This document shows, piece by piece, positions 1 through 64,000 of a DNA stretch of 64,000 nucleotides. Below the pieces are notes generated by a model. That model was not told where the DNA came from. It did no database searches and was given only the letters and a program-made list of their open reading frames with translations. The DNA is from an uncultured Bacteroidales bacterium (lineage in GTDB: Bacteria; Bacteroidota; Bacteroidia; Bacteroidales; Muribaculaceae), in NCBI GenBank assembly GCA_902768435.1, contig CACXLJ010000015.1:4253-68252 (forward strand). Reading direction: 5' to 3'. Positions within the stretch are counted from its first letter, which is position 1. Each line of letters opens with the position of its first letter. The translations under genes and the position numbers were made by a program.

Positions 1-289
1 AATCATAAGCTGAGATAGGAAGCGGCAAATACCTTTCTTTCGCTTCATTATAAAAGACTGTATATGGCTCATAAAAGTTAGCTACATCAGACGTTACAAT
101 TGAATTAACGTGATGATTTGCACGAATGTATTCTATATTCCTCATTATACAATCCGCAACTTGACGCTTATCGCGCTCATAGATTTCTGGTGTAATTAAT
201 GGGCACTCAGGCTGCTTAATCTGCTTAGGCTTGCAGGAGAAAAGAGACAGCAAAAGAAGAACTATTATTGAAACAGATTGCATTCTCAT
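1..289 (-). CDS. Putative lipoprotein, 5' part only (runs off the window start)
   Basis: Not in the ORF track. Manual translation from ATG at 289 gives MRMQSVSIIVLLLLSLFSCKPKQ... (lipobox LFSC), open to position 1. TACCTTTG promoter-like site at 324-317. Confidence 0.7.
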   Translation of the reverse strand, partial: MRMQSVSIIVLLLLSLFSCKPKQIKQPECPLITPEIYERDKRQVADCIMRNIEYIRANHHVNSIVTSDVANFYEPYTVFYNEAKERYLPLPISAYD

Positions 290-316
290 TATCAATTGCT
301 ATTAGAATTTGTACGG

Positions 317-324
317 CAAAGGTA
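317..324 (-). promoter_or_regulatory. Bacteroidota sigma-A -7 promoter element (TAnnTTTG)
   Basis: TACCTTTG on the minus strand, 28 nt upstream of the ATG at 289. Confidence 0.6.
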
Positions 325-367
325 GCAAAATTCTTTGCTAAACACTTATTTTTCTCTTATTTTTCGG

Positions 368-403
368 TTACTTGTTATATTTCGGCGACTTGTTATTCAT
401 CAG
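368..403 (-). repeat. Cassette-boundary motif, copy A
   Basis: Minus strand CTGATGAATAACAAGTCGCCGAAATATAACAAGTAA; similar to copies at 2293-2331, 3198-3227 and 4393-4425. Confidence 0.6.
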
Positions 404-582
404 CAGTTTCGCATTCTCTTGTATAATCATCTGCGGTTGCGATTGGGCAAGTACCTGCGGTTCAGTTGTTGAGTGAGACGCATATTGTCCATTAATTGTG
501 AGTATCATAAAAAAAGCGATTGGTTATACAAAGGTAAACCAACCGCTTCATGCCTTAAAAGATGTAGCAGATAAATTGGAAT

Positions 583-1401
583 TTACTCTAAAGAATAGCC
601 TTTCACAACAATCATAGGACCGGCAGGGATTTTTTTCATCTTCCCTTTCACATTGTTGCGGGCATAGTAGCTTTTGAAGTTGACAGGGAAAGAGAGCCTA
701 CCTTTTCCCTTGATGTCAACAACGCTTATTGTGATACAATATTTGTTTTTCCCTTTAAGCACTATGAGTTCCTCTGGTCTGACATATATTTGTTTTCCAT
801 TGTCGGCAGGTGTGACACACTTGTAGATGGGTTTGTTTAGTACATTGACAAATTCTTTGTCTCGAACCTCGTAGCAGTTGAAACTCAACAAGCATTCCTC
901 ATACTCGCACTTATCGATACTTACAATGATGTCAGTCAGCAGATAGTCTTTCTTTTTCTTAAAGATTGGCCCCCACTCCAAGTCACCCTTGCTATCGCCT
1001 TCGAAAGCGGCCTTACCCACACTTATCCATGACTTACCAGACAACGTTTGCGGCTTGTTTTTTTTGCCGTCAACTATGACTTCTGCAAGTTCGACGGACT
1101 TGTCTCGTAGCGTTACGGTCAGTTCCCGTCCATCGGCGTAAGACGCATAGGGAATCGTCGCCGTCTGATAGGAAACGTGAGTAACAGTCAGTTCATCCTT
1201 GCGCCCTGAGGGTACCGTTAGCGTGAAATACCCCTCTGCATCAGAGATAACGCCAACGCTATCTTCCTCGATGCCAATGCTGACGTACCCCACACCGGCA
1301 CCTTGCTCGTTGATGACGTGGCCTTTGACTATGGTCTGTGTTTGCGCTGCAATTCCAACAAATGCAAGTAGAACGATGGTAATAATCATCTTCATGTTCA
1401 T
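583..1401 (-). CDS. Secreted protein with N-terminal carboxypeptidase-regulatory-like (CarbopepD_reg_2) domain
   Basis: Signal peptide, then the typical 'VKGHVINEQGAGVGYVSIGI...GVISDAEGYFTL...VTHVSYQT...LAEVIV' pattern. Confidence 0.75.
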   Translation of the reverse strand: MNMKMIITIVLLAFVGIAAQTQTIVKGHVINEQGAGVGYVSIGIEEDSVGVISDAEGYFTLTVPSGRKDELTVTHVSYQTATIPYASYADGRELTVTLRDKSVELAEVIVDGKKNKPQTLSGKSWISVGKAAFEGDSKGDLEWGPIFKKKKDYLLTDIIVSIDKCEYEECLLSFNCYEVRDKEFVNVLNKPIYKCVTPADNGKQIYVRPEELIVLKGKNKYCITISVVDIKGKGRLSFPVNFKSYYARNNVKGKMKKIPAGPMIVVKGYSLE

Positions 1402-1443
1402 TACATTTTTTGTTTTAGCAAAAAACGATAATATGACTATGTT

Positions 1444-1725
1444 TCACACCGTTGCCGCTTCGTGATATACTTGAAGCACAGGAGCTTGCAATGCTTCTTC
1501 GATAGCAACAACCGTGTCAATCGTGAAATTGTGAGTCCCACGCATCCATTTACTTATCTCAGCCTCGCTCTTGCCAAGCATGAGCGCGAGATCTTTTTGC
1601 CGCAGGTTACGCTCCACAAGAATCTGATGAATGCGGTCAACAATCTGAAATGAAAGGCTTACGCGTTCTCTCACTTCGGGGCTGACCTGTCGGCGGCGTT
1701 CCTCAATTATCTTACTCCGTTTCAT
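1444..1725 (-). CDS. XRE/Cro-family HTH protein, probable antitoxin (HigA-like)
   Basis: 'LRQKDLALMLGKSEAEISKWMRGTHNFTIDTVVAIEEAL' HTH; overlaps the upstream gene by 14 nt. Confidence 0.8.
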   Translation of the reverse strand: MKRSKIIEERRRQVSPEVRERVSLSFQIVDRIHQILVERNLRQKDLALMLGKSEAEISKWMRGTHNFTIDTVVAIEEALQAPVLQVYHEAATV

Positions 1726-2200
1726 CTCTGCTAAAGTTTAAGTTTCCAACAATTTCTTTATCTACCAAAACTATTGTGCCGTCTTTAATCCTTGATGAAA
1801 TAAAGCGGCTTGTATCAATCAATAGTTTGACGTATGGTGCAAGTTGCTCGCTTTCTTCCCATGTTGGTGCATCTTTAACTCCACCGTTGCCAAAGACCAA
1901 AATTTTATCTGACAATCGCAGGCAATAAAGCCGCACTTTGTTGCCAATGTCAATCGGTATCACGCCCACGCCGTCGCCATAGCGGCCTTCGGGACGGAAA
2001 TAGCGTTCAAGCGCACCTCGCTCGGCAATATTGTCGAGCCAAGATATGACGACATCGATATCCTCGTCATATTCACTACCAGTTGGGAATTTCTCAAAGA
2101 AACGCTCTAATTCAGAGAGTTCTTCCCCATCCAAATGGATGCTGTAGAAATTCACATTGGAATATTCTTCAACCAAATCTATGTAATAACGTTGTTTCAT
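1712..2200 (-). CDS. Probable RelE/HigB-like toxin
   Basis: 162 aa with a 'RLYCLRLSDKILVFGNGGVK' RelE/Gp49-like C-terminal pattern; toxin-first order coupled to an HTH gene. Confidence 0.55.
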   Translation of the reverse strand: MKQRYYIDLVEEYSNVNFYSIHLDGEELSELERFFEKFPTGSEYDEDIDVVISWLDNIAERGALERYFRPEGRYGDGVGVIPIDIGNKVRLYCLRLSDKILVFGNGGVKDAPTWEESEQLAPYVKLLIDTSRFISSRIKDGTIVLVDKEIVGNLNFSRDETE

Positions 2201-2225
2201 TCTTAACTTTTAAGTTATCTTGCCG

Positions 2226-2257
2226 CAAAGGTAAGTCAAAGAATTCAATGCGCCAAA
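2226..2257 (-). promoter_or_regulatory. Bacteroidota promoter (-33 TTTG / -7 TACCTTTG)
   Basis: TTTG at 2257-2254 and TACCTTTG at 2233-2226, 20-nt spacer, upstream of the 2200 ATG. Confidence 0.65.
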
Positions 2258-2292
2258 TAAATTAACTTAAAAATTAAGTTTTGTTGCAATTT

Positions 2293-2331
2293 TTATTTTC
2301 TCTTGGATTTTGGACTTTTATTATTCATCAG
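2293..2331 (-). repeat. Cassette-boundary motif, copy B
   Basis: Minus strand CTGATGAATAATAAAAGTCCAAAATCCAAGAGAAAATAA; a partial extra copy CTCATGAACAACAG lies just upstream (2365-2352). Confidence 0.6.
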
Positions 2332-2434
2332 CCTTTGGTAATCGTCCTGCGCTGTTGTTCATGAGTTTTATAACTTTGGTATAAGTTCCTCAACCGCTTG
2401 ATGATGTATAAGATGGGGAGTGAAAGATTGGAGT

Positions 2435-3130
2435 TTACTTGTCTGTTCCTGCACCAGCGCTTTTGTCTTTGGCTGGTTTGTCAACAAAGTACCATATGGC
2501 AATCCAAAAGACGATGACACAGATGAAGGCCACAAGGAAAGTGGTGTCGGCGAGTCGTCCGCGCTTGGCAAAGTTCACGATGCCATGAAATGCAGCACAG
2601 AACAGCAGCGAGTGCGTATCTGTCGCGACCTTTCCAATTCCCCATGAGGCAAATAGCAAAATCAAGAAGAACGGCAAGATGTTGCGCGAATCCAAATCTA
2701 AATGCCAGAGGAACCACATCACCGTGATAATGAGGACATATTGCCACACGGGCAATCCTTTGAGTTCGTTCTGTAAAAATCCTCGCCAACCATACTCCTC
2801 TAAAAGTCCATACACGAATGCCATGAAGCAAATTATAGCTGTATCTAATCCACCGATTATGCCAAAAACGAGGCAAGGCACTGCTATTGTTGCAATGGAT
2901 TTCCAAACAGACTTGCCTGCGATGGTATATTCGGTCTTGCGCTTGAAAATAGCCATAGCAACAAGTGCTCCAATGATAGGTCCGAGCCCCGTGGAAAGCT
3001 CCAGTGCATAGTTCACCCCATGTGACGGGTATATGTTGCCGAGAATTATTGTTGTCAGGCGCAGAGCTAAGGCTATTATATAAAAAGTGGCTATAGCGCC
3101 AATATGAATGTTCTTATAAACAAATTTCAT
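2435..3130 (-). CDS. CPBP (CAAX protease / Abi family) intramembrane glutamic endopeptidase
   Basis: Polytopic, with EEYGWRG, WFLWH and H-x3-N (FHGIVN) motifs. Confidence 0.85.
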   Translation of the reverse strand: MKFVYKNIHIGAIATFYIIALALRLTTIILGNIYPSHGVNYALELSTGLGPIIGALVAMAIFKRKTEYTIAGKSVWKSIATIAVPCLVFGIIGGLDTAIICFMAFVYGLLEEYGWRGFLQNELKGLPVWQYVLIITVMWFLWHLDLDSRNILPFFLILLFASWGIGKVATDTHSLLFCAAFHGIVNFAKRGRLADTTFLVAFICVIVFWIAIWYFVDKPAKDKSAGAGTDK

Positions 3131-3197
3131 CCTTGTATTCTCAAATCGATTTACCGTTCTGATTTGACTGCAAAGTTAGGCATTTTTCTCTATCCTT

Positions 3198-3227
3198 GTT
3201 TGTTCTTGGGGGATATTTATTCATCAA
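3198..3227 (-). repeat. Cassette-boundary motif, copy C (overlaps the YhcG stop codon)
   Basis: Minus strand TTGATGAATAAATATCCCCCAAGAACAAAC; TAACTTTG promoter element at 3178-3171 follows it. Confidence 0.5.
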
Positions 3228-4338
3228 CAGCTGCTTGTTCTATGTCTTCAATTTGCGGTAACGTTGATGCAACATCGGCAAACAGTTTTTGAGTCTCGTA
3301 TTCTGCGATTCCTAATGGTTGTGTTACGCCTCGCAGGGCAAAACTTGCTTTAGTGTCGCTCTTGGAGCGGCAAAGCAGCAGACCAATTGTTGGCTTATCT
3401 TCTGGAGTTTTCACATATTCGTCCACTGCCGAGATATAGAAGTTCAGTTTGCTTACAAACTCTGGGATAAATTCAACCGCTTTCAGTTCTACCACCACAT
3501 AACAATGGAGTTTAAGATGATACATCAAAATGTCAATGTAGTAGTCGTCGCCATCCACGCTGACATGATATTGCCTACCGACAAAAGAAAAGCCTTTACC
3601 CATTTCAAGCAGAAATTCGGTGACGCGTGCAGCAAGCCCTTTCTCAATATCCAACTCGTTTTGAAGGGCGATGGTACCCAAGAAACTGAAATTATATGGA
3701 TCTTTGAAGGAGTATTTTGCCAAATCTGACTGTGGCGATGGCAATGTCAGGTCAAAATTGTTGATTGAGGCCCCTTTCGCTGAAAGATAGTTATTTGCGA
3801 CTTGCATCAACATCACATCGCGACTCCAGCCTTCATGAGCCGTTGCCATAATGTACAATGCTCTTTCTGCCAAGTTCTTCACTTTGGGGATAAGCGAGAT
3901 GTGGTGATACCATGTGATTTGTGCAAGCGGTACTTGCACAAAGTCTTTCCCTCCTTCTTGCAATTTGGCAAGCGGAACTTGCCAAATTGGGTATTCCTGT
4001 AATTGTGCAAGTGACACTTGCACAAATGGAAAATCGGGGTATGCCTCAGCAAACATTCTCATATATTTGAGGTTACGCACAGAAAAGCCCCTGTCGTCAG
4101 GGAACTTGCGCGACAAGTCGGAAGATAGTCGGTCAATTACTTGCGCACCCCAACCCAACTTCTGCTGCTTTTCTAAGATGTCGTTACCGATTGACCAATA
4201 AAGAGATAAGAGCTCAGAATTGACTTTTAGAATAGCTTGAAGTTTAGCCATTTCAATTCTCGACTCTATAGCTTTTCGCCATGCTTCATAACCATCAGGA
4301 AGCATGTCAGTGGTATCTGGTAAAATAATGTCTGACAT
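3217..4338 (-). CDS. YhcG / DUF1016 family PD-(D/E)XK nuclease
   Basis: N-terminal 'LYWSIGNDIL...WGAQVIDRLSSDL...GFSVRNLKYMRMF' and C-terminal 'FLLEMGKGFSFVGRQ...YIDILMYHLKLHCYVVVELK'. Start moved to ATG 4338 because a TACTTTTG promoter element lies at 4374-4367. Confidence 0.9.
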   Translation of the reverse strand: MSDIILPDTTDMLPDGYEAWRKAIESRIEMAKLQAILKVNSELLSLYWSIGNDILEKQQKLGWGAQVIDRLSSDLSRKFPDDRGFSVRNLKYMRMFAEAYPDFPFVQVSLAQLQEYPIWQVPLAKLQEGGKDFVQVPLAQITWYHHISLIPKVKNLAERALYIMATAHEGWSRDVMLMQVANNYLSAKGASINNFDLTLPSPQSDLAKYSFKDPYNFSFLGTIALQNELDIEKGLAARVTEFLLEMGKGFSFVGRQYHVSVDGDDYYIDILMYHLKLHCYVVVELKAVEFIPEFVSKLNFYISAVDEYVKTPEDKPTIGLLLCRSKSDTKASFALRGVTQPLGIAEYETQKLFADVASTLPQIEDIEQAAVDE

Positions 4339-4392
4339 ATAATGATAATTTGCTATATTAATGCCACAAAAGTACACATTATTTTGCTAACA

Positions 4393-4425
4393 ACGCTTGT
4401 TCTTGGGCTATTTGTTGTTCATCAG
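4393..4425 (-). repeat. Cassette-boundary motif, copy D
   Basis: Minus strand CTGATGAACAACAAATAGCCCAAGAACAAGCGT. Confidence 0.6.
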
Positions 4426-4453
4426 ACGCTAGATGCTGTAAAGGACGATACAT

Positions 4454-4867
4454 TTACTTGTCAAACAAGAGTAAGATAACTCCAGCCTTCCAAATGTTTT
4501 CTCCACTGCCGTAGCCTACCACATCATAATGCTTGTCTTTGACTTCTCCAGTCGTTATATTTACATAACCCACAGTGTTATAATGGTTGTCTTCGACCTG
4601 ATATGTGATCTCGGTTTGCTTCTTGATTGAGCCAGCACCATATCCATGTGTGTCAGTTACTTTCCCGTCTGAAAACACATTGCCAACCATATCGTAATAC
4701 TTATCCTTGACAGTACCACCCGCATAGGCATAACCAATGGTAGTATGCCACTTGTCCATCAGTGTCGTTTCCACTGGAAGCGACACATAATTATCCTCGT
4801 CAAAATCATCACAACTGACCAAGACAATCATCATGCAGATAATATGTAGAATAGCTTTTATTCTCAT
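4454..4867 (-). CDS. Hypothetical lipoprotein with short internal repeats
   Basis: Lipobox LVSC followed by acidic residues; repeated 'KDKYY/HYD.VG' segments. Confidence 0.7.
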   Translation of the reverse strand: MRIKAILHIICMMIVLVSCDDFDEDNYVSLPVETTLMDKWHTTIGYAYAGGTVKDKYYDMVGNVFSDGKVTDTHGYGAGSIKKQTEITYQVEDNHYNTVGYVNITTGEVKDKHYDVVGYGSGENIWKAGVILLLFDK

Positions 4868-4906
4868 ATTGTCAGTTCATTGGAACAAAGTCCATGTCGA
4901 GCCCTC

Positions 4907-5389
4907 TTATTTGGGGCTGAGTGTGGCGAGCATGTTGACCAGGATGTCGAGGGCATCGTTAGCCCGCTCAAACGGGCAGTTTATTGTGCCACTGAAACAT
5001 TCGGGCTCCTTTGAAATCATGATAAACCACACCGTCACGGTCTGTGTGCCATCGTTCTGGTCGGTGGCGATAGAGCGCACGAGGGCATAGTCGTCCTTGA
5101 CGAGTTTCTGGTCGACCTTGTTTCCGTTGCTTTCTTTCATGTACACCCAGTTGTCAACACATTCCTGTAGCTCCGTCTTCTTGGGGCCAATTTCGTTGTA
5201 ACTGACGTCGAAGGTGATAACTTCGTCGGCCGAGGCCAGGTTTACGAATGTTTCGCTGTCCCAGGTCACTTCCCAGTCGGCAGGATAATCAATCTTGAAA
5301 GCTTTGTTCTCATAGGTCTTGACATTTTGTGCGCTAGTTGCCAGACTCCATGTCAGCAATATCATGACGAGCAAAGATGATTTCTTCAT
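4907..5389 (-). CDS. Secreted hypothetical protein, PsbP/DcrB-like
   Basis: Signal peptide MKKSSLL...SAQN (ATG 5389 preferred over 5527); 'YENKAFKIDYPADWEV' start typical of PsbP-like folds. Confidence 0.55.
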   Translation of the reverse strand: MKKSSLLVMILLTWSLATSAQNVKTYENKAFKIDYPADWEVTWDSETFVNLASADEVITFDVSYNEIGPKKTELQECVDNWVYMKESNGNKVDQKLVKDDYALVRSIATDQNDGTQTVTVWFIMISKEPECFSGTINCPFERANDALDILVNMLATLSPK

Positions 5390-5704
5390 AAACGATGCAT
5401 TTAGTAGGTTTGTGTAGAATTGAATTACAAAGTTACTTGTAATTATGAAACGAAACCCAATAACAGCCATAAAAACTCCATTTTTGCCAAAAAAAGAAAT
5501 ACAACTTGCATACCGACCCAAGCACAAGTGGAGGTGAATTAATTTTTTTCAAGAAATTTGCCACTTTCATGCTTATTTCGCAAAAAATATGTTACCTTTG
5601 TGGACATCAAGACTACATATTGCTTTTAAGCGGCAATAGAGCCGAGAGTTTACTACACAACCAATAAAACGACTATTGAACAATAAACCATAAAACCAAT
5701 AATC

Positions 5705-8700
5705 ATGTACAAAATTGAAAACCATCCCATTATTGATCTTCCTAAAGAAGAATATGTGGAATTCAAGTTTGAAGGGAGGACCGTGCGCGGTCAGAAAGGC
5801 AAAACCATAGCAGCCGCCCTTCATCAGGCAGGACTCATAGTGCACAGCCACAGTACCACAGGCCGCAATCGCTCGCTGGAGTGCGGCATTGGCAAGTGCG
5901 GAGCCTGCGAAATGCTTGTCGACGGACAGGTGCGCCGCATTTGCATCACGAGCGTTGACGGCGTGAAAGAGGTGCGCGAGATACCGAAGGACTATTTGCC
6001 CGAGGGCAAGGCTCGTGCAGCCAGTGAAACCAAGATTTACAAGACTACGGTTGCCATCATAGGCGGCGGCCCTGCCGGACTGGCGTGCCGCGAACAGCTC
6101 ACCGCACTGGGAATCCCCAACATAGTGGTTGACAACAACGCCACCGAGGGCGGCCAATTCAATATGCAGACCCACCAGTTCTTCTTCTTCGAGAAGGAGC
6201 AGAAGTTTGGCGGCATGCGCGGTTTTGACATTGCCAAAACACTTGCTGGCGACAACCACGACGGCATCTTGCTCAACAACACCGTGTGGGACCTGCTCGA
6301 AGGCCGTCGCATAGCGCTGAAGAACATCGTTACCCAGGAGGTGAGCTACATCGATGCCGACCATCTGGTGGTAGCCACAGGTGCCGTGCCGTTCATGCCT
6401 GTGTTTGAGAACGACGATGTGCCGGGCGTTTACACCGCTGCCGTGTTCCAGAAGATGATGAACCAGGAGCACACCCTGCTGGGTAAGCGCGTGCTCACTG
6501 TGGGTGCTGGCAACATCGGTTACCTCACCAGCTATCAGGCCATGCAGGCGGGCGCAACCATCAAGGCCATTATCGAGGGCATGGACCACGAGGGCGGCTT
6601 CCCGGTTCAGGCTAACCGCGTACGCCGATTGGGTATCCCCATCATGACCTCGCATGTGCTCATTCGCGCCATTCCCAACGACGACTATACCGGTGTGACT
6701 GGTGCCGTGATTGCCGAGTGCAAGAACTTCCAGCCCATACCCGGCACCGAGCGTGTGATTGACGACATCGACATCATCAACATCTGCACGGGTCTGATTC
6801 CCGACAACCAGCTGCTCGTGAAGGGCCGCTCGGTATTTGGACGCAATGTGTATGGCGCCGGCGATGCCGTTCGCATTGGCGAGGGCACCAGTGCCGTGCT
6901 TCGTGGCAAGCAGGTGGCCTATGAGGTGGCTCAGGAATTGGGCATCCGTTTCCCCTATGAAGATTATCTCGAGGTATCGCGTCAGTATATCGACTCGCAG
7001 CAGCGTCCCGTGCGTCTGCTCGACAAGCCACGCATCCCCAGTGAGGAGCGCATGGCACTGAAACCCTATGTGAAGATCAACTGCCTGTATGGGTTTGCCT
7101 GCAATCCGTGTACATTCTCGTGTCCGCAGGGTGCCATCAGTAAGCCCACCACATCGTCGGTGCCTATGGTCGACTACGATAAGTGCATCGGCTGCATGCA
7201 GTGCGTGAACCACTGCCCGGGTCTGGCCATCTTTGGTTACGACAAACGCAAGAATGTGGTGTTCCTGCCTGTAGAATATGAAGTGGAAGAGGGCAAAGAA
7301 GTGTTCCTGGTCGATGACAACGGCGCCAAAGTGGGCGAGGGCGTTATCGAGAAAGTGCTCAAGAAAGACAACAAGACCAATGTGGCTCGCGTCAAGGTGG
7401 ACCAGGTGGATGAATTAAACCAAGTGAACGGCTTTATCCTCAAGGAGCGCTATCCCGAGCCGCTGAACCTGCGTCCGCTCACCAACCCCGAGGAAGGCAA
7501 ATCGTTTGTGTGCCACTGCGAGGATGTGGATGTGAAGACGCTGTTGGCAGTGATTGGCGACCGCAAGTATATCTCGGTCGACGAACTCAAGCACACTACC
7601 CGCATGGGTATGGGTCCCTGCCGTGGCAAGCGCTGTGTGTCGCGCGCCAAACAAATCCTTCGTGCTCACGGCATTGAGGTGACCGGCGACAGCACTCCGC
7701 GTGCCCCGCTTGCCAACCAGGTGACTCTGGGCGATGTGTATAATGGCGAGTCGAAGGAAACCTTCGTGTTCGAACATGGCTCGGTGATCGAGAAAGCCGA
7801 GACCGAAATCATTGTGGCTGGCGGTGGTATGGCCGGCAGCGCGGCATTCCGCTACTTTGCTGAAGCTGGCAAGCGCGTTGTCCTGGTCAACTATGACCGC
7901 GGTTCGACATGGCGCTGCATTGGCGGCGGTCGCCCGGCATTCTCCAACCCCGACATCAGCGACATTGCCATGCACAACCTGGAAATCTTCCGCGACGACC
8001 AGCAGCATTGCAACATCGACCTGAAGATGACCCGCTATGTGAACCTTGTGCACGACGATGCTACCTATCGCTCACTCGATGCTTCACGCGCCTGGAGCGA
8101 GGCCTATATGATCGACCGCAAGGACTTCACCAAGAAGATTTCGCCTTATTGGAATCCTAATGATAACATCTATAGCCACGCACTGATTTCAGAAAATTGC
8201 TGGCAGGCTACACCGGGCCGCACCATCGACTATGTGCGCACGGTGGGCAAGCAGCATGGCGGCGAGGTGCTCGAGGACTGCGAGGTGCTGCATGTGGAGC
8301 GCGTGGGCGCCAAGTATCGCGTGCTGGTGCGCCGTCACGACAAGCACTATGTGGAATACACCTGCGACCACTTTGTGAACGCCATGGGGTGGGGCTCAGA
8401 GAAATTTGCCGACATGCTCGGCATCGACACCCAACTCTATCCTGTGAAGCACCAGGCCTTCATCACCCGCCGACTGCCCAACATGGGTGTGAACGGTGAC
8501 TCGCTCGACATGATTATCGACCGCCGTCACTATAAGGGATTCAATGCCGTGTACGGACAGCAGTTCCTGCACACTGGTCAAATCATTGGCTGCGCGTCGC
8601 CCGACTGCGATGCCTATGAAGCACGCCAGAACCTGAAGTACAACAGTCAGGCATTCCTCAAGATTGTGAGCGAGATGTTTGCTCAGTGGATACCAAACTT

Positions 8701-8926
8701 GGCATCGGTGGGCTTCCATGCCGTTTGGGCTGGCTACTACATTGAACCGCGCTACATCATCGATCCCGAAGTGGGTCTGCTCACGGGTCTGCGTGGTCAT
8801 GGCTTCATGCTCGGTCAGTATTTTGCAAGACTCTATGTCGACAAGTATCTGGGCAAGTCTGTACCTGCCTACATGAAGGATCTTGCCATTGGCGGCAAGG
8901 GCTTGAGTGAGAACGCCTTCCAGTAA
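5705..8926 (+). CDS. Single-chain multi-module flavo-iron-sulfur dehydrogenase (2Fe-2S + Pyr_redox FAD + 2x4Fe-4S + BFD-like 2Fe-2S + DAO-type FAD); sarcosine oxidase / proline dehydrogenase / HcnABC-like
   Basis: CGIGKCGAC...C; GGGPAG; CLYGFACNPC...C / CIGCMQC...C; CHCE...RMGMGPCRGKRC; second GGGMAG. Confidence 0.85.
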   Translation: MYKIENHPIIDLPKEEYVEFKFEGRTVRGQKGKTIAAALHQAGLIVHSHSTTGRNRSLECGIGKCGACEMLVDGQVRRICITSVDGVKEVREIPKDYLPEGKARAASETKIYKTTVAIIGGGPAGLACREQLTALGIPNIVVDNNATEGGQFNMQTHQFFFFEKEQKFGGMRGFDIAKTLAGDNHDGILLNNTVWDLLEGRRIALKNIVTQEVSYIDADHLVVATGAVPFMPVFENDDVPGVYTAAVFQKMMNQEHTLLGKRVLTVGAGNIGYLTSYQAMQAGATIKAIIEGMDHEGGFPVQANRVRRLGIPIMTSHVLIRAIPNDDYTGVTGAVIAECKNFQPIPGTERVIDDIDIINICTGLIPDNQLLVKGRSVFGRNVYGAGDAVRIGEGTSAVLRGKQVAYEVAQELGIRFPYEDYLEVSRQYIDSQQRPVRLLDKPRIPSEERMALKPYVKINCLYGFACNPCTFSCPQGAISKPTTSSVPMVDYDKCIGCMQCVNHCPGLAIFGYDKRKNVVFLPVEYEVEEGKEVFLVDDNGAKVGEGVIEKVLKKDNKTNVARVKVDQVDELNQVNGFILKERYPEPLNLRPLTNPEEGKSFVCHCEDVDVKTLLAVIGDRKYISVDELKHTTRMGMGPCRGKRCVSRAKQILRAHGIEVTGDSTPRAPLANQVTLGDVYNGESKETFVFEHGSVIEKAETEIIVAGGGMAGSAAFRYFAEAGKRVVLVNYDRGSTWRCIGGGRPAFSNPDISDIAMHNLEIFRDDQQHCNIDLKMTRYVNLVHDDATYRSLDASRAWSEAYMIDRKDFTKKISPYWNPNDNIYSHALISENCWQATPGRTIDYVRTVGKQHGGEVLEDCEVLHVERVGAKYRVLVRRHDKHYVEYTCDHFVNAMGWGSEKFADMLGIDTQLYPVKHQAFITRRLPNMGVNGDSLDMIIDRRHYKGFNAVYGQQFLHTGQIIGCASPDCDAYEARQNLKYNSQAFLKIVSEMFAQWIPNLASVGFHAVWAGYYIEPRYIIDPEVGLLTGLRGHGFMLGQYFARLYVDKYLGKSVPAYMKDLAIGGKGLSENAFQ

Positions 8927-8980
8927 ACAATCGTCAGCAATCGGCTTGGCCGATGTGACGAACATATCCTAACGCAAAGT

Positions 8981-9008
8981 GCCCCCGAAATCATTGAACT
9001 TCGGGGGT
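8981..9008 (+). terminator. Probable intrinsic terminator hairpin
   Basis: gcccccgaa ... ttcgggggt, 55 nt after the stop codon; the U-tract is weak. Confidence 0.55.
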
Positions 9009-9155
9009 ATTGCATTTGTTGGGTTGAAACGGAACAGTTTTCGCACGAATTTTAATTATCAAAATCGAAATGGTTTTTGTTTAAAAAAAATGCAGTATAT
9101 TTGCACAATAAAAGCAAGATTGTGAAATAAATAACCGTTTTATATAAGTTTTATA

Positions 9156-12100
9156 ATGAAAAAGAAAATTTTGCTCATGCTTGTGCTGCTCATAGGAGCA
9201 GTGACGGGCGCGATGGCCGAAAAGACGCCACAGGTCATCTGGTGTGAAGGCAACGCCACCATGTATTTCACCAATTCCGATACGTTGTATGCCGCTGGCG
9301 ACACTTTGGCGACACTTACGACGGCAAGACCGTTACCAGCGTGTGGAGCGGTGTTTCTGTCACTAATGCCATTCCCGACGGTTATGGGATGCCGAAGTGG
9401 TATGATATTCGAAACGATGTCCTGACCGTTTGTTTCGATCCTTCGTTCAGCGACGTGAGACCAGTAAGCACCGAATCTTGGTTCGAAGAATTCCGATACC
9501 TTACTTCGGTTGAAGGCCTTGAGTATCTTAACACCAGTCAGGTGACGAGGACGGTTGACATGTTCTACAACTGCAAGTCGCTCGGCACGCTCGATGTCAA
9601 TTCTTTCGACCTTCATAAAGTGACTCATGCGTTGGCTATGTTTGGAAGTTGTGAGAACCTCACCACCATCTATTGCGACAACGACTGGAGCGAAATGTTT
9701 TCAGAAGAGCAATATATTTTCTGGAATTGCTACAAACTCAAGGGTGCTGTCAGTCACAGAAATTACGAACCCTATGTCACCAGCAGTATGGCAAACCCTG
9801 TGACGGGTTATTTCACCAAACGCTGGCCCATCAACTTCAACCTCATTGGCGGTGGTACCATAGTGGCAAGCGACGAGAATCCCTACACCAATCAGACCGT
9901 GACAGTGGCCCCTGTCCCCGATATGGGTAATGCTTTTTTTGATATATTAATTGCGAAAGACATCCTCCGCAATGAGTTGATTCCCTTCACCGATAACGGA
10001 AATGGCACCTACACATTCACGATGCCTCCCCACGAGGTTTATGTGGATGCTTGGTTCGCTGCCGCTACGCCACAAGCCATTTGGTGCAGCGGCAATTCAA
10101 CGCTCTACTTCACCAATCCCGTCCATCAGTATCAAGTGGGCGAGACCTTTGAAGGCCAGGAGGTGACGGCTGTGTGGAGCGGTGATGCCTTGACCGATAC
10201 AGGCACGGGAGCGCCCGGATGGAGTGATTACAGATCCAATGTCGCAAGTGTCGTTTTTAAACACGACTTCTATTATGTTCATCCTGAGAGTTTGTGTGAT
10301 TGGTTTCGAGATATGCCTAATCTGAGTGAGATTGTGGGCCTCGAGTATCTGAGCACCAGCCAGGCGGTGGACATGAGCCACATGTTCGCTGGCTGCAAGT
10401 CGATCCAGACCCTTGACCTCAACACCTTTGATGTCATGAGCAGCATCAACACCAGCAGCATGTTTGAAGGTTGTGAGAACCTCACCACCATCTATTGCGA
10501 CAAGACATGGGACCTCAGAGCGCTCAACTCGGCTAACATGTTCCTGGACTGCACCAAACTTAAAGGTGCCATTGCCTATGATAGCAACTGGACCAATGGC
10601 GCATTGGCGAATCCCGTGACAGGTTACTTCATGAAGCAGTGGACTTTGCATGTAGGCAATATAGAACACGGAACTGTTCTCCTCAGCGAAGCCACGCCCT
10701 ATACCCACGATTTGGTGACAATAACCGTGACGCCCGATGCTGGCTACCGCGTTAAAACTTTCACGCTGACTGGCGACTCAAGCGGATTCGACTATTATTT
10801 CACCGACAATGGCGACGGAACTTACTCGTTCGTCATGCCAGCCGAAGACGTCACCTTGTATGTGGAATTCTTCTGTCCGACGGCAAATGCCATCTGGTGT
10901 GAAGGCAACCAAACGCTTTACTTCGACTATGACTATGCCCCATCCCTAGGTAGCATCTATGACGGACATATAGTCACAAAATTGTGGACTGGTGACGATG
11001 TTGCCAACACCGAATTGAACGTTCCTAGATGGCGAAGTTACGCAAAAGACGTTAAGAAAGTCGTGTTCCAAACCACTTTCAGCACGGTGCGACCCAAAAG
11101 CCTTTATTATTGGTTCTGGAATATGTCAGAATTGGAGACGATTGAGGGCATTGAAAACCTGAATACCAGTGAGGTGACCAACATGTCCAGCATGTTCTTC
11201 GGTTGTGCGAAACTCACCAGTCTTGATGTCAATGGCTTTGATGTCGGAAAACTCCCCTCTACCATTTCGATGTTCCGCGCATGCACAAATCTCACCACCA
11301 TCTATTGCGACAAGACATGGAACAACCCCAACGCCAACAACATGTTCCTGGACTGTGTGTCACTTAAAGGTGCTGTTGCCTATAATGATACCCTGGTTAA
11401 CGGAGCAATGGCGAATCCCGAGACAGGTTACTTCACCGGCAAGTGGAACTTGAACGTCGGTGACCATGATCACGGAACCATTGAACTCGCCCAGTCATGG
11501 GCCTATACCAACGACACCGCTACCGTCTTCTTTACACCTGATGAGGGCTATGCCCTGTATGGTTGCGTTGTGAAGGGCGACAGGACTGGTAATGAGGTTG
11601 AGGTCACCATGGCCAACGACACCACTTGCACGTTTGTGATGCCTGCTGAGGCAGTCACTGTCAGCGCGTTGTTCCAATTGGCCAACGAGCCCTTTGTGGT
11701 GTGGTGTGACGATAACAAGACATTATATTTCGATTGCAGCTTGAAACCACATGTGGGTGACACCTACGATGGCCATTCGGTGACTTCAGTTTGGAGCGGC
11801 GAGCAGGTCACGGGAACAAGCATTTACTACCCTTCTTGGCATACCTCTGAAGTCCAAAAGGCGGTGTTCTCACCTGCTTTTGCCAATGTGCGTCCTAATG
11901 GTTGCGCCTACTGGTTCTATGGCTGTTCCGATTTGGAGGAGATAGAGGGATTGGAATACCTCAACACATCTGAGGTGACAACTATGGTTTGGATGTTCCG
12001 TGAATGTGGGTCCTTGAAAACGATTAACGTCAATAACTTCGACATGACCCATGTGACCGACGTCAACCATATGTTCTTTGATTGCTATGCTCTCACTACT

Positions 12101-12664
12101 ATTTACTGCAACAACACGTGGAATATTGATAATAGCACATCCATGTTCACCTACGACACGAAACTCGTAGGTGCCGTGCATTACAACAGCAATTTCCAAG
12201 ATGTCAGTATGGCCAATCCCAAGACGGGCTATTTCACCGGCAAGTGGGGCGTGAACATCCCATCGAGTTTTGAACACGGCACCGTCACTTGTGAGAAAGA
12301 CTGGGCCTACACCAACGAGACAGTCACACTCACCGTCATCCCCGATGAGGGCTACTCGCTCGAATCACTTACCGTTGAGGCCATCGATGACAGCGAGCCT
12401 TCGGGCACACCGAGCAAGTTGGAAATAGTTGTCACTCAGGGCGACGAGCCGGGCACCTACACCTTCAAGATGCCTGCCGCTCCAGTGACTGTCAATGCTG
12501 TCTTCTCCAAGACAATCGTCACTGGTGTTGATGACCTCAACGCCGACAATGTGAACCGCTCGGTGCGCTACTACGACCTCAACGGTCGCTATGTGGGCAC
12601 CTCGCTAGAGAAAGCCCCGCGTGGTATCTACATTACCAGCGACGGCCGCAAGGTTGTGAAATAA
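9156..12664 (+). pseudogene. BspA-like (DUF285-type LRR) surface protein, four LRR+Ig-like modules and a C-terminal sorting-type tail, frameshifted near the N-terminus
   Basis: ORF 9156-9425 (signal peptide) and ORF 9341-12664 are joined in frame by removing one copy of TGGCGACACTT (9296-9306 / 9307-9317). Four '(I/V)WC..N.T(L/M)YF' module starts; 'LEYLNTSQVT.M..MF' LRRs; tail 'TGVDDL...YYDLNGR...GIYI..GRKVVK'. Confidence 0.85.
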
Positions 12665-12732
12665 GCAACAGATTCACTATAGCGTTCATCGTGAAGGTTG
12701 AACCTCACGAGACGACATAGTGTGAGCAAGAT

Positions 12733-12769
12733 AATAAATGACGGCGTCATGCCGTCATTTATTTTTTTT
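12733..12769 (+). terminator. Intrinsic terminator
   Basis: aataaatgacggc-gtcat-gccgtcatttatt followed by a T run. Confidence 0.8.
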
Positions 12770-13014
12770 AGATGAATGTTAGGCCTATTTGCGTAGCAAG
12801 AATTTTTTTCAAAAAAAGTGTTTTTCACCCACTAAAAGGTGTGTGTTGAGGAACGATTTTTTGATGAAGATGAGAAAGGAAATGAAAAATGTGGGCTGAG
12901 TGAAGAAAAAATGTTGTAAATTTGTGGTTTGAAATCAAAATGAATGGGTGATTAGGCCGACATAACTGAAAATCAGAGTTCTAATCGCCGATTCGGGTAA
13001 AAAAAAGAACTGCA

Positions 13015-13644
13015 ATGAATGGCATAGGCAAATTATATTTCCGCTATGGAACGATGGGTTCGGCAAAGACGGCGATGCTGCTCACTCAGGCCTATAACTT
13101 TGAGGAGCGCGGCATGAACTACCTGTGCATGAAGCCCATCATCGACAACCGTGAGAAAGAGAATGTGATACGCTCGCGCATTGGCATCGAGCGCAAGTGT
13201 TCGTGGATTTATCCTGAAATGGACCTGTACAGGTTCCTGAAGGAGCAGTTCGAGCACTCGCTCGTGGTGAAGGACTGGATACTGATCGACGAGTCGCAGT
13301 TTCTCACGGCCGACCAGGTGGACCAGCTTGCCCGCGTGGTCGACGACTATGGAGTGAATGTGGTGTGCTACGGACTCAGGACCGACTTCCAGTCGCACCT
13401 GTTCGAGGGTTCGCGCCGCCTGCTGGAACTTGCCGACACAATCGACGAGATCAAGTCGACTTGCTCGTGTGGTCGCAAAACCATCATCAATGCCCGCATC
13501 GATGCGCAAGGCAACATTGTGACCGATGGCAACCAGGTGGAGATAGGTGGCGACGACAAGTATGTGTCGCTGTGCCGGCGCTGCTGGCGCAATCGCCGCA
13601 TCGAGAGCGCGTCGCGCAACACGCTCAAGTTCGAGGCCGAATAA
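13015..13644 (+). CDS. tdk: Thymidine kinase
   Basis: GTMGSAKT P-loop, LIDESQFL, YGLRTDF, Zn-binding CSC...CRRC. Confidence 0.95.
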   Translation: MNGIGKLYFRYGTMGSAKTAMLLTQAYNFEERGMNYLCMKPIIDNREKENVIRSRIGIERKCSWIYPEMDLYRFLKEQFEHSLVVKDWILIDESQFLTADQVDQLARVVDDYGVNVVCYGLRTDFQSHLFEGSRRLLELADTIDEIKSTCSCGRKTIINARIDAQGNIVTDGNQVEIGGDDKYVSLCRRCWRNRRIESASRNTLKFEAE

Positions 13645-13708
13645 TGAAGTATTATTTATAATTTTGGTGTAATCAACGACTCAAGAAGAGTCATAAAATA
13701 CTGAAGCA

Positions 13709-14617
13709 ATGAAAAAAGTGGCATACAAAGACCTGATTCTGATGGTGCTGGGTTTGGCGCTCATGTCGTTTGGCTATGCGGCGTTCATCCTGCCCGAGAA
13801 TATCGTCACAGGTGGTGTGGCGGGTATCTCGTCGATCATCTATTTTGCAACAAACCACGGCATCAATATTGCAATTCCCAACTATTTGATTAATGTGTTG
13901 TTGCTTGTGATAGCCTACCGCACCGTGGGCAAGTCGTTTGTGGTTCGCACCATTATAGGTGCAACCATTTTCAACATTCTGCTGGGTATTCTCACCCCGC
14001 TGTTCACGCACCCCATTGTCAACGGTCAGCCATTTATGAGTGTGATCATAGGTGCTGTGTTCGGTGGTGTGGGTCTGGGCATCACCTACACGCACAACGG
14101 CAGCAGTGGCGGCACCGATGTGGTGGCGGCCATGGTGAGCAAGCACAGCAATGTGTCGTTTGGTCGCGTGATGATGTATTGCGACCTCATCATCATCTCG
14201 TCGTCGTGGTTCCTGTTCCACAACATCGAGACCATGGTGTTTGGCTATGTTTATCTCATCATCTTCTCGATAGTGACCGATATGGTCATTAACAACCGCA
14301 ATCAGGCCATGCAGTTCCTCATCTTCAGCGAGAAGTGGCAGGAGATTGCCGACGAAATCAACACCGAGGCGCATCGTGGCTGCACGGTGCTCGATGGCAT
14401 AGGCTGGTTTACCAAGCAGGATGTGAAGATTGTGCTGGTGCTTTGCCGCCGCTTCGAGAGCGCTCATGTGCAGCGCATCATCAAGAGCGTTGACATGGTG
14501 AAGCGTCAATCAATCCTCCTACAACGCCTGAGGTTTGATCCCTTGATAAAGGAATGCATAAAAAATGCTTTTGACCCGGTGGGCCAAAAGCATTTTTTTC
14601 GTGTTGTGTTTCTTTAA
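13709..14617 (+). CDS. YitT family membrane protein with an apparently replaced C-terminus
   Basis: 'TGGVAGI', 'GSSGGTD', 'GCTVLDGIGWF'. After ...IIKSVD (~14494) the sequence is not YitT-like and reads through a terminator hairpin. Confidence 0.85.
   Translation: MKKVAYKDLILMVLGLALMSFGYAAFILPENIVTGGVAGISSIIYFATNHGINIAIPNYLINVLLLVIAYRTVGKSFVVRTIIGATIFNILLGILTPLFTHPIVNGQPFMSVIIGAVFGGVGLGITYTHNGSSGGTDVVAAMVSKHSNVSFGRVMMYCDLIIISSSWFLFHNIETMVFGYVYLIIFSIVTDMVINNRNQAMQFLIFSEKWQEIADEINTEAHRGCTVLDGIGWFTKQDVKIVLVLCRRFESAHVQRIIKSVDMVKRQSILLQRLRFDPLIKECIKNAFDPVGQKHFFRVVFL
14560..14598. terminator. Bidirectional terminator (ferredoxin / yitT side)
   Basis: aaaaaatgcttttg ... caaaagcatttttt inverted repeat. 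Confidence 0.75.
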
Positions 14618-14788
14618 TTATTCGCCTGGAGCAATTGCGCCTGTGGGGCAAGCTTCAGCGCATGTGCCACAATCGATGCAGGTATCGGGATCGATTGCAT
14701 AGATGTCACCTTCGTTGATTGCGCCTGTGGGGCAAACACTCTGGCAAGTTCCACATGCTACACAAGTGTCATTAATTACGTATGCCAT
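14618..14788 (-). CDS. 2[4Fe-4S] ferredoxin, 56 aa (below the ORF-track cutoff)
   Basis: MAYVINDTCVACGTCQSVCPTGAINEGDIYAIDPDTCIDCGTCAEACPTGAIAPGE; two CxxCxxCxxxCP motifs. Confidence 0.95.
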   Translation of the reverse strand: MAYVINDTCVACGTCQSVCPTGAINEGDIYAIDPDTCIDCGTCAEACPTGAIAPGE

Positions 14789-14996
14789 TTCTCACAAATT
14801 TAAAATTAATACTAGTAGTAAACTGGGGGCAAAAGTAGTGAAATATTTTGAATATTCTCCACATTTTCGGTTTTTTTTGAAAAATTTTTTTCCAAGCTCT
14901 GCAAAAGAACGATTTCAGTGCATCGAATCTTGATTTTTTGTTAGATTGTTTGTAACTTTGAAGGTTTAAAAATATCAGTGTTTTTTTAAAAAATAT

Positions 14997-15341
14997 ATGA
15001 CTGAAGACTGGAAAGCAAAACTGGGGGCCGCCTTTAATGTGGAGGTGAATGACGAACCCGCTGAGCCTGTTGCCGAACAACCGCAGAGTGCTGTGGCGCA
15101 GCAGGGCGGTGCTATGGTGAATGTGCTGCTCGACAAGAAAGGTCGCAACGGCAAGAAGGTGACGCTTGTAGTGGACCTGAAGTGTGACGAGGAAACGCTC
15201 AAGGACCTTGCCTCGACGCTCAAGAAGCGTTGCGGTGTGGGCGGTTCGGCACGCGGTGGCGAGATACTGATTCAAGGCGACTTCAGGACCCAGGTTGTGG
15301 CGCAGCTCAAGGAGATGGGCTTCAAGGCTCGTATTATATAA
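14997..15341 (+). CDS. Translation initiation factor SUI1/YciH family
   Basis: 'LDKKGRNGKKVTLV...LKKRCGVGGS...ILIQGDFR'. Confidence 0.9.
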   Translation: MTEDWKAKLGAAFNVEVNDEPAEPVAEQPQSAVAQQGGAMVNVLLDKKGRNGKKVTLVVDLKCDEETLKDLASTLKKRCGVGGSARGGEILIQGDFRTQVVAQLKEMGFKARII

Positions 15342-18300
15342 TGAAAGATAGAATGAACAACATGAATCAAAATTTAACGCAACACCAAAACAAGGGACTG
15401 CAAGTGATTAAGGCGTCGGCGGGTTCGGGCAAGACCTACACGCTGGCAAAGCTCTACATTGAGCAACTGCTGTGGCGCACCGACCCCGAGACAGGCGCCA
15501 CCACGCTGCGCACCAAGGAGAAGAACTATCACGAGCACATCCTTGCCATCACCTTTACCAACAAGGCCACCGACGAGATGAAGCGGCGCATTGTTGATGA
15601 ACTGTATAAACTGTGGCAAGGCCAGAGCAAGTATATGAAAGATTTTCTTGCCCGGCACCAGGACAGCGAACAGCAGATTCAAGAGGCAGCCCACAAGGCG
15701 CTCAAGGAAGTGCTGTTCAATTACCAGAATTTTCATGTGAGCACCATCGACTCGTTTTTCCAGACGGTGCTGCGCACTTTTGCTCACGAGCTGGATTGCG
15801 ACTATGACTATGAGCTGCAGCTCGATGAGAAATATGCCATTGGGGTGGCGGTGCGCAAGTTCTTGATGAATCTGGGCAAGGAAAAGGCCAATGAACACAT
15901 CAGCAAGTGGGTGAAGGAATTTGTCAAGGATGATGTGGTAAACAATGGCGAGTGGAACTTCTTTAGCGGCCGGGTGATATCAAACCTGAAAAAGCTTGCC
16001 GAGGCCATGAACATGGAGGCGTTTGTGAAGTGTCGCACGGAATTGCTCAACTATCTGCAACACAGCGGTCCAGGATTGTCGCCCATACAGCAGTTCAAGC
16101 AAGCGGTGCTCAATGCAGCCCAACGCTATAAGGATGCGTATGCGGGCAAGCCGGGAACGGGTTTGTCGCCCGACGATTTCGGGAATTTGCTGTCGAGGCA
16201 CTCTCTCGACGAGAGCAACTTGGCATCAAGATCGGCTCTGCGCTACCTGCTGACTGAGCGCGACCCCGAAGCTGAGTTGAACAAGACATTAATTGGTTAC
16301 ACTTTAGATGATATAGCGAATCCCAAAAAGTGCTTCAAGGGCGATGTGTCGCCCTCGGCGTGCGAGGCTATCATAGACTTCCGCGACAGTGTGATTCAGT
16401 CGTTGAATTGCAGCAAGGCGTTGAACGGCCTGGTGAATCGCATATGGCAGCTGGGAATGCTCGCCAAGATTGACGAACAGCTCGAGAATTTCAGAAAAGA
16501 CAACAACTCGCTGCTCATTTCTGATACTAACGAACTCATCGCCACCGTGCTCGATAGCGGCGTGCCGTTCATGTACGAGCGCATGGGCACCTGGCTCAAC
16601 CACTTCATGATTGATGAGTTCCAGGACACGAGCCGCAAGCAGTATGACAATTTCACGCCGCTGCTCGACCAGAGTCTGGGAAGCGGTTACTCCAATCTCA
16701 TCATTGGTGATGAAAAGCAAAGCATTTACCGCTTCAGGAATAGTGACCCCGATTTGCTGCAATATGAACTGAAAAAGAAATACGGCCTACACTACGACGA
16801 CAGCCTTGCACTGGAGGTGAATTACCGCAGCTGCGAGAATATCGTCACATTCAACAATGTCTTTTTCGAGGCATTAATCAAAGCCTATGTGCAAAGCAAT
16901 GCACGCTTTGAGAAACTTGCCAATACCTATTCGCACCTCAAGCAGCTTTATAGCGGAAACTACGACAAGTTGGGCGTGAAAGGCTATGTGCGAGTCAATT
17001 ATGTTTATGATTTCAAGGACGGGCCAAAGCGACTCGATGCCGATGGCAATGCAATGAAAAGCAAGGACCAAATCCTGTCGCAGCTGCCCGCCTACATATT
17101 GAATCTTCATCAACAGCAGCAGATTGGGTACGAAGACATGCTCGTGCTGGTCAGCACGCACAGCGACGGCAATGCCGTGGTTGAGCGTCTGCTCGAGCAT
17201 AACCAGACAGCCGAACCTGGTGATGTGATCGATGTGGTGTCGGGCGAATCGCTGCGCTTGAAAAACTCGCCGGCAGTGCGTCTGGTGGTGAGCGTGTTGC
17301 GACTCATCGATGCTACACAATACAGCCGCATCGAGGATGACAGCGATGGGGTAGAGAAGTTGAGCAAGGAGGGATCGCGGTTGCTGGATCAGCGGCTATC
17401 GATGCAGTACCAGTACAGGGTGCTTCACGATTTTGTCAATGCCGTATCGGACCAGGCTGCTCAGCCCGACTGTGGCGATGCCCTTGCCAAATGTTTTGAG
17501 AAATGCAAGCATGTGCGCGAGTTGTCGGTGAATGAGCAGCTGGAATCTTTTGCCAACGACCTCACCGATGTGTTGCCGCAGACTAACAAGGAACTGATGT
17601 CGCTGGTGGGCGTTGTCGAGAAGATTATCGACAAATATGTGCTCACGCAGGGCCGTTTCTCGGCCAAGGCCAACGGAAAAGAGACCGATGAGAGTTCGTT
17701 CCTGATGGCATTTCAAGACTGCGTGATCAATTTCGCGCAGCAGGCCCAGTCGGGCGGCACGGTTCACGAGTTTCTGCGTTATTGGGACGAGCAGAGCGAC
17801 CACCTGTCGGTGCCCTCGTCTGAATCGAGCAAGGCCGTGAGCATCATGACCATTCACGCCGCCAAGGGGCTTGAACGCAAGTGCGTGATCATTCCCTTTG
17901 CCTGCTGGGACATGGTCACCTTCAATAAAACCGAGTGGGTTGAGAAGGATGTGTGGATGAGCAACGGGGATCCTGTGGCGGGAGTGGGTGCCGGCGGCAA
18001 CGATGCCATTGTGCCGCCGCTCATTCCGGTCGATGGCAATTTTCTGAAACTTTTCCCGCAGTTTGAGGACCATTTGGCCACAATCATGCAAGACTCGTTG
18101 ATCGACAATATCAACAAGACCTATGTGGCGTTTACGCGTCCTCGACAGCATCTGCACATTTTTGCCATTGTCTACCGCAAGGAGTGCGACATGCCCGAAT
18201 CGGCTGGCGACTGGCTCCATAAACTCATGCCGTCGCTCGATGATGTGTCCACTCACTACTTTGAGCCTGATGCCGATGTGTCGATCAGCAAGGACGGTGA

Positions 18301-18955
18301 TGTGACCCGGTTCATCGACTATTGCGAACTGGGCGAGAATGAAAAGGGCTACAAAGATGAAGATGAGGGCGAAACCGAATCGGTCGAGAAGGATTCCTTG
18401 CCGCAGTATTATGTGAAATCGGCTCTGCCCATGCTCAAGGTGCGGCTGCCCAAGGACTCGACGGTGAAGCAGCGCGAGGGTATGCGGTTGCACTATGTGT
18501 TCAGTCTTATCAATTATCCTGGCGATGAGGAGTTTGCCTTGCGCTATGCGCAGAAGATGCATATCGTCGATGAGGACGATACCTGGACCACTGCCCGCTT
18601 GCAAGCGGTGTTCAGCAAGATGCTCAATGACGAGGTGATGAAGCAGTGGTTTGCGCCCGACAACAAGGTGCTCAACGAGCGCTCCATCATCACTGCCACC
18701 GAGCTGTCGTTTAATAAATACCGCCCCGACCGCGTGGTGATGCGCCCCGATGGCGAAGTCATCGTCGTTGACTACAAGTTCGGTTCCAACTACTCGCCAC
18801 GGGTGCAGGCCATCAACAGGGATCAGGTGGAGAACTATGTGAACCTGTTGCGCAACATGGGTTATGAGCGCGTCAAGGGTTACCTGTGGTATGTGCGTCT
18901 CGACCGCCTCGTTACGGTAGGCGGGCAAGGCCATCAATTCAGTCTACATTTCTAA
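15341..18955 (+). CDS. UvrD-type helicase/nuclease, AddA/RecB-like
   Basis: ASAGSGKT, AITFTNKA, MIDEFQDTS, GDEKQSIYRFR, MTIHAAKGLE, YVAFTRP; C-terminal nuclease RPDRVV...VVDYK. Start at 15341 overlaps the SUI1 stop (TAATG). Confidence 0.9.
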   Translation: MKDRMNNMNQNLTQHQNKGLQVIKASAGSGKTYTLAKLYIEQLLWRTDPETGATTLRTKEKNYHEHILAITFTNKATDEMKRRIVDELYKLWQGQSKYMKDFLARHQDSEQQIQEAAHKALKEVLFNYQNFHVSTIDSFFQTVLRTFAHELDCDYDYELQLDEKYAIGVAVRKFLMNLGKEKANEHISKWVKEFVKDDVVNNGEWNFFSGRVISNLKKLAEAMNMEAFVKCRTELLNYLQHSGPGLSPIQQFKQAVLNAAQRYKDAYAGKPGTGLSPDDFGNLLSRHSLDESNLASRSALRYLLTERDPEAELNKTLIGYTLDDIANPKKCFKGDVSPSACEAIIDFRDSVIQSLNCSKALNGLVNRIWQLGMLAKIDEQLENFRKDNNSLLISDTNELIATVLDSGVPFMYERMGTWLNHFMIDEFQDTSRKQYDNFTPLLDQSLGSGYSNLIIGDEKQSIYRFRNSDPDLLQYELKKKYGLHYDDSLALEVNYRSCENIVTFNNVFFEALIKAYVQSNARFEKLANTYSHLKQLYSGNYDKLGVKGYVRVNYVYDFKDGPKRLDADGNAMKSKDQILSQLPAYILNLHQQQQIGYEDMLVLVSTHSDGNAVVERLLEHNQTAEPGDVIDVVSGESLRLKNSPAVRLVVSVLRLIDATQYSRIEDDSDGVEKLSKEGSRLLDQRLSMQYQYRVLHDFVNAVSDQAAQPDCGDALAKCFEKCKHVRELSVNEQLESFANDLTDVLPQTNKELMSLVGVVEKIIDKYVLTQGRFSAKANGKETDESSFLMAFQDCVINFAQQAQSGGTVHEFLRYWDEQSDHLSVPSSESSKAVSIMTIHAAKGLERKCVIIPFACWDMVTFNKTEWVEKDVWMSNGDPVAGVGAGGNDAIVPPLIPVDGNFLKLFPQFEDHLATIMQDSLIDNINKTYVAFTRPRQHLHIFAIVYRKECDMPESAGDWLHKLMPSLDDVSTHYFEPDADVSISKDGDVTRFIDYCELGENEKGYKDEDEGETESVEKDSLPQYYVKSALPMLKVRLPKDSTVKQREGMRLHYVFSLINYPGDEEFALRYAQKMHIVDEDDTWTTARLQAVFSKMLNDEVMKQWFAPDNKVLNERSIITATELSFNKYRPDRVVMRPDGEVIVVDYKFGSNYSPRVQAINRDQVENYVNLLRNMGYERVKGYLWYVRLDRLVTVGGQGHQFSLHF

Positions 18956-18974
18956 TCATATTTATAAAAACACA

Positions 18975-19760
18975 ATGAAAAAGTTATTTAAACAATCTAT
19001 TTTTTTGCTGCTGGCGTTCGCATTGTTTGCGGTGCCTGCCATAGCCGCCGAGGGCGAACTTGATGCCTCGACACACATCAGGTTTGAGGTGATGAATCCC
19101 CAAAATGTGAAACCTGGCGAACTCGCTTTCATCTACATTATTTTGGATAACCCCAATGTGGAGTATGCTTCGATTCAAAGCGAATTTGCCTATCCTCAGG
19201 GCTGGACTGCTGAGAAATTCTCTCAGAAGGATGCCGGCATTGGCACAAAGCCCCTCAAGGCATATTGCCAGCTTATTCCCGAAGGCCGTCTCGATGAGTA
19301 CTATAACGAAGAGACCGAAGAAAGCTTTACTGCCTTCACAATCATTGGCAACAATCCTACCGAGAGCACATTCCGCTTTGCAATCTATGACAGCAACGCC
19401 GAAGGCAAGACGATTGCTGTGGGCAACGATGCCCTCGCGCTGTTTGCCGTCCGTGTTCCCGCCGATGCCACTCCCGGCAATTACACTATCAATGCTTATG
19501 ACATCTGGCTTGCTACGGGCGAGCCCAACAATGTGGGCGATGGTGGCATCGACCCGTTCACATTTACGGTCACGGTCAATGAATCGTTCATGCAAGGCGA
19601 TGTGAACGGCGACGGCGAGGTGGATGTGCGCGACATTACTGCCCTTATTGATGTGATCATGAACTCGATCACCGATAACCCCCGTGCCGATGTGAATGCC
19701 GACAAGGATATTGATGTGCGCGACATCACCGCCCTCATCGACATCATCATGAACAGCTGA
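18975..19760 (+). CDS. Secreted cohesin-like + C-terminal dockerin type I protein
   Basis: Signal peptide; beta-rich domain ('VKPGE..FIYIILDN...IQSEFAYPQG...FAVRVPADATPGNYTI'); two Ca-binding repeats GDVNGDGEVDVRDITALID / ADVNADKDIDVRDITALID. The dockerin call is secure; the cohesin call is by pattern only. Confidence 0.75.
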   Translation: MKKLFKQSIFLLLAFALFAVPAIAAEGELDASTHIRFEVMNPQNVKPGELAFIYIILDNPNVEYASIQSEFAYPQGWTAEKFSQKDAGIGTKPLKAYCQLIPEGRLDEYYNEETEESFTAFTIIGNNPTESTFRFAIYDSNAEGKTIAVGNDALALFAVRVPADATPGNYTINAYDIWLATGEPNNVGDGGIDPFTFTVTVNESFMQGDVNGDGEVDVRDITALIDVIMNSITDNPRADVNADKDIDVRDITALIDIIMNS

Positions 19761-19839
19761 TTCTCGGTAGAGCAGTAAACTAGTAGAATTGTAAAGTAGA
19801 TACTAGAAAAGCTGTGTAACTATTGAATCAATACACTCT

Positions 19840-19887
19840 GTAGGGTCGCCACCTGTGGCGACCGAATGATGCCATTCATGGCGACCG
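19840..19887 (+). repeat. REP-like palindrome (GTAG type)
   Basis: gtagggtcgccac-ct-gtggcgacc, with a second tggcgaccg at 19879-19887. Confidence 0.55.
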
Positions 19888-19922
19888 CAACTGCAAAATA
19901 CAATTTTTCACCATTCAATACC

Positions 19923-19958
19923 CAGAGGGGCGGTATCACTTGCCGCCCCTCTGCTTTT
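19923..19958 (+). terminator. Intrinsic terminator
   Basis: cagaggggcgg-tatcacttg-ccgcccctctg followed by ctttt. Confidence 0.75.
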
Positions 19959-20133
19959 ATGCCTAAAGGTCAATTTGCAGGTAATCTCTTGAACCAGAAA
20001 GGAGTTATCTCCCCATGGTAGGGGCGTTTGGTGGCTTATTCCATTTTTAATATGCAAAAAAGTGACTTATTCCATTTTAGGATTTTGTGGATATTTTTTC
20101 TTGCAAGAATTTCATAATTTCAGAAAAAAGTAG

Positions 20134-20141
20134 TAAATTTG
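20134..20141 (+). promoter_or_regulatory. Bacteroidota -7 promoter element for the island operon
   Basis: TAAATTTG, about 330 nt upstream of the first CDS. Confidence 0.55.
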
Positions 20142-20471
20142 CAATGTGAGAAAATAGATTTTTGCCTCTTATCAGTCATGGTCTATCACTCACAGCCCAC
20201 GTCGAAGTGTCGCAACCATTTGTAGGGTCGCGTGAAGACCGAGGGTGGGAAAGACATATAAAATAAGGCGTTTTCTGAACGCTTTGGTTTTGACCGTATA
20301 AGAATCTCGCAAGTTCTTTTATAGTGAAAGTCAAAAACAAAGCAACGAGAACGCCCCGTAGGGTGATAATTTTCCCCTCTTGACCATCAAGGGGTGAGTT
20401 ATATATCATCGACGTGGGGCTTTCAGCGTTGCTCGTTCTAACTTTCCGGGCAATGCGAGAGCCTTTATACG

Positions 20472-21158
20472 GTGGAACCGAGCAGCAAGAATCGGCTCCA
20501 TGTTGACATTGTTATGTGCATTGATTGCACTGGGAGTATGGGAGGTCTTCTTGACACTGTAAAAACAAATGCCTTAAAGTTTTATCCAGACCTTAAAGAA
20601 AGGTGTGATGCTAAAGGCAAGGAAATATCAGAATTGCGTATTCGAGTAATTGGGTTCCGCGATTTCTACGCTGATGAATCGGATGCAATTCAGGATTCTG
20701 GGTTTTTCAGAATTCCAGACCAGGAGTCTGAGTTTAAAAATTTTGTAAATGGTCTGTCGCCTATGGGTGGTGGTGACGAGCCGGAGAATGGGTTAGAGGC
20801 ATTGGCAATGGCCATTAATTCAGACTGGACAAAAGGAGGAGACAAGAGAAGGCATGTAGTTGTCGTCTGGTCAGACGCATCAACTCATCCAGTTGGATTG
20901 GACAAGTGTAAAAATGAGTATTACCCTCAAGACATGCCTAACAGTTTTGATGAACTTACTGACTGGTGGGACAATGATCAATCTGGAAAAATGAATAAAT
21001 CGGCTAAGAGGTTGGTGATTTTTGCTCCAGATGCAAGTGCGTGGTCTGAAATAGGTATTAATTGGAATAATACTATTCATCATCCTGCAAAAGCTGGGCA
21101 AGGTCTAGAAGAGGTCGATTATGAAACGATTATGTCAACTATTGTCAATTCTATATAA
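20472..21158 (+). CDS. von Willebrand factor A (vWA) domain protein
   Basis: VDIVMCIDCTGSM MIDAS-like motif; RIRVIGFRD; GGGDEPE; VVVWSDA. GTG start, no in-frame ATG upstream before a stop at 20439. Confidence 0.85.
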   Translation: MEPSSKNRLHVDIVMCIDCTGSMGGLLDTVKTNALKFYPDLKERCDAKGKEISELRIRVIGFRDFYADESDAIQDSGFFRIPDQESEFKNFVNGLSPMGGGDEPENGLEALAMAINSDWTKGGDKRRHVVVVWSDASTHPVGLDKCKNEYYPQDMPNSFDELTDWWDNDQSGKMNKSAKRLVIFAPDASAWSEIGINWNNTIHHPAKAGQGLEEVDYETIMSTIVNSI

Positions 21159-22194
21159 GAAACTTTTTAAAAATAGGAATTGCAAGGTGGAAAACGAACC
21201 GATTAGCTTTTCTTTTATGACAGAGAAGAAGCCTGGATTTGGTGAAGATGCAGACCCCATTCGTTTAATTTTAACAATAGAAAAGGCTTATGCCGTTGGA
21301 GTTTTTGACGGAATGGGAGGTGCAGGCTCGGCTATCTGTGATTCTTCTTATGGAGAACATTCGAAAGCTTATGTTGCTTCAAGGACGGTACAATCTTCAT
21401 TGATGGAATATCTTAATAATCATCTTCCTACTAACGATGTTTCCGAAGAAGATATGAAGACTGTTATTGAAAACGGACTAAGCAAAGAGAAAAAGTCACA
21501 TCCTCCTAAAGTTGAAACGGCTTTGCGAAGTAAACTTGTTCGCGATTATCCAACGACTATGGCAATGGTCGTTCTTCATGTACAAGATGAAAAATATCAA
21601 GTGGATAGTTACTGGGCCGGTGATTCACGCTGTTATCTTTGGACAAAAGACAAGTTCTTCCAAATCAGCAAAGATGATTTAGAAGAGTCAAATGATCCGA
21701 TGGAGAATCTCAACAACGATTCACCCTTATCTAACTGCGTATGTTTGGATCGGGATTTCACGATTCGTCATAAATGTATACCATTAGAAGGGAAAGAGCC
21801 TGTTGTTATTTTGAGTGCTACGGACGGATGTTTTGGCTACTATCCAACACCGATGCATTTTGAATATGTCTTGAAAAACTGTCTGATAGATGCAAAAGAC
21901 GCAACAGACTGGGGTGATAAAGTGAAAGAGTGCATTACAAAGGTAGCGGGAGACGACACATCTTTGTCTTTGATCGCATTGGGTTTTGCTTCTTTTGATG
22001 ACTTGAAACAAAATTTTAGCGAGATTTCCGATACAATTAACAAGATGATTGATGCTCAAAAAGCAATGGAAGGTGCTCGTGAAGAGTTGAACCGATCTTC
22101 ATGCGTTTATGAGCAGTCAAAAAAAGATAGTTGGGAGATTTATAAACGAGATTACATGAAATACATTAGCGACGTAAATAATGGCACTACTTAA
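21121..22194 (+). CDS. PP2C/SpoIIE-like Ser/Thr protein phosphatase
   Basis: GVFDGMGG, PTTMA, WAGDSRCY, ATDG, GDDTS. True start may be GTG 21187 or ATG 21217. Confidence 0.85.
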   Translation: MKRLCQLLSILYKKLFKNRNCKVENEPISFSFMTEKKPGFGEDADPIRLILTIEKAYAVGVFDGMGGAGSAICDSSYGEHSKAYVASRTVQSSLMEYLNNHLPTNDVSEEDMKTVIENGLSKEKKSHPPKVETALRSKLVRDYPTTMAMVVLHVQDEKYQVDSYWAGDSRCYLWTKDKFFQISKDDLEESNDPMENLNNDSPLSNCVCLDRDFTIRHKCIPLEGKEPVVILSATDGCFGYYPTPMHFEYVLKNCLIDAKDATDWGDKVKECITKVAGDDTSLSLIALGFASFDDLKQNFSEISDTINKMIDAQKAMEGAREELNRSSCVYEQSKKDSWEIYKRDYMKYISDVNNGTT

Positions 22195-23233
22195 AGGAGA
22201 GGTAATAAACGGCTACACAATATTGCAAGACTTCATTGTGGCCGGTGGCATGAGTAAGATTTCATTTGCAGAAAAGAGTGGCAAGGAATATTTCATTAAA
22301 GAATTCCTGTCACCCAAGTATCCTTTGCCCGATAGTCCAGGCAGTGAGAAGATGAAAGCCCAAAGGCGTGTGGCATGTGAAGCCTTTGAAAAACATCATC
22401 GAGAACTTAACAAAAAGATAAGCACAAAAGTATCACTTGGCGGTAATCTTGTTTTTGCAATAGACTTTTTCCGCTCTGGTACTTGTTATTACAAGGTGAC
22501 AGAGAAGATTGATACAGCATCTCTATCATGTGAAGAAATATCTAAACTACCACCTGATAAAATTCTTATCATTGCAAAGTCGGTTTGTCATAGCGTTCGC
22601 ATCCTTCATGATTTAAATATCGTTCATGGTGATTTGAAACCGGATAACATTCTTATTAAGAAAACAACTACTGGATACTCCGGAAAATTAATTGATTTTG
22701 ATGATAGTTATTTTAGTGGCAATCCCTCAGAAGACCGAGAAAGCCTTGTTGGCACTCCAGAATATTACTCGCCAGAGCAGGCCGCTTATGTCATGGATGA
22801 AGACGAGGAGATATCTGGTTCTACATTGACATTGAAATCTGACATCTTTACTCTTGGCATCATCCTGTGTGAATATTTCACAGGAAAAAAACCCATTTTA
22901 CCGTCTGATTGTAGCAACACTTGGATATGTGTTGAAAGCGGCAAATCTTTTTCGTATGCAAAAACCTTACCGGAATGCATTAAGGATTTAATTGGTTGTA
23001 TGCTAAGAAGGAGTCCCAACGAGCGACCGACTATAAATGAGGTGTTTGAGAAACTCAAGGGGTTTAAGGACAGTGATTTTTTGCTTGTTCATGAAGACAA
23101 ACATATTGCTGGCACTATTAAGGATGGCTCCGTGGATAAGCCCAAACTTCGTAGTACTTATAAGAAGAAAGTTGAAGAGAAAACTCAAAAAGGAAAACTG
23201 AGAAGCAAGACATGGAAAATGAAGACAGACTAA
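22181..23233 (+). CDS. Hanks-type Ser/Thr protein kinase
   Basis: GGMSKI, FIKEF, HGDLKPDN, LIDFD, GTPEYYSPE, SDIFTLG; 14-nt overlap with the phosphatase gene. Confidence 0.92.
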   Translation: MALLKGEVINGYTILQDFIVAGGMSKISFAEKSGKEYFIKEFLSPKYPLPDSPGSEKMKAQRRVACEAFEKHHRELNKKISTKVSLGGNLVFAIDFFRSGTCYYKVTEKIDTASLSCEEISKLPPDKILIIAKSVCHSVRILHDLNIVHGDLKPDNILIKKTTTGYSGKLIDFDDSYFSGNPSEDRESLVGTPEYYSPEQAAYVMDEDEEISGSTLTLKSDIFTLGIILCEYFTGKKPILPSDCSNTWICVESGKSFSYAKTLPECIKDLIGCMLRRSPNERPTINEVFEKLKGFKDSDFLLVHEDKHIAGTIKDGSVDKPKLRSTYKKKVEEKTQKGKLRSKTWKMKTD

Positions 23234-23323
23234 TAGACTTGCAATATGATTTTCATCTAAGACACCGATAGTGAGACTAAGGGAATCTAGATTGATATTT
23301 ATTAGATTATTTAGAACGAATTT

Positions 23324-24103
23324 ATGATAGGCGGCATAATTGGAGATATTGTAGGCAGTATATACGAAGATGGGAATATGAAGAGTAAAGATTTCCCTCT
23401 TTGGGGTGAAGGCTGTCATTTCACTGATGACACGGTTTTAACTGTGGCAACCGCCGATTGTATCCTTAAAGGCGGTAGATTTGAAGACTATTATTATTCT
23501 TATACAAGTCAATTCCCCTCATGCGGATATGGTACTAATTTTATGAAATGGTACTTCACTCGAAAATTTAGAAATCAGTTTGTGCCTTATCAAAGTTTCG
23601 GAAATGGCTCCGCCATGAGGGTTGGACCAGTTGGTTGGGGTTATGAAAGAATGACAGATGTTTTAGATAAGAGTCGGGATTCTGCAATATGTACACACAA
23701 TCATGAAGAGGGCGTACGAGGAGCTCAAGCTATTGCAACTTGTGTTTTTCTTGCAAGAAAAAATGAATCTAAAGGGCATATAAAGAGATTTGTCGAGGAG
23801 AAGTTCAGTTATAATCTTGATTGTTCCCTTGAAGATGGCCAAAAGAATCATAAATGGAATGCCACTAGCATGCAAACTGTTCCACAGGCAATTACGGCAT
23901 TCTTGGAGAGTGACAATTACGAAGACTGCGTAAGAAATGCCATTGCAATAGGTGGGGATTCAGACACACTTGCTTGTATGGCGGGTTCTATTGCGGAGGC
24001 GTATTATGGTGTGCCTTCTGAATTGCGTGAAAAGGCATACACATACCTCCCAGAGAAAATTATTGAAGTTATTGAAAAGTTTGAGTTTAGATTTGGGAAA
24101 TAA
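23324..24103 (+). CDS. ADP-ribosylglycohydrolase (DraG/ARH family)
   Basis: GDIVG, TDDT, GNGSAMR, THNH, GGDSDT motifs all present. Confidence 0.92.
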   Translation: MIGGIIGDIVGSIYEDGNMKSKDFPLWGEGCHFTDDTVLTVATADCILKGGRFEDYYYSYTSQFPSCGYGTNFMKWYFTRKFRNQFVPYQSFGNGSAMRVGPVGWGYERMTDVLDKSRDSAICTHNHEEGVRGAQAIATCVFLARKNESKGHIKRFVEEKFSYNLDCSLEDGQKNHKWNATSMQTVPQAITAFLESDNYEDCVRNAIAIGGDSDTLACMAGSIAEAYYGVPSELREKAYTYLPEKIIEVIEKFEFRFGK

Positions 24104-24117
24104 TTCTAATATTATAT

Positions 24118-25227
24118 ATGAGCTGGATTTGCCATAGGTGTGAAACAGAAAACCCTGACTCTGTAGATGTTTGTGAGGTTTGTGACGCTCAAGCTCCACG
24201 AATCAATAGTTTTATTTATGATAGAGTAATCAATGATGATTCTACTGTTATACGATGGAATGCTGAGTGTTGCGATAGAGTCGTGATAGTTTATAGAGAA
24301 AAACAGTATGATGTTACGGATATGAATTCCTATAAACTGGAGATAGAATCATTTGAAGATGAGGCTGTACAATTCCTGCTTTCGAGTGATGTGACAGATG
24401 ATAGGAGATTCAGTTTTGTTATGCATCTTTTCCGTGCTCCAATTATAGAGTTCAGTGCGGATAAACTAAAATTAAAAAGAGGCGAACAAACAAGTATAGT
24501 GTTATCTTGGAGAATTTATAATGCGAGTAGCTCAGTTTTAAGGTCTTTGAATGAGACCATAAGAATAAGTGATCATGGGACTAAAACTGTGTTTCACGAT
24601 ACTGCGTGTGAATATACTATAGAAGCTACTGCGTTAGATGGTGAGACATTGTTTTCAAAGCAGGTTAGTATAAAGGTGTTTGATGAGTGTGAGATTGAGT
24701 TTGAAGCGGAAAAGTATTTTGTTTTCCCTTCTGTTCCAGTCAAGTTGTCGTGGAATGTGAAACATGCTAAAAAGGTGTGGCTTGATTCGGCCGAGGTGAA
24801 AACGAAAGGTTCGAAAACAGTTAAACCGGTCAAGAATTCAACCTACACCATCAAGGCTGAAGATGAATTTGGGATTAAAGAAGAACAAATTGAAATTCAG
24901 ATGCTTCCAATCCCACAAGTCAAAAGCATACTAGTGCCGACACCAACTATAACCAACAATATGGCTATCAATGTAAAGCAGCCACGATATAATGTAAATG
25001 TCAAATTCCCCAAGATTAATATGCCGCTTGTTGATACAGAGGTTCCTCATGTGCCCAAGTTCCCGGAAATGGGTTTGGGCGTTGACATAGAACCTCCACA
25101 GGTCGCCTCGCTGACTGATTTGGGGCTTAATGTTGAGCTATCTCCACCATTACCCAGGTTTAGTCTGAAGGAGTCAATAAAAAAAGTATTTAATCACATA
25201 AAAAATAAAGACAATGAAAAACATTAA
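24118..25227 (+). CDS. RanBP2-type zinc finger + Ig/PKD-like repeats + Pro-rich tail
   Basis: W-I-C-HR-C-ETE-N-PDSVDV-C-EV-C matches WxCx2Cx3Nx6Cx2C; repeated 'IEF.A......V.LSW...YTI.A' modules. Confidence 0.7.
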   Translation: MSWICHRCETENPDSVDVCEVCDAQAPRINSFIYDRVINDDSTVIRWNAECCDRVVIVYREKQYDVTDMNSYKLEIESFEDEAVQFLLSSDVTDDRRFSFVMHLFRAPIIEFSADKLKLKRGEQTSIVLSWRIYNASSSVLRSLNETIRISDHGTKTVFHDTACEYTIEATALDGETLFSKQVSIKVFDECEIEFEAEKYFVFPSVPVKLSWNVKHAKKVWLDSAEVKTKGSKTVKPVKNSTYTIKAEDEFGIKEEQIEIQMLPIPQVKSILVPTPTITNNMAINVKQPRYNVNVKFPKINMPLVDTEVPHVPKFPEMGLGVDIEPPQVASLTDLGLNVELSPPLPRFSLKESIKKVFNHIKNKDNEKH

Positions 25228-26467
25228 TAGAAATGTTGCCGATAACGAAGAAACAATCGTGAAGTCGGGTGGTCACATCAATGAATTCTTGTGGCTTTGT
25301 GCTGGGGTGAACCGAAGAGTGCTTCGTCAATGTCCGACCGATTATGCAAAATATGCTGGAATAGGAGGTACCATACTTTTCACTGCACTGATGGCCATAT
25401 TATCTGGTGGTTATGCGTTTTATACCATATTCAACAACCAATTGACAGCCGTGTTTTTTGGCATTTTTTGGGGGCTCTTGATTTTTAATCTCGATCGATT
25501 TATGGTGAACACTATGTATTCAGATGGTACACATAAAATTACCAAAGATGAGCTAAAAGGAGGTATTCCGAGAATTATATTAGCAATTTTTCTTGGCATA
25601 GTCATATCTACTCCTATTGAAATGAGAATCTTTAAAGATAAGATACAAACACAATTGATGATTGAGCAAGGGAAAACTGAGAAAAAAATTGATGCCGAGT
25701 ATCGTGATTTGACAAGAGAAATAAATGAATTATCTCGTGAGAAGAATCATAATGATTCACTTTTACGTGTTAAACAGGACCAATTAGTTGCTATTTCAGA
25801 TTCTTTACAAGCGGAGTATAATGGACGTAGAACCTCTGGGCAACGAGGAAATGGAATAATTTATAAAGAGCTTGAGAAGAAAAAGAAAGAATTAGAGCGT
25901 CAAGTAGGTAATCTAGAAAAAGAAACTAAGCAAAAGAATGATGCCATTGATATAAGGTTGAATCCGAAAATAAAAGAACAGAATAATTATGAGAAACAAA
26001 AACACAAGGCACTGCAATCGGAAAGAGGATTTACTGCAGAGTTGAGGGCTTTATACGAGCTGACATCTCCGAAAGAATCTTTAATTCTTTTCATTTCAAG
26101 AATGATGATAATGTTGCTTTTCATTACTATTGAAGTTATTCCAACATTCTTTAAGATGATGATTGCATCGGGGCCATACGATGATTTGTTGAGGGCGGAG
26201 ATGCATAAAGCCAGGGTGTTGGCCGACAAGCGGATTTCTGATTTGAACGATGAGGTTAATACGCAGGTTCAAATTTCAACTGCTAAGAATAAAGAACGGC
26301 TTGAGACTGAGGTGACAGCCAATAAGGAATTGATGAAGAAACTTGCCAAGACTCAAGCTGAATTGTTGCAAAACGCTATTGACAAGTGGAAAGAGGATGA
26401 AATGACAAAAATAGCTCAAGACCCGTCGCTTTATATCAAAGGAAATCATCAACCTGACGATAATTAA
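25214..26467 (+). CDS. DUF4407-like membrane protein with coiled coil
   Basis: 'FLWLCAGVN...KYAGIGG...WGLLIFNLDRF...PRIILA...ISTPIEMRIF'; long coiled coil; 14-nt overlap with the upstream gene. Confidence 0.8.
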   Translation: MKNINRNVADNEETIVKSGGHINEFLWLCAGVNRRVLRQCPTDYAKYAGIGGTILFTALMAILSGGYAFYTIFNNQLTAVFFGIFWGLLIFNLDRFMVNTMYSDGTHKITKDELKGGIPRIILAIFLGIVISTPIEMRIFKDKIQTQLMIEQGKTEKKIDAEYRDLTREINELSREKNHNDSLLRVKQDQLVAISDSLQAEYNGRRTSGQRGNGIIYKELEKKKKELERQVGNLEKETKQKNDAIDIRLNPKIKEQNNYEKQKHKALQSERGFTAELRALYELTSPKESLILFISRMMIMLLFITIEVIPTFFKMMIASGPYDDLLRAEMHKARVLADKRISDLNDEVNTQVQISTAKNKERLETEVTANKELMKKLAKTQAELLQNAIDKWKEDEMTKIAQDPSLYIKGNHQPDDN

Positions 26468-26469
26468 TC

Positions 26470-26631
26470 ATGAAAATACCAGGACTAACATTTTCATGGA
26501 AACGGGCCTTAGGCATTACGCAGGCGAGACAACGGCTTGCACGCAAAATAGGTGTACCTACATCTAAAGCAGGCTTGGAGCGCAAAATTGGCAATAAGAT
26601 TATTTCTGTGTTTTTTGGTAAGAAAAAGTAA
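26470..26631 (+). CDS. Small basic hypothetical protein, 53 aa (not in the ORF track)
   Basis: MKIPGLTFSWKRALGITQARQRLARKIGVPTSKAGLERKIGNKIISVFFGKKK fills the gap between two operon genes exactly. Confidence 0.75.
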   Translation: MKIPGLTFSWKRALGITQARQRLARKIGVPTSKAGLERKIGNKIISVFFGKKK

Positions 26632-26643
26632 GATTTATATACA

Positions 26644-26946
26644 ATGAAGCCTATAATTAAACTTGTTGTCGCTGTTTTGCTGCTGGTGTGTTTGGCTGAT
26701 ATGCCGTATGGTTTCTATCAGCTAGTGCGTTTTGCCGCGACCGCTGCCTTTGTTTATTTATCTTACGATTACTTTAAGTCAAATCAAGATGTGAAAGGCG
26801 TAATCTTTGCACTTCTTGCAGTCCTGTTCCAGCCGTTCTTCAAGATTGCTCTAGGGAGAACTCTCTGGAATGCTATCGACATCATTGTTGCCGCTGGTCT
26901 ATTTTATCTTATCATAACAAGTTTCAATAAGAAGCATAAAGCATAG
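26644..26946 (+). CDS. DUF6804-like small membrane protein
   Basis: 'CLADMPYGFYQLVRF...LFQPFFKIALGR..WN.ID'. Confidence 0.75.
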   Translation: MKPIIKLVVAVLLLVCLADMPYGFYQLVRFAATAAFVYLSYDYFKSNQDVKGVIFALLAVLFQPFFKIALGRTLWNAIDIIVAAGLFYLIITSFNKKHKA

Positions 26947-27079
26947 TGTTGGCTTAAGGTGGCTTTTGCTCTTGTGAGCTTTTAATTGTTCTTGTGAAAT
27001 TTCTTGGGGGGGGATGGGGTGAAATTCGGTAATAATGCCTAACTTTGTGCAAATTTTTATTATAAAGTTAGATAGAGAT

Positions 27080-28814
27080 ATGTCGATTGATAAAATTATA
27101 GCTGAATCTACGGCGCAGGCTGTGCAGGCTCTGTACGGCGTGGAAGTTGCCGTGGATAGTATTGTTCCGCAGACTACCAAGAAGGAGTTTGAGGGCAACC
27201 TGACGATTGTTGTGTTTCCGTTCCTGAAGGCATCGCACAAGCGCCCCGAGGACACTGCGCAGGAAATTGGCGACTACCTGGTGGCCAACTGCGAGGCTGT
27301 GGAGAAATATAATGTGATCAAGGGTTTCCTGAACATTACCATCAAACCGAGTTTCTGGACGGGCGTGCTGCAGCACATCGCGCAAGAGCCCGACTATGGC
27401 ATGAAACCGGTGACTGACGACAGCAAGCTGGTGATGGTTGAATACTCGTCGCCCAACACCAACAAGCCGCTGCACCTGGGCCATGTGCGCAACAATCTGC
27501 TGGGTTACAGCCTTGCCAAGATTCTGGAGGCCAACGGCAACAAGGTGGTGAAAACCAACATTGTGAACGACCGTGGCATTCACATCTGCAAGTCGATGCT
27601 GGCCTGGCTCAAGTGGGGCGAAGGCGCTACTCCCGAGTCCACTGGCAAGAAGGGCGACCACCTGATTGGCGACTACTATGTGCTCTTTGACCAGCACTAC
27701 AAGGCCGAGGTGAAGCAGATTGCCGCCGAGCAGGGCATCGGCGAAGAAGAGGCCGAAAAGCAGTCGACCCTGATGCACGAGGCTGCGCAAGATGAACGAG
27801 TGGGTGTATGCCGGTTTCGACGAGACCTACAAGCGCATGGGCGTGTCGTTTGACAAGATATATTATGAGAGCGAAACCTATCTTGAAGGCAAGGAAAAGG
27901 TGCTCGAAGGCTTGGAGAAAGGTGTGTTCTACAGGAAAGAAGATGGCTCGGTGTGGGCCGACCTCACGCCCGACGGCCTCGATCACAAGCTGCTGCTGCG
28001 CAGCGACGGCACATCGGTCTATATGACGCAGGACATTGGCACCGCCAAGCTGCGCTATCAGGACTATCCCATCGATCAGATGATATATGTGGTGGGCAAT
28101 GAGCAGAACTATCACTTCCAGGTGCTCGCACTGCTGCTCGACAAGGTGGGCTTCAAGTGGGGCAAGGACCTGATTCACTTCTCCTATGGCATGGTGGAAC
28201 TGCCCAGCGGCAAGATGAAGAGCCGTGAAGGCACCGTGGTGGATGCCGACGACCTGATGGACGAGATGATCGACACCGCCCGCACCATGAGCAACGAACC
28301 TGGCCGTCTGGCCGGCGTGCCCGACGAGGAGAAAGAAGATGTGCTGCGCATGATAGGCCTGGGAGCCTTGAAATACTTCATCCTGAAGGTTGACCCGCGC
28401 AAGAACATGCTCTTCAACCCGCAGGATTCAATCGATTTCAACGGCAACACTGGTCCGTTTATCCAGTACACCTATGCCCGCATCCAATCGGTGCTGCGCA
28501 AGAGCGATGCCGCCGACATGCAGGTCGACATCAGCGCCTACGAACCCATCGAGAAAGAGGTGGAACTGGTGCAGCGTCTTGCCGACTATGTGGGCGTGGT
28601 AACCGAGGCCGGCAAGTCGTACAGTCCTGCCGTGATTGCCAACTATGTGTATGAACTGGCCAAGGCCTACAACCAGTTCTATCACGACTGCAGCATCTTG
28701 AAAGAAGAGAATGCCGTGACGCGCGCCTTCAGGCTGCTGCTGAGCCAGACGGTGGCCAAGGTGCTCAAGAGCGGATTCGGTCTGCTGGGCATCGAAATGC
28801 CATCGCGCATGTGA
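27080..28814 (+). pseudogene. argS: Arginine--tRNA ligase, split in two frames by an apparent short deletion at ~27785
   Basis: EYSSPNTNKPLHLGHVRN (HIGH-type), YMTQDIG, GKMKSREGT, FNGNTGPFIQY, LGIEMPSRM. Frame 1 reads to ...LMHEA; frame 2 resumes at RKMNEWVYAG. Confidence 0.9.
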
Positions 28815-28865
28815 TTGGCATGGTTATTGCAATTACAAAAGGAAAACAACTAAAATTTTAAAGAT

Positions 28866-29600
28866 ATGAACGATTTCAGCAATCTCAATCAGTATCAGAA
28901 TGGATACATGAACTCGGCAACAGCCGAGAACGAATTGGCACTGAGCAGCTTTGTTGCCAAGGTGATGCAGCAAGTCTACTTCCGCATGTTCCTGGGTCTG
29001 GTGGTCACTGCAGTGGCTTCGTGGCTCATGGTGCAAAGCGAGGGTGCCATGATGTGGTTTGTGAGCAACAGTTGGGCCTTCTGGGTGCTGATGATCGCCG
29101 AGATAGGTCTGGTGATTTATCTGTCGGCCCGCATCAACAAGATGAGTCCCACGACGGCTGCAGCACTATTCTTTGTGTATGCGGCATTGAACGGCGTGGT
29201 GTTGTCGCCCATATTCATCGTTTACACGGGCGCCTCGATTGCCAAGACCTTCTTCATCACAGCCGGCGTGTTTGGTGTGATGAGCGTGTATGGCTGGGTA
29301 ACGAAGAAAGACCTGTCGAAGATGGGTTCCATTCTCATGATGTGCCTGTTGGGCCTCATTGTGGTGTCGGTGGTCAACATCTTCCTGCACAGCACGCAGC
29401 TCGACTGGATTATCTCGTTTGCCGGTGTTGCCATCTTCATTGGCCTCACAGCATGGGACACCCAGGCCATTAAGCAAATGGCCGCACAGAGCGACTATAG
29501 CAATGTGAGCAAGGTTGCCACGATGGGTGCGCTGGAGCTCTATCTCGACTTCATCAACCTGTTCCTGTACCTGCTGCGCATCTTTGGCAGCCGTGACTAA
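28866..29600 (+). CDS. Bax inhibitor-1 / YccA family membrane protein
   Basis: Seven hydrophobic segments; 'TAWDTQAIK...GALELYLDFINLFLYLLRIFG'. Confidence 0.92.
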   Translation: MNDFSNLNQYQNGYMNSATAENELALSSFVAKVMQQVYFRMFLGLVVTAVASWLMVQSEGAMMWFVSNSWAFWVLMIAEIGLVIYLSARINKMSPTTAAALFFVYAALNGVVLSPIFIVYTGASIAKTFFITAGVFGVMSVYGWVTKKDLSKMGSILMMCLLGLIVVSVVNIFLHSTQLDWIISFAGVAIFIGLTAWDTQAIKQMAAQSDYSNVSKVATMGALELYLDFINLFLYLLRIFGSRD

Positions 29601-29632
29601 AACAGGGTTGAAAAACTCAAGAGAAATAAGGT

Positions 29633-29663
29633 GAACCGCCTTCTCACGGCGGTTCTTTTTTTT
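29633..29663 (+). terminator. Intrinsic terminator
   Basis: gaaccgcc-ttctcac-ggcggttc followed by T8. Confidence 0.85.
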
Positions 29664-29747
29664 GTCAGAAAGATTTTTTTTCTGACTTTACACAATAAAA
29701 ATATGTTTTTAGAGTTATAAGCATAGAAACTAATTTTTATTTGCGCA

Positions 29748-30944
29748 ATGAAATCAATCAAAACAAAAGCGATATTGGTAGCCACCCTGCTGTCAACAAG
29801 CCTTGCGGGTATGGCCCAAGACGACATCAAAGACAATGAATTCAACCCCATAACCACCGGTGTGACCTCGCTGAGCATCACCCCCGATGCTCGCGGTGCC
29901 TCGATGGGTGACCTGGGTGCCGCCACCGAGAGCGACTGCAACTCGCAGTTCTGGAATCCATCGAAATATGCATTTGCCTACAGCAGTGCGGGCGTTGCCC
30001 TGTCGTACACCCCTTGGTTGCGCAAGATTGTGAACGACATCTTCCTTGCCAACCTGTCGGGTTACTGGAAACTGGGTAGCGGCGACAATCAGGCAGTGAG
30101 TGCCTCGATGCGCTATTTCTCACTTGGCGAGATTCAGACGACCGACGACGGCGGTAGCGCCATGGCCAGCATCAACCCCTTTGAAATGGCGTTTGATGTG
30201 GGTTACTCGCGCAAACTGAGCGAGAAATTCTCGATGGGCGTTGTGCTGCGCTACATCTATAGCGACCTGGGCTATTCGGAGTATTCATCGACCGAGCGCA
30301 CCAAAGGCGCTTCGGCATTCTCGGCCGACATTTCGGGTTACTTCACCACCTATCCTGTGATAGGCCGCAACGAGTGCCAGTGGTCGCTGGGTTGGAACAT
30401 CTCCAACATCGGCTCGAAAGTGTCGTACGACAACGGCGACAACCCCGCCTTCTTGCCCGCTAACCTGCGATTGGGTACTGCTTTCACCTTCCCGCTTGCC
30501 GACTATCACAACCTGACGCTGGCTGTTGATGCCAACAAACTGCTGGTACCCGTGAAGCCACGCCTCTCGGACTTCGACAATCAGGAAGATTATGAGAAGG
30601 CGCTGCAGGAATGGAAAGACGAATCGTCGATTTCGGGTATCTTCAAGTCGTTCCACGACGCTCCCGGCGGTGCCAAAGAGGAGTTGCGCGAAATCACCTT
30701 CTCGGTAGGTGCCGAGTATGCCTATAACCAGCAATTCTTCTTCCGCGCCGGTTACTTCCACGAGAACAAGTGGAAAGGTAACCGCAACTACTTCAGTCTG
30801 GGTGCCGGCTTCTCGCTGAATGTGCTCAAGATTGATGCCGCCTATATGATTGCCACCGCACAGAACAGTCCGCTCGACCAGACGCTGCGCTTCACCTTGT
30901 CGTTCGACATGGAGGGCATCAAGGGCCTCTTTGGCAGGAAATAA
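29748..30944 (+). CDS. porV: Type IX secretion outer-membrane shuttle PorV
   Basis: 'NPITTGVTSLSITPDARGASMGD...WNPSKYAF...SYTPWL...GYFHENKWKGNRNYF..LDQTLRFTL'; directly upstream of ispF. Confidence 0.92.
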   Translation: MKSIKTKAILVATLLSTSLAGMAQDDIKDNEFNPITTGVTSLSITPDARGASMGDLGAATESDCNSQFWNPSKYAFAYSSAGVALSYTPWLRKIVNDIFLANLSGYWKLGSGDNQAVSASMRYFSLGEIQTTDDGGSAMASINPFEMAFDVGYSRKLSEKFSMGVVLRYIYSDLGYSEYSSTERTKGASAFSADISGYFTTYPVIGRNECQWSLGWNISNIGSKVSYDNGDNPAFLPANLRLGTAFTFPLADYHNLTLAVDANKLLVPVKPRLSDFDNQEDYEKALQEWKDESSISGIFKSFHDAPGGAKEELREITFSVGAEYAYNQQFFFRAGYFHENKWKGNRNYFSLGAGFSLNVLKIDAAYMIATAQNSPLDQTLRFTLSFDMEGIKGLFGRK

Positions 30945-31103
30945 GCGGTAGTTGCGCGTAACGACAAACGATATTTTAGGGCATAAGGTTGAGGTGTTAA
31001 GTGTTATCACCGCAATCTTATGCGCTTTTTTAAGGGTTTAGTGGATTGCTGACGCTGGGCTCATATAATTAAATAGAAACGATTAAAAACAGATATAGAC
31101 GAC

Positions 31104-31592
31104 ATGACAAGAATAGGAATGGGCTTTGATGTGCACCGCCTGGTGCCCGACCGCGAACTGTGGATTGGCGGTGTGAAGATTGACCACGAGCTGGGGCTGC
31201 TGGGTCACAGCGATGCCGATGTGGCGATTCACGCCCTGTGCGACGCCCTGCTCGGTGCCGCCAACTTGCGCGACATTGGTTATCACTTCCCCGACACCGA
31301 CCCCAAGTGGAAGGGGGCCGACAGCCGCAAACTGCTCGCAAGGGTGATAGAACTGCTTGCCGAGCAAGGCTACACGCTGGGCAACTGCGACATCACCATC
31401 TGCGCCGAGCGGCCCAAGATGAATCCCCACATCCCCGCCATGAAGCAGCAACTCGCCGCTGCTATGCACTGCGACGAGAACCAGATTTCGATCAAGGCCA
31501 CCACCACCGAGCGGCTGGGCTTCACCGGCCGTGAAGAGGGCATTGCCGCCTACGCCGTCGCCCTTATCGAGCAAGTTTCCGTAGTATCATAG
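31104..31592 (+). CDS. ispF: 2-C-methyl-D-erythritol 2,4-cyclodiphosphate synthase
   Basis: [29 protein letters not shown]. Confidence 0.97.
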
Positions 31593-31607
31593 GTTTTTTG
31601 TTGATTC

Positions 31608-33320
31608 ATGAAGCGTGATCGTGTCATATTGCTCTTGTTCTTCGCCGCCCTGCTTGTGGGTTGTGGGGACAGCCACGATGCGCGTGTTACCGCCGAGCTT
31701 GACTGTGCCGACTCGCTGCTGCGCACCAGTGACACCGCTGCCCACAGCGCCGCCCTGCGACAGATGCTCGCACTCGACACCGCCCGCGCCCTGCAGGCCG
31801 ACGAAGCCCTGCGCGCCCGCCATGCCCTGCTGCTCGTCCAGGCACGATACAAGTGCTATGTGACCGAGCCGGCCGACAGCGCCCTCATCGACAGCGCCCT
31901 TAGTTATTATACCGACCATCATGGCTCTTCTGCCGACCACGAGCGCTACACCCGCGCCCTTATCTACAGCGGTGCCGTAGCCGAAGAACTCGGCCACCCC
32001 CAGCAGGCTATGCAGCACTACCTCGAGGCCGAGTCCACCGCTGACCCCAACGACCACCACAATATGGGTCACTCTAAATTTCTGATAGCTAACATATATC
32101 AAAGAAATTACACATCCGTTCCAATAGTCATCAACAAATATAAAGAAGCTCTTTCCCACTATCTCTTAACAGATGAAACAAAATTTCAGGTTGTATGTTA
32201 TCGAGAAATAGGTGCTTTATATAGAGCTTTTAATACAGATAGTGCTCTAATTTATCTTGATAAGTCAATTTCACTTGCCTCGAAACTAGAAGATACAAAC
32301 TATGTTTTTTCATCTCAAATGATGTTGGCAAGACTCTTGTATGAACAAGGAAGTTATCAAAATTCAAAAAATTTAGCTGTCAATATTATAAATAACGCAA
32401 AAAGTGACTTTAGGGAAACTCAGCAGTTTTATATTGCAGCTGACTCTTACATTAAGTTGGGAATGCTAGATTCAGCACAGTTCATTATCAACAATACACC
32501 GACTCCAGAAAGAGCTGAAGACAGTATGAGAATGTCTCGTACACTATCAGAATTACATAAATCCAGAAACAATTATAAGGCTTATTCAAATGAGCTACTT
32601 GTAGGTAATCAAATAGCGGATTCTATTCTTATACATGCTTCTGAAGTCAATTTGCCAGAAGAGGAGAGGGCGTTCAAATCAAGCAAGCAGCATAATGAGC
32701 TGGTTTCATCTCATATTAGAAGAGTTTTCATATTGGCATTTTTAATTCTTGCACTTATTATCATAATTATAGTATATAGGAAAAAGCACAAACATGCTAA
32801 GTGCAAGATGTCTTTGATGGCTGAACAGCTTCAGCAAGCTATTAACCAGTTGAATGTGACAACACAGCTTCAACAAACTAATGACATGTCAAAAGAAGAG
32901 TCCATGTCAAAACTGATAGCATCTACCGAATCACAGATCCATATCACACAAAGCATATTAGAGAAATTGGCATCGCAGAGAAGAGGCAAAGATTCTGAAC
33001 TTATCGCCCACCTTGCAGGCATTGTGTCAATCAATAGTAACGACAACTCTTTCTGGAAAAGCCTCAAAATATATCTTGATGTCAAATACAACAATATCAT
33101 TACATATTTGCAAGATACTTATCCTGCCATCAACACATCTTGCATACGCTTCATTTGTTTGTGTTTTGCAGGTTTTTCCAATACAGCAATAGCTTATTGT
33201 GCAAATGTCACTAGCACTCACACGATCACAAATAAGAAGCGCACAATTCCAGTTGAATTTATGGGACTTGATATGAATCTGAATGAGGTAAAGAAAAGGT
33301 ATTTGAATGGTGCACTTTAA
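31608..33320 (+). CDS. Lipoprotein-signal TPR sensor with a TM helix and C-terminal LuxR-like HTH (one-component regulator)
   Basis: Lipobox LVGC; TPR-like helices; TM 'VFILAFLILALIIIIIVY'; C-terminal 'FICLCFAGFSNTAIA....TITNKKRTI'. Confidence 0.7.
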   Translation: MKRDRVILLLFFAALLVGCGDSHDARVTAELDCADSLLRTSDTAAHSAALRQMLALDTARALQADEALRARHALLLVQARYKCYVTEPADSALIDSALSYYTDHHGSSADHERYTRALIYSGAVAEELGHPQQAMQHYLEAESTADPNDHHNMGHSKFLIANIYQRNYTSVPIVINKYKEALSHYLLTDETKFQVVCYREIGALYRAFNTDSALIYLDKSISLASKLEDTNYVFSSQMMLARLLYEQGSYQNSKNLAVNIINNAKSDFRETQQFYIAADSYIKLGMLDSAQFIINNTPTPERAEDSMRMSRTLSELHKSRNNYKAYSNELLVGNQIADSILIHASEVNLPEEERAFKSSKQHNELVSSHIRRVFILAFLILALIIIIIVYRKKHKHAKCKMSLMAEQLQQAINQLNVTTQLQQTNDMSKEESMSKLIASTESQIHITQSILEKLASQRRGKDSELIAHLAGIVSINSNDNSFWKSLKIYLDVKYNNIITYLQDTYPAINTSCIRFICLCFAGFSNTAIAYCANVTSTHTITNKKRTIPVEFMGLDMNLNEVKKRYLNGAL

Positions 33321-33530
33321 ACCAAAATTTGTGTTTTCTTCTAAACAAGGTTTTGCCCTGAAATGTTAAAGGACTTTTTAACATTTCGTTATTTATAGTA
33401 ATCTCCCATTTATTTCTTTGGCAATCAACTAAATATAATCCAACAACCAATGGCGTAAATAGGATTATCATTTTTATTGTCAAAACTAGTGGTATCATTA
33501 ACTTTGCAACACAACCAAAACCAGAAAATT

Positions 33531-33731
33531 ATGAGAAGTTTTTTTCCAATCTTTTTGTTTTTATTCGCTGCAGTTTCTGCAAATCCCATTGTTTTATCAC
33601 CCGCACAAGAGCAAGTCGATTTACGACAAATTGGCCAAACAATCCCTCATATTGAGGTGAATCCTCCAGCCGATATGCCCGATGTGTACTACAACAGCGA
33701 ACTGGATGTGATCAATCGATGTATGTTATAG
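33531..33731 (+). pseudogene. 5' fragment of a small secreted protein gene
   Basis: Signal peptide MRSFFPIFLFLFAAVSA, own TAACTTTG element at 33499-33506; ends abruptly at ...LDVINRCML. Confidence 0.45.
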
Positions 33732-33916
33732 CGACAAGCCTTACGGCGGGCAATCATGTTGATGCCAACCGAACAAGCGGTGATTTCATCATACCATCAG
33801 CTAAACAATTTGAAGTTGAATACAGCGACAAGGTGGTGCTGGCACCAGGTTTCAAGGTCAATAAAGGAGGTATTTTTAAGGCCAGATTGGGTGCATCAAC
33901 CTATAAAAATCGGTAA
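33719..33916 (+). pseudogene. 3' fragment resembling the C-terminal domain of a large secreted protein (peptidase-like)
   Basis: 'YVIATSLTAGNHVD..RTSGDF....VVLAPGFKVNKGGIF' resembles a C-terminal beta domain; no signal peptide or catalytic part. Confidence 0.4.
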
Positions 33917-33973
33917 TTATTCTTTTAATTTGAGTTTATTTTTTAATTTTGCAATAACTAAACAATTATAACA

Positions 33974-34726
33974 ATGAAAAGTTTATTTTTTTCAATTACG
34001 TTAGCTCTGGCATGCTGGAGCAACATGATGATGGCAGAAATCCATGAACACGAGTATGTCCCCCTGCTCGAAGATGGTCGCCAATGGATATATTCATTTG
34101 AAGAAGGCATTTGGCTGGGTGAAGAATTAACAACAAGAATAGGGTTTTATAAACTTTATCTTCAAGGTGATACAGTAATAGATGGGAAAAAGCACTTAAA
34201 ATGCTACTATAAGTCTCTTTCTTCAAATAGTTATGGCTGGGCAAATGAAGACTATCCAATTGCCTATATGAGAGAGGAAGGGAAATTGATTTTCGCTGTA
34301 GATAATGAAAATAATGGCTTTTACGATGAACCCCTCTACGGAGGACCTGAAGGTTGTATTTATAATTTTGAGGACATGAGTAATGTTGAGGAAGAATTTA
34401 AGGATATTATCGATGTCTTCATAGCGGGAAAATGGAGAAGAGTCTTTAAATGGTATTATAATACTGATATTATTGAAGGCATAGGCGCTGATGGTTTTGG
34501 TGATTTGCTCTATCCTGTTCAACATGGTACAACATGCTCACATTGTGACTATAAAGACGATGATGGTCTGGTGATGATGCTGGACAAGGATGGCAATATT
34601 TTATACAAGGGTTCAGCCTATGTCAAATATCTTGAGACAAAACCCGCTGGCGACGTGAACGGTGACGGCAAGGTGAATGTCTCTGATGTCGCTGTTCTCG
34701 TCAACCTCATCCTCGGCATCAAGTAA
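33974..34726 (+). CDS. Secreted protein with a single C-terminal dockerin-type repeat
   Basis: Signal peptide; 'YVPLLEDGRQW'; ends GDVNGDGKVNVSDVAVLVNLILGIK. Confidence 0.75.
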   Translation: MKSLFFSITLALACWSNMMMAEIHEHEYVPLLEDGRQWIYSFEEGIWLGEELTTRIGFYKLYLQGDTVIDGKKHLKCYYKSLSSNSYGWANEDYPIAYMREEGKLIFAVDNENNGFYDEPLYGGPEGCIYNFEDMSNVEEEFKDIIDVFIAGKWRRVFKWYYNTDIIEGIGADGFGDLLYPVQHGTTCSHCDYKDDDGLVMMLDKDGNILYKGSAYVKYLETKPAGDVNGDGKVNVSDVAVLVNLILGIK

Positions 34727-34797
34727 ACTCTCGCTGCGCTCGAGTTTAGGGTTGACTGTTTAGTGTTTGCGTTTAGCGCAAGGCATTTAACCCGCCA

Positions 34798-34886
34798 AGC
34801 CCCGTTAGGGGCGACAGATAATAGGCAGGGGTGTGAGCCCCTGTTTCAAAGCAATTTAAATCAATTAGCCCCATCGGGGCGACAGA
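34798..34886 (+). repeat. REP-like / non-autonomous HUH-type element
   Basis: Direct repeats agccccgttaggggcgacaga (34798-34818) and agccccatcggggcgacaga (34867-34886), each a hairpin, flanking hairpin caggggtgtgagcccctg. Confidence 0.6.
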
Positions 34887-35077
34887 CCGTGTGCAGGGCT
34901 GGCCTCACCGCCAGCCCTCATTGGTTTTGATAGAAAATATCAGTTATCGGTTACCCCAAAATCGTAATGACCGAATCGGGATTATTGACGATAATGGGAG
35001 ATTTATTAGGAGAATTAGAGTTTTTTGAATAACTTTGTGTGCTTAGTCAATTATCAGGCAAAAGAAATAAGGTAGAC

Positions 35078-35737
35078 ATGACAATAATACTGAAACAGAT
35101 GAAAGGCGCGTTGTGTGCCGTGGCTCTATTGCTCACGAGCACAGCGACAATGGGCGCCGTAGAGATAAAGGACCTGTTCATGAACGAGCCGGGCGTGGTG
35201 TTTGAACTGCTGCCCGAGGCAACCCGCATCAGCATGATATCGTATCATGAGAACGAGCAGAATGTGTATGCCACCAACCGCGCTGGCAACAGTTCGCACA
35301 TTGCTGCGCTGGAGCCTCGCCACATGGTGGTGGAGATGTCGGCGGGACGCACGGTGGAGCTGCAGCTGCTGGTGACGGGCACCGACAGCGTGGTGATGGT
35401 GATTGACCACTACAAGACCCCTTATCCCGATGGTGTGGTCACCTTCTACGACACCAAGTGGAAAGCGCTCAAAACCGACAAACTGTTCAAGGCTCCCAAG
35501 ATGGAAGATTTCATTCGGCCCGGCACCCCCAAAAATGTGGTGAAGGACATCAAGCAGAATGTGACCTTCCCACTCATCGACTATGAGCTGGAGGGCAATG
35601 GCATGCAGCTGACGGCACGCCAGCATCTGGCCGATTTCTACACAGCGACCGATTTTGCCCGCTGGAAACCCTATCTCTACGACAAACTCATCTACACGAT
35701 AGTCAAGAATAAAATCACCTTAACAGCACCCCGATAA
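35078..35737 (+). CDS. DUF3256-like exported protein
   Basis: Signal peptide; 'DLFMNEP...LLP...RISMI..Y...VVTFYDTKWKAL'; ATG 35078 preferred. Confidence 0.7.
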   Translation: MTIILKQMKGALCAVALLLTSTATMGAVEIKDLFMNEPGVVFELLPEATRISMISYHENEQNVYATNRAGNSSHIAALEPRHMVVEMSAGRTVELQLLVTGTDSVVMVIDHYKTPYPDGVVTFYDTKWKALKTDKLFKAPKMEDFIRPGTPKNVVKDIKQNVTFPLIDYELEGNGMQLTARQHLADFYTATDFARWKPYLYDKLIYTIVKNKITLTAPR

Positions 35738-37050
35738 TGCAAGACCTCAATTTATCACAACCGCAGGCTATCAGTCTGCTGGAATTCAATGGGCGCATTA
35801 AACGATTGCTGAACGACTCCAGTGTGCTCAACTGCTGGGTGATGGCCGAGACGAGCGATGTGCGCATCAACCGCCACTGCTACCTGGAACTGCTGCAGAA
35901 GAATCCTAACACGGGCGAGACCATAGCCCGCATTCGTGCTGTGATATGGGCAAATACCTTCCAGCGATTGAGCTACAACTTTATGCAGGTTACTGGGCAG
36001 CCGTTCAACAATGGCATGAAGGTGATGGTGCTGGTGAGTGCCAGTTTTCATGAGCAATATGGCATATCGCTGGTTATCAACGATATCAACCCTGAGTTCA
36101 CGCTGGGCGATATGGCCCGCCGCCGCATTGAGATCATTCAGCGGCTCACCAGCGAGGGCATTATCAACATGAACAAGGAACTGGAGTGGCCCGAGGTGCC
36201 GCAGCGCATTGCCGTGATCTCGGCACAGGGAGCGGCAGGCTATGGCGACTTCATGAACCAGCTGCGCAACAATCCCTACGGGCTCAAGTTCTACACTGCG
36301 CTGTTCGGTGCCGTGATGCAGGGACAGCAGACGGTGCCCTCGGTCATCGCCGCACTGGAGAAAATCGGGGCCAACGAGGACCTGTTCGACTGCGTGGTCA
36401 TCATTCGCGGAGGCGGTTCCACGACCGACCTCAACTGGTTTGACGACTACACGCTGGCCGCCAATGTGGCGCAGTTCCCGCTGCCGGTGATTGTGGGCAT
36501 CGGGCATGAGCGCGATGTGACCGTGCTCGACTATGTTGCCGCCGAGCGCGTCAAGACCCCGACAGCCGCCGCCGAGTTGCTGATAGGGAAGGGGAGTGCT
36601 GCGCTGGCGCATCTCACCGAACTCACTAACGATGTTGTGAGCATTGCCCGCAACTACATAAGCCGCTCTTCAGAGCAACTTGCCTACTTGTCGAGCACCA
36701 TTCCCATGGCGGCGCGTCACCTGGCCGAGCGTGCCCGCATGCAACTGCAGCAGTTCATGAGCAACATACCGCTGCATGCCAAGTCGCGCATCGATGCCGA
36801 GCGCGAGAAACTGGGACGCACCGCCGACCGCATCAAGGATGCTGCCGCCCGAGCCATGCTCAAGGAGCAGATGCGGCTCGAGGCCATGAACGACAAGGTG
36901 CAGCTGCTTTCGCCTCGCAACACGCTCAATCGTGGCTACTCGCTCACCTTGTGCAACGGCAAGGCGGTGACCGACGCCAGTCAGCTGAAAGCAGGCGATG
37001 TGATCACATCGCACTTCAAGACGGGTCATGTGCAATCGACCGTAAAATAA
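35737..37050 (+). CDS. xseA: Exodeoxyribonuclease VII large subunit
   Basis: N-terminal OB fold, IAVIS..GAAGYGDF, IIRGGGS, GIGHERD, KTPTAAA, RGYS. Confidence 0.95.
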   Translation: MQDLNLSQPQAISLLEFNGRIKRLLNDSSVLNCWVMAETSDVRINRHCYLELLQKNPNTGETIARIRAVIWANTFQRLSYNFMQVTGQPFNNGMKVMVLVSASFHEQYGISLVINDINPEFTLGDMARRRIEIIQRLTSEGIINMNKELEWPEVPQRIAVISAQGAAGYGDFMNQLRNNPYGLKFYTALFGAVMQGQQTVPSVIAALEKIGANEDLFDCVVIIRGGGSTTDLNWFDDYTLAANVAQFPLPVIVGIGHERDVTVLDYVAAERVKTPTAAAELLIGKGSAALAHLTELTNDVVSIARNYISRSSEQLAYLSSTIPMAARHLAERARMQLQQFMSNIPLHAKSRIDAEREKLGRTADRIKDAAARAMLKEQMRLEAMNDKVQLLSPRNTLNRGYSLTLCNGKAVTDASQLKAGDVITSHFKTGHVQSTVK

Positions 37051-37110
37051 AATCGATAATTCCCATAAAACCCTAAACCCTCCCCCTCAACACTAAACAC
37101 TAAACTCTAT

Positions 37111-37326
37111 ATGGAAGAAGAACTTAAACAGTTGACTTACACGCAGGCAATTGCCGAACTCGAACAAATTGTACAGAAGATGCAGAGCGCCGACTGCACT
37201 ATCGACAACCTGAGCGACTATACCGCACGCTCGCTGCAGCTGCTCAAGGTGTGCAAGAGCAAACTCACCGAAACCGACGAGAAACTCAAGAAGATTCTTG
37301 CCGAACTCGACGAAGAGAAACAGTGA
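37111..37326 (+). CDS. xseB: Exodeoxyribonuclease VII small subunit
   Basis: 'YTQAIAELEQIV...IDNL...LLKVCKSKL'; follows xseA. Confidence 0.93.
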   Translation: MEEELKQLTYTQAIAELEQIVQKMQSADCTIDNLSDYTARSLQLLKVCKSKLTETDEKLKKILAELDEEKQ

Positions 37327-37331
37327 AGCCC

Positions 37332-38288
37332 ATGAAACGACGGACTAAAAGGCTGCTTTGGGCAGTAGTGGCAGTATTTGTGCTGTTGCTTGCCGCTACT
37401 GTTGCAGGGGCATTCTATCTTGTGGATTATGCCCTCACGGCCGACCACTTGAACGAGCAGGAAGCCTACCAGAGCCTCTATGAGCATCATCCCGAACTGC
37501 GCCCGTGGGTCGACAGCCTCAAGCGGGCCGAAGCCCTGCGCGACACCTTTGTAGTCATCGACGGCAACAAGCTGCATGCTACGCTTGTCGCTGCCAAGCA
37601 ACCCACCAACAAGGTGGCGGTACTCATTCATGGCTACAAGAACTCGAATGTGATGATGCTCGACTATGGCCACATTTACTATGAGCAGCTGGGCTACAAC
37701 CTGTTGCTGCCCGACCTGTACGGGCACGGACAGAGCGAGGGCGACCACATCAACATGGGCTGGCTCGACCGCAAAGATGTGATTCAGTGGCTGCGAGTGG
37801 CCGATGCTGCCTTCAAGGGCGACTCCACCGCCACGCAGATGGTGTTGCACGGCGTGTCGATGGGCGCTGCCACGGTGATGGCAATGAGCGGCGAGCAATT
37901 GCCGCCCAGCGTGAAGTGCATCGTGGAAGATTGCGGCTACACCTGCGTCTTCGATCAGTTCAAGCACAACCTGAAGGACGAGTTCGGTCTGCCGTCGTTC
38001 CCCTTGCTCAATGCAGCAAGCCTTGTGTGCCGCATGAAGTATGACTGGGGTTTTGGCGAAGCCTCGATGCTCGAGCAGGTGCGCAAGTGCCGCTTGCCCA
38101 TGCTCTTCATTCACGGTGACAACGACGACTTTGTGCCTACTGCCATGGTCAACGACCTCTATGCGGCTAAACCGCAGCCCAAAGAACTCTATATGGGCAA
38201 AGGCTCGGCCCACGCCTTGACGCTGGGCGACCACCGTGCCGAGTATGCCGCCCGCATTACCGCCTTCTGCAACCGCTACATTCACTAA
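37332..38288 (+). CDS. Alpha/beta hydrolase with N-terminal membrane anchor
   Basis: HGY, GVSMG nucleophile elbow, EDCGY, HGDNDDFVP, AHA. Confidence 0.9.
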   Translation: MKRRTKRLLWAVVAVFVLLLAATVAGAFYLVDYALTADHLNEQEAYQSLYEHHPELRPWVDSLKRAEALRDTFVVIDGNKLHATLVAAKQPTNKVAVLIHGYKNSNVMMLDYGHIYYEQLGYNLLLPDLYGHGQSEGDHINMGWLDRKDVIQWLRVADAAFKGDSTATQMVLHGVSMGAATVMAMSGEQLPPSVKCIVEDCGYTCVFDQFKHNLKDEFGLPSFPLLNAASLVCRMKYDWGFGEASMLEQVRKCRLPMLFIHGDNDDFVPTAMVNDLYAAKPQPKELYMGKGSAHALTLGDHRAEYAARITAFCNRYIH

Positions 38289-38318
38289 AAAATAACTGCT
38301 AAAAAAACTTATCATATC

Positions 38319-39935
38319 ATGAAAAAAGTACTATTGATGGCCGTGGCCGCCCTGATGGCTACAATGGGCATTCAGGCCCGTGACAGTGAACCCAATGCGC
38401 GCATGTCGTGCACCAGCATCATGGTGGGCAAGCGTGCCTCGACCGATGGCTCGGTGATGACTTCGCACACATGCGACTCGTGGTACCGCACCTGGATGCG
38501 CATGGTGCCAGCCCAAGACTATGAGCGCGACACGGTGACCGCCATCTATGAGGGCCGCATGCACACCCAATCGGCACAAGACAGCACCAAGATGTATCGC
38601 CTGGGTGTGATTCCGCAGGCGCGCCACACCTATCGCTACCTCGACACAGCCTATCCGTGCATGAACGAGAAGCAGCTTGCCATGGGTGAGACTACCATTG
38701 GCGGCCGCGACACACTGCGCAACAAGAAGGGCATGTTCTACATCGAGGAACTGGAGCGCATCGCTCTGGAGCGCTGCTCCACTGCCCGCGAGGCCATCAG
38801 GCTCATGGGCCAACTGGTGAAGGACTATGGCTATGGCGACAGCGGCGAGTGCCTTACCATTGCCGACAAGAACGAGGTGTGGATATTTGAGGTGTTCGGC
38901 GAAGGGCCCAAAAAAGCGGGCGGCGTGTGGGCTGCCGTGCGCATCCCCGACGACGAGATTGCCGTGTCGGCCAACATCTCGCGCATCACCACGCTCGACC
39001 TCAACAACCCCGACCGCTACATGGCCTCGGACAATGTGTACGATGTGGCCAAGAAACTGAAACTGTGGGACGGCAAGGAGGAATTCAACTTCTGGCGCGT
39101 GTATAGCGGCGAGAACTATTTTCATGAGAAGAAAAACTATAGCGTGCGCGAGCACTACATCATGAGCCAGCTGGCGCCGTCGCTGAACTTGAGTGACACT
39201 ACCGAGATATTGCCGCTGAGCGTGAAACCCGACTCGCTGGTGAGCCCCGAGCGCGTGATGCAGCTGCTCATGAGCTACTACGAGGGCACCGACAAGAACT
39301 TGAGCGGCCGCAACAAAATTCCCAATCCCAAGCGCAAAGATAAAGATGGAAAACTGGTGGAAAACGAGCCCGACAGCATTGTGTCGCCATTCTCCAACCC
39401 GTGGATGCGTCCCGACGAGATCAATATGTACTATGCCATGGGCGACTCGGTGATGAAGAACATTCGCACCGTGAGCGTGTCGTGGTGCGCCTATAGCACC
39501 GTGATTCAGTGTCGTTCGTGGTTGCCCGACGAAGTGGGTGGCGTGACCTGGATGGCACTCGACAACCCGGGCGAGAGTCCGCGATTCCCCATCTTTGCCG
39601 GCACCACCGAGCTGCCCAAGATGCTGCAGGTGTGCGGACAGCACAGCGAACGCGACGATGCCGCCCTTTGGCACTACCGCAAGGCTAATCGCCTGGCCAC
39701 CGTGCGCTGGGGCACGCACCGCAAGAAACTGGAACCGCTGCGCGACTACTTCATGCACAAGGGGCTGCGCGAACTCCCCTTTGTGCAGGACACCTGGATG
39801 CAGCTCAATGCCGCCAACAAGGACGAGGCGCAACTGATGCTCAACGGCTATGTGGCCGACTTCTTCGGCGCCACCATCGTGCGCTGGGACGAACTGGCCC
39901 GCCACCTCTGGTACGAGACCTGGAAAGGCTTCTAA
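38319..39935 (+). CDS. Peptidase C69 family dipeptidase
   Basis: Signal peptide then CTSIMVGKRASTDGSVM (N-terminal nucleophile Cys); MNEKQLAMGETT. Confidence 0.9.
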   Translation: MKKVLLMAVAALMATMGIQARDSEPNARMSCTSIMVGKRASTDGSVMTSHTCDSWYRTWMRMVPAQDYERDTVTAIYEGRMHTQSAQDSTKMYRLGVIPQARHTYRYLDTAYPCMNEKQLAMGETTIGGRDTLRNKKGMFYIEELERIALERCSTAREAIRLMGQLVKDYGYGDSGECLTIADKNEVWIFEVFGEGPKKAGGVWAAVRIPDDEIAVSANISRITTLDLNNPDRYMASDNVYDVAKKLKLWDGKEEFNFWRVYSGENYFHEKKNYSVREHYIMSQLAPSLNLSDTTEILPLSVKPDSLVSPERVMQLLMSYYEGTDKNLSGRNKIPNPKRKDKDGKLVENEPDSIVSPFSNPWMRPDEINMYYAMGDSVMKNIRTVSVSWCAYSTVIQCRSWLPDEVGGVTWMALDNPGESPRFPIFAGTTELPKMLQVCGQHSERDDAALWHYRKANRLATVRWGTHRKKLEPLRDYFMHKGLRELPFVQDTWMQLNAANKDEAQLMLNGYVADFFGATIVRWDELARHLWYETWKGF

Positions 39936-40052
39936 ACAAGACGCTTTCAAATGCTTTTTCGTTGATAATTTGGTGGGTGCGGTAAAAGTGCTTACCTTTG
40001 CAGGCGTTTTTCAGCAACTTGGGCATTCTAAAGCCCGTTATACAACATCATT

Positions 40053-41897
40053 ATGGCAACATTTCAAGAATTAGGCGTAAGAGAAGATTTACTGCGCGCG
40101 ATAACCGAGTTAGGCTACCAACAGCCCATGCCCATTCAAGAGAAGGTGATACCGCACCTGCTCAACGAGGACACCGATGTGGTGGGCCTTGCCCAGACAG
40201 GAACGGGCAAGACGGCCGCCTTCGGTCTGCCCACGCTGCAGCGCATCAATACTGAGATTCGCGAACCTCAGGCCCTGATTCTTGATCCCACACGCGAGCT
40301 GTGCCTGCAGACCTGCAGCGACCTTACCGCCTACTCAAAGTATATGCCCGATGTGAAGATTCTGCCCGTGTATGGCGGTTCGAACATCGAGACGCAGATG
40401 AAGGCGCTGAAAAAGGGTGTGCAAGTGGTGGTGGCCACACCAGGCCGCCTCATCGACCTGATCAACCGCAAGGCCATCACGCTCAAGTATGTGAACACCG
40501 TGGTGCTTGACGAGGCCGACGAGATGCTGAACATGGGCTTTGTCGACGACATCAACGAGATTCTTGCCTATGTGCCTGGCGACCGCAAGATGCTGCTCTT
40601 CTCGGCCACCATGCCACGCGAAATTGCCGAGATTGCCAAGAACTACATGAACAATCCGCAGGAGTATGTGGTGGGCACGCGCAACGAGAGCAGCGCCAAT
40701 GTGCATCACATCTACTATATGGTGAACGCCAAGCAGAAGTATTTGGCACTCAAGCGCATTGTGGACTACCTGCCGCGGGTTTATGGCATCATCTTTTGCC
40801 GCACCCGTGCCACTGCACAAGAGGTGGCGTCGCAGCTCATCCAGGACGGTTATGATGCCGATGCGCTGCATGGCGATCTCTCGCAGGCACAGCGCGATGC
40901 CGTGATGAAGAAGTTCCGCGAGCGCAACCTGCAGTTGCTCGTCGCCACCGATGTGGCCGCCCGCGGACTCGACGTAGATGACCTCACGCACATCATCAGC
41001 TACAGTCTGCCCGATGACAACGACATCTACAACCACCGTAGCGGCCGCACAGGCCGTGCCGGCAAGTATGGCGTGAGCATCGCCATCATTCACAGCCGCG
41101 AGAAGAGCAAACTCAAACAAATCCAGAAACACATAGGCAAGGAATTTGAGCGCCGCGAAGTGCCCACACCCCAGATGATTATCGAGAAACAGCTCTTCTC
41201 CATGGCGAGCAGCATTGAGAATGTGGAGGTGAACGAAGAGGCCATCGCGAAGTATCTGCCACCCATCCTCAACAAGTTGTCGTGGCTCTCGAGCGAGGAA
41301 TTGGTGAAGCGATTCCTGTCGTACGAGTTCAATCGTCTGTTTGACTACTACAAAAATTCGCCTGAAGTAGAGAATGTGTCAGAACATAAGGAGCGTGCTG
41401 CGCGTGGCAAGAAAGGCGAAGCTCAACAACGACCTGCCGATCAGGACAAGGATCGTCGCGTGGGCGAGGAGGGCTATGAGCGCGTGTATGTGAATGTGGG
41501 CAAAGCCGACGGCTTCTTTGCCCCATCGCTTATCAAGCTCATCAACGAGAACACGCACGGACAGCGCATCGGACTGGGACGCATCGACCTGATGTCGAAC
41601 TACTCACTGTTTGATGTGCGCAAGGGCGAGGCGCACCGGGTGGTGAGTGCGCTGAAGAATGCCGACTTCTACGGCAAGCGCCTCTATCTTGAGATTGCCG
41701 ACCAGCACAAGGATTATGCCACCATGAGCAGTAGCGGCAAACATGCTCGAAATAGTCGTGCGCGCCGCAAGCAGCAGTATGTTGACGAGTATGCGTTCGA
41801 CCGCAAGCGTGGCGGCAAACGAACCCGCCGCGATTCGGAACGCGGTTTCCGCAGTGCCAAGGCCCGCCGTGCCGCCGACAAAAAAGGTCGCAGCTGA
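40053..41897 (+). CDS. DEAD-box RNA helicase with DbpA-type RNA-binding domain
   Basis: AQTGTGKT, LDEADEML, FSAT, ATDVAARGLD, HRSGRTGRAG; C-terminal 'VNVGKADGF'. Confidence 0.95.
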   Translation: MATFQELGVREDLLRAITELGYQQPMPIQEKVIPHLLNEDTDVVGLAQTGTGKTAAFGLPTLQRINTEIREPQALILDPTRELCLQTCSDLTAYSKYMPDVKILPVYGGSNIETQMKALKKGVQVVVATPGRLIDLINRKAITLKYVNTVVLDEADEMLNMGFVDDINEILAYVPGDRKMLLFSATMPREIAEIAKNYMNNPQEYVVGTRNESSANVHHIYYMVNAKQKYLALKRIVDYLPRVYGIIFCRTRATAQEVASQLIQDGYDADALHGDLSQAQRDAVMKKFRERNLQLLVATDVAARGLDVDDLTHIISYSLPDDNDIYNHRSGRTGRAGKYGVSIAIIHSREKSKLKQIQKHIGKEFERREVPTPQMIIEKQLFSMASSIENVEVNEEAIAKYLPPILNKLSWLSSEELVKRFLSYEFNRLFDYYKNSPEVENVSEHKERAARGKKGEAQQRPADQDKDRRVGEEGYERVYVNVGKADGFFAPSLIKLINENTHGQRIGLGRIDLMSNYSLFDVRKGEAHRVVSALKNADFYGKRLYLEIADQHKDYATMSSSGKHARNSRARRKQQYVDEYAFDRKRGGKRTRRDSERGFRSAKARRAADKKGRS

Positions 41898-41938
41898 CCT
41901 TGCAGGGAGTGCTAGAGGCTATAGCCATTCTTAATTTA

Positions 41939-42024
41939 CTAGAAACACCAGAAATGCTAGAAATACTAGAAACGCTAGGTTTTCTAGTCGTGCTAGGCAT
42001 ACTAGGTCTGCTAGTTATGCTGGG
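41939..42024. repeat. Ten-unit 9-bp-period CTAG array
   Basis: Units start at 41939, 41948 ... 42020 with exact 9-bp spacing; 8 of 10 start with CTAG (the others CCAG and CTGG). Confidence 0.85.
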
Positions 42025-42079
42025 TGTAAGAAGGCTCTTGTGAAAGCTTTGTGCATTTTTCGTGGGGAGGTGTGGGTGA

Positions 42080-43753
<1,674 letters not shown>

Positions 43754-43804
43754 CGTAACAACACGCTAACGACTACAATTTGCTAAAACATCTATTTTAA
43801 CGAC

Positions 43805-45928
43805 ATGGATAAAAATACGATTATAGGGATGTTGCTCATGTGCGCCGTGATTTTCGGCTTCATGTACTGCAACCGTCCCTCGCAAGAAGAGATTGCCCGA
43901 CAGCAGGAGGCCGCCAAGCAAGAGCAGCTTGCGCAGCAAAAGCGCAACGCCGAGGCCGGCAGCGAGGCCATGCTTGACTCCATTACAGCCGACGACGTTA
44001 ACAACCTCATGCTCTGCCTCAATGCCGAGGACAATGCCAACCACACGCTGAGCGACAATGACGTGAACCTGAAACTCAACGGCAACGCCATTGACGGCAC
44101 GGTGAAGGTGGGTGACACCATCGTGAGCTACGCCGATCTGGCCGCCGCTAAAATCACCGACGTTGCCCTGCATAACAAGGCAGTGGAAAGCCTACGCACA
44201 TTAGCTAACACACAACTTGACAACGGTGTGTTTGCCTCAAAGATGAAAGGCACCAACAGTGTGGTCACACTTGAGAACGACTCGCTGAAACTGGAAATCT
44301 CGACAAAGGGTGGCATGATTTCACGCGCCACACTCAAGGGCTACACCGCCTACAACGCGCCGCGCGTTGAGGTGTTCTCTCCCGGCGAGAACGAGTACAG
44401 CTTCATTCTCAACACCGACCGCAACCGCTACCAGACCAAGGACTACTACTTCACGCCCAAGCAGCTCAACGACTCTACCGTGGAGATGGACCTGGAGCTA
44501 CCGGGAGGCGCCTTGTTCGGGCTACGCTACACGCTGGCTCGCGGCGGCAACTACATGGTGCGCATGGAAGTGGTTCAGAAGAACATGGACAAGGTGATAG
44601 CCACCAACATCGCCAACCTGGACTTCTACTGGCACCAAAAGATGATGCGCCACGAGGCCGGCAAGATGTTTGAGGAACGCAACAGCACCCTCTACTACAA
44701 GTATCTGAACGATGACGATGTGGAATATCTCACCGAGTCGTCGCGCCAAGAAGAGAGCACCAACAACCGACTGAAGTGGATTTCGACCAAGAATCAATTC
44801 TTCTCGGCCATCCTTATTGCCGACAAGGACTTCAACGGCGCCAAGCTGCTGAGTGTTCCGTTTGAGAAAGAGACTGCCGACTATCAGAAGTATCTCAAGG
44901 ACCTGACGGTGCACTCATCGTTTGACTACAAATCGACGATGCCAAATCCCGTCTCGTTCACCTTCTATCTGGGTCCCAACCGCTACCGCACACTCAGGAA
45001 CTACGAAGACATGCTGGCAGCCTACAAGCTCAACAACGATGCCAACAGCGACCTGAAACTCACCAAGGTGATTCCGCTGGGTTGGAAACTGTTCCGCTGG
45101 ATCAACACCGGCATCATCATCCCGTTGTTCAACTGGCTGGGCTCATTCATTGCCAACTATGGTATCGTGATTCTCATTCTCACGCTCATCATCAAACTGG
45201 TGCTGTGGCCACTGGTGAACAAGAGCTACTCGTCGCAAGCCAAGATGAAGATACTGGCTCCCGACATCAAGGAAATCAACGAGAAATATCCCGGTCAGGA
45301 GAACGCCATCAAGCGACAACAGAAGACGATGGAGCTCTACAAGCTGGCAGGTGCCAACCCCATGGGCGGCTGCTTGCCCATGCTGCTGCAGATGCCTATC
45401 CTGATTGCGGTGTTCACGTTCTTCCCATCGTGCATTGAATTGCGTGGTCAGTCGTTCTTGTGGGCAAACGACCTGTCGGCCCCCGATGCGATTGTGAGTT
45501 GGACCGGCCAGATTCCTTTCATCACCAACTACTTCGGCAACCACATTAGCCTCTTCTGCTTGCTGATGACCTCGACCAACCTCATTTACACTTACCTGAC
45601 GATGCAGTCGCAGTCGTCGAGCAGCATGCCCGGCATGAAGTGGATGATGTATTTGATGCCCATCTTCTTCCTGGTGTTCTTCAACAACTACGCCTCGGGC
45701 TTGAGCTACTACTACTTCATCTCACTGCTCATCACCATCGTGCAGACCTACATTAGCCGTGCCCGCATCAAGGAATCAAGCGTGCGTGCCGTCATGGCCG
45801 AGAACGCCAAGAAACCCAAAAAGAAAGGTGGCTGGGCTGCACGTCTGGAACAGGCACAAAAGCGTCAGCAGGAAATCATTCGCCAGCAGCAGGCCAAGCA
45901 GAACCGTAATGGCAAGGGCCATCGCTAA
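43805..45928 (+). CDS. yidC: Membrane protein insertase YidC
   Basis: MDKNTIIG N-terminal anchor, large periplasmic domain, 'NYGIVILILTLIIKL', 'GGCLPMLLQMP', 'WANDLSAPD'. Confidence 0.96.
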   Translation: MDKNTIIGMLLMCAVIFGFMYCNRPSQEEIARQQEAAKQEQLAQQKRNAEAGSEAMLDSITADDVNNLMLCLNAEDNANHTLSDNDVNLKLNGNAIDGTVKVGDTIVSYADLAAAKITDVALHNKAVESLRTLANTQLDNGVFASKMKGTNSVVTLENDSLKLEISTKGGMISRATLKGYTAYNAPRVEVFSPGENEYSFILNTDRNRYQTKDYYFTPKQLNDSTVEMDLELPGGALFGLRYTLARGGNYMVRMEVVQKNMDKVIATNIANLDFYWHQKMMRHEAGKMFEERNSTLYYKYLNDDDVEYLTESSRQEESTNNRLKWISTKNQFFSAILIADKDFNGAKLLSVPFEKETADYQKYLKDLTVHSSFDYKSTMPNPVSFTFYLGPNRYRTLRNYEDMLAAYKLNNDANSDLKLTKVIPLGWKLFRWINTGIIIPLFNWLGSFIANYGIVILILTLIIKLVLWPLVNKSYSSQAKMKILAPDIKEINEKYPGQENAIKRQQKTMELYKLAGANPMGGCLPMLLQMPILIAVFTFFPSCIELRGQSFLWANDLSAPDAIVSWTGQIPFITNYFGNHISLFCLLMTSTNLIYTYLTMQSQSSSSMPGMKWMMYLMPIFFLVFFNNYASGLSYYYFISLLITIVQTYISRARIKESSVRAVMAENAKKPKKKGGWAARLEQAQKRQQEIIRQQQAKQNRNGKGHR

Positions 45929-46012
45929 TAATGGTGAATTATTCTAAAAACGTGATAAGGCGATGAAACTTTTCTCGCCTTATTGCGTCTAAATATAAAA
46001 CGTTTTTCAGTT

Positions 46013-46654
46013 ATGAGACACCCGGTGGCTACAATCTTATTGGCACTGACGCTTGCGTGGGGACTGAACGCGCAGGCATCGGTCTACACGTGGAGCAAGC
46101 ACAACCTCACCTTTGAAGTGCCCGACGGCGGCATGGTGACCTACAACACCAACACCCGCTTTGAGGTGGCATGGGAGGATATGGTGATGACCATCCAGCT
46201 CTACAGCAAGGATAAAGAGAATAAGAAAGACGTGTACAAGACCTCGCTTGAGAGCCTCGCGATGAGTTATAATATGTACGACACCAAGAGCGGCAAAATC
46301 AAGGTGAAAGGTTTTGACGGCTACACCCTTGAGGGCATCATGCCCGACGGCTCGCGGTGCGTGCTTGCTAACCTGGTGTCGAAACAGAGCGACCTGGTGG
46401 TGCAGATTTCAACCAACTACTACTACGGCAACCGCGAGGAGGTTGATGACATCATCAAGAGTTTTGCCGAGAACGACCAGAAACAGCCTAATCGCGAGAA
46501 GCGCAAGCAAAAAGTACAGTCGAAAGACGATGCCGAGAAACAGGCTCAAAAGAAACTTGAAGAGCAGCGCAAGCGTGAGGCTGAGCTGAAGAAACAGCAG
46601 GAGGAGCGTGAGCGCGAACTGCGTCGCCGCACCGAGAAAATTTATGAGATATAA
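46013..46654 (+). CDS. Exported hypothetical protein with charged coiled-coil tail
   Basis: Signal peptide, 'WSKHNLTFEVPD', K/E/Q/R-rich C-terminus; ATG 46013. Confidence 0.7.
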   Translation: MRHPVATILLALTLAWGLNAQASVYTWSKHNLTFEVPDGGMVTYNTNTRFEVAWEDMVMTIQLYSKDKENKKDVYKTSLESLAMSYNMYDTKSGKIKVKGFDGYTLEGIMPDGSRCVLANLVSKQSDLVVQISTNYYYGNREEVDDIIKSFAENDQKQPNREKRKQKVQSKDDAEKQAQKKLEEQRKREAELKKQQEERERELRRRTEKIYEI

Positions 46655-46720
46655 TCTCTAATTACTTGGAGTTCTCGGAGAACTTGGAACCCACCGCACA
46701 TAAAGGTACCCTATGAAATA

Positions 46721-46755
46721 CCCCCCTTGATGAATGCATCAAGGGGGGCTTTCTT
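46721..46755. terminator. Terminator between convergent genes
   Basis: ccccccttgatg-aatg-catcaagggggg. Confidence 0.8.
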
Positions 46756-46825
46756 TAACTCTCAACTCCTAAACTCTCAACTCCTAAACTCTCAACCCTA
46801 AACTCTCAACTCTAAACTCTCAACT
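46756..46825 (+). repeat. Five tandem 14-15 bp units (AAACTCTCAACTCCT)
   Basis: taactctcaactcct / aaactctcaactcct / aaactctcaaccct / aaactctcaactct / aaactctcaact. Confidence 0.9.
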
Positions 46826-46832
46826 TTGGCAT

Positions 46833-49280
46833 CTAACTGATGCCCAAGATGATGTTGATTAGTGCCGACACATCGCTCACATTCACACGGCCGTCGCCGT
46901 TCACATCGGCAAGGGTTTCGTTCATCGGCGTGATGCCCAGAATCATGTTGATGAGAGCGCTCACATCGCTCACATTCACGCGGCCGTCGCCGTTCACATC
47001 GCCTTGTGCAATGGTTTGCTCCACAGGATAGTGGGCATAGAATGCCTTGATGTGAATGGCATGGTCGCCAGCAGTGGCGGCAGCCTTGTCGGGCACAAAG
47101 CGAATTTCGCGCAGCCTGATGGGGAAGGTGGCGAGCTGGTCGGCGCCTCCCAACTGGTCCATGTCGATGTGCAGGGTGTAGTCATTGCCAGGCTCAAAGC
47201 CGTTGCCGCCATTCTCAAATTTCTGGTAGTTGATTGAGGTGAACTGGTTGTTGCGCACATCAATCTGCACATACTCGATGGGCAGCGTGCTGTTGAAGGT
47301 GAGCCCTATGGTGTCGGGCAGGCTGTAGAAGAAGCGGTCGGTGAGCATTCTCACATATGGTGCCCGTGAGCTGGTGTAGGTGAAAGTGACATTGCCGTTG
47401 GCATCGAGGGCGAGTTCTTTAGCGCCCGAACCCGAGAGCATCCATCCCTCGGTCCATTGCTGAAAAAAATAGGGTGCATTGCTGATTTCGACAGTCACGC
47501 TGTCGGTATCGAGAAATTCGCCAATTTGGCAAGAGATGCGTGTGCTGCCGTTTTTTAATCCCTTGATCTTGCCGTTGTTGATTGTGGCGACAGTGGGGTC
47601 GTCAATGCTCCAGCCTAGTTGGGTGGCATCGTAGAAGTAGGTTTTGCCGGCTACTGTGGCGGTGACATCAACATCCCACTCGCGGTTGTCGACTAGCATC
47701 ATGGGGCTGACTGCAATGGCGGGCTGGGCGGGCAGTGTGACGATGGGCACGGTGGCAGCGATGCCGTTGTAAGTGGCTGTGAGTGTGCCTGTAAGTGCAT
47801 TGCCACCTGCCGTGATAGTCTCGCCGTTGGTGGTACCAATGGCCTCGTCACAGGTGAGAGTGAAACCCTTTAGGTCGTCGTTGATGAGGTCGCCATACTG
47901 GTTGTAGGCCAGCACTTGCGGGGTAGCCGAGGCATAGATGGGCAGTTGCACCTTGTGCTCGGCAAAGCGAATAGTTGCTACCTCGTTGTCGATGGGGGCG
48001 ATAGATTCGAGCAGCCAGCCGTTGGACACGGCTCGGGGACTACCCTCTGTGGTCTTGTTGATGATGGTGCCGCTTGCCAGCATCTCGGCCGAGCCGCCGG
48101 CATCGTAGTTCACCACTTCGCTCACATCGGGGTAGAGACTTTTGAGAATCTCGCACATGACGGTGGTGGAACAGCCTGCCGAGAGGCCATATTGCGGATG
48201 GGTTGACTTGTCGATGACAATCATATAGAGTTTTCGTCCGTCGGCACTGCAGCCATAGCCTGTGCGGGAGTAAATCTGTGAGTTATAGGCCTCGTCGGTG
48301 TTGCGAATGGTGAGCTCGCCCAGGTGCATGACCGGGGCATTGCCCTCCACCATGTTCTCGATCCATGGGGTGATGTGCTCACTCTCGGGTTCGTTGGTGG
48401 TCCAGCCTTGTGTGATGGTGATGGTGTCGCCCACAGTGTGTGTTGCCATGGCCTCCTTGAACGACCCGGTGGCAGTGAGGCAGGCCTCGTAGTTGCCCAG
48501 CGTCTGTCGGTCGGCGTCATTTACGATGTTCACGATGACGAAGGTCATAGGTTTGCTCACCTGCCAGCTGCTGCCTTCGGCCAGCGCCAGATAATAGTTG
48601 TCGGTGTGGTTGTTGCCGGTTTCGTCGGCACTCACCCAGTTGGTCTCGAACTGGCGAGTTCGGCCGAACGCTTCGTTCCACAGGCACATCTCGTTGTTGC
48701 GGTTGCGGCGGTTCACCTTGTTGATGGCGAGCGGATTATCGAGTTTTGGCGAGGTGAGTTGAGCAGCCCAGGTGAAGTGGCCGAATATGAGGTTCTTGTC
48801 GTGGTCGATGGCTGTTCCGGCCGTTTTCGATGGTCCGCCATCCCAGGTGTCGTTAGCGTTGTTGGTGTTGGTGTAGATGGTGTCGTTGCGCACCACAGCA
48901 CCGTAGGGCGAGCCCAACATGTAGATGCTTGAAGTGCCTTGTCCGCTCACGCACCAGAAGTTGGCATTGCAGCCTGCCAGCACGCGTTTCGACGGGGTGG
49001 AGTAGCGCTGGGCGGCCGTGGTGAGCAGTTCGGTCTTGCCCACGATGCCTTGCCCCTGCATGGTTTCGATGCGGTTGTAGGGATTGTCCATGTCGGCCTC
49101 AAGCAGGTAGACATTGAGGGGATAGCCCGGAATGCGAATGATGGTGTTCATGATTCCCGGCCCCAATTGCCGCCTGAACAGGGTGTCGACTTGGTATTCG
49201 CTGCCTCCAATCACCACCTGCGCCATAGCAGTGCAGGCAACGAGAGTAAACAGCAAAGGAAGTAGTATAGTTCTTTTCAT
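46833..49280 (-). CDS. Phosphodiester glycosidase (NAGPA/DUF2233) family + Ig-like (Big_2) + dockerin
   Basis: Signal peptide; CNANFW; SRTGYG; NYDAGGSAEM; PRAVSNG; 'WSIDDPTVATI' Big_2; two GDVNGDG repeats. Confidence 0.8.
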   Translation of the reverse strand: MKRTILLPLLFTLVACTAMAQVVIGGSEYQVDTLFRRQLGPGIMNTIIRIPGYPLNVYLLEADMDNPYNRIETMQGQGIVGKTELLTTAAQRYSTPSKRVLAGCNANFWCVSGQGTSSIYMLGSPYGAVVRNDTIYTNTNNANDTWDGGPSKTAGTAIDHDKNLIFGHFTWAAQLTSPKLDNPLAINKVNRRNRNNEMCLWNEAFGRTRQFETNWVSADETGNNHTDNYYLALAEGSSWQVSKPMTFVIVNIVNDADRQTLGNYEACLTATGSFKEAMATHTVGDTITITQGWTTNEPESEHITPWIENMVEGNAPVMHLGELTIRNTDEAYNSQIYSRTGYGCSADGRKLYMIVIDKSTHPQYGLSAGCSTTVMCEILKSLYPDVSEVVNYDAGGSAEMLASGTIINKTTEGSPRAVSNGWLLESIAPIDNEVATIRFAEHKVQLPIYASATPQVLAYNQYGDLINDDLKGFTLTCDEAIGTTNGETITAGGNALTGTLTATYNGIAATVPIVTLPAQPAIAVSPMMLVDNREWDVDVTATVAGKTYFYDATQLGWSIDDPTVATINNGKIKGLKNGSTRISCQIGEFLDTDSVTVEISNAPYFFQQWTEGWMLSGSGAKELALDANGNVTFTYTSSRAPYVRMLTDRFFYSLPDTIGLTFNSTLPIEYVQIDVRNNQFTSINYQKFENGGNGFEPGNDYTLHIDMDQLGGADQLATFPIRLREIRFVPDKAAATAGDHAIHIKAFYAHYPVEQTIAQGDVNGDGRVNVSDVSALINMILGITPMNETLADVNGDGRVNVSDVSALINIILGIS

Positions 49281-49398
49281 CGTTGTTCAAATTTTGAAAG
49301 AATTTAAATTTAATTTGTAAATTTACTAATAATTCTTGAACTATCACCTATAAATTAATATAAATCTTTAAAATACGGTATTGGTGAGGCAAAAGAAA

Positions 49399-49422
49399 AA
49401 CCCTGGCGGGAGGGCCAGGGTT
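49399..49422 (-). terminator. Intrinsic terminator for the glycine-zipper gene
   Basis: aaccctggc...gccagggtt with the A-run at 49391-49400 read as a U-tract on the minus strand. Confidence 0.75.
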
Positions 49423-49456
49423 GTGAGTGAATACTGCGGTAAACCATTGTGCACGA

Positions 49457-50104
49457 TTAGCGCCGTGCGCGAGTGCGCAGCTGGAACGAACGCACCGTGT
49501 AGAGTTCGTTTCCGTTCGAGAAACCGATAGAGAAGTCGGCATAGCCATTTTTGAGTTTGCGGGTAGCCACAAGTTCGGCAGTGTAACGCACAGCTTTGCC
49601 AGGACCTAACTCGCTGATGATGGCAGTGGGAGAGAGGTAAATCTCCTTGGTACCAGAAACCGTGATGACCGGTGCGATGTCGTAGATGAAATCACGACTC
49701 TCGTTGCGAATCTCAAAAATAAGTTTGCCATGCTCGTCGGCATCGATATACTCGTTGCTGTTCATGTCGACAAAGCGCAAGTTCTCGACCACGAGGCCAG
49801 AATAGGGGCTGTTGTAGCCGTTCTGTCGATAGTCGTCGTAGTCATATCCGTTGTAGTAGTCCGATGTGCGGCTTTTCTCGGTTTTGGGGGCTGTTGCGGC
49901 AGCACCGATAGCGCCACCTATAGCCATACCTGCCAGAGTGCCCACTCGGCTGCCTCTCCATCCGCCTGCAATGCTGCCGACGGCCGAGCCAAACATGCCA
50001 CCTACCGAGGCTCCTGTGGCTGCGCCAAAGAACTGGCTTGACGAGGAGCAGCTGCTCAACACCAGAAGGGCAGCGCTCAATGCTGAAACTAAAGTCTTTT
50101 TCAT
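49457..50104 (-). CDS. Glycine-zipper lipoprotein
   Basis: Lipobox LSSC; GAxxGxxxG repeats; C-terminal beta domain. Confidence 0.75.
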   Translation of the reverse strand: MKKTLVSALSAALLVLSSCSSSSQFFGAATGASVGGMFGSAVGSIAGGWRGSRVGTLAGMAIGGAIGAAATAPKTEKSRTSDYYNGYDYDDYRQNGYNSPYSGLVVENLRFVDMNSNEYIDADEHGKLIFEIRNESRDFIYDIAPVITVSGTKEIYLSPTAIISELGPGKAVRYTAELVATRKLKNGYADFSIGFSNGNELYTVRSFQLRTRARR

Positions 50105-50244
50105 CGTTTTTTATGTGTTAATAGTTATTGTTTTAGTGTTTGCAAAGTGCTAAATTACAATATAAACAACTATTGTGCCAAATTTTTTAGACAAAAGAAA
50201 TGAAAATGTCGTCAAAAAGACCATTTTTCGTGATAATTAGGGGT

Positions 50245-52665
50245 TCACGACAAGATGATGTTGATGAGTGCGCTCACATCGCTCACATTCACCTTGTCGT
50301 CGCCGTTCACATCGGCACTGCTCTGGTTCATAGCCTCTAATCCCAGAATCATATTGATGAGCGCGGCAACATCGCTCACATTGATGCGTCCATCGCCATT
50401 CACATCGCCCGTGATGGTGGCTGCCACATTCGGGTAGTGGGCATATAATACCTTGAGGCTGATGGAGTAATCGCCTTTAGGCGCCGACTTGCTTGGCGAG
50501 AATTTTACCTCTTTCAGCGTAATGGGGTAGGTGCCCACCTGGTCGATTCCTCCCATTTGGTCAAGGTTGATGCGCAAGGTGTAGTCCTTGTTGGCTTCAA
50601 AACCTCCCTCAGGCTCATATTTCTCATAGTTGAGTGAGGTGAAATAGCGGTTGCGGGCATCGATTTGAACATAATCAATTGGGATGGTGCTGTTGAAGGT
50701 GAGAGCAATGGTGTCGGGGAGGCTGTAGAAGGTGATGTCCTTCTTGAGCGAGAGATAGGGCGCCCGCGACGAATTGTAGTAAAACGACAGGGTGCCGTCG
50801 GTGCTGAGCACGAGGTTGTTAGCACCCGAGGCTTTCAGTGTCCAATCGTTCCACGATTGTTTGAGAAATGGGACTGTGCTGATTTCGACCGTGACGCTGT
50901 CTTGGTCGTTGAATTCTCCAATTTGACAAGTGAAGCGTGTGCTGCCATTGCGCTTGGGCATGAGCACCCCGTTTTCGATGGTGGCTATCGATGGGTCGTC
51001 GATGCTCCAGACGAGTTTCGACGGGTCGTAGGTGTAAGTTTTGTCGTTGACTGTGGCGGTTACCTCGATGGGGTAGTCGCGGCTGTCGATGAGCAGCGGT
51101 TTTACCTTGATGGCGGGTTGTGCCATGAGGGTGGTGACGGGCAGGGTTGCCGTCATGTCGCCAAGGTGTGCAGTGAGTGTGCCGTGCGCCTCTTGTCCGG
51201 CGGCAATGAAGGTGTCGCCCTCGGTGCTGCCTATCGCCTCGTCGCAGGTGAGGGTGAAGCCTTTCACATCCTCGTTGATGAGTTCGCCTATTGCGTTGTA
51301 ACCCAGGATTTTCGGCACATAGCTCGAGTAGATGGGAGCCTCGGCTTTGAAGTCGGCAAAGGCAATAGATGCCACGGTGTTGTCTTCTTCGCCAACGGCC
51401 TCGACCATCCATCCGCAAGCCACTGCTCGGGGTGTGCCTTCGGTGGTGGTGCTGATGCACTCGTCGCCCACAATCATCATGGCCGAGCCACCGGCATCCA
51501 TGGTGGTGATGTCGGAAACATAGGGGCATAGTTGCTGCATGATGAGGCACATGGTCTCGGTGTTGCAGCCCGCCGAGCGGCCATATTTCTTGCTGAGCGA
51601 CATGTCGATGACCATCATGATGAGGTGCTTGCCGTCGGCGCTGGCGCCATAACCGGTGCGTGAATAAACCTTGGTGTTATAGTCGAGATCGTAGTTGTTA
51701 TTAGTGAGTTCGCCATTTTTCATGACCAGGCCTATGCCCTCTACCATGTTTTCGATTTCAGGACGATCGCCGCTGCCTTGCGCCGTCATGCCATAGTTGA
51801 TGGTGATTTCATCGCCCTCGGCGAGCGCCGCCATCACTTGTGCCTGTGTGCCCGAGCAGGTGATGCAGGCGTCGTAGTTGCCCAGCGTCTGCCGGTCGGC
51901 ATCGCGTACAATTCTGGTCACGACAAAAGTCATGTCGTGGTTGATTCCCCACCGCTCGCCCGCTTTGAGCGTGAGATAGTAGTTGTCGGTGTGCGTATTG
52001 CCTCGCTCACCAGTTGATATCCAGTCGGTTTCGAACTGGCGTGTGCGGGTGTAGGCGGGTGTCCACAAGGTAACATGATTGAGGATGCACCGGCGGTTCA
52101 CAGTCTCGAAAACGATGGGAGCATTGAACCTCTCGCTGGTGATGGTGGCGCTGGGTATGATGTGGTCGAAATAGAGTGTTTTGTCTCTTGAAATGGCCGT
52201 GCCTCCTGTGTAACCTGGGCCATAGCACCAGTTGTCTTCGTTGGTTTCGGCGTTGACACAGATGCTGTCGTTCCTGATTACTGAGCAGTAGGGGGTGCCG
52301 AGTTCAAACTCGCGTGGGGGCCACTCGGCCGAAACGCACCAGAAGTTGCTGTTGCATGCCACAATGGGTCTCTTGGTTGCCGTGCGATTGCGTTTCACGG
52401 CATTGAGCAGCAACTCGGAACGGCCCACAGTGCTGTAGCCCAGTGTGGTTTCAACACGGTTGTTGGGGTTGTTGAGGTCGGTTTCGGTAATGTAGATGTT
52501 GAGCGGATAATCGGGAATGCGCACAATGGTAGTGACCATGCCAGGTCCTACCTGGCGGCGGTATAGTGTGTCGGTCTCATAGGTGTTGCCGCCGAGTGTG
52601 ATGGCAGCAAAACCGTTGAGGGCGAACAGGGTAATGAGCAGGGAGGAGTGGAGGAAGCGTTTCAT
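50245..52665 (-). CDS. Phosphodiester glycosidase family + Ig-like + dockerin (paralogue of 46833-49280)
   Basis: Same architecture: CNSNFW, SRTGYG, MDAGGSAMM, PRAVACG, two dockerin repeats; ATG 52665 preferred. Confidence 0.8.
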   Translation of the reverse strand: MKRFLHSSLLITLFALNGFAAITLGGNTYETDTLYRRQVGPGMVTTIVRIPDYPLNIYITETDLNNPNNRVETTLGYSTVGRSELLLNAVKRNRTATKRPIVACNSNFWCVSAEWPPREFELGTPYCSVIRNDSICVNAETNEDNWCYGPGYTGGTAISRDKTLYFDHIIPSATITSERFNAPIVFETVNRRCILNHVTLWTPAYTRTRQFETDWISTGERGNTHTDNYYLTLKAGERWGINHDMTFVVTRIVRDADRQTLGNYDACITCSGTQAQVMAALAEGDEITINYGMTAQGSGDRPEIENMVEGIGLVMKNGELTNNNYDLDYNTKVYSRTGYGASADGKHLIMMVIDMSLSKKYGRSAGCNTETMCLIMQQLCPYVSDITTMDAGGSAMMIVGDECISTTTEGTPRAVACGWMVEAVGEEDNTVASIAFADFKAEAPIYSSYVPKILGYNAIGELINEDVKGFTLTCDEAIGSTEGDTFIAAGQEAHGTLTAHLGDMTATLPVTTLMAQPAIKVKPLLIDSRDYPIEVTATVNDKTYTYDPSKLVWSIDDPSIATIENGVLMPKRNGSTRFTCQIGEFNDQDSVTVEISTVPFLKQSWNDWTLKASGANNLVLSTDGTLSFYYNSSRAPYLSLKKDITFYSLPDTIALTFNSTIPIDYVQIDARNRYFTSLNYEKYEPEGGFEANKDYTLRINLDQMGGIDQVGTYPITLKEVKFSPSKSAPKGDYSISLKVLYAHYPNVAATITGDVNGDGRINVSDVAALINMILGLEAMNQSSADVNGDDKVNVSDVSALINIILS

Positions 52666-52843
52666 ATATGTAGATTTTATTTTCAAGTTGTAAATTTACT
52701 AAATATTTTATTTTTCTTGAAATTAATTGGGCAAAATTGTCCTGATTTTGTGTGAAACGCAAAAAAGTGCGAGAAAAATGCGTCATCACACAATAAATAT
52801 AGGAAAGTTGCGTTAAGAGTATTAAAACAATCATGATTGAAGT

Positions 52844-55800
52844 ATGAAATTTTTGAAAAAAACACGATATGTGAAGTACGCCTTGGCGCTCGTGCTGCTG
52901 TTTGCCGCTATGCCTAAGGCCGCAGCCTTTGATGCCTCGCTCAAGGCCGACTCGTCGCGTCTGTCACAGGGCCGATGGGTGAAAATCAAGGTAACCGAGA
53001 CGGGAATACATGCCATCACAGCCGCCGATGCCCAAAAGTGGGGCATGAGCGACCTGAGCAAGGTGCATGTGTTTGGTTTTGGTGCTGCAAGGATTCCTGA
53101 CAGGCTGACCCAAGACATTCCCGACGACTTGCCTCAGATTCCTGTGGTGCGTTGCGGCGACAAAATCTTGTTTTATGCCCAAGGTCCCGTGCAATGGAAA
53201 CCTACATCGCTGAATGTGAACTTTACTCCCAGCCAGCATCCTTACTCCACGGCCGGTTACTACTTCGTGACCGACGACAGCCGATTCACTGATGTGGAGA
53301 TAACCAGGTCGTCACAGCCAGTGAGCGGTGCTGTGCAAAACAAGGTTTTCGGCCGCGTGTATCATGAGCAGGAACTGGTGAATCCGGGCGAAACCGGCCA
53401 TCAGTTGCTGGGCGAGGATTTCAGCATCACTACTACCCAGACCTTTAACTTTAACCTTGAAGGCTATATCGATGGGGGTAATATCAACATCTGCACAAAC
53501 TTTGCCGCCAGCATGTCGGATGGCATGAACACAGGCCAGACGGGCAGACTCACTTACAAGTACAACAATATCAATTTGCCCTATAACTCAATCTATGACA
53601 GGTTGACGCAGGTATCAAACAACACTACTCAGCACTATTTGACAACGAACTCGATCAAGTCGTTCACCATGACGGGAACCAAGAATCTTGCCTATGAGGT
53701 GACTTTCAATCCAGTGGGAACCGTCTATCTTGCTCGTCTAAACTTCATTGCAGTGAATTACGAACGCGCTTTGGCGTTGTACAATGGCGTGATTGACTTT
53801 GGCCAGTATAATGCCAAAAGCAACATGCAGTATCAGATATCGGGCTGCACCGACCACACCCATGTGTGGGATGTGACCACACCCCACAAACCAGTGGCAA
53901 TGAATGTGAATCTCGAGGGCGACAAGGCCTCGTTCAGTCCCGAACTGGGCAATAGGGAATTTGTGGCCTTTGATGAGGGTGGCAGCAGCTATCCCTCGCC
54001 CGTGATGGTGGGTGTGATGAAAAATCAGAACCTGCATGGCGAGCCCACCCCCGACATGATTATCATCAGTCACAGAGAATATATGTCGCAGGCTCAGCGC
54101 CTTGCCGACATGCACACCACAATCGACTCGATGCGGGTGCTCGTGGTTGACCAGGACGATGTGTTTGATGAGTTTTCGAGCGGAACTCCCGATGCCCTTG
54201 CCTACAGAATGATGTGCAAACTCTTCTATGACCGTGGCAAAGATGCCGAGGGTCACCAGTTGGGTTACCTGCTGCTCATGGGCAATGGCACCTACGATAA
54301 CCGACAGATTACTACCCGTTTCAAGACTGCTTCCTATCCGGCTTTGCTAACCTGGCAGACCGATGCAGGCGACAGTGAAATCACTTCGTATGTGAGCGAC
54401 GACCCCCTGGTGGTGCTCGGCGACAATACGGGTCCTGATTTTTATAACAGCAACATGAGCATTGCTGTGGGCCGCTTCCCGGTGAAGAGCGTGGCCGAGG
54501 CAAGAGTGATGGTCGACAAAGTGATCAAATATGTGACCAATGCCGATAATGGTGCATGGAAAAACAATGTGCTGTATGTTGCCGACGACGGCGATAAAGG
54601 CAACCACATGAGGCATCAGGAATCGGTCATCGATGTGTCAACCAAGCACCACGGCGAAGACATGGTGAACACCCGTGTCTACCTTGATGCTTTTGATGAG
54701 GTGAGTGCTGGTTCGGGCCGCACTTATCCCGATGCACGCACCAAGATGTACGGCACGCTGAAAGAGGGTGTTGTGTGGTGGAACTATGCAGGTCACTCGA
54801 GCACCAATGTGTGGACCGACAATGGCCTGCTCATGCGTGGAGACATCGAGCAGAACCTGTTCTACCGTCATCTCCCCATCTTGATGACCGCCAGTTGTGA
54901 GTTTACCCGTTTCGATGAGATCGAAGAGTCGGGGGGCGAACAAATCATACTCAACTCGCGTGGCGGTGCAGTGGCATTGATAAGCACGGCACGCCAGGTG
55001 TACATGGACAACAACCTGCGCCTGCACAACTCGATAGCAGAATTTGTTTATACGCACGATGAGCAAGGCCTTCCACTGCGTGTGGGCGACATTGTGCGCA
55101 AGGGCAAGAACAATACAAGTCGCGACAGCAACAATTCACGCTTCCTGCTCTTCGGCGACCCAGCGATGCGTCCAGCATTCCCGACCTATAAAATCAAGGT
55201 CGAGACCATCAACGGCAAAGCAATTGACCCCAACAATATGCCAGTGTTCCAGGCTCGCCAGACGCTCACTTTTGCCGGTTCGGTGGTCGATGCTAAAGGC
55301 AACAAACTGAGCGACTTCAATGGCCCGCTGGTGTCGACGCTCTTCGACTGTGAACAGTCGGTCATCACGCATGGCTACAGCACTCCAAACGACAAAGGCG
55401 GACAAGTCATCTACAACGACCGTTTTAACAAGTTGGCCGTGAATGTAGATACAGTGACCAACGGCTCATTCTCGTTCAGGCTCACCATCCCGTCGGAGGT
55501 GATGGCCACCTACGACAACTTCCAGCCTGCGTGGATCAGCCTGTACGCCTATGACAACCACTCGTTGTCGAACAAAAAATGGAACGGCGGTTTGCGTGAG
55601 GCGCAAGGCTCTAACGGTGACTTCTATATCTATGGCTACGACGACACGATTGTGGCCGACACCATAGGTCCCGAAATCAGTGTGTTTGCCATCAACTCGG
55701 TTGACTTCAAGGATGGTGACGATGTGAACGAGTCGCCCCTTGTTCTCGCCACAGTGCGCGATAAGTCGGGCATTAACTTGTCGACAAGCGGCATTGGCCA

Positions 55801-56326
55801 TTCTATCACGCTCACGCTCGATGATGAGAAGACCTTCAATGATGTGACCTCGTTCTACACGCCTATCGCCACCGACGAGGGTACGGCAGGCGACATCAAC
55901 TATGTGCTGCAGAATCTTGAGAATGGCCACCACACGCTCACAATCAAGGTGTGGGATGTGTTCAACAATTCATCGGAAAAAAGCGTTGTCTTCAATGTGG
56001 TGACAGGCCTGAAACCCGACCTGTATGACATCTATACCGACGCCAATCCCGCATCGGTTTCGGCCAACTTCTATGTGAAGCACAACAGGCCCGATGCCGT
56101 GCTTACCATCAGACTTGAAATCTATGACCTGCTTGGACGCATGGTGTGGAGCACCACCCAAACGGGTCGCTCTGACCTGAATACATCGTTCCCCATCAGT
56201 TGGGATTTGACCGACATGAGCGGCCACCGGGTGCCTCGCGGCATCTATGTTTACCGCGCTTCGGTATCGACCGATGGCGAACGCGAGGCTACCAAGTCGC
56301 GCAAGATTGCGGTCACTGCCCAATGA
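52844..56326 (+). CDS. porU: Type IX secretion sortase PorU (peptidase C25 family), copy 1
   Basis: GRWVKIKV..GI N-terminus, QNLHG..PDMII, EFSSGTPD, YVSDD, GRFP, NYAGH...ASCEF His/Cys pair, LFGDPA, T9SS-type C-terminal domain. Confidence 0.9.
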   Translation: MKFLKKTRYVKYALALVLLFAAMPKAAAFDASLKADSSRLSQGRWVKIKVTETGIHAITAADAQKWGMSDLSKVHVFGFGAARIPDRLTQDIPDDLPQIPVVRCGDKILFYAQGPVQWKPTSLNVNFTPSQHPYSTAGYYFVTDDSRFTDVEITRSSQPVSGAVQNKVFGRVYHEQELVNPGETGHQLLGEDFSITTTQTFNFNLEGYIDGGNINICTNFAASMSDGMNTGQTGRLTYKYNNINLPYNSIYDRLTQVSNNTTQHYLTTNSIKSFTMTGTKNLAYEVTFNPVGTVYLARLNFIAVNYERALALYNGVIDFGQYNAKSNMQYQISGCTDHTHVWDVTTPHKPVAMNVNLEGDKASFSPELGNREFVAFDEGGSSYPSPVMVGVMKNQNLHGEPTPDMIIISHREYMSQAQRLADMHTTIDSMRVLVVDQDDVFDEFSSGTPDALAYRMMCKLFYDRGKDAEGHQLGYLLLMGNGTYDNRQITTRFKTASYPALLTWQTDAGDSEITSYVSDDPLVVLGDNTGPDFYNSNMSIAVGRFPVKSVAEARVMVDKVIKYVTNADNGAWKNNVLYVADDGDKGNHMRHQESVIDVSTKHHGEDMVNTRVYLDAFDEVSAGSGRTYPDARTKMYGTLKEGVVWWNYAGHSSTNVWTDNGLLMRGDIEQNLFYRHLPILMTASCEFTRFDEIEESGGEQIILNSRGGAVALISTARQVYMDNNLRLHNSIAEFVYTHDEQGLPLRVGDIVRKGKNNTSRDSNNSRFLLFGDPAMRPAFPTYKIKVETINGKAIDPNNMPVFQARQTLTFAGSVVDAKGNKLSDFNGPLVSTLFDCEQSVITHGYSTPNDKGGQVIYNDRFNKLAVNVDTVTNGSFSFRLTIPSEVMATYDNFQPAWISLYAYDNHSLSNKKWNGGLREAQGSNGDFYIYGYDDTIVADTIGPEISVFAINSVDFKDGDDVNESPLVLATVRDKSGINLSTSGIGHSITLTLDDEKTFNDVTSFYTPIATDEGTAGDINYVLQNLENGHHTLTIKVWDVFNNSSEKSVVFNVVTGLKPDLYDIYTDANPASVSANFYVKHNRPDAVLTIRLEIYDLLGRMVWSTTQTGRSDLNTSFPISWDLTDMSGHRVPRGIYVYRASVSTDGEREATKSRKIAVTAQ

Positions 56327-56445
56327 GGCTGTTGAATGGTTTTGTAGATACCTTGACGAACGATAATGGAAGAACATTTTGTTTGTTAAACAAAAAATGA
56401 TTATTTTTGCACTTTGATATATATAGATATTTAATATTAACATAG

Positions 56446-57096
56446 ATGAGCGTCAACAAAAATATGCCCAAAATGACCATGCCAGAGCCCACACTAAGGC
56501 GATTGCCATGGTATTTGGCGTATGTGCGTCTGCTTGAACGCAGGAACATTGAATATGTCTCATCGACGCAGATATCAAAAGAGATAAATGTAGACGCCTC
56601 GCAGATTGCCAAGGACTTGTCGTTCTTGAACATCAAAGGCAAGACCCGCATAGGCTACGAGGTGAGCATGCTGGTGAAGGAACTGACCGATTTCCTGGGA
56701 TTCAAGAGCCGTCACACGGCATTTGTGATTGGCGCAGGCAGCCTGGGCGCTGCCTTGATGCAGGATTCGGGCTTGTCGCAATATGGCCTGAATATCGTTG
56801 CGGGTTTTGATGTTGACCCCAAACTCATTGGCACCCATGTGGGCGGCATTCCCATCTACGACATGGCCCAACTGGCCCAGCGCCAGCAAGAATATGGCGC
56901 GACCATCGCCATTCTCTCGGTTCCTGTGGAGCATGCCCAGGAAGCGACCAATGTCATTGTGTCGGCAGGGCTGAAGGCTATATGGAATTTCACGCCTTTC
57001 AGAATTAAAGTACCTGACGATATTGTGATACAGAATACATCGATTTATGCACATCTTGCGCTCATTTACAACCGCATGAGTGCTAAAATGAAATAA
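56446..57096 (+). CDS. rex: Redox-sensing transcriptional repressor Rex
   Basis: PEPTLRRLPWY, SQIAKDLS, GKTRIGY, GAGSLG, WNFTP. Confidence 0.95.
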   Translation: MSVNKNMPKMTMPEPTLRRLPWYLAYVRLLERRNIEYVSSTQISKEINVDASQIAKDLSFLNIKGKTRIGYEVSMLVKELTDFLGFKSRHTAFVIGAGSLGAALMQDSGLSQYGLNIVAGFDVDPKLIGTHVGGIPIYDMAQLAQRQQEYGATIAILSVPVEHAQEATNVIVSAGLKAIWNFTPFRIKVPDDIVIQNTSIYAHLALIYNRMSAKMK

Positions 57097-57101
57097 CTGC
57101 T

Positions 57102-57680
57102 GTGAAGATACTGGTGGTGAAGGACATAGAAACGGCAAAGACGGCCAACGACCTGCGAGTGCGTCTCGTGGCCGACTCGGCATTGCTGCCGAGCGGCAAG
57201 CCGTTTTTTGTGCCCGACTTTGCAACGCGCTTCACAGGCCGCATTGCATTGGCATTGCGCATGGGCAGGCTTGGCAAGCACATCGCTGCCAAATTTGCGC
57301 ACCGTTACTTCAGCACTGTGGCAGCCTGTTGCATGGTAACCCCTCATGAAGGGCAATGCAATGGCATGAATGCCGAGGAGGATGCCCGCTTGCTGTCGTT
57401 CGACGGATCGGTGCTGCTGGGCGACTTTCTGCCCTATGACGGTCAAAGCGACCTGAATGTGAGCCTTTGCAACGAGAAGGGGCAAGAAGGGACATGGCTG
57501 CTGCCAAAAACCGCCCCCATATTTCATGGGCTCATCGAGGAATTGAGCCGATACTTCACACTCAAGATGGGTGACCTGATCCTGTGCGATAGCGGCAAGG
57601 AGGTGGTCGACTTGAATATGGGCGGTGAAGTACACGGCTCGGTGTGTGGCGAAGCATCGTTGATAACAAGAGTCAGATGA
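57102..57680 (+). CDS. Degenerate fumarylacetoacetate-hydrolase-family protein
   Basis: 'DSALL..GKPFFVPDF', 'RLGKHIAAKFAHRY', 'SRYFTLKMGDLI'; canonical acidic metal ligands not apparent. Confidence 0.8.
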   Translation: MKILVVKDIETAKTANDLRVRLVADSALLPSGKPFFVPDFATRFTGRIALALRMGRLGKHIAAKFAHRYFSTVAACCMVTPHEGQCNGMNAEEDARLLSFDGSVLLGDFLPYDGQSDLNVSLCNEKGQEGTWLLPKTAPIFHGLIEELSRYFTLKMGDLILCDSGKEVVDLNMGGEVHGSVCGEASLITRVR

Positions 57681-57716
57681 TATTGAAGAAAAATAAATAA
57701 CTAAACAGATACAATT

Positions 57717-60700
57717 ATGCTAAAAAAGAATTTTCTAAAGTTTGCAGGTATGGTGTTGCTGGCAATGGGTGCCATCTCCAGCGCACAGGCATTGAGCCTG
57801 TCGACCTTTACGACAACATCCAAGTTGGCCAATGGACACTGGGTGAAAATTCAGATTCCTGAGAGTGGTGTTTATGAGATCACTTATGACGAACTCAGGG
57901 ATATGGGATTCAATAATGCTAATAGTGTTAGGGTCTACGGTTGTGGCGGCTATATGCTCAGCGAGGTGCTCGACGGGTCGCAGCCCGATGATCTGGTTCA
58001 GGTTCCTGTGCAGCGTTATGGCGACAAGCTTTGCTTCTATGCCAAGGGCCCGGTGAGTTTCTCTTTTGACGATCTGACTTCGACATCGCCCCATTTCTCG
58101 CGCACAGTGAATGCTTATTCTCAGTATGGCTACTATTTCCTGACCGAGAACATTGGCAATGAACTTTCGGTGAATGTGTCGTCGGCAACTCCCTCAACTG
58201 GAACGATAGGACATGCATCAAGCTACGATTACACCTATCATGAAGCAGAGTTGACTTCACTCACGCTTTCGGGAAAGAATCTCCTGGGTGAGGTGATTCC
58301 TGCGCCTGATAATTTCACATTGCCCTATTCGCTTCCTAACAGGGAACCGGGTTCGCCTGTGACTGTGACAGGCTGTGTTGCCGCCTCGATTTCGCCTAAT
58401 ACTTCAAGCATTACCGTGTCGGGTTATGTGAAATCGTACATGAACTCTGGCAGTGAAAGAGACACGCTGAGTTTTACGAGTTCTTCATCACGCATCTATA
58501 GTCTGACGGGAGAGATAGCCTATAATTATGCTACTCCAACGACCACGATTACTCCTAAGCGCGATCAAGACAATGGTACAATTGATTTTGGTGTGACTTG
58601 TTCGAGTGGAACAACAGGGGGTACTGTAACCAGAGCCTATCTTGATTATTGCATTTTGACTTATCTTCGCCAAAATGTGATTGGCGACGATGGCCAGTTC
58701 AGAATGAATCTGCTCAAGGTGACTCCTTCTGACCGTATTGACCTCCCCAATGCATCGCAAAATCTGGTGGTGTGGAACATCGACAATGAATCCAACCCTG
58801 TGCAATATAACTACAGCGATTATACTGGCGGTTCGACTCCAGTGAAGGCGTTCACCCCGGGTTACACCAAGAACTGGACTCAGTTTGTGGCATTTGACCC
58901 CACGATGACGCTGAAAAAGATTACGGCCTATGAGGATGTCGCAAACCAGAACATCCATGGTCTGCCGAGCCCCGACATGGTTATCTTGACCGACAAGGAG
59001 TATCTGGAGCATGCCGAGCGTCTGGCTCAGATGCACCGTGAGCATGATAACATGATTGTTCATGTGGTGGAGCAGGGACAGGTGTTCAACGAGTTCTCGA
59101 GCGGTACGCCCGATGCTATGGCAGTGCTCCTGATGAACAAGATGTTCTATGACCGCAACAAGACTAAATTCCAACACTTCCTGGTTTTGGGTTGCGGTTC
59201 GTTTGACAACCGTGGTATGATTTCGAACAAGCCAAACCGTATTATCACTTACCAGAGCGATAACAGTCACGATGGTGACAAGACCTATGTGTGTGACGAC
59301 TTCTTCGGTCATCTTGCCGATGATTCGGGACACGATCCTAACGCAGACAAGCTGCTCATAGGCGTGGGCCGCATGCCTTCGATCGATGCCGACGAGGCTC
59401 GTACCGATGTTGACAAGACTATTAACTATGTGACCAATCCTGATTATGGTGTGTGGCGTAACAGCGCATTTGTTGCTGCCGACGATTATAATTCCGGCAT
59501 GCACACCTTCCAGGGCGATGCCGCTGCCGAACTCATGGAAACTGACCTTGATTTAGGTATAAATGTCGACAAGGTGTATGTCGAGATGTATCCCCGTGCT
59601 TCTGAAACAAGCGAACCTGGTTCGACACTCTCAAAGCGCACAACACTCATAGGCCGTGAAAAATGGAAAGAAGACTGGCTGCGTGGCGAGTTCTTCGCTT
59701 CTTATGTTGGCCACTCGGGCGGCGGTATTTTCACCAAAGAGGCAAAATTGTGGAGAACTATGGATGTGAAGAGCACCAACAACCAGTTCTTGCCCATCAT
59801 GACCACAGCCTCGTGCGATGTGGCACAATATGACTCTGATTCACGCGGTATTGCCGAGCACATGTTCCACTATCCCAATGGTGGTGCCATTGCGCTGATG
59901 ACCTCAACCCGCAGCGTTTATGCCGCTGAGAACGACCCGCTCAACCGAGCATTCATTCGCGGTCTGTTCTCGTTCAACGAGACAGGTGTGATGCCCACTA
60001 TCGGTTATGCCTACATGAAGGCTAAGCAGTATAAAGGCACTTCTTCGAACGCCAACAAGATGAGTTTCTGTCTGCTGGGTGACCCTGCTATCAAGGTCAA
60101 TTATCCTAAGCCCTACTTCAAGGTGACTTCAATCAACGGTACCGATGTGACTGCAACCAATGCCTCGGCTGTGTCGGTAGCTCCATTGACTAAACTCGAG
60201 GTACACGCCAAGGTGATGAAACCAGACGGCTCGGGTGTGAACACTGCTTTCAACGGCGATGCAACGCTCACGCTCTATGATGTGAAGAAATTCTATAAAT
60301 CTTATAAATTCATGGAAGACAAGGTGTGGAAAACCCGCCGTATTCACTATCCGCGCAATTTGCTCGCACAGGTTTCGGGCCGCGTGGTGAATGGTGAATT
60401 CACCGGTTCGGTGATTGTTCCCCGAAATCTGGTGGCTCAGAACGATACTGCCATGATCAGGATTTATGCTCATCAGGACAATAGCGAAGAGATGGTGAAC
60501 GGATATAGCGACAAGATTAAACTGCTGGCTTACGACGAAGCCACTGCCGGCAGCGACTCTAACGCACCGGTAATTACCGAAATGTACTTTAACGATGCTC
60601 AGACCTTCAGCGAGGGCGCTACAGTGCCCACAAACTCGGTGCTCTACATCAAGGTGACCGACGACCTGTCGGTGAACATGCAGTCGGTGTCGATGGCAGG

Positions 60701-61202
60701 TGTCATGTCGCTTGTCATGGATAACGGCAAGTTGAGTTATCCCGAGGTGAGGAACTTCGCTCACATGAGCGACGAGGGCAAGCTGCTCTCAATCGCCTTC
60801 CCCATGAACGGTCTTACCGAGGGCGAGCACATGCTCACCTACACCGTGTATGATGCTGCCGGCAACATTGCAGTGCGTTCTATCTCGTTTGTGGTTGATC
60901 CTGCCTCCGATATGGCGCTCGATGTACAGGAAGATCCTGTGATCACCAAGGCCACTATCGACATGACCACCAACATGAAGAATGCTCCGGCTGTGACGCT
61001 CAAGATTACCGATGCCACCGGCAACCTGGTATTCAAGACCGATGTCACTTCGTTCCCCTATGAGTGGAATCTCAAGGATAAGAATGGCAAAAAGGTTCCT
61101 GCAGGTCTTTACCGTTACTTCGGCAGCTACAACGACGGACTCGGCACCTATGGCGGTACCGACATTAAGACGCTTGTTGTTGTTGACCCTGTGAACAACT
61201 AA
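57717..61202 (+). CDS. porU: PorU-like C25 peptidase, copy 2
   Basis: GHWVKIQI..GV, QNIHG..PDMVI, EFSSGTPD, CDDFFG, GRMP, YVGH...ASCD His/Cys pair, LLGDPA, T9SS-type C-terminal domain. Confidence 0.85.
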   Translation: MLKKNFLKFAGMVLLAMGAISSAQALSLSTFTTTSKLANGHWVKIQIPESGVYEITYDELRDMGFNNANSVRVYGCGGYMLSEVLDGSQPDDLVQVPVQRYGDKLCFYAKGPVSFSFDDLTSTSPHFSRTVNAYSQYGYYFLTENIGNELSVNVSSATPSTGTIGHASSYDYTYHEAELTSLTLSGKNLLGEVIPAPDNFTLPYSLPNREPGSPVTVTGCVAASISPNTSSITVSGYVKSYMNSGSERDTLSFTSSSSRIYSLTGEIAYNYATPTTTITPKRDQDNGTIDFGVTCSSGTTGGTVTRAYLDYCILTYLRQNVIGDDGQFRMNLLKVTPSDRIDLPNASQNLVVWNIDNESNPVQYNYSDYTGGSTPVKAFTPGYTKNWTQFVAFDPTMTLKKITAYEDVANQNIHGLPSPDMVILTDKEYLEHAERLAQMHREHDNMIVHVVEQGQVFNEFSSGTPDAMAVLLMNKMFYDRNKTKFQHFLVLGCGSFDNRGMISNKPNRIITYQSDNSHDGDKTYVCDDFFGHLADDSGHDPNADKLLIGVGRMPSIDADEARTDVDKTINYVTNPDYGVWRNSAFVAADDYNSGMHTFQGDAAAELMETDLDLGINVDKVYVEMYPRASETSEPGSTLSKRTTLIGREKWKEDWLRGEFFASYVGHSGGGIFTKEAKLWRTMDVKSTNNQFLPIMTTASCDVAQYDSDSRGIAEHMFHYPNGGAIALMTSTRSVYAAENDPLNRAFIRGLFSFNETGVMPTIGYAYMKAKQYKGTSSNANKMSFCLLGDPAIKVNYPKPYFKVTSINGTDVTATNASAVSVAPLTKLEVHAKVMKPDGSGVNTAFNGDATLTLYDVKKFYKSYKFMEDKVWKTRRIHYPRNLLAQVSGRVVNGEFTGSVIVPRNLVAQNDTAMIRIYAHQDNSEEMVNGYSDKIKLLAYDEATAGSDSNAPVITEMYFNDAQTFSEGATVPTNSVLYIKVTDDLSVNMQSVSMAGVMSLVMDNGKLSYPEVRNFAHMSDEGKLLSIAFPMNGLTEGEHMLTYTVYDAAGNIAVRSISFVVDPASDMALDVQEDPVITKATIDMTTNMKNAPAVTLKITDATGNLVFKTDVTSFPYEWNLKDKNGKKVPAGLYRYFGSYNDGLGTYGGTDIKTLVVVDPVNN

Positions 61203-61250
61203 GAAACGCATCGTTGCCTTGAGTTTCGGGGCATCGAAAAACAGAAAAGA

Positions 61251-61292
61251 AACACCCGGTGACTGAAAAGTCTGGTGCACCGGGTGTTTTTC
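61251..61292 (+). terminator. Intrinsic terminator
   Basis: aacacccggtg ... caccgggtgtt followed by T run. Confidence 0.8.
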
Positions 61293-61381
61293 TTGAAAAG
61301 AGTGATAATCATTGTCACTTAATTTTTAAAAAGGCAGAAATTTGTATTTTTGTGTCGTTAAGGCTATAGAAGGTTGATTCT

Positions 61382-62281
61382 ATGACAAAACTGAAAGATT
61401 ACATATCGTTGCTGCGTGTGCCACAATGGGCCAAGAACGCCTTTGTGGCTTTGCCGCTGTTTTTCGACGGTTCGATGACCGACACGCATCGCCTGTGGCT
61501 CATGCTGGTGGCGGTTATCTGTTTCTCGCTTGCCGCGAGCGCCGTTTATTGTCTTAACGATTTAGTGGATGTGGCAGCCGACCGGTTGCATCCCGTCAAG
61601 TGCCAGCGTCCACTGGCATCGGGCAGGGTGAGTCGCGCCGAGGGGCTTGTGCTCATGCTGCTGTGCATAGCGCTTGCCGTGACTGCATGCCTGTTGCTGC
61701 TGCCCATGTCGGCATTCTACATTCTGCTGGTCTATGTGGCGCTCAATGTGGCCTACTCGCTGTTACTGAAACAGGTGGGCATCCTCGACATGCTCATAGT
61801 GGCGTTCTTCTATGTGCTGCGCATCTTGTTTGGTGGTGCGGCAGTGTCGATACATCCCACTTCGTGGCTGTTGCTCATGGCATTCTTGCTGGCGTTGTTC
61901 CTGGTGATAGCTAAGCGTCGCGACGATGTGCTGGTCATGGAGCAAGGCGGCTCGTCGGTGCGCAAGAGTGCCCAGGCCTATAACCTTGAATTCATCAACC
62001 TGGCCTTGACTCTGGTGGCGACCATCACCATTGTGTGCTACATCATGTACACGATGTCGGCCGAAACCATCAGTCATTTCCACACTGAGTATGTCTATGC
62101 CACTTCGGTGTTTGTGATTGCCGGCATTCTGCGTTACATGCAGGTGACGATTGTGGCGGGCAAGAGCGGCAGCCCCACCAAGGTGCTGTTCAAGGACCGT
62201 TTTGTGCAGCTGTGCCTCATAGGGTGGATTCTTGCCTTTGTATTGATTATTTATCTCCCGCAATGGTGCCAAGCAGCGTAG
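61382..62281 (+). CDS. UbiA-family prenyltransferase, decaprenyl-phosphate phosphoribosyltransferase-like
   Basis: 'LLRVPQWAKN', 'YCLNDLVD..ADRLHPVK..RPLASG', 'KRRDD' signature of the phosphoribosyltransferase branch. Confidence 0.85.
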   Translation: MTKLKDYISLLRVPQWAKNAFVALPLFFDGSMTDTHRLWLMLVAVICFSLAASAVYCLNDLVDVAADRLHPVKCQRPLASGRVSRAEGLVLMLLCIALAVTACLLLLPMSAFYILLVYVALNVAYSLLLKQVGILDMLIVAFFYVLRILFGGAAVSIHPTSWLLLMAFLLALFLVIAKRRDDVLVMEQGGSSVRKSAQAYNLEFINLALTLVATITIVCYIMYTMSAETISHFHTEYVYATSVFVIAGILRYMQVTIVAGKSGSPTKVLFKDRFVQLCLIGWILAFVLIIYLPQWCQAA

Positions 62282-62850
62282 TTGTATTTGATTTCGATGG
62301 CACGCTCACTGTGCGTGACACTCTGCCATGTCTGTTGCGAGGTCTTGCTGGTAGCCGCTGGCGTTACCTGTGTGGCCTTGTGGCATGCGCCCCGTGGCTT
62401 ATGGCCTACAAGTTGCGACTCATTGAGGGCGGAAAAGCAAAGGAGCGCTTGACCTCACACTTAGTGAAAGGCATGTCGCAAACCGAGTTTGAGACCCGTT
62501 GCCAGACGATTGCCCACGAGAATCGGGCGAGGCTGCTGCGCAACGATGTGCTACAGAAACTGGAGTCGCATGTTGCCAGTGGGGCAGCCGTGTATGTGTG
62601 TTCGGCCAATTTTGCCACTTGGGTTGAAGCGTTTCTTGCGCCGATAAATGTGCCTGTGGTGGCCACTGGCCTCGAGGTGAGCAATGGCGTGCTCACGGGC
62701 CGTTTTTCCACCCCCAACTGTAATGGCGAGCAAAAGTGGCTTCGCATGCAACCTTTTCTTGCCGACGACACACAGCTTGAGGTGTATGGCGACAGCAAGG
62801 GCGATGTTGCCTTGATGAGTCATGCCCAGAAAACTCATTTAATAAAATAA
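62263..62850 (+). CDS. HAD-IB family phosphatase
   Basis: FDFDGTLT, CSAN, NCNGEQK, YGDSKGD; ATG 62263 overlaps the ubiA 3' end. Confidence 0.9.
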   Translation: MVPSSVVVFDFDGTLTVRDTLPCLLRGLAGSRWRYLCGLVACAPWLMAYKLRLIEGGKAKERLTSHLVKGMSQTEFETRCQTIAHENRARLLRNDVLQKLESHVASGAAVYVCSANFATWVEAFLAPINVPVVATGLEVSNGVLTGRFSTPNCNGEQKWLRMQPFLADDTQLEVYGDSKGDVALMSHAQKTHLIK

Positions 62851-62862
62851 TGTATAGATGAT

Positions 62863-64000
62863 ATGATCGCAGACTCACAATCACAAGGAATGACACGGAC
62901 GCTCTTCTGGGCGGCAATCGCCGGTCTGGTGCTGTATCAGTTGCTTGGGGTGTTCTGGGGCTTTGAACTGTGTGATTCGGGTTTCTATCTCACTTTCTAT
63001 GACCACATCTATGATGCGCCCGACACGGTAAGCTATAATTTCATGTACTACCTGAGCGGGTTGCTTGGCGGTCTGGTGGCCAAGGTGCTGCCTGCCCAGT
63101 GCAGCATGCTGCTCATGCGCGTGGCAGGTGTGCTGGTGAACTTGGCTATCATGCTACTGCTTTATCGTGCTTTGCGGCCACATTTGGGGCAAAAGGCACT
63201 GCTGCTGGGCTTTGCTTTGGTTATCATAGGCTACTTCAAGCCAGTCTATACACTCAGCTATGACTTGTTTACCTCGTTGTTCTATGTCGTAGCGCTCACT
63301 TTACTGTATCGAGGTCTGTCGCGTGGCACGCTCAAGCTGGTCATGGCAGCAGGCTTTGTGGTGGGGCTGAATTGTTTTAATCGTCTGCCCAATGTGGTGG
63401 CACTCTCGCTCGTGGTGATGGTGCCGCTGGGCTGTTATTATTGCCGTCGGTCCCGTGCGTGGCTGTGGCGTGGCGTGCTCCTGTTTGTAGCAGGCGTGGC
63501 TGTTGCCTGGGGACTGGTTGTGGCAGTGATGTTTGCCTTAGGGCATGAACGCCTTTTCTTGAATAATGTGAAAGAACTCTTCTCTATTGCTCAAGACCAG
63601 AGCGGCGAGCAGTCGCACTCGATGGGGCAGATGATAGGCACGCAGGTGAAGTTCTATGGCCGTGCATTGTGGGCAGGTGTGAAAATAGGTTTGATTGTGC
63701 TGCTGGGCGTGCTGGCCGATGCACGATTGCGCCGCTGGTGGCTCAAGGTGCTGGCATGGGTGGTGTTTGCTGTGCCCCTGGTATGGTTTATCTACAGGAT
63801 GCATCCGCTCGAGGTGGTTTGGGCATTCTCGTTCGTGGGCTGTGTGGCAGTGTTGCTAAAAGGTGCTGCCGAAACTCGGTTGCTGGCATGGCTGGGACTT
63901 GCCATGCTGCTCTTGTTCCCGCTGGGCAGCGACGGGGCCTATAACAATGGTGCCATCATTGCATGGATGGCTGCTCCAGTGGCTGCAAGTGTGTTGTGCC
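62863..64000 (+). CDS. Polytopic membrane protein, probable GT-C fold glycosyltransferase (truncated by the window end)
   Basis: Not in the ORF track; manual reading is open from ATG 62863/62890. First TM then 'GFELCDSGFYL' acidic loop, many TMs, 'NRLPN'. Confidence 0.6.
   Translation, partial: MIADSQSQGMTRTLFWAAIAGLVLYQLLGVFWGFELCDSGFYLTFYDHIYDAPDTVSYNFMYYLSGLLGGLVAKVLPAQCSMLLMRVAGVLVNLAIMLLLYRALRPHLGQKALLLGFALVIIGYFKPVYTLSYDLFTSLFYVVALTLLYRGLSRGTLKLVMAAGFVVGLNCFNRLPNVVALSLVVMVPLGCYYCRRSRAWLWRGVLLFVAGVAVAWGLVVAVMFALGHERLFLNNVKELFSIAQDQSGEQSHSMGQMIGTQVKFYGRALWAGVKIGLIVLLGVLADARLRRWWLKVLAWVVFAVPLVWFIYRMHPLEVVWAFSFVGCVAVLLKGAAETRLLAWLGLAMLLLFPLGSDGAYNNGAIIAWMAAPVAASVLC

Follow-up and report, generated by a model that had tools for sequence, protein, structure and literature searches.

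A tandem array of separately promoted accessory genes in an uncultured Bacteroidales genome, probably left behind by a phage moron hotspot

Islands linked to tRNA genes, such as tycheposon islands, hold arrays of attachment-site remnants. The concept of the phage moron goes back to HK97 and HK022 (Juhala et al. 2000, as cited in PMC10884400), and the examples given for late operons include HK97 gp15 and the JBD26 Tab. Hotspots for defence genes in phages and their satellites are known from P2 and P4 (Rousset et al. 2022, PMC9122126, as cited in PMC11364771), and Tai systems occupy moron loci (PMC11364771). The Bacteroidales also possess rAID-1 arrays, which have a XerD-family recombinase at their head and cargo that resembles T6SS-immunity genes (Ross et al., bioRxiv 10.1101/471110).

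In this article, we analyze an array of small accessory genes on the minus strand at the left end of a 64,000-nucleotide stretch of contig C15 from an uncultured Bacteroidales bacterium (the window). An earlier note on this DNA had described a modular array in which accessory genes, each with a promoter of its own, were added serially at one hotspot in the manner of cassettes, and our results support that description. The array is cassette-like, yet there is no evidence for site-specific recombination; the recombinase-driven site postulated in the note, whether a non-attC cassette system or site-specific integration, gives way to the coding end of a phage gene with imprecise joints. We consider it likely that what we see is the remnant, now phage-less ("orphan"), of a moron hotspot that belonged to a temperate tailed-phage lineage endemic in an uncultured genus of rumen Bacteroidales.

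The repeated site between the units belongs to a phage gene, that of the tail tape-measure protein (TMP), of which it is the 3' end; the gene closes with AQDDYQRLMNNKSPKNKRK and a stop codon. The full gene product of 1403 aa matches PF10145 (7e-21) and tape-measure PHROGs (3e-47), and the four related minus-strand sites, all of which are present and could be refined in extent, represent the last 7-46 codons of this gene. Site 1 (368-484) joins TMP residues ~1328-1355 to the last 12 codons across an internal deletion of 29 codons at a CTG/TTG microhomology. Site 2 (2293-2352) consists of the last 19 codons, AQDDYQRLMNNKSPKSKRK and the stop, with 89% identity to TMP residues 1385-1403 (E 1e-7, tblastn). 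Site 3 (3190-3230) is a degenerate and frameshifted remnant that overlaps the YhcG stop codon, and site 4 (4387-4428) reads RLMNNK*PKNKRC* with an in-frame TAG. In the relatives L002 and L019 an intact copy of the motif precedes the same CPBP unit that follows site 3 in the window, which confirms the homology of site 3, and the promoter downstream of site 3 matches the one that follows the TMP stop in phage L054. A half-site suspected at the end of the upstream PsbP-like gene is real (4907-4918, AGCCCCAAATAA); the last codons of that gene, AGC CCC AAA TAA (SPK*), are a TMP 3' remnant, and in contig L094 the gene end, AGCCCCAAATAA, continues without a break as CAAACAAGGATAG, which is the right half of site 3.

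The motif is not a product of chance. With at most one mismatch, TGATGAAYAAYAA has 3 matches in the window where 0.52 are expected, the gapped consensus has 3 where 0.00 are expected, and the exact 14-mer core occurs four times in the 2.75-Mb genome, three of the four copies being inside the 4-kb stretch that holds the sites. Among seven genomes of the genus the motif varies synonymously, with serine encoded by TCN in some copies and by AGY in others, and a reversed control pattern gave 0 matches. The motif also closes open reading frames of >446-513 aa, and full-length reading frames terminate in it. A recombinase recognition site was rejected on account of this codon-level variation and of the full-length reading frames that end in the motif; no dedicated recombinase for the units was found. 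The resemblance of the motif variation to that of coding sequence had been overlooked in the earlier note.

What the TMP remnants adjoin can be seen in intact prophages of the same genus, where TMP lies directly 5' of a gene for a 670-aa baseplate-hub-like protein (P670; predicted fold baseplate-hub/VgrG-like, model pLDDT 78) at a distance of 2-11 nt. The prophage element also encodes an endolysin and an integrase, the latter of the usual phage Int type (arm-binding and SAM-like) and encoded just past P670, ~2.3 kb from the gap; its terminase match is weak. Among 20 TMP-P670 junctions examined, 4 are empty (TAA-CTT-ATG and similar) and 16 are occupied by 0.5-2.6 kb of cargo, always in the same 2-11-nt gap and hence, as is expected of morons, between genes that are adjacent in related phages. 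The hotspot is thus not chromosomal but a slot of the phage, with the tape-measure gene on one side and the baseplate-hub gene on the other. A unit has a TAnnTTTG promoter 12-60 nt past the TMP stop, then one to three cargo genes, and usually a right-end module, which nearly all occupied junctions carry.

Several units can be stacked in one junction downstream of TMP. In one prophage (L062) TMP and P670 are both intact, and the two units that lie between them have an internal TMP scar. Another (L061, G120:C6) has three units and internal TMP scars, all of them upstream of P670 and integrase genes that are intact, its own TMP being cut by the contig end and aligning as two pieces; a third junction (L068) has two hairpins. 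The joints keep flanking-gene pieces of variable length, 7-97 codons of TMP and 0-40 codons of P670. Because these lengths are scattered, homologous or illegitimate recombination followed by later decay fits the joints, and precise site-specific exchange does not.

Each TMP remnant in the window is followed by a TAnnTTTG box and then a gene, as had been noted, the boxes lying at 4367-4374 (TACTTTTG) after site 4, at 3171-3178 (TAACTTTG) after site 3, at 2222-2234 after site 2 and at 315-325 after site 1. In the right-end "restart" module, at 514-565, a -33 box, ACATCTTTT, is combined with a hairpin at 514-548, inside which lies a -7 box, TACCTTTG. The module is homologous to the one immediately before the P670 ATG in intact prophages. 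Across 37 copies the hairpin is 92% paired, with compensatory changes in 9 of 15 pairs and 12 G-U pairs on the sense strand. A degenerate variant is found at 2363-2399 (AAGCGGTTGAGGAACTTATACCAAAGTTATAAAACTC), and its junction recurs in L023 (91% over 102 nt), L021 and L061. This second conserved boundary element, the hairpin at 514-548 with its relatives, had also escaped the first reading. Next to the module, at 485-508, are the first eight codons of P670 (MILTINGQ), a reading identical to that at the beginning of P670 in L068 and L061.

These P670 codons are fused to the TMP pieces of site 1 (368-484) in a 46-aa open reading frame behind a promoter-like box, and since one motif copy closes this frame and the motif is conserved at the amino-acid level, one might suppose that the copies are functional small ORFs (peptides ending LMNNKSPK...), or else a transcription-factor site common to stress genes. 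We give this supposition hardly any credence, since the amino-acid conservation is inherited from the 1403-aa TMP and the 46-aa frame is chimeric, with codons 1-8 of P670 joined to pieces of TMP. Moreover, one of the window copies has the in-frame TAG, one is frameshifted and one is without a start codon, and the spacing between motif and -7 box varies in the window from ~12 to 58 nt.

Within the hairpin lies a complete -33/-7 promoter, held in register with the ATG of P670, and this points to a transcriptional role. At the sequence level, a Bacteroidetes-type -7 box follows each TMP stop and a covarying hairpin lies at most unit ends; the module probably terminates transcription of the cargo and starts it anew ahead of P670. 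A terminator-like stem combined with a full Bacteroidetes promoter would make a compact "insulator" that lets a foreign unit reside in an essential tail operon. A very different role, that of an attC-like folded single-stranded DNA at which a tyrosine recombinase, e.g. the phage integrase, moves units at the TMP-P670 junction, appears to us quite improbable. Such a system would be in keeping with the imperfect palindrome, conserved and covarying, in which most units end at their 3' side, with insertion invariably in one 2-11-nt gap, with an integrase gene so close by and with tandem arrays, but it leaves unexplained why the joints are imprecise and keep variable pieces of both flanking genes, and why the hairpin is missing at several of them (after YhcG at site 3, after the beta-flower gene at site 4 and at the internal joint of L062). 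The promoter held in register with P670, the ordinary architecture of the integrase, the orphan arrays that have no recombinase and the cassettes' own promoters, unlike those of most integron cassettes, also speak against it.

Returning to the array as a moron stack, its composition is PsbP-like, beta-flower, YhcG, CPBP, toxin plus HTH plus CarbopepD_reg, and lipoprotein, with TMP-3' and P670-5' remnants at the joints; at least five units remain in the genome, probably six. The gene calls of the earlier note agree with the Pfam matches (YhcG, Rce1/CPBP, HTH_3, CarbopepD_reg and Bflower_2, with PsbP_2 weak); the status of the beta-flower gene as a further unit, and probably that of the PsbP gene too, had been overlooked. 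The PsbP-like lipoprotein gene (4907-5389) is probably the most upstream unit, and in L094 and L146 a decayed hairpin/P670-start remnant lies upstream of it. Next comes the five-fold beta-flower lipoprotein gene (4454-4867), whose unit has ~80% DNA identity over 470 nt to TMP-P670 cargo in the intact tail modules L056 and L059 and whose right end keeps the -33 part, the hairpin being deleted against site 4. The YhcG/DUF1016 PD-(D/E)xK nuclease gene (3217-4338; YhcG_C 2e-54, DUF1016_N 1e-36) matches PADLOC PDC-S02 (4e-130), a single-gene defence candidate, and the gene for a CPBP/Rce1-like membrane protease (2435-3130; Pfam Rce1-like 8e-13) has no PADLOC match. The following pair (1444-2200), a 162-aa protein (PDC-M64B, 8e-73) and an Xre-type HTH protein (PDC-M64C, 5e-48), is a two-gene defence candidate that occurs with 86% DNA identity between intact TMP and P670 plus integrase in L057 and L097. 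The component proteins of PDC-M64 and PDC-S02 are HMM matches in the expected gene arrangement of PADLOC candidate systems, so that two array units may be defence systems with an anti-phage function.

The gene for a secreted CarboxypepD_reg-like protein (583-1401, Pfam) became joined to the toxin-HTH unit in a sub-lineage, being present in L095, L098-L100 and L122 and absent from L096 and L097. The last unit is a 242-aa lipoprotein gene, of which the 5' part occupies positions 1-289 and which continues to C15:3813; to its right are a hairpin (C15:3785-3747), ~25 nt of P670 start and an AraC gene fragment. Over 839 nt, the DNA of this unit is 76% identical to that of cargo unit three in the G120:C6 prophage (L061). 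Thus three window units (beta-flower, toxin-HTH and lipoprotein) match prophage-borne cargo at 76-86%; YhcG and CPBP were not found as intact-prophage cargo among the loci compared.

Of the phage itself, only fragments of TMP and P670 remain. Neither an intact TMP or P670 nor a cognate integrase is encoded in this 99.9%-complete genome, and its only three tyrosine recombinases (PF00589, whole-genome search) are on contigs C5, C10 and C6. The absence of a recombinase from every unit, as claimed earlier, holds, and the one to be looked for beyond the left end was found neither in the 4.2 kb past the window, nor in C15:1-12000, nor elsewhere on the contig. The locus also has no attachment site or integrase remnant to mark a former prophage, which counts against the phage-remnant reading. 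As a separate observation, orphan remnants are very common and their flanking scars uniformly short, which could hint at a more organised process than random decay.

Comparison of the locus among strains and species, mostly represented by metagenome-assembled genomes, reveals gain, loss and replacement of whole units, and the breakpoints fall within the TMP and P670 remnants or immediately beyond them. In L094 the beta-flower and YhcG units are missing and the junction falls inside two TMP scars; L139 and L140 (98% identity) have a different unit from ~17 nt past the site 1 stop and a partly deleted CarboxypepD_reg gene; and in L122 the divergence sets in at the hairpin/P670 scar. The same array, with 99.7% identity over 13 kb, is present in an independent assembly (L138). 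P670 matches occur in 101 of 133 genomes, many of them short N-terminal pieces, and one intact prophage (G017) adjoins rpsA. Upstream of the neighbouring oxidoreductase gene there is no synteny in any of the 20 species checked, which leaves the array without a defined left border.

These comparisons raise the question of whether the chromosomal array is maintained rather than merely decaying, as a recombinase-free, homology-guided platform for cassette exchange and a functional analogue of an integron, in which phages of this lineage, whether infecting or resident, would use the TMP-3'/P670-5' scars as homology arms to swap promoter-equipped morons with the chromosome. We think this unlikely, if worth keeping in mind. 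It would account for strains of ~98% identity that differ in units with breakpoints at or right after scars, for unequal divergence within one array (in L094, PsbP 93% versus CPBP-toxin 98%), for the same units in phages and in orphan arrays, for two orphan arrays (G000 and G012) with a common AraC-gene right flank and different unit content, and for the wide occurrence of orphan remnants. Scars of 20-120 nt that have diverged are poor RecA substrates, however, and independent prophage decay with repeat-mediated deletion explains every one of these observations equally well. If the exchange did take place, scar-based trade in cassettes would build defence islands in rumen Bacteroidales.

Under the likelier reading, an orphan moron stack, two phage genomes or tandem prophages would have recombined unequally, the P670 start of one with the TMP end of the other, which would add a new unit and leave a P670-5'/TMP-3' scar between units that afterwards shrank by deletion. 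An origin of the promoter beside the TMP stop codon would explain why a TMP scar lies a short way upstream of each promoter. The additions seem to have occurred within the phage, before decay; the rest of the prophage would then have been lost in this genome and the unit stack left behind, its short repeated scars perhaps still serving as homology for loss or replacement of units among strains. An integron-like pattern would thus be explained without a new recombinase, and a defence island would have a route traceable in sequence, in which morons pile up in a single phage hotspot and persist after the phage is gone. As search handles, the scars of the tail genes (...LMNNKSPKNKRK and stop, plus the beginning of P670) and the conserved hairpin allow one to mine accessory and candidate defence genes throughout this large uncultured genus and to follow gene flow from phage to chromosome at the resolution of single units.

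Among known systems, integrons have in common with the array co-oriented, tandem, small, unrelated accessory genes of similar cargo types and a structured repeat that closes most units on the 3' side. The array differs in its imprecise joints and in repeats that are gene fragments plus a promoter/terminator hairpin. The earlier note was right that it is not an integron: IntI, attI and attC core boxes are all absent from the array, no IntI-type recombinase lies beside it, the motif in the place of cassette-ending attC boxes (GTTRRRY/RYYYAAC) is a TMP remnant, with only one hairpin sub-type fitting GTTRRRY, as judged by reading the sequence, and in place of mostly promoterless cassettes read from Pc every unit has a predicted promoter, the TAnnTTTG box. 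The rAID-1 arrays share the Bacteroidales host, small orphan protective genes, repetitive intergenic sequence and an integron-like look; here the repeats come from a phage gene, no XerD-family recombinase heads the array (contig search), and the cargo by Pfam and PADLOC is a nuclease, CPBP, an HTH pair and lipoproteins.

Islands of attachment-site remnants likewise mark successive additions by repeated partial copies of a flanking gene, but the remnant repeated here is that of a structural gene beside an internal hotspot, and not of an attachment site. Cryptic prophages with lysogenic-conversion genes resemble the locus in that useful cargo is kept and phage functions are lost. The P2/P4 and Tai hotspots share with ours a fixed position in a mobile element and conserved core-gene flanks, and their highly variable anti-phage cargo, exchanged by recombination in the flanks, has its likely counterpart in the candidate defence units of the array, whereas the phage group, the host phylum (Bacteroidota) and the position are other ones here; to our knowledge, tandem multi-unit arrays with flank scars and frequent phage-less remnants are undescribed for them. 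Phage morons lie within a tail or late operon between genes adjacent in related phages, a position that our units share; like morons, our units would also be autonomous, with a predicted promoter and terminator of their own, dispensable to the phage and often protective of the lysogen. In contrast to the known morons, a single fixed slot between TMP and hub is used genus-wide, the units share a conserved hairpin with the predicted function of terminator plus restart promoter, and they stack in tandem with flanking-gene scars between them, in a stack that outlives the phage.

The four related minus-strand sites of ~30 bp that an earlier note had described at window positions 290-4430, each ahead of a promoter box and a gene, are all present, and their number is far above expectation. 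The window itself corresponds to positions C15:4253-68252 of its contig. With at most one mismatch, the core TGATGAAYAAYAA has 3 matches in the window against 0.52 expected, and the gapped consensus has 3 against 0.00 expected. Genome-wide (2.75 Mb), the exact 14-mer has 4 occurrences, 3 of which fall inside the 4-kb stretch of the array. When 60 relatives were searched with the pattern, six further genomes of this genus proved to carry the motif; the reversed-pattern control gave 0 matches. The window counts, the genome-wide count of the 14-mer and the search of relatives with its reversed control thus rule out a chance motif at the background frequency of AT-rich DNA, a possibility that the earlier note had raised.

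The variants of the motif are synonymous, i.e., CTG ATG AAY AAY AAR (TCN or AGY) CCN AAR encodes LMNNKSPK, and frame extension identified long open reading frames that end in it (>513 aa in genome G017 and >446 aa in genome G006), with the C-terminus …LNEPFVTVNTVTGDLGIKQAQDDYQRLMNNKSPKNKRK*. The full gene ending in the motif codes for 1403 aa; it has matches to PF10145 (7e-21) and to tape-measure PHROGs (3e-47 for the best of them), so the sites are 3' remnants of a phage tape-measure gene (TMP). Site 2 consists of the last 19 TMP codons, site 4 of the last 13 with an in-frame TAG, and site 3 of a frameshifted copy that overlaps the YhcG stop; in site 1, ~28 upstream codons are joined to the last 12, the 29 codons in between having been deleted at a CTG/TTG microhomology. 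Functional sORF peptides are ruled out as an explanation since the copies contain a stop, are frameshifted or are chimeric in origin. The peptide MILTINGQ was likewise rejected as a part of TMP because the DNA alignment places it at the start of P670, a 670-aa gene found next to TMP in prophages. Window positions 1-6000 gave no match to a known RNA family above noise.

The array lies on the minus strand and is composed of at least five and probably six units, numbered 1 to 6 here, where a unit refers to an accessory ("moron") gene block of the gap between TMP and P670. Unit 1, the probable one, holds the PsbP-like gene, whose end SPK* is a TMP remnant; unit 2 the beta-flower lipoprotein gene; unit 3 site 4 followed by YhcG; unit 4 site 3 followed by CPBP; unit 5 a degenerate hairpin, site 2, the genes for a 162-aa protein, an HTH protein and a CarbopepD_reg protein, and a hairpin; and unit 6 P670 codons 1-8 fused to site 1, a 242-aa lipoprotein gene and a hairpin. 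Beyond the last hairpin, the array ends in ~25 nt of P670 start followed by an AraC gene fragment. Pfam bears out the gene assignments (YhcG/DUF1016 nuclease, Rce1/CPBP protease, HTH_3 protein, CarbopepD_reg secreted protein, Bflower_2 lipoprotein and a weak match to PsbP_2); the HTH_3 gene stands behind the 162-aa protein, which has no Pfam family. In PADLOC, the 162-aa protein/HTH pair matches PDC-M64 (8e-73 and 5e-48) and YhcG matches PDC-S02 (4e-130), both of which are only candidate systems by sequence match; the remaining array units have no PADLOC match. An independent assembly (L138) shows the same arrangement with 99.7% identity across 13 kb, and this speaks against misassembly. Directly after the array, to the left of the window (C15:3270-3712 of the studied genome, G000), there are two gene fragments, one a 3' piece of 36 codons from an AraC-family gene and the other encoding a C-terminal part of a secreted protein (…HRYFDLLGRPLNQKPEHGIYIDNGKKAIAK*). 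In G012:C131 an intact AraC orthologue abuts the array end, and the right junction is thus common to different species.

Such units also occur in prophages of the genus, where the compared genomes are mostly MAGs with one genome per species. The order in G017 is TMP, a 175-aa cargo gene, P670 (670 aa), an integrase in convergent orientation that has arm-binding and SAM-like domains, and host rpsA. In G014 the element is present as a longer copy, which includes an endolysin and a weak large-terminase match. P670 has neither a Pfam nor a PHROG family, its homologues are all unnamed, and a search of 50,697 records of cultured or deposited phages yielded one weak partial match only. Its AlphaFold model (pLDDT 78, pTM 0.79) resembles baseplate hubs of the Mu gp44, MuSo2 43-kDa and VgrG type, and this fold search, the sole source of signal, suggests a baseplate-hub/VgrG-like protein. 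At three loci (L015 10575-14085, L136 and L137) the tail genes end with the one for the baseplate-hub-like protein, and the convergent integrase comes directly after it; no further baseplate or fibre genes follow downstream of TMP, an unusual layout of the tail module. Upstream of the tail genes of the putative prophage G014:C13 (L134 11221-15672) there are ECF sigma-like and anti-sigma-like genes and a 778-aa CarboxypepD_reg/TonB-receptor-like gene, which may be further cargo.

Among the 20 TMP|P670 junctions examined in the genus, 4 are empty, with 2-11 nt between the TMP stop and the P670 ATG (e.g., TAA-CTT-ATG), and 16 are occupied by varied cargo of 0.5-2.6 kb with a TAnnTTTG box 12-60 nt past the TMP stop. 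Nearly all occupied junctions are closed by a conserved right-end module that the earlier note had missed, in the order CGTCTTTT, ~9 nt, AAGCGGTTGAkTTAC-CTTTGnn-GTAAaTCAACCGCTT, AACTT-ATG(P670). The promoter consensus of Bacteroides consists of a -33 box TTTG and a -7 box TAnnTTTG, 19-21 bp apart; the spacing of ~20 nt between TCTTTT and TAccTTTG in the module fits it. The hairpin, which encloses the -7 box, is 92% paired across 37 distinct copies, against 25-42% when partner columns are slid, and 9 of its 15 pairs are changed on both sides; one pair has 12 G-U pairs on the sense strand. These pairing values were reached in 0 of 500 shuffles. Going by its sequence, the module would end or stabilise the transcript of the cargo and start transcription anew into P670, and a foreign unit could thereby sit inside the tail operon.

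Some prophages carry more than one unit. Locus L062 (G125) has an intact TMP, one unit, an 11-codon TMP remnant, a second unit, a hairpin and an intact P670. Locus L061 (G120) holds three units; two TMP remnants are internal to the stack, and the first hairpin is followed by a short P670 start. An intact P670 and an integrase come after the units, and the TMP of this locus, cut by the contig end, aligns as two pieces. Two hairpins are present in L068. The three layouts indicate that units stack in tandem within the tail module of the prophage, after TMP and ahead of P670. Three units of the window match the cargo of such modules, namely the beta-flower unit (~80% identity to L056 and L059), the toxin-HTH unit (86% identity to L057/L097, where the order is TMP-pair-hairpin-P670-integrase) and the lipoprotein unit (76% identity to the third unit of L061). 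The PDC-M64-like pair also occurs at ~70-80% identity, with neither TMP nor hairpin remnant, on at least 20 other contigs of rumen Prevotellaceae/Bacteroidales (L101, L103-L117, L121, L124), where homology begins ~70 nt beyond the point that corresponds to the TMP stop. This suggests that the phage took up a two-gene module from a chromosome along with the module's own promoter.

Comparison of strains, as the earlier note had proposed, revealed loss and replacement of units at the scars, i.e., at remnants of the TMP 3' end or the P670 5' end. The beta-flower and YhcG units are missing from locus L094, where PsbP (93% identity) is followed by CPBP, a TMP remnant and the genes for the toxin and the HTH protein (98%). 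The joint there, AGCCCCAAATAA|CAAACAAGGATAG, fuses the remnant at the PsbP end to the right half of site 3, so the half-site previously noticed at the end of the PsbP gene is real. Strains L139 and L140, 98% identical to G000, keep site 1 and have a different unit from ~17 nt past its stop codon, and in L122 the toxin-HTH-CarbopepD_reg unit is shared at 97.5% as far as the hairpin/P670 scar, past which the sequence differs. Both L139 and L140 also have a 647-bp deletion (window 767-1413; L139 4776-4786), not at unit borders, through which the CarbopepD_reg gene has lost its start and roughly two thirds of its length. The scar lengths are scattered, with the first residue of the TMP remnants ranging between aa 1307 and 1393 and the P670 remnants comprising 0-40 codons. 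This is unlike the precise exchange expected from the site-specific integration proposed earlier; judging from the anatomy of the joints, they fit unequal homologous or illegitimate recombination accompanied by deletion.

As the earlier note had stated, no unit contains a recombinase; nor is there one in the 4.2 kb beyond the left end of the window or on the rest of the contig, and the three PF00589 genes of the genome are all on contigs other than C15. Because no intact TMP, P670 or cognate integrase was found in this 99.9%-complete genome, the array is an orphan; orphan arrays of a similar kind are present in G012, G006 and G036. A single orphan unit is located outside the window between corA and kbl (C14:26675-27260 of G000), where it consists of a gene for a 163-aa outer-membrane beta-barrel-like protein, then the hairpin module and then a decayed P670 start, with no TMP remnant ahead of it. 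Fragments of P670 are found in 101 of 133 genomes of the genus, many of them short and N-terminal. Pieces from the C-terminus, ~100 aa long (aa ~565-670), also turn up repeatedly in isolation in many genomes (e.g., G003:C44, G138:C67, G107:C43, G145:C7) and may mark a second hotspot or a preferred endpoint of decay between P670 and the integrase. Synteny with 20 species did not delimit the array borders, as the sequence upstream of the gene for a 1073-aa fused oxidoreductase (window 5390-5704 and the same position in L074-L093) differs in every one of the 20. The oxidoreductase itself has 95-98% aa identity and homology stops ~25-40 nt before its ATG, which indicates a variable region independent of the array.

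Among known systems, the units conform to the positional definition of phage morons, and the TMP|P670 junction behaves like the defence hotspots of P2/P4 and other phages. Integrons and rAID-1 are each defined by a recombinase of their own, which is absent here; membership in either is thereby ruled out, consistent with the earlier view that the array is not an attC/integron system. The literature on a TMP-adjacent moron hotspot in Prevotella/Bacteroidales, as far as our incomplete coverage of it extends, does not describe the system. What appears to be new is the combination of four features: a single fixed TMP|hub slot across a genus, a common hairpin that would act as both terminator and promoter, tandem stacking with scars of the two flanking genes left behind, and stacks that often survive without the phage.

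Follow-up and report, generated by a model that had tools for sequence, protein, structure and literature searches.

How does a secreted protein leave a diderm cell when a dockerin occupies the position at which its relatives carry an export tail? The question is raised by the window, the 64,000-nucleotide stretch of DNA analysed here, which belongs to the genome (G000; 2.75 Mb, 99.9% complete) of a rumen Bacteroidales of the Muribaculaceae type. A preliminary description of this stretch had pointed to four proteins with Sec signals that end in dockerin repeats where a type IX secretion system (T9SS) C-terminal domain (CTD) would normally be, and had left three alternatives: assembly of the cargo in the periplasm, its export and display through a cohesin protein with a T9SS tail, or a dockerin that is itself the sorting signal. 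The second of these gains support from the cohesin-fold proteins with T9SS-type tails described below, and our best reading, to which we give a probability of about 0.7, is a cohesin-dockerin surface display anchored by the T9SS.

Dockerin-tailed proteins of the window and of the genome

All four ORFs pass the gathering score of PF00404 (Dockerin_1, type I dockerin; 22.9 bits), and Pfam confirms the dockerins at their extreme C-termini, one of them being a half dockerin. The 261-aa protein at 18975-19760(+), hereafter P0001, ends in a “VDVRD”-subtype dockerin that is complete, with two repeats (30.7 bits, residues 208-256), preceded by a signal peptide and a predicted cohesin fold at about residues 27-203. 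At 46833-49280(-), an 815-aa protein combines a signal peptide, a NAGPA phosphodiester-glycosidase domain, Ig-like modules and a “VNVSD”-type dockerin (52.7 bits, residues 760-812). Its paralogue at 50245-52686(-), 54% identical and of the same architecture, likewise ends in a dockerin (46.0 bits, residues 760-812 of 813); this ORF is open to 52686 (TTG), and the ATG at 52665, at which a signal peptide starts, is likely its true start (50245-52665). The earlier remark that none of the four is an obvious glycoside hydrolase was thus roughly right, apart from the NAGPA domain of these two paralogues. Each of these three proteins has its Ca-binding loop-helix (F-hand) repeats, of about 22 residues, in a tandem pair. 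The fourth, a secreted 250-aa protein at 33974-34726(+), does not: it matches only profile positions 1-23 of PF00404, i.e. a single repeat (24.5 bits, residues 225-247), and shows no other recognised domain. It belongs to a set of five paralogues in the genome, and those on contigs C8 (two) and C18 share its N-terminus and its single repeat. A Sec-type signal peptide was read from the translations at the N-terminus of all four ORFs and scored with a hydrophobicity heuristic, and none of them was matched by a T9SS CTD model in the Pfam scan or in the genome-wide PF18962 and TIGR04183 lists.

The genome-wide census of dockerin and cohesin proteins that the preliminary description had proposed returned about 114 signal-peptide proteins with a terminal dockerin, the four of the window among them, and six cohesin-like modules. 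The dockerin motif was found on 122 ORFs, 116 of them with a signal-peptide-like N-terminus, while PF00404 gave 131 matches in a search of the genome itself and 87 among the scored candidates of the family survey; at E <= 1e-5, a Pfam dockerin was detected in 104 of the 114 proteins scanned. The last repeat lies 22-61 residues from the stop in about 100 of the 122 motif ORFs. Chance is excluded, since the C-terminal dockerin module recurs on about 110 ORFs besides those of the window, in most of which the last repeat begins 22-26 residues ahead of the stop. The cargo is composed mostly of BspA-type LRR adhesins and of C10, M6 or S8 peptidases, with nucleases also present and few CAZymes. Among the 114 proteins, LRR_5 was found in 37 and peptidases in 11 (Peptidase_C10 in 7, M6 in 3), whereas CAZyme-type domains numbered about 10 (alpha-amylase 3, GH16 2, GH53 1, GHL10 3); NAGPA (4) and CotH (3) were also detected. 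A cargo dominated by plant-cell-wall glycoside hydrolases, as in a cellulosome sensu stricto, is therefore not what this genome encodes.

Replacement of the CTD on orthologous cargo

The claim that these dockerins take the usual place of a T9SS CTD proved literally true, as orthologues in a dockerin-free congener (G016) carry a CTD at that very junction. The reciprocal best match of 46833-49280 in this congener, L051:1486-3948 (820 aa, 57% identity over residues 8-779), carries a T9SS CTD at the dockerin's position and ends in “...IYNVAGALV...GIYVVVANGYAIKVLVK”. When canonical-CTD cargos of G016 were sampled, the best G000 homologue was dockerin-tailed in 13 out of 23 cases, with 31-59% identity over 50% of the body or more in 10 of them, and homology between the full-length pairs that were inspected typically ends about 76-84 residues from the G016 terminus and about 59-66 residues from the G000 terminus. 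Moreover, dockerin and CTD counts are inversely related within the genus: G016 has no dockerin and 32 TIGR04183 matches, G046 has 33 dockerins and 15 CTD matches, and G000 has 131 dockerin matches and 8 TIGR04183 matches at E <= 0.001 (9 at E <= 0.1). In contrast to the dockerin cargo, the DUF285/BspA-LRR surface protein at 9341-12664(+) (1107 aa, identified by Pfam) is probably a conventional T9SS cargo within the window; its C-terminus, “...VRYYDLNGR...GIYITSDGRKVVK”, forms a tail of about 50 aa that resembles a compressed CTD and scores weakly with both our short-tail HMM and our CTD HMM.

Such a precise module-for-module replacement suggests that the destination of the cargo was conserved. 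It could be argued instead that the cargo has no dedicated route across the outer membrane, and that it stays periplasmic or escapes through vesicles or lysis, to be caught afterwards by surface cohesins of the same or of neighbouring cells. The cargo does carry a Sec signal but nothing recognised as a signal for export through the outer membrane, the cohesins are few relative to it, and the release of hydrolases in outer-membrane vesicles is well known in Bacteroidales. Yet BspA-type LRR adhesins make up one third of the cargo, many of the other members are proteases with orthologues among the surface cargo of the T9SS, and a loss of directed export for about 110 proteins of this kind would be odd, which makes this explanation unlikely.

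Cohesin-fold proteins and the secretion machinery

The six cohesin-like matches of the genome are all single modules, located in four small proteins (about 250 aa) and two larger ones (614-692 aa), a number that is possibly an undercount as more diverged cohesins could have escaped. In three of the 250-aa proteins, a cohesin fold lies between the signal peptide and a conserved short tail at the C-terminus: these are P0005 (G000:C17:44140-44886), assigned with AlphaFold and Foldseek, and its paralogues C2:53327-54052 and C2:54217-54957, assigned by sequence paralogy. Two proteins of contig C17, at 57447-59291 and 59486-61564, are built of a signal peptide, LRR, a dockerin, a cohesin-like module and a classic CTD (92 bits with our own CTD HMM). 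The cohesin assignment rests on predicted folds, because the cut-off of PF00963 (Cohesin, 24.1 bits) is reached nowhere in the genome; the best score, on P0005, is 14.7 bits, and P0001 has no PF00963 match at E <= 0.01. The AlphaFold model of P0005 has a mean pLDDT of 81, with most 10-residue blocks of the sandwich at about 85-97, and cohesins make up nearly all of its best 36 Foldseek matches against the PDB (4ums, E 2e-7), with a TM-score on target of typically 0.6-0.75. In P0001 the beta-sandwich blocks are mostly at pLDDT of about 80-94, and its best PDB matches are the cohesins 2jh2, 6kgf and 5n5p (TM-score on target 0.65-0.76). The best matches of both proteins have a probability of 1.00 and span cohesin types I, II and III, and the two proteins are 29% identical to each other (E 1e-19). 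According to these models, the fold of the small proteins is a cohesin-type beta-sandwich (jelly-roll), nearest to solved cohesins. The cohesin module is fused to a dockerin in P0001 and in both C17 LRR proteins; P0001 can be regarded as a candidate cohesin-dockerin adaptor, and cohesin and dockerin are presumed to bind each other.

Cohesin-like and dockerin modules co-occur across five genera. The cohesin-domain profile A2 matches 6 of the 61 genomes of the family, all of them among the 19 that are dockerin-positive and none among the 42 that are dockerin-negative, and in G035 and G023 the two modules lie near each other on one contig, probably in the same or in adjacent ORFs as judged by coordinates and ORF length. 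This distribution, together with the fusions, makes it very improbable that the repeats are isolated Ca-binding EF-hand-like loops that stabilise C-termini and that the cohesin-fold proteins are unrelated beta-sandwich proteins. Even though the beta-sandwich is a common fold, the Pfam cohesin model fails and one protein of the window has a half dockerin only, two-repeat dockerins score as high as 59 bits in this genome, and the best Foldseek matches are specifically cohesins and not generic Ig folds. The same observations bear on the idea that the dockerin itself is a new outer-membrane sorting signal, read directly by a T9SS component or another exporter, with cohesins being later docking sites or unrelated. 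Its position at the extreme C-terminus and the exact replacement of the CTD on orthologous cargo would agree with such a role, as would G001, in which 33 dockerin matches were found with no match to the cohesin profile in a genome that is 85% complete. Nonetheless, we hold it improbable: the T9SS recognises a beta-sandwich CTD, which a small Ca-binding helical pair such as the dockerin does not resemble, the copy numbers of PorU and PorV show no dockerin-specific change, and the confinement of cohesin-fold genes to dockerin-positive genomes and the several proteins in which they are fused to dockerins suggest that the dockerin's job is to bind a cohesin, and make a sorting function less likely.

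The genome, for which the preliminary description had considered that an anchored cohesin protein might be absent altogether, does hold cohesin-fold proteins with T9SS-type tails, though of two kinds. Next to the classic CTD of the two C17 LRR proteins, the three small cohesin proteins have a tail of only about 45 aa that is unmatched by TIGR04183, PF18962 or any NCBIfam model, and an hhalign comparison with canonical CTDs gave a probability of 2%, a similarity that is not significant; short tail and canonical CTD are linked solely by intermediate sequences that score with both HMMs. A compressed tail of about 45 aa in place of the CTD of about 80 aa is found on 18-20 proteins of the genome, and the short tail of the small cohesin proteins may be a T9SS signal. 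The machinery itself is complete, with SprA, PorK, PorM, PorV and two PorU as core genes. PorV, the outer-membrane shuttle for CTD cargo, is encoded in the window at 29748-30944(+) (Pfam PorV E 1.2e-67; NF033710 507.8 bits, cut-off 250), and so are two paralogues of the sortase PorU (NF033707, cut-off 420): a C25 peptidase with its own CTD at 52844-56326(+) (925.6 bits; weak TIGR04183 match at residues 1068-1146) and a more diverged copy at 57717-61202(+) (696.1 bits). The genes had thus been correctly named, but the implied link between dockerins and an expanded attachment apparatus is unsupported. Both PorU paralogues occur in all five related genomes tested, including G046, G035 and the dockerin-free G016, with the second copy of G001 split across contigs; since dockerin-free relatives share it, the duplication is family-wide and unlinked to dockerins.

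In a surface display of this kind, the cohesin proteins would be exported by SprA/PorV and then fixed to the cell surface by PorU, and the dockerin cargo would be held on them by non-covalent, Ca-dependent contacts. Perhaps dockerin binds cohesin while both are still in the periplasm, and the pair then passes the T9SS by means of the cohesin protein's tail, in which case periplasmic assembly, the first of the three alternatives, could even be one step of export. According to a review (PMC9251779), proteins cross the outer membrane through the T9SS in folded form. Such piggy-back export would be the most economical route because the one outer-membrane export signal that is known has been lost from the cargo, and the 99.9% complete genome yielded no secretin. 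We found no precedent for it in the literature, and taken alone this step is tentative, being somewhat less than an even bet. In addition, each cohesin protein has one cohesin, and six modules were found against about 110 cargos; if the carriers were used once only, very large amounts of them would be needed.

Comparison with known systems

More than 100 dockerin-tailed secreted proteins with few cohesins are also known from Ruminococcus flavefaciens, R. albus and R. bromii, and a class of “many dockerins, few cohesins” was described in the Hungate1000 paper (PMC6118326). The cellulosome and amylosome of Ruminococcus share with our genome single-cohesin surface anchors and cohesin-dockerin adaptors, and the best structural matches found here are cohesins of R. 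flavefaciens and of the Acetivibrio, Pseudobacteroides and Clostridium groups. Unlike in Ruminococcus, the host is diderm, so that cargo must also pass the outer membrane; anchoring would depend on T9SS-type tails rather than on sortase or SLH; LRR adhesins and peptidases, rather than cellulases, make up most of the cargo; and the cohesins are invisible to PF00963. Neither a scaffoldin with several cohesins nor a scaffoldin CBM was found in this genome, CBM3 being absent from the families listed for the cargo, and it accordingly differs from a cellulosome sensu stricto, which has a multi-cohesin scaffoldin and a cellulose-binding CBM.

A similar arrangement in a diderm is that of Ca. Stygibacter (Cloacimonadota), also of the FCB group, for which a cellulosome-like complex with a CTD-bearing scaffoldin was inferred in silico (Williams et al. 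2021, PMC8542988). There too, signal-peptide enzymes end in dockerins and the cohesin protein has a T9SS CTD for its own surface attachment. However, that system relies on one scaffoldin of 3,755 aa with tandem cohesins and CBM2/CBM3 and on a handful of dockerin enzymes, whereas here, in the phylum Bacteroidota, the cohesin proteins (about 250 aa) are monovalent and the cargos number about 110, and the replacement of the CTD by a dockerin on orthologues is directly evidenced. With the canonical T9SS of Porphyromonas gingivalis and Flavobacterium johnsoniae (type A CTD, PorV shuttle, PorU sortase, A-LPS anchoring), our genome shares the machinery, the C-terminal tail kept by the cohesin proteins and cargo families normally exported in this way (BspA-like LRR proteins, C10 and S8 peptidases); yet most cargo has a protein-protein docking module instead of a CTD, and its attachment would be non-covalent and indirect.

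Finally, dockerins “without cohesin” have already been published for rumen Muribaculaceae. Surveys of rumen Bacteroidetes bins and of Muribaculaceae C941 reported many dockerin genes and no cohesin detected by HMM, and called the dockerins “non-amylosomal” or left them unexplained (PMC9863278; PMC6071333). What is added here is that the missing cohesins can be recognised by their predicted fold and linked to T9SS tails. With dockerins where relatives carry an export tail, and with tailed cohesin proteins in the same genome, how this cargo gets out of the cell is now a question that can be tested.

Dockerin-tailed proteins in the window and in the genome

The four Sec-signal ORFs ending in dockerin repeats that had been picked out by the preliminary description were all confirmed, each carrying a Sec signal peptide at the N-terminus and, at the C-terminus, a type I dockerin that exceeds the Pfam gathering score. 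A C-terminal T9SS sorting domain (CTD) was detected on none of the four, either in the Pfam scan or in searches with PF18962/TIGR04183-type CTD models. The dockerin is a complete two-repeat module in 18975-19760, 46833-49280 and 50245-52686, and a single repeat in 33974-34726. The latter ORF sits in a low-GC part of the window and has paralogues elsewhere in the genome under study, G000 (C8:70628-71458, C8:71738-72487 and C18:22847-23665), all of them members of a family of ~250-276 aa with near-identical N-termini ('...SITLALxCWSN(T/M)M(M/I)AEIHEHEY...') and a single dockerin repeat each; these half dockerins may pair mutually or be non-functional. The T9SS genes of the window also stood, since PorV (29748-30944) and both PorU paralogues (52844-56326 and 57717-61202) scored above the NCBI equivalog cut-offs. 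The window itself corresponds to C15:4253-68252 of G000, and its proteins have close relatives in MAGs from the rumen that bear the labels Muribaculaceae, Bacteroidales or Prevotellaceae.

A genome-wide census, which the preliminary description had proposed as a check, revealed that these four ORFs are a small sample of the whole set. PF00404 gave 131 matches in the 2.75 Mb draft genome of G000 (99.9% complete), and a motif census counted 122 dockerin ORFs, 116 with a signal-peptide-like N-terminus, the last repeat beginning 22-26 residues from the stop in about 90 of the 122. Two main subtypes were recognized, VNVSD (~75 proteins) and VDVRD (~29). The 114 ORFs that have a signal peptide and a length of 140 aa or more were scanned against Pfam; Dockerin_1 was found at E <= 1e-5 in 104, and the proteins carried BspA-type LRR_5 repeats (37 proteins), Peptidase_C10 with the I69 prodomain (7), NAGPA (4), M6 peptidase, CotH and GHL10 (3 each), alpha-amylase (3; CBM26 in 5), GH16 and Endonuclease I (2 each), and S8 peptidase, GH53 and GDPD (1 each). 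These cargo families are the surface and T9SS-cargo repertoire of Bacteroidales, not a cellulosomal one.

At the DNA level, the dockerin-coding regions of G000 (~103 genes) have a median best-hit identity of ~82% among themselves, with similarity extending more than 30 nt beyond the stop codon in 32 of 103 genes, for example between C2:159830-161458 and C5:64925-67375 or between C7:138838-140535 and C24:31224-35027. This hints that cassettes composed of a dockerin and its 3′ flank may have spread through recombination.

Three other features of the window deserve mention. Arginyl-tRNA synthetase is divided between two overlapping ORFs on the same strand (27035-27853 and 27792-28814), one holding the N-terminal domain and the start of the catalytic domain and the other the remaining catalytic domain with DALR, which could reflect a frameshift, faulty assembly or a truly split essential gene. 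A low-GC block at 20472-26467 (0.40-0.42 vs ~0.52 on either side) resembles an acquired island of the signalling or defence type; its products are VWA-like, PP2C phosphatase, Ser/Thr kinase, ADP-ribosylglycohydrolase and DUF4407 proteins and an unknown protein of 369 aa. At 5705-8926, a multi-domain oxidoreductase of unusual length (1073 aa) fuses 2Fe-2S, pyridine-nucleotide disulphide oxidoreductase, 4Fe-4S, BFD-like and DAO (FAD oxidoreductase) domains.

Dockerins in the position of sorting domains

Comparison within the genus supports the earlier statement that the dockerins stand where a CTD would normally be. In the congeneric genome G016, the reciprocal best hit of 46833-49280 shares 57% identity with it over residues 8-779, and in place of the dockerin its C-terminus reads '...IYNVAGALVSTDSSASVAPGIYVVVANGYAIKVLVK', a textbook CTD. 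When the CTD-bearing ORFs of G016 (23 canonical-CTD cargos) were compared with G000, the best homologue was dockerin-tailed for 13, in ten cases with 50% or more of the body covered and an identity of 31-59%, while a canonical CTD was kept for only 2 and a short tail of ~45 aa, described below, was found for 3. Where full-length pairs were examined, the similarity typically extends from the N-terminus up to an abrupt boundary, beyond which G016 has ~76-84 residues of CTD vs ~59-66 residues of dockerin in G000; the dockerin therefore occupies the CTD slot on orthologous cargo. That the swap went from CTD to dockerin, with the CTD being ancestral, is suggested by a single observation, namely that 42 of the 61 family genomes sampled are without dockerin.

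The same exchange is reflected in the counts, where G016 has no dockerin match and 32 TIGR04183 CTD matches, the congener G046 has 33 and 15, and G000 has 131 dockerin matches with 8 TIGR04183 matches at E <= 0.001 (9 at E <= 0.1). Reading these 8-9 matches as a near-absence of T9SS cargo in G000 had to be corrected, as 18-20 proteins with compressed tails are missed by the models; the contrast between the genomes is real, but milder than the first impression.

At two places outside the window (C17:10365-10751 and C22:4768-5136), a C10 peptidase gene with a dockerin tail is immediately followed by a tiny ORF that encodes a signal peptide, ~40 residues and a classic T9SS CTD. These two ORFs could be free CTD decoys, carriers or relics, although descent from a swapped-out CTD is unsupported, each having its own signal peptide.

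Cohesin-fold proteins and their tails

Display of the dockerin proteins on a cohesin scaffold with a T9SS tail had been one of the options raised for the window, and predicted cohesin-fold proteins with a T9SS-type tail are indeed found in G000. The Pfam Cohesin model gave a single match in this genome, below threshold (14.7 bits, C17:44380-44808). It lies in a 249-aa ORF (P0005, C17:44140-44886) with a signal peptide, a ~170-aa domain and a ~45-aa C-terminal tail, whose 29 homologues in the alignment are every one annotated 'hypothetical'. The AlphaFold model built on this alignment has a mean pLDDT of 81, and cohesins of types I, II and III make up nearly all of its top 36 Foldseek matches in the PDB, with a probability of 1.00 and a TM-score on the target that is typically 0.6-0.75. 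Two tandem paralogues (C2:53327-54052 and C2:54217-54957) repeat the architecture. The first window ORF, 18975-19760 (261 aa), shares the domain (29% identity, E 1e-19), and its predicted model also finds cohesins as best structural matches; a VDVRD dockerin follows the fold, so this protein looks like a candidate cohesin-dockerin adaptor. Moreover, a signal peptide, a BspA LRR, a dockerin, a cohesin-like module and a classic type A CTD are combined in each of C17:57447-59291 and C17:59486-61564. From these architectures, each cohesin-fold module found in G000 precedes either a T9SS-type tail or a dockerin. Pfam and NCBIfam gave no usable match on the cohesin-fold proteins, which would represent a new cohesin family missed by standard HMMs, of interest to researchers of cellulosomes and of the rumen microbiome.

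The short tail ('KAVAGVKYYNLAGVES..PFDGVNVVVTTYTDGTKAASKVIK') is nearly invariant, whereas the attached cohesin domains are only 34-94% identical mutually. In G000 it forms the C-terminus of 18-20 proteins, many of which are giant and adhesin-like, and in G046 and the dockerin-free G016 that of ~20 each, so it is independent of dockerins. CTD models do not detect it, and profile-profile comparison with canonical CTDs by hhalign was not significant. Yet intermediates between the two exist that score with both of our own HMMs: L221 of G016 ('...IYNLQG...GVYVVRYTDGTAAKVIKH') and, in the window, a 1107-aa DUF285/BspA-LRR/Flg_new protein (9341-12664) whose compressed ~50-aa CTD-like tail ('VRYYDLNGR...GIYITSDGRKVVK') stands between the classic T9SS CTD and the 45-aa 'KYYNLAGVES...TTYTDGT...KVIK' tail. 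Judging from these sequences, the short tail may be a compressed CTD.

The 'expanded attachment apparatus' claimed for the window did not prove to be part of the dockerin system. Each of the five related genomes tested has two PorU paralogues, G016 with its 0 dockerins among them as well as G046, G001 and G035, which rules out a tie between dockerins and PorU duplication; a second PorU dedicated to the short-tail class is likewise ruled out by G035, which has two copies and no short-tail match. The PorU pair is therefore a family trait.

Export route, distribution and comparison with known systems

A T9SS core is present in G000, with SprA (C21:7599-14816, 2,739 bits), PorK (C27:52166-53536) and PorM (C27:54669-56201) in addition to PorV and the two PorU of the window, and no secretin was detectable in this genome. 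According to a review (PMC9251779), T9SS substrates are exported in the folded state, and the CTD must be folded as well. Perhaps the ~110 folded cargo proteins, which have no tail of their own, would use their dockerins to bind small, single-use cohesin-CTD carriers and pass through the outer membrane with them, after which PorU would fix the carriers to the cell surface. Alternatively, the CTD-less cargo might be recognized directly for export, be released in vesicles or through lysis, or remain periplasmic. Passage on a carrier is the option we favour, at a probability of about 0.4, because it needs no new machinery and explains why tails are kept only on cohesin proteins, which are minimal and monovalent; no precedent for such piggy-back export by T9SS was found in the literature. 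That covalent sorting by CTDs has given way in this lineage to a modular hitch-hiking in which 'one tail serves many' is a slightly more doubtful proposition.

The distribution of the two partners was followed in the same 61 family genomes used for the dockerin survey, with a profile (A2) of the cohesin domain alone. It matched six genomes (G000, G046, G035, G023, G008 and G006), all dockerin-positive, and none of the 42 dockerin-negative ones (Fisher one-sided p ~5e-4 by our own arithmetic, a value that makes the case look too strong because related genomes are not independent, although the matches involve five genera). In G035 and G023, cohesin-like matches lie near dockerin matches on the same contig; their coordinates and the lengths of the ORFs make it probable that both fall in one ORF or in neighbouring ones, and in G035 a CTD match follows them. 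G001 departs from the pattern, having 33 dockerins but no A2 match in a genome that is 85% complete and in 230 contigs. Among single genomes from each of 120 other Bacteroidales families, dockerin candidates numbered about 170 in G164 (173 at first look) and about 87 in G110, first-look counts of which no more than 48 were scored per genome, and 15 in G135 and 13 in G147, hence dockerin-rich genomes are rare but not unique; since G164 and G110 belong to unrelated families, large dockerin sets arose or spread more than once.

Cohesin-dockerin assembly is textbook knowledge for Gram-positive cellulosomes, as is T9SS sorting for Bacteroidota. The two appear to be joined in G000, the export and anchor tail being kept only on small cohesin 'sockets' and exchanged for a 'plug' on more than 100 adhesins, proteases and enzymes. 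The system is real and large, and the description that fits it best is a variant form of cohesin-dockerin surface assembly in which T9SS would provide the anchoring and possibly the export as well. It poses to secretion biology the question of whether T9SS transports non-covalent complexes or tail-less cargo has another route. If piggy-back export is true, it would provide a modular surface-display chassis for Bacteroidota.

We found no papers on Muribaculaceae cohesins or on replacement of CTDs by dockerins. Dockerins in rumen Bacteroidetes bins were noted in surveys (PMC6071333), and the rumen 'Muribaculaceae C941' was reported with many dockerins and GH13 'but without cohesin' (PMC9863278), a puzzle that hidden cohesins would explain; Firmicutes with many dockerins and few cohesins are known from Hungate1000 (PMC6118326). 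Besides such survey remarks, the only published proposal of a cohesin with a T9SS CTD that we found is the in-silico one for Ca. Stygibacter of the Cloacimonadota (PMC8542988). In that case the cohesins belong to a giant multi-cohesin scaffoldin, unlike the small candidate carriers of G000.

Follow-up and report, generated by a model that had tools for sequence, protein, structure and literature searches.

The attenuators and riboswitch platforms, among them the trp- and pyr-type leaders, the T-box and the metabolite riboswitches, are promoter-proximal leaders that act in cis on a promoterless cargo, and the 5' half of their terminator can pair upstream instead, which gives two conserved folds that are mutually exclusive. 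The RNA leader described here is built in the same way. The differences are that the leader family has no known ligand or protein, no leader peptide and no match in Rfam 15, that its putative sensor is a rod of about 200 nt and not a multi-helix junction, that it serves dozens of unrelated accessory operons, and that the copy in our window has no U-tract. The c4 leaders of phages P1 and P7 and the CI leader of satellite P4 are also similar in some respects: short internal complementary segments can mask sequences downstream, the genes are mobile or accessory, and a 10-nt pairing between the 5' part and a distal segment covaries in the copies that have it. The original prediction had drawn a loose analogy to the c4 type of antisense leader, but neither sequence nor model matches, Rfam had no family for it at E <= 10, not even C4, there is no sign of a processed trans-acting piece of RNA, and the core of the family is a rod with a terminator. 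The OLE, ROOL and GOLLD RNAs and the raiA motif are likewise large and strongly covarying, their function is unknown, and they are often found with mobile or accessory DNA. In contrast to these, the present family is clearly a cis leader at a fixed distance from the gene with a built-in terminator switch, its structure is a simple rod, and within the data searched it occurs only in Bacteroidales.

The window is a stretch of 64,000 nt from the genome of an uncultured bacterium of the Muribaculaceae, and the region of interest is at 20134-20504. This region is a real structured RNA on the plus strand. It encodes one copy of a multicopy family of cis-acting leader RNAs of Bacteroidales, a family that is widespread in the gut and rumen members of the order and apparently undescribed, and that probably determines if the operons behind it are expressed. 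For the whole of this reading, with a leader that gates its cargo and a window copy that is a derived variant, we estimate the probability at roughly 0.6. The original prediction, made from the sequence of this single locus, was of a long 5' leader that is structured, has competing folds and is transcribed from the box TAAATTTG; this is supported by the comparison with its homologues, and the cis-leader RNA with a terminator/antiterminator design, as far as we can see not described before, is real.

About 100 homologous copies were gathered, from the same genus, Prevotella, Segatella, Bacteroides, Parabacteroides, Muribaculaceae and other Bacteroidales. In a DNA search, 45 of 133 genomes of the same genus matched window positions 20196-20504 at 70-84% identity, six matches being the maximum for one genome. 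In species-representative genomes, about 85 additional copies of full length turned up when these were scanned with the near-invariant 16-mer ACGCTTTGGTTTTGAC and a profile of the core was then run with nhmmer, and the carriers include Prevotella, Segatella copri, Prevotellamassilia, Alloprevotella, Bacteroides, Parabacteroides, Muribaculaceae, Odoribacter, Tidjanibacter and Paludibacteraceae. When the whole order was searched, exact matches to the 16-mer were present in only 6 of 401 evenly drawn genomes, and with 1 mismatch allowed a reversed-pattern control matched at a comparable rate. The element was seen on 12 of the 46 IMG/VR contigs bearing the 16-mer, and there was no match to the leader among the GenBank phages or the PLSDB plasmids. 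The window's own genome has a second, diverged but canonical copy at about 66,300-66,650 of another contig (C13); it has both a U-tract and a small hairpin with a GGAGCC loop, and is situated upstream of an N6/N4 DNA methylase gene. Five full-length copies were observed on contigs of "cleanbin" bins from one study, which carry the Firmicutes labels Clostridiaceae, Oscillospiraceae, Lachnospiraceae, Clostridium and Acutalibacteraceae. These are probably mis-binned Bacteroidales DNA and not cases of transfer.

The Rfam search that the original prediction proposed as a check gave no match to any Rfam 15 model: there was none for the whole window at the gathering thresholds, and for 18500-21500 at E <= 10 only matches at chance level, with 14-21 bits, to models of eukaryotic snoRNAs and miRNAs. 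A search for tRNA and tmRNA found none, and nothing relevant turned up in the literature with keywords or with words of conserved sequence. The sequence GGUGGAACCG at 20471-20480 resembles what we take to be the T-box core, but a T-box riboswitch was rejected because no T-box model matched at E <= 10 and the CCG part of the sequence is unconserved in the family. An open reading frame on the minus strand, 20176-20409 (77 aa), was rejected as a gene; it has no Pfam match and spans the indel-rich tip of the rod, and the pairing is specific to the plus strand.

The pairing is extensive. RNAalifold with 27 copies gave a rod of 46 nested long-range pairs, 23 of them with compensatory changes. In the pair-count test 97.2% of the cells were paired, as compared to 38-44% when the partners were slid, and the covariation score was 0.403 against 0.158 in shuffles, none of 500 shuffles being as good. 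In the alignment of 97 copies the five helices P1 to P5 are 94-99% canonical, and all four Watson-Crick pair types are seen at several positions of upper P1 and P3. Conserved pairing in homologues, on which the original prediction had staked itself, is thus present and covarying.

The rod can be followed from its base. The 5' strand of P1, 20281-20301, pairs with 20465-20483 and is 98.7% canonical in the 97 copies, with 277 double-change cells; its basal part GCUUUGGUUUUGAC is nearly invariant, while the upper part, 20295-20301, is hypervariable. P2 is formed by UCUCGCA at 20305-20311 and UGCGAGA at 20454-20460 (94% canonical, compensatory changes in 6 of 7 pairs), and P3 by 20326-20331 and 20441-20446 (96% canonical, compensatory in 5 of 6 pairs). 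Then follows a conserved A-rich internal loop, CAAAAACAA at 20332-20340, which together with its flanks (20330-20343) is complementary to the 5' strand of P1. The 5' strands of P4 (AGCAAC, plus GA) and P5 (GCCCC) lie within 20341-20357 and pair with 20423-20433 and 20416-20420, at 97.5% and 96.6% canonical, the core of P4 being 20341-20346 with 20428-20433 and P5 being 20353-20357 with 20416-20420. The apical part, 20358-20415, ends in a tip hairpin at 20374-20394, which the alignments show to be variable, with different length and sequence in different copies. The 3' strands of P5, P4, P3, P2 and P1 come in that order in conserved block B, 20416-20483, as seen both with RNAalifold and in the pair counts.

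All the motifs of the original prediction were found when the sequence was read and scanned for repeats. The box TAAATTTG is at 20134-20141 and the GTG at 20472, with 330 nt between them; the inverted repeat CCCACGTCGA at 20196-20205 and TCGACGTGGG at 20409-20418 is perfect, 10 of 10; AACGAGAACGC at 20344-20354 and GCGTTGCTCGTT at 20426-20437 are both there, as is the hairpin at 20374-20394, which contains a 2-nt bulge; and GTAGGGT occurs at 20222 and 20358, the second of which is not conserved among the homologues. The 347 nt folds far better than dinucleotide shuffles on both strands, with z-scores of -5.85 for the plus and -6.19 for the minus strand. As to the structure itself, the prediction was right that the window copy has competing folds, but it missed the dominant conserved helices of the rod, such as 20281-20301 with 20465-20483. 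The register given for its competing stem was also off, 90% canonical and with 0 compensatory pairs, whereas the neighbouring register, AGCAAC with GUUGCU and GCCCC with GGGGC, has compensatory support.

It can be asked if the element works as DNA, either as an attC-like site for cassette exchange or as an invertible promoter segment between the 10-bp inverted repeats. The module is conserved while the cargo next to it is interchangeable, it borders an island of low GC, the perfect 10-bp repeat flanks 203 bp, and invertible promoters are common in Bacteroidales. The pairing is strand-specific, 97.2% canonical on the plus strand with 12% G-U pairs included as compared to 86.1% for the same columns on the minus strand, where the G-U pairs become A-C mismatches, and this implies an RNA from the plus strand and not a DNA cruciform. 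Moreover, the repeat is missing in about 80% of the copies, there is no TAnnTTTG between its arms in the window copy, the conserved box being upstream of the element, and no recombinase domain was found when most of the ORFs downstream of the element in the island (20472-26946) were scanned with Pfam. The conserved promoter and terminator also fit an RNA. An invertible promoter of the Bacteroidales type was rejected on these grounds, and a function at the DNA level altogether is very improbable.

The pairing of the 10-nt inverted repeat is found in about 18 of 100 copies, and there the arms covary (GUCGA:UCGAC, GCCGA:UCGGC and GCUGA:UCAGC). The repeat is outside the core of the family. The left arm, CCCACGUCGA at 20196-20205, is the 5' strand of a hairpin P0 (CCCAC...GUGGG, 20196-20250), which was seen in the fold, the repeat scan and the alignment, and at the site of which there is a second sequence class, UCAUUGACGG...CCGUCAAUGA. 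The right arm is mostly held in the apical rod, and since it overlaps the 3' strand of P5 the repeat competes with the rod. For the window copy, 20148-20512, the calculated energies are -122.3 kcal/mol for the repeat fold, -118.4 for the rod, -116.8 for the rod with the terminator hairpin and -123.8 for the unconstrained minimum free energy (MFE) fold. A c4 or P4-CI kind of antisense leader was rejected: the 10-nt repeat is the only repeated complementarity, it lies inside the rod and not at the start codon, and it is absent in some 80% of the copies.

The leader seems to be transcribed from a promoter of its own. The box at 20134-20141 is an exact Bacteroidetes-type -7 element, TAnnTTTG, on the plus strand, and transcription would begin at about 20148. 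Of 99 copies, 94 have an exact TAnnTTTG upstream; when a shorter stretch was taken, the motif was observed in 60 of 97 copies, against 3.4 in mononucleotide shuffles. The distance from the box to GCUUUGG falls into two classes, 70-89 nt (60 copies) and 120-150 nt (20 copies), and the window copy with its 139 nt is of the long class. Leaders of this class have a 5'-terminal hairpin, in the window GUGAG...CUCAC at 20145-20194 in the MFE fold, and the alignment has hairpins of different sequence at the same place in others of the class (GUAGAG/CUCUAC, GUGAAGACAACC/GGUUGUUUCAC). Closer to the rod there is a small hairpin, GCGUU-loop-AACGC at 20268-20282, three G-C pairs of which are invariant in 97 copies, with GCGUA/UACGC variants in the alignment. 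In the window, two 17-nt direct repeats, GTGGCTTATTCCATTTT at 20031-20047 and GTGACTTATTCCATTTT at 20062-20078, are located 31 nt apart; they precede the promoter box by 55-110 nt and may be where a regulator binds.

At the other end of the rod is a hairpin of terminator type, 20471-20502, which is 86.7% canonical and has some compensatory pairs. Its 5' half, 20472-20483, is common to P1, and the base of the rod, which would allow read-through, and the terminator, which would stop transcription, are therefore mutually exclusive. The basal part of P1 is rich in invariant U-G pairs (20284:20480, 20290:20475 and 20291:20474), as expected if the same Gs must pair with C in the terminator. When either the full P1 or the terminator was forced, nearest-neighbour model estimates differed by a median of 0.0 kcal/mol, or -0.1 with the upper rod kept. 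Of the features of an intrinsic-terminator attenuator, the promoter-proximal cis leader and the helix that sequesters a strand of the terminator (P1, 20472-20483) are both present; the G+C-rich hairpin followed by a U-tract is present in the family, with 6 or more U among the 9 nt that follow the stem in 91 of 97 copies, while the window copy has 4 U and then coding sequence.

There is also a third, all-local fold, in which GCUUUGGUUUUGAC pairs with GUCAAAAACAAAGC, block B forms a hairpin and the terminator is closed. It is a median of 7.2 kcal/mol less stable than the rod, and its stem, 20281-20294 with 20330-20343, is 91.5% canonical and nearly invariant. As the local stems hardly vary, covariation neither supports nor refutes this fold, but it is conceivable that it matters during transcription, when the strands that emerge first could pair. 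No conserved small ORF is evident in the leader, and none of the known aptamer models in Rfam matches it. Further on, 40-49 nt after the terminator, 46 copies have a small hairpin, the stem of which is variable and covaries; its conserved loop reads GGAGCC, GGAGUC, GUAGCC or GAAGUC. The 3' strand of the terminator has the complement of this loop: CUCC where the loop has GGAG (43 copies), CUUC where it has GAAG (5 copies). It appears that the loop changes along with that strand, which is suggestive only, as loops with GUAGCC agree with neither pattern and the copies are related to one another.

This hairpin raises another question, if the rod is a processing or stability element, cut by a double-strand-specific nuclease or protecting the 5' end, that sets the half-life or the translation of the mRNA. 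The rod is long and nearly perfect with about 45 conserved pairs, the conserved hairpin after the terminator would fit such a role, and in the window copy the rod is intact though the U-tract is gone. Against this, the U-tract is kept in 91 of 97 copies and the terminator and P1 are in balanced competition, and a nuclease site is not readable from sequence. We regard processing as an unlikely main function of the rod.

A regulatory role for the leader is instead suggested by its position. Its orientation is always that of the cargo gene, and the genes differ between copies. The start codon of the cargo is at +60 to +85 in most copies, and only 5 of 97 have a promoter box between the terminator and the gene. 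Among the first genes after 64 of the copies are those for BrxP/BREX proteins, SNF2 plus PLD helicase-nucleases, restriction-modification (RM) enzymes of type I, IIG and III, DUF4007, FHA proteins, a subtilase, a glycosyltransferase and six BspA-type LRR proteins. Within the genus, N6 and N4 methylases, vWA proteins, a protein kinase and an FHA-trypsin protein were found, and on the IMG/VR contigs a cluster of SNF2, DUF4391, methylase and Res genes as well as radical SAM enzymes. No pattern was seen among the upstream neighbours of the leaders. The leader had been thought to belong to a toxic kinase operon, which turned out to be too narrow: the varied cargo, dozens of unrelated operons, means that it is a portable module for accessory operons, mostly defence and surface genes in the copies examined, and not a feature of the kinase island.

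The same observations bear on the idea that the transcript of about 300 nt from promoter to terminator is a stand-alone RNA, one that binds protein, acts as a sponge or is a component of a defence cassette, with read-through being incidental. Each copy has its own promoter, 91 of 97 have a good terminator, the nearly invariant sequences of the internal loops would fit a binding surface, and there are several copies per genome. A free RNA does not explain why the cargo begins at a fixed distance and in a constant orientation, why a separate cargo promoter is found in almost no copies, or why a conserved alternative helix, equal in energy, shares sequence with the terminator, and the cargo is too diverse for a common protein partner encoded nearby. 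An independent RNA thus seems improbable to us, about as much as a processing element.

A cis-acting leader with a switch fits better, and for the family we infer transcript ends, termination and read-through as follows. Each copy would be transcribed from its own TAnnTTTG promoter, and the leader RNA folds into the rod of about 200 nt with its five nested helices, P1 to P5. The base of the rod and the terminator are of about equal energy and exclude one another, one meaning read-through and the other a stop, and the conserved local hairpins add a third fold, in which, for the long-leader class, the 5' end pairs with 20409-20418. The cargo is promoterless, normally begins about 70 nt downstream, and is behind the choice between rod and terminator, which implies that it would be expressed only when the base helix wins. 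The leader would then function as an on/off gate, and the balance may be tipped by a factor, a ligand or an effect of transcription speed.

The window copy departs from this scheme. Upstream of the leader are genes for an AddA-like helicase-nuclease and a dockerin-domain protein, and the latter gene ends in a strong intrinsic terminator at 19923-19953, a 13-bp stem followed by CTTTTAT, so the leader transcript starts afresh. Between the upstream gene and the leader, directly after the gene, REP-like palindromic units were observed at 19840-19890 (GTAGGGTCGCCAC..GTGGCGACC, then TGGCGACCG again), with short matches at well over a dozen places on several contigs of the window's own genome. Downstream of the leader, the genes encode a vWA protein, a PP2C phosphatase, a Ser/Thr kinase, an ADP-ribosylglycohydrolase, a protein without assigned function and a DUF4407 protein. 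This kinase operon is in an island of 38-40% GC, as compared to about 52% in the surrounding DNA. A synteny search with the upstream gene for the borders of the island matched only a C-terminal domain repeat. A second stretch of low GC, 35-36% against about 52%, was seen at 32000-34000, which suggests another inserted island.

The vWA gene, 20472-21158 on the plus strand, matches Pfam VWA_4, and its GTG and first 10 codons are leader sequence. The homology to the leader family ends at 20504 and that to vWA proteins begins at about 20502. Three other genomes of the genus code for relatives of the vWA protein, which are fusion proteins of 621-783 aa and align from VDVVMCID (position 20502) onward; the window protein, at 228 aa, matches only their C-terminal vWA part. 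The gene looks like a domain that has been cut out and put behind the leader. It appears that a rearrangement fused the leader module to the vWA gene in this copy by joining the terminator hairpin to the first strand of the vWA domain, and that the U-tract and the downstream hairpin were thereby removed. The copy is indeed without the usual U-tract, spacer and small downstream hairpin, and has 4 U in the 9 nt behind the stem.

The fusion would also have placed the only usable start codon, the GTG at 20472, inside the switch helices. This codon, like the first 10 codons as a whole, is part of both P1 and the terminator hairpin, and the probability of the GUG being unpaired is 0.02-0.15 in the predicted ensemble. 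With the start codon in these helices and the U-tract gone, control of the window copy, if any remains, would more likely be exerted by masking of the start codon than by termination. The mechanism of the family may not operate at all with a terminator that lacks the U-tract, and the leader could be a constitutive relic here. It could also be that translation starts at the ATG at 20513 and not at the GTG.

A tentative idea, possible but rather doubtful at this point, is that the leader is a common sensor module, a riboswitch or a gate dependent on a factor or on transcription speed, which gut Bacteroidales place ahead of exchangeable cassettes for anti-phage defence and surface variation, and through which one cellular signal, for instance infection stress or a change in the nucleotide pool, turns on an otherwise silent repertoire of accessory defence genes. 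If confirmed, the leaders would be a large and abundant class of regulatory RNA in dominant gut bacteria of humans and ruminants, heading restriction-modification, BREX, helicase-nuclease, kinase/vWA and BspA-type surface operons. Some carriers, among them Segatella copri and species of Bacteroides, can be cultivated, which makes the family open to direct tests. The leader would offer a way to study how defence cassettes that are costly or toxic are silenced and later turned on, and the fused copy in the window may be an example of a module that has been rewired from control of termination to masking of the start codon. The arrangement suggests that newly arrived cassettes gain regulation by landing behind a ready-made module of promoter and leader.

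Follow-up and report, generated by a model that had tools for sequence, protein, structure and literature searches.

A second, diverged PorU sortase with an intact catalytic dyad in Muribaculaceae

In a 64,000-nucleotide stretch of contig CACXLJ010000015.1 (hereafter, the window), from a gut or rumen bacterium of the family Muribaculaceae, we find two genes for full-length PorU, the sortase that trims proteins exported through type IX secretion systems (T9SS) and anchors them. Both proteins, designated PorU-A and PorU-B, are genuine PorU with an intact His/Cys dyad, and they are the only two PorU copies in the host genome, which is 99.9% complete. In our preferred reading, to which we assign a probability of roughly 0.45, PorU-B is a second active sortase that works on a PorV/PorQ scaffold shared with PorU-A and has specialised, either in part of the cargo or in an acceptor. 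In the papers open to search on PorU duplication, PorU paralogs, PorU2 and the T9SS of Muribaculaceae, we found no description of the pair.

PorU cleaves the CTDs of cargo proteins, transfers the cargo to anionic LPS and binds PorV in the attachment complex. PorU is itself a T9SS substrate, with a Sec signal peptide and a type-A CTD that is retained uncleaved, and PorZ is the acceptor-delivering partner in the complex. PorU-A is composed of a signal peptide, an N-terminal domain cluster, a C25 catalytic domain (residues 405–776), Ig-like domains and a type-A CTD, PorU-B has the same architecture, and the signal peptide is of the Sec type in both. Both sequences match the NCBIfam model NF033707 ('T9SS sortase PorU', cut-off 420 bits) from end to end, PorU-A over model positions 2–1094 of 1095 and PorU-B over positions 2–1073 (Table 1). 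Furthermore, both align from end to end with PorU of P. gingivalis (PG0026, PDB 6ZA2, a 1156-residue chain), PorU-A with 570 bits over residues 34–1160 and PorU-B with 352 bits over residues 30–1146, and they share with it the domain order, the dyad columns, the signal peptide and a probable C-terminal CTD. Specifically, the motifs NYAGH (His651) and TASCE (Cys685) of PorU-A and SYVGH (His666) and TASCD (Cys700) of PorU-B place their His and Cys in the same alignment columns as NYAGH and TATCD of 6ZA2. The first-pass annotation of the window, which had described two full-length PorU with both C25 residues kept, is thus borne out, and the reading frames are exact to the nucleotide. The catalytic residues of the P. 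gingivalis enzyme are said to be numbered His657 and Cys690 by Mizgalska et al. in 2021.

Table 1. Features of the window, with positions counted from its first nucleotide
Feature	Coordinates	Strand	Description
porV	29748..30944	+	Sole PorV gene of the genome, ~22 kb upstream of the pair; NF033710, 507.8 bits
Two NAGPA-domain genes and an ORF between them	46833..52686	-	Secreted proteins of 815 and 813 aa, ORF of 215 aa; PF00404, PF09992; directly upstream of porU-A
porU-A	52844..56326	+	1160 aa; canonical PorU ortholog; NF033707, 925.6 bits; Peptidase_C25 (PF01364), E 9e-85
porU-A His651 codon	54794-54796	+	Catalytic dyad
porU-A Cys685 codon	54896-54898	+	Catalytic dyad
Candidate promoter-consensus match	56378..56409	+	Bacteroidetes TTTG..TAnnTTTG, between porU-A and rex
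rex	56446..57096	+	216 aa; redox-sensing transcriptional repressor; NF003994, 296 bits
FAH-fold gene	57102..57680	+	192 aa, no signal peptide; PF01557, 25.3 bits (cut-off 23.9)
porU-B	57717..61202	+	1161 aa; architecture of PorU-A; NF033707, 696.1 bits; PF01364, E 3e-72
porU-B His666 codon	59712-59714	+	Catalytic dyad
porU-B Cys700 codon	59814-59816	+	Catalytic dyad
Candidate terminator-like hairpin with T-run	61270..61295	+	After porU-B; pattern match

Both proteins had also been credited with a T9SS tail. A C-terminal beta-sandwich tail is indeed present in both, but the match to the CTD model TIGR04183 is marginal in PorU-A (22.8 bits; 24.7 bits, above the cut-off, with neighbours) and absent in PorU-B, whose tail instead matches FlgD_ig (28.6 bits, above the cut-off) and CHU_C and contains seven beta strands at residues 1066–1155 of its AlphaFold model.

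That one of the copies might be a gingipain-like cargo protease, a case raised in the first-pass annotation, does not hold for either protein. The gingipains RgpB and Kgp are C25 cargo proteases, and their catalytic fold is common to PorU-A and PorU-B. However, the AlphaFold2 model of PorU-B (pLDDT 88.6) finds 6ZA2 as its top PDB fold (E 5e-76, ~1200 columns, TM 0.51–0.54), while its match to the gingipains is partial, covering ~430 residues of the catalytic and Ig part with an E of 1e-18. PorU-A and PorU-B also both pass NF033707, fall inside the PorU clade and, unlike gingipain-type cargo proteases, have the PorU N-terminal region. Nor is either a member of the recognised second PorU-related family, PorU_rel_Nterm (NCBIfam NF052324, 'putative type IX secretion system sortase PorU2', cut-off 450 bits): PorU-B matches it weakly, with 74.8 bits, and PorU-A not at all.

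PorU-A and PorU-B are 29% identical over ~1180 columns (BLASTP, E 8e-126), in agreement with the old duplication that had been proposed from their low identity by eye. In phylogenies made with FastTree (n=115) and IQ-TREE (n=70), the sequences of the family group together (support 100), and within this group an A clade (100) and a B clade (100) separate; these are sisters nested among Bacteroidales PorU sequences, and their internal topologies mirror each other. The trees point to a single duplication near the base of the Muribaculaceae-like family, which is specific to this family and distinct from further, independent PorU duplications that occurred elsewhere in the Bacteroidales, in three lineages or more (our families f2, f4/f12 and f10). 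The pair is far from the rarity that the first-pass annotation had implied: at least two PorU matches (E<=1e-100) occur in 73 of 101 sampled family genomes (~72%) and in all 24 sampled congeners, and PorU-B is retained across at least 25 genera. PorU-A alone is present in 27 of the 101, and at class level two PorU are found in 2 of 38 PorU-bearing genomes. In congeners, PorU-B occurs in tandem, in 2–4 copies.

The two copies have evolved at unequal rates. Counted from the duplication node, the path length is 1.88 in B and 1.33 in A, so that B is ~1.4 times faster, and ortholog identity is 33% for B and 44% for A, with B lower in all 253 genome pairs compared. The divergence of PorU-B is strongest in the CTD (conservation 0.41, as against 0.71 in A) and in the Ig-like region after the catalytic domain; it does not peak in the N-terminal or the catalytic domain, and it resembles a general relaxation. 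Conserved A-to-B residue switches are found in 2 columns only, neither of them in the active site. Nevertheless, the dyad is kept in 37 of 37 PorU-B and 30 of 31 PorU-A sequences, conservation reaches 90% or more in 57 columns when A, B and the outgroup are taken together, the C25 core included, and gene-wide dN/dS between tandem PorU-B copies, for pairs with unsaturated dS, is 0.12–0.21. The conserved dyad and the purifying selection indicate that PorU-B is most probably still functional. PorU-A, slow-evolving and the only copy carried by single-copy genera, is the canonical one.

To our knowledge, all work on the mechanism of T9SS cargo processing has been done in organisms in which PorU, PorZ, PorV and PorQ are each single. 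In P. gingivalis, the sole porU gene adjoins porV; in our host there are two, porV lies far upstream of them, a rex and an FAH-like gene separate the pair, and PorZ is doubled. Specifically, the host genome encodes PorV, PorQ, PorZ and the SprA/Sov translocon, with PorZ in two copies that are 32% identical. PorV and PorQ remain single even in congener genomes with 4–6 PorU, while dockerin-rich congeners have 2–6 copies of PorZ. By analogy with P. gingivalis, PorV would anchor PorU in the outer membrane, and the two copies would have to share it. The number of B copies follows that of extra PorZ copies (rho 0.57, the two being equal in 15 of 28 congeners), a raw correlation that ignores kinship. 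Most genera with PorU-B, however, have one PorZ, and the PorZ duplications arose later and independently of one another (in genera g1, g37/g41/g48 and g50, in family f2 and perhaps in g18). We therefore rejected a PorZ-B born together with PorU-B as its ancient partner; for the same reasons, a split of acceptors through a cognate PorZ cannot explain the origin of PorU-B.

In the mechanism that we favour, PorU-B would itself be exported by the T9SS to the cell surface, and both PorU-A and PorU-B would dock on the single PorV, alongside PorQ, also single, and a PorZ. As an active enzyme, PorU-B would have become subfunctionalised, handling a subset of CTD cargo or another acceptor presented by a paralogous PorZ. 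The tandem B copies in congeners and the tandem PorZ copies, two of them in the host, represent a further elaboration at the level of the genus. This specialisation is favoured by the multiplication of PorZ in the genus and by the roughly twofold CTD cargo of genomes with PorU-B: these have a median of 16 TIGR04183 matches and A-only genomes one of 8, and comparison within genera gives more matches with PorU-B in 7 of 9 cases, although cargo and copy-number correlations alike are confounded by phylogeny and assembly completeness. It is opposed by the single PorZ of most B genera and by the small cargo of the host, whose 13 type-A CTD proteins include PorU-A, PorU-B and the two PorZ, so that ~9 canonical cargo proteins are left and there is little to divide. 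The scarcity of A-to-B switches, with none in the active site, also counts against it, as does a divergence that resembles general relaxation.

The pattern could also reflect variation of the cell surface, with PorU-B and the extra PorZ keeping their chemistry unchanged and being maintained as diversified or interchangeable exposed modules under selection by phages, host IgA or competitors. Of the T9SS parts, none but PorU and PorZ are exposed at the cell surface, and it is these that multiply, in contrast to the barrel proteins PorV and PorQ, of which there is one each; the faster evolution of PorU-B extends along the entire protein, conserved switches are few, and the amplifications are tandem and lineage-specific, as is typical of genes that face antagonists. 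However, the gene-wide dN/dS of the recent copies speaks for purifying selection, and a single B has been kept for family-level time in most genera, which is atypical of an arms race; we regard this alternative as unlikely. Somewhat harder to credit is a PorU-B that is spare or additive, with the same substrates and acceptor as PorU-A. Such a role would fit the common architecture and dyad and the repeated loss of B, which must be dispensable in some lineages, but redundant duplicates seldom last to 29% identity under purifying selection, and the long retention of B in ~72% of genomes, the strongly unequal rates and the low dN/dS argue against plain redundancy. The duplication thus turned out to be common, one half of the 'common and redundant' outcome envisaged in the first-pass annotation, while its redundancy is opposed by the data.

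We consider it very improbable, but worth setting out, that PorU-B and the extra PorZ receive, process or hold a dockerin-tailed secretome. In the genus, a dockerin closes ~115 secreted proteins, at the position that a T9SS CTD occupies in relatives; of the 129 dockerin ORFs in the host, 114 have the domain at the very C-terminus, and a search of its genome for Pfam cohesins found none. In orthologs from dockerin-less congeners and homologs from other genera, a type-A CTD or CTD-like tail replaces the dockerin. Furthermore, the dockerin-rich congeners all have at least two PorZ, while the dockerin-less G009 and G056 have one each, and G056 has more CTDs (25, against 7–12); G009 and G056, however, probably represent one evolutionary event. 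Other facts point the opposite way: PorU-B is family-wide and far older than the expansion of dockerins, which are confined to g1 and g18; in g37, g41, g48 and g50, two PorZ occur alongside few dockerins or none; and a dockerin is not a beta-sandwich CTD, so that its role as a PorU substrate is hypothetical. We attach equally little weight to a wider conjecture, in which the attachment complex of the genus would be modular, with several PorU-B and PorZ on one PorV/PorQ scaffold, and linked to a swap of CTDs for cohesin-less dockerins, the paralogs acting as receptors or processors of dockerin cargo.

With two diverged, intact sortases in most of its species, a major family of the gut and rumen constitutes a natural experiment, and a genus that multiplies PorU-B and PorZ on one PorV and PorQ constitutes a second; both are relevant to the determinants of specificity for cargo and acceptor in the attachment complex. 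The exchange of CTD and dockerin tails among orthologs of a neighbouring gene raises the question of how more than 100 Sec-exported proteins cross the outer membrane or become attached in an organism with a complete T9SS and few canonical cargo proteins, and PorU-B and PorZ paralogs that serve dockerin cargo would, if real, represent a new form of protein display on the diderm surface. Annotation pipelines label both paralogs plain 'PorU', which calls for caution.

The two porU genes had been described as sharing one locus. Both do lie within positions 52844–61202, but they are not adjacent to each other, and the two sortases and the intervening genes do not form one operon: the rex and FAH-like pair is a housekeeping spacer that is also found apart from PorU. 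In particular, the pair lies between A and B at 18 loci in 13 genera, and among five A-only genomes checked, it is apart from PorU in four. The FAH-like gene is present in all five, so it does not appear to depend on PorU-B. The only tight adjacency in the stretch is that of the FAH-like gene and porU-B, which are 37 nt apart in the host; the FAH-like gene is directly upstream of porU-B also at loci where porU-B no longer lies near porU-A. A match to the promoter consensus between porU-A and rex, which contains the palindrome TTTGTTAAACAAA, could possibly mark the start of a transcript of rex, the FAH-like gene and porU-B; the window has 4 matches to this consensus, against 1.5 expected.

Downstream of porU-B are genes for a UbiA-type phosphoribosyltransferase-like protein, a HAD phosphatase and a 565-aa protein without assignment, and a near-identical strain has the same layout. 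The lipid-linked glycosylation cluster reported to follow porU-B directly is thus literally there, but the adjacency is not conserved and a link to PorU is unsupported. The UbiA gene is sporadic, occurring in 16 of 101 family genomes and in none of 4 other congeners sampled, and elsewhere it never adjoins PorU; we therefore rejected a functional tie of porU-B to this cluster. The rex, FAH-like and UbiA/HAD genes are all bystanders, neighbours by coincidence.

On the other side of porU-A, the NAGPA-domain proteins of 815 and 813 aa each carry a type I dockerin at the C-terminus. Relatives of the 815-aa protein carry a T9SS CTD at this place: its orthologs in G056 and G009 (56% identity over residues 1–779) and its homologs in genera g21 and g47 terminate in type-A CTDs or tails that resemble them.

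PorU-A and PorU-B are real, old and intact paralogs of PorU, a type IX secretion system (T9SS) sortase. Both proteins are full-length matches to NF033707, the NCBIfam model for this sortase (925.6 bits for PorU-A, 696.1 bits for PorU-B, cut-off 420 bits), both carry a Pfam Peptidase_C25 match, and the ORFs lie exactly where the first-pass annotation had placed two PorU genes. The two proteins share 29% identity over ~1180 columns. The only solved structure matched by either is that of P. gingivalis PorU (6ZA2; 570 bits for PorU-A, 352 bits for PorU-B), with alignments that span nearly the whole chain. The catalytic His and Cys motifs already picked out by the annotation share alignment columns with NYAGH and TATCD of 6ZA2. 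An AlphaFold2 model of PorU-B, built with 55 homologs as input (pLDDT 88.6, pTM 0.83), retrieves 6ZA2 as its top PDB fold (E 5e-76, ~1200 columns), whereas gingipains match only its catalytic part (E 1e-18). The alternative that one copy is a generic gingipain-like cargo protease is thereby excluded.

Features of the PorU locus and of its attachment-complex partners (G000, the genome of the window)
Feature	Position	Strand	Size	Remarks
porV	29748-30944			only copy in the genome
NAGPA-domain protein	46833-49280	-	815 aa	upstream of porU-A; type I dockerin at C-terminus
NAGPA-domain protein	50245-52686	-	813 aa	upstream of porU-A; type I dockerin at C-terminus
PorU-A	52844-56326	+	1160-aa ORF	
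Bacteroidetes promoter consensus match	56378-56409			upstream of rex
rex	between porU-A and porU-B		216 aa	NF003994, 296 bits
FAH-fold protein	between porU-A and porU-B		192 aa	
PorU-B	57717-61202	+	1161-aa ORF	
Terminator-like hairpin	after porU-B			
UbiA-type polyprenyl-phosphate phosphoribosyltransferase-like gene	within 61382-64000			downstream of porU-B; 211 bits, below cut-off 234
HAD-IB phosphatase	within 61382-64000			overlaps the UbiA-type gene
Uncharacterised protein	within 61382-64000		565 aa in near-identical strain from another sample	after the HAD-IB gene
Two tandem PorZ genes	G000:C25:24618-29434 (outside the window)		777 and 773 aa	32% identical; each with signal peptide and C-terminal domain (CTD)

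In this family and genus the duplication is common, and such commonness had been named in the first-pass annotation as a point against a division of labor between the sortases. At least two full-length PorU are encoded in 24 of 24 sampled genomes of the genus, usually one A-type (~890-1010 bits) and one to four tandem B-type proteins (~640-740 bits), and in 73 of 101 genomes of the family (35 genera), of which 27 encode one and one encodes none. The corresponding counts are 5/14 genomes in other families of the order and 2/38 at class level, with one genome per family. A literature search on PorU paralogy found no paper describing it. A FastTree phylogeny of 115 sequences and an IQ-TREE LG+G4 phylogeny of 70 sequences agree that the PorU sequences of the family form one clade, within which A and B are sister clades; all three have support 100. 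The branching orders inside A and B mirror each other, and single-copy genera have kept only A. These patterns therefore go back to a single duplication close to the root of the family, after which A and B diverged in parallel and B was lost repeatedly, in line with the old duplication proposed at first reading; tandem amplification of B is lineage-specific, in this genus. In the trees, PorU duplications recur independently in other Bacteroidales families: f4 and f12 share one, f10 has one, and there is another in f2, the family of the closest outgroup genome, G025, which additionally has two tandem PorZ. The loci concerned are L006/L050 (G035), L009/L051 (G027), L053/L054 (G025) and L005/L055 (G033).

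The His/Cys dyad is intact in 37/37 B sequences and 30/31 A sequences, and 57 columns, including the C25 core, show at least 90% conservation across A, B and outgroups. Among tandem B copies, dN/dS is 0.12-0.21 (pairs with unsaturated dS). B has evolved faster than A, with path lengths from the duplication node of 1.88 versus 1.33 and ortholog identities of 33% versus 44%, B being lower in 253/253 genome pairs. The drop in conservation is largest in the CTD (0.71 to 0.41) and the post-catalytic region and smallest in the catalytic domain. Conserved A-to-B residue switches are confined to 2 columns, and the A/B column comparison gave no clear signature of new specificity in B. Our favored but tentative reading (probability roughly 45%) is that B would be a second active sortase, using the same scaffold as A but serving a cargo or acceptor that is in part its own. 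A role of B in surface variation is unlikely, and redundancy of B somewhat more so, because the age of the duplication, the unequal rates and the purifying selection all argue against such redundancy. The sole A dyad exception is L044 (G022:C13:226300-230700), an extra A-type PorU of a congener with His replaced by Arg and Cys by Ala; its dN/dS against the intact counterpart in G023 is 0.26, and it may be a pseudo-enzyme paralog.

A dockerin-related role of B is improbable. G000 has 131 type I dockerin matches in 129 ORFs, with the dockerin at most 10 residues from the stop in 114, and a Pfam cohesin search of this genome found none. Names carried by related proteins ('Muribaculaceae bacterium', 'Sodaliphilus sp.') indicate Muribaculaceae, and the genus may correspond to the rumen 'Muribaculaceae C941', which is described as rich in dockerins but lacking cohesins (PMC9863278). 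Besides this genus, only g18 shows the dockerin expansion. Within the genus, G009 and G056 are without it and have a single PorZ each; CTD matches number 25 in G056 versus 7-12 in dockerin-rich congeners. Their orthologs of the window protein at 46833-49280 share 56% identity with it across residues 1-779, and where the G000 protein has its dockerin, both carry one and the same CTD-like tail (...GIYVVVANGYAIKVLVK); a genome-specific CTD profile recognizes the G009 tail (E 3.9e-6) and gives the near-identical G056 tail no score. In homologs from genera g21 and g47 the C-terminus is a type-A CTD. One homolog, in G044, lies just upstream of the porU-A of that genome, the same placement as the G000 dockerin proteins. 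In this lineage, then, at least one protein that was once T9SS cargo has exchanged its T9SS tail for a dockerin. B is far older than the dockerin expansion, so dockerins cannot explain its origin; a connection with the B and PorZ copies gained later is conceivable but improbable.

G000 (2.75 Mb, 99.9% complete) also encodes one PorQ and the SprA/Sov translocon. PorV and PorQ remain single even in genomes with four to six PorU genes. PorZ, which in P. gingivalis hands A-LPS to PorU (PMC12365241), is present in two copies in G000 and in two to six in most congeners. Across 28 congeners, B copies correlate with extra PorZ copies (rho 0.57, ignoring kinship), and the numbers are equal in 15. Most genera with B have only one PorZ, and in the PorZ tree the duplications are independent, genus-level and younger than B; a cognate PorZ therefore cannot explain the origin of B. 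Genomes with B have a median of 16 TIGR04183 matches versus 8 in A-only genomes, and more in 7 of 9 within-genus contrasts, a comparison confounded by phylogeny and assembly completeness. G000 has 8 such matches, one type-B CTD and, by an iterated genome-specific profile, 13 type-A CTD proteins, four of them PorU-A, PorU-B and both PorZ. Two tiny secreted proteins outside the window (G000:C17:10590-10745 and G000:C22:4963-5124; 104 and 109 aa) consist almost entirely of signal peptide and type-A CTD, and the gene for each lies just downstream of one that encodes a dockerin-tailed protein.

The order porU-A, rex, FAH-like gene, porU-B is found at 18 loci in 13 genera. In A-only genomes the rex/FAH-like pair lies far from PorU in 4 of 5 checked, and the FAH-like gene is present in 5/5; the pair is a spacer and not a partner of PorU. 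The promoter match upstream of rex contains a palindrome, TTTGTTAAACAAA, that could be a Rex operator, and the FAH-like gene ends 37 nt before porU-B; if this candidate operator and co-transcription hold, both genes would be under redox control. The downstream genes, taken at first as a glycosylation cluster tied to PorU, do not bear out that link: the UbiA gene occurs in 16/101 family genomes and 0/4 other congeners sampled, and elsewhere never beside PorU. Its adjacency here is coincidental, and the UbiA, HAD-IB and 565-aa gene set looks like an accessory cluster. Elsewhere in the window, the arginine-tRNA ligase is seemingly split into overlapping ORFs (27035-27853 and 27792-28814), possible causes being a frameshift, misassembly or a genuine break. 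Low G+C stretches at 20000-26000 and 32000-34000 (0.36-0.40 versus ~0.50-0.57 in the flanks) suggest acquired islands.
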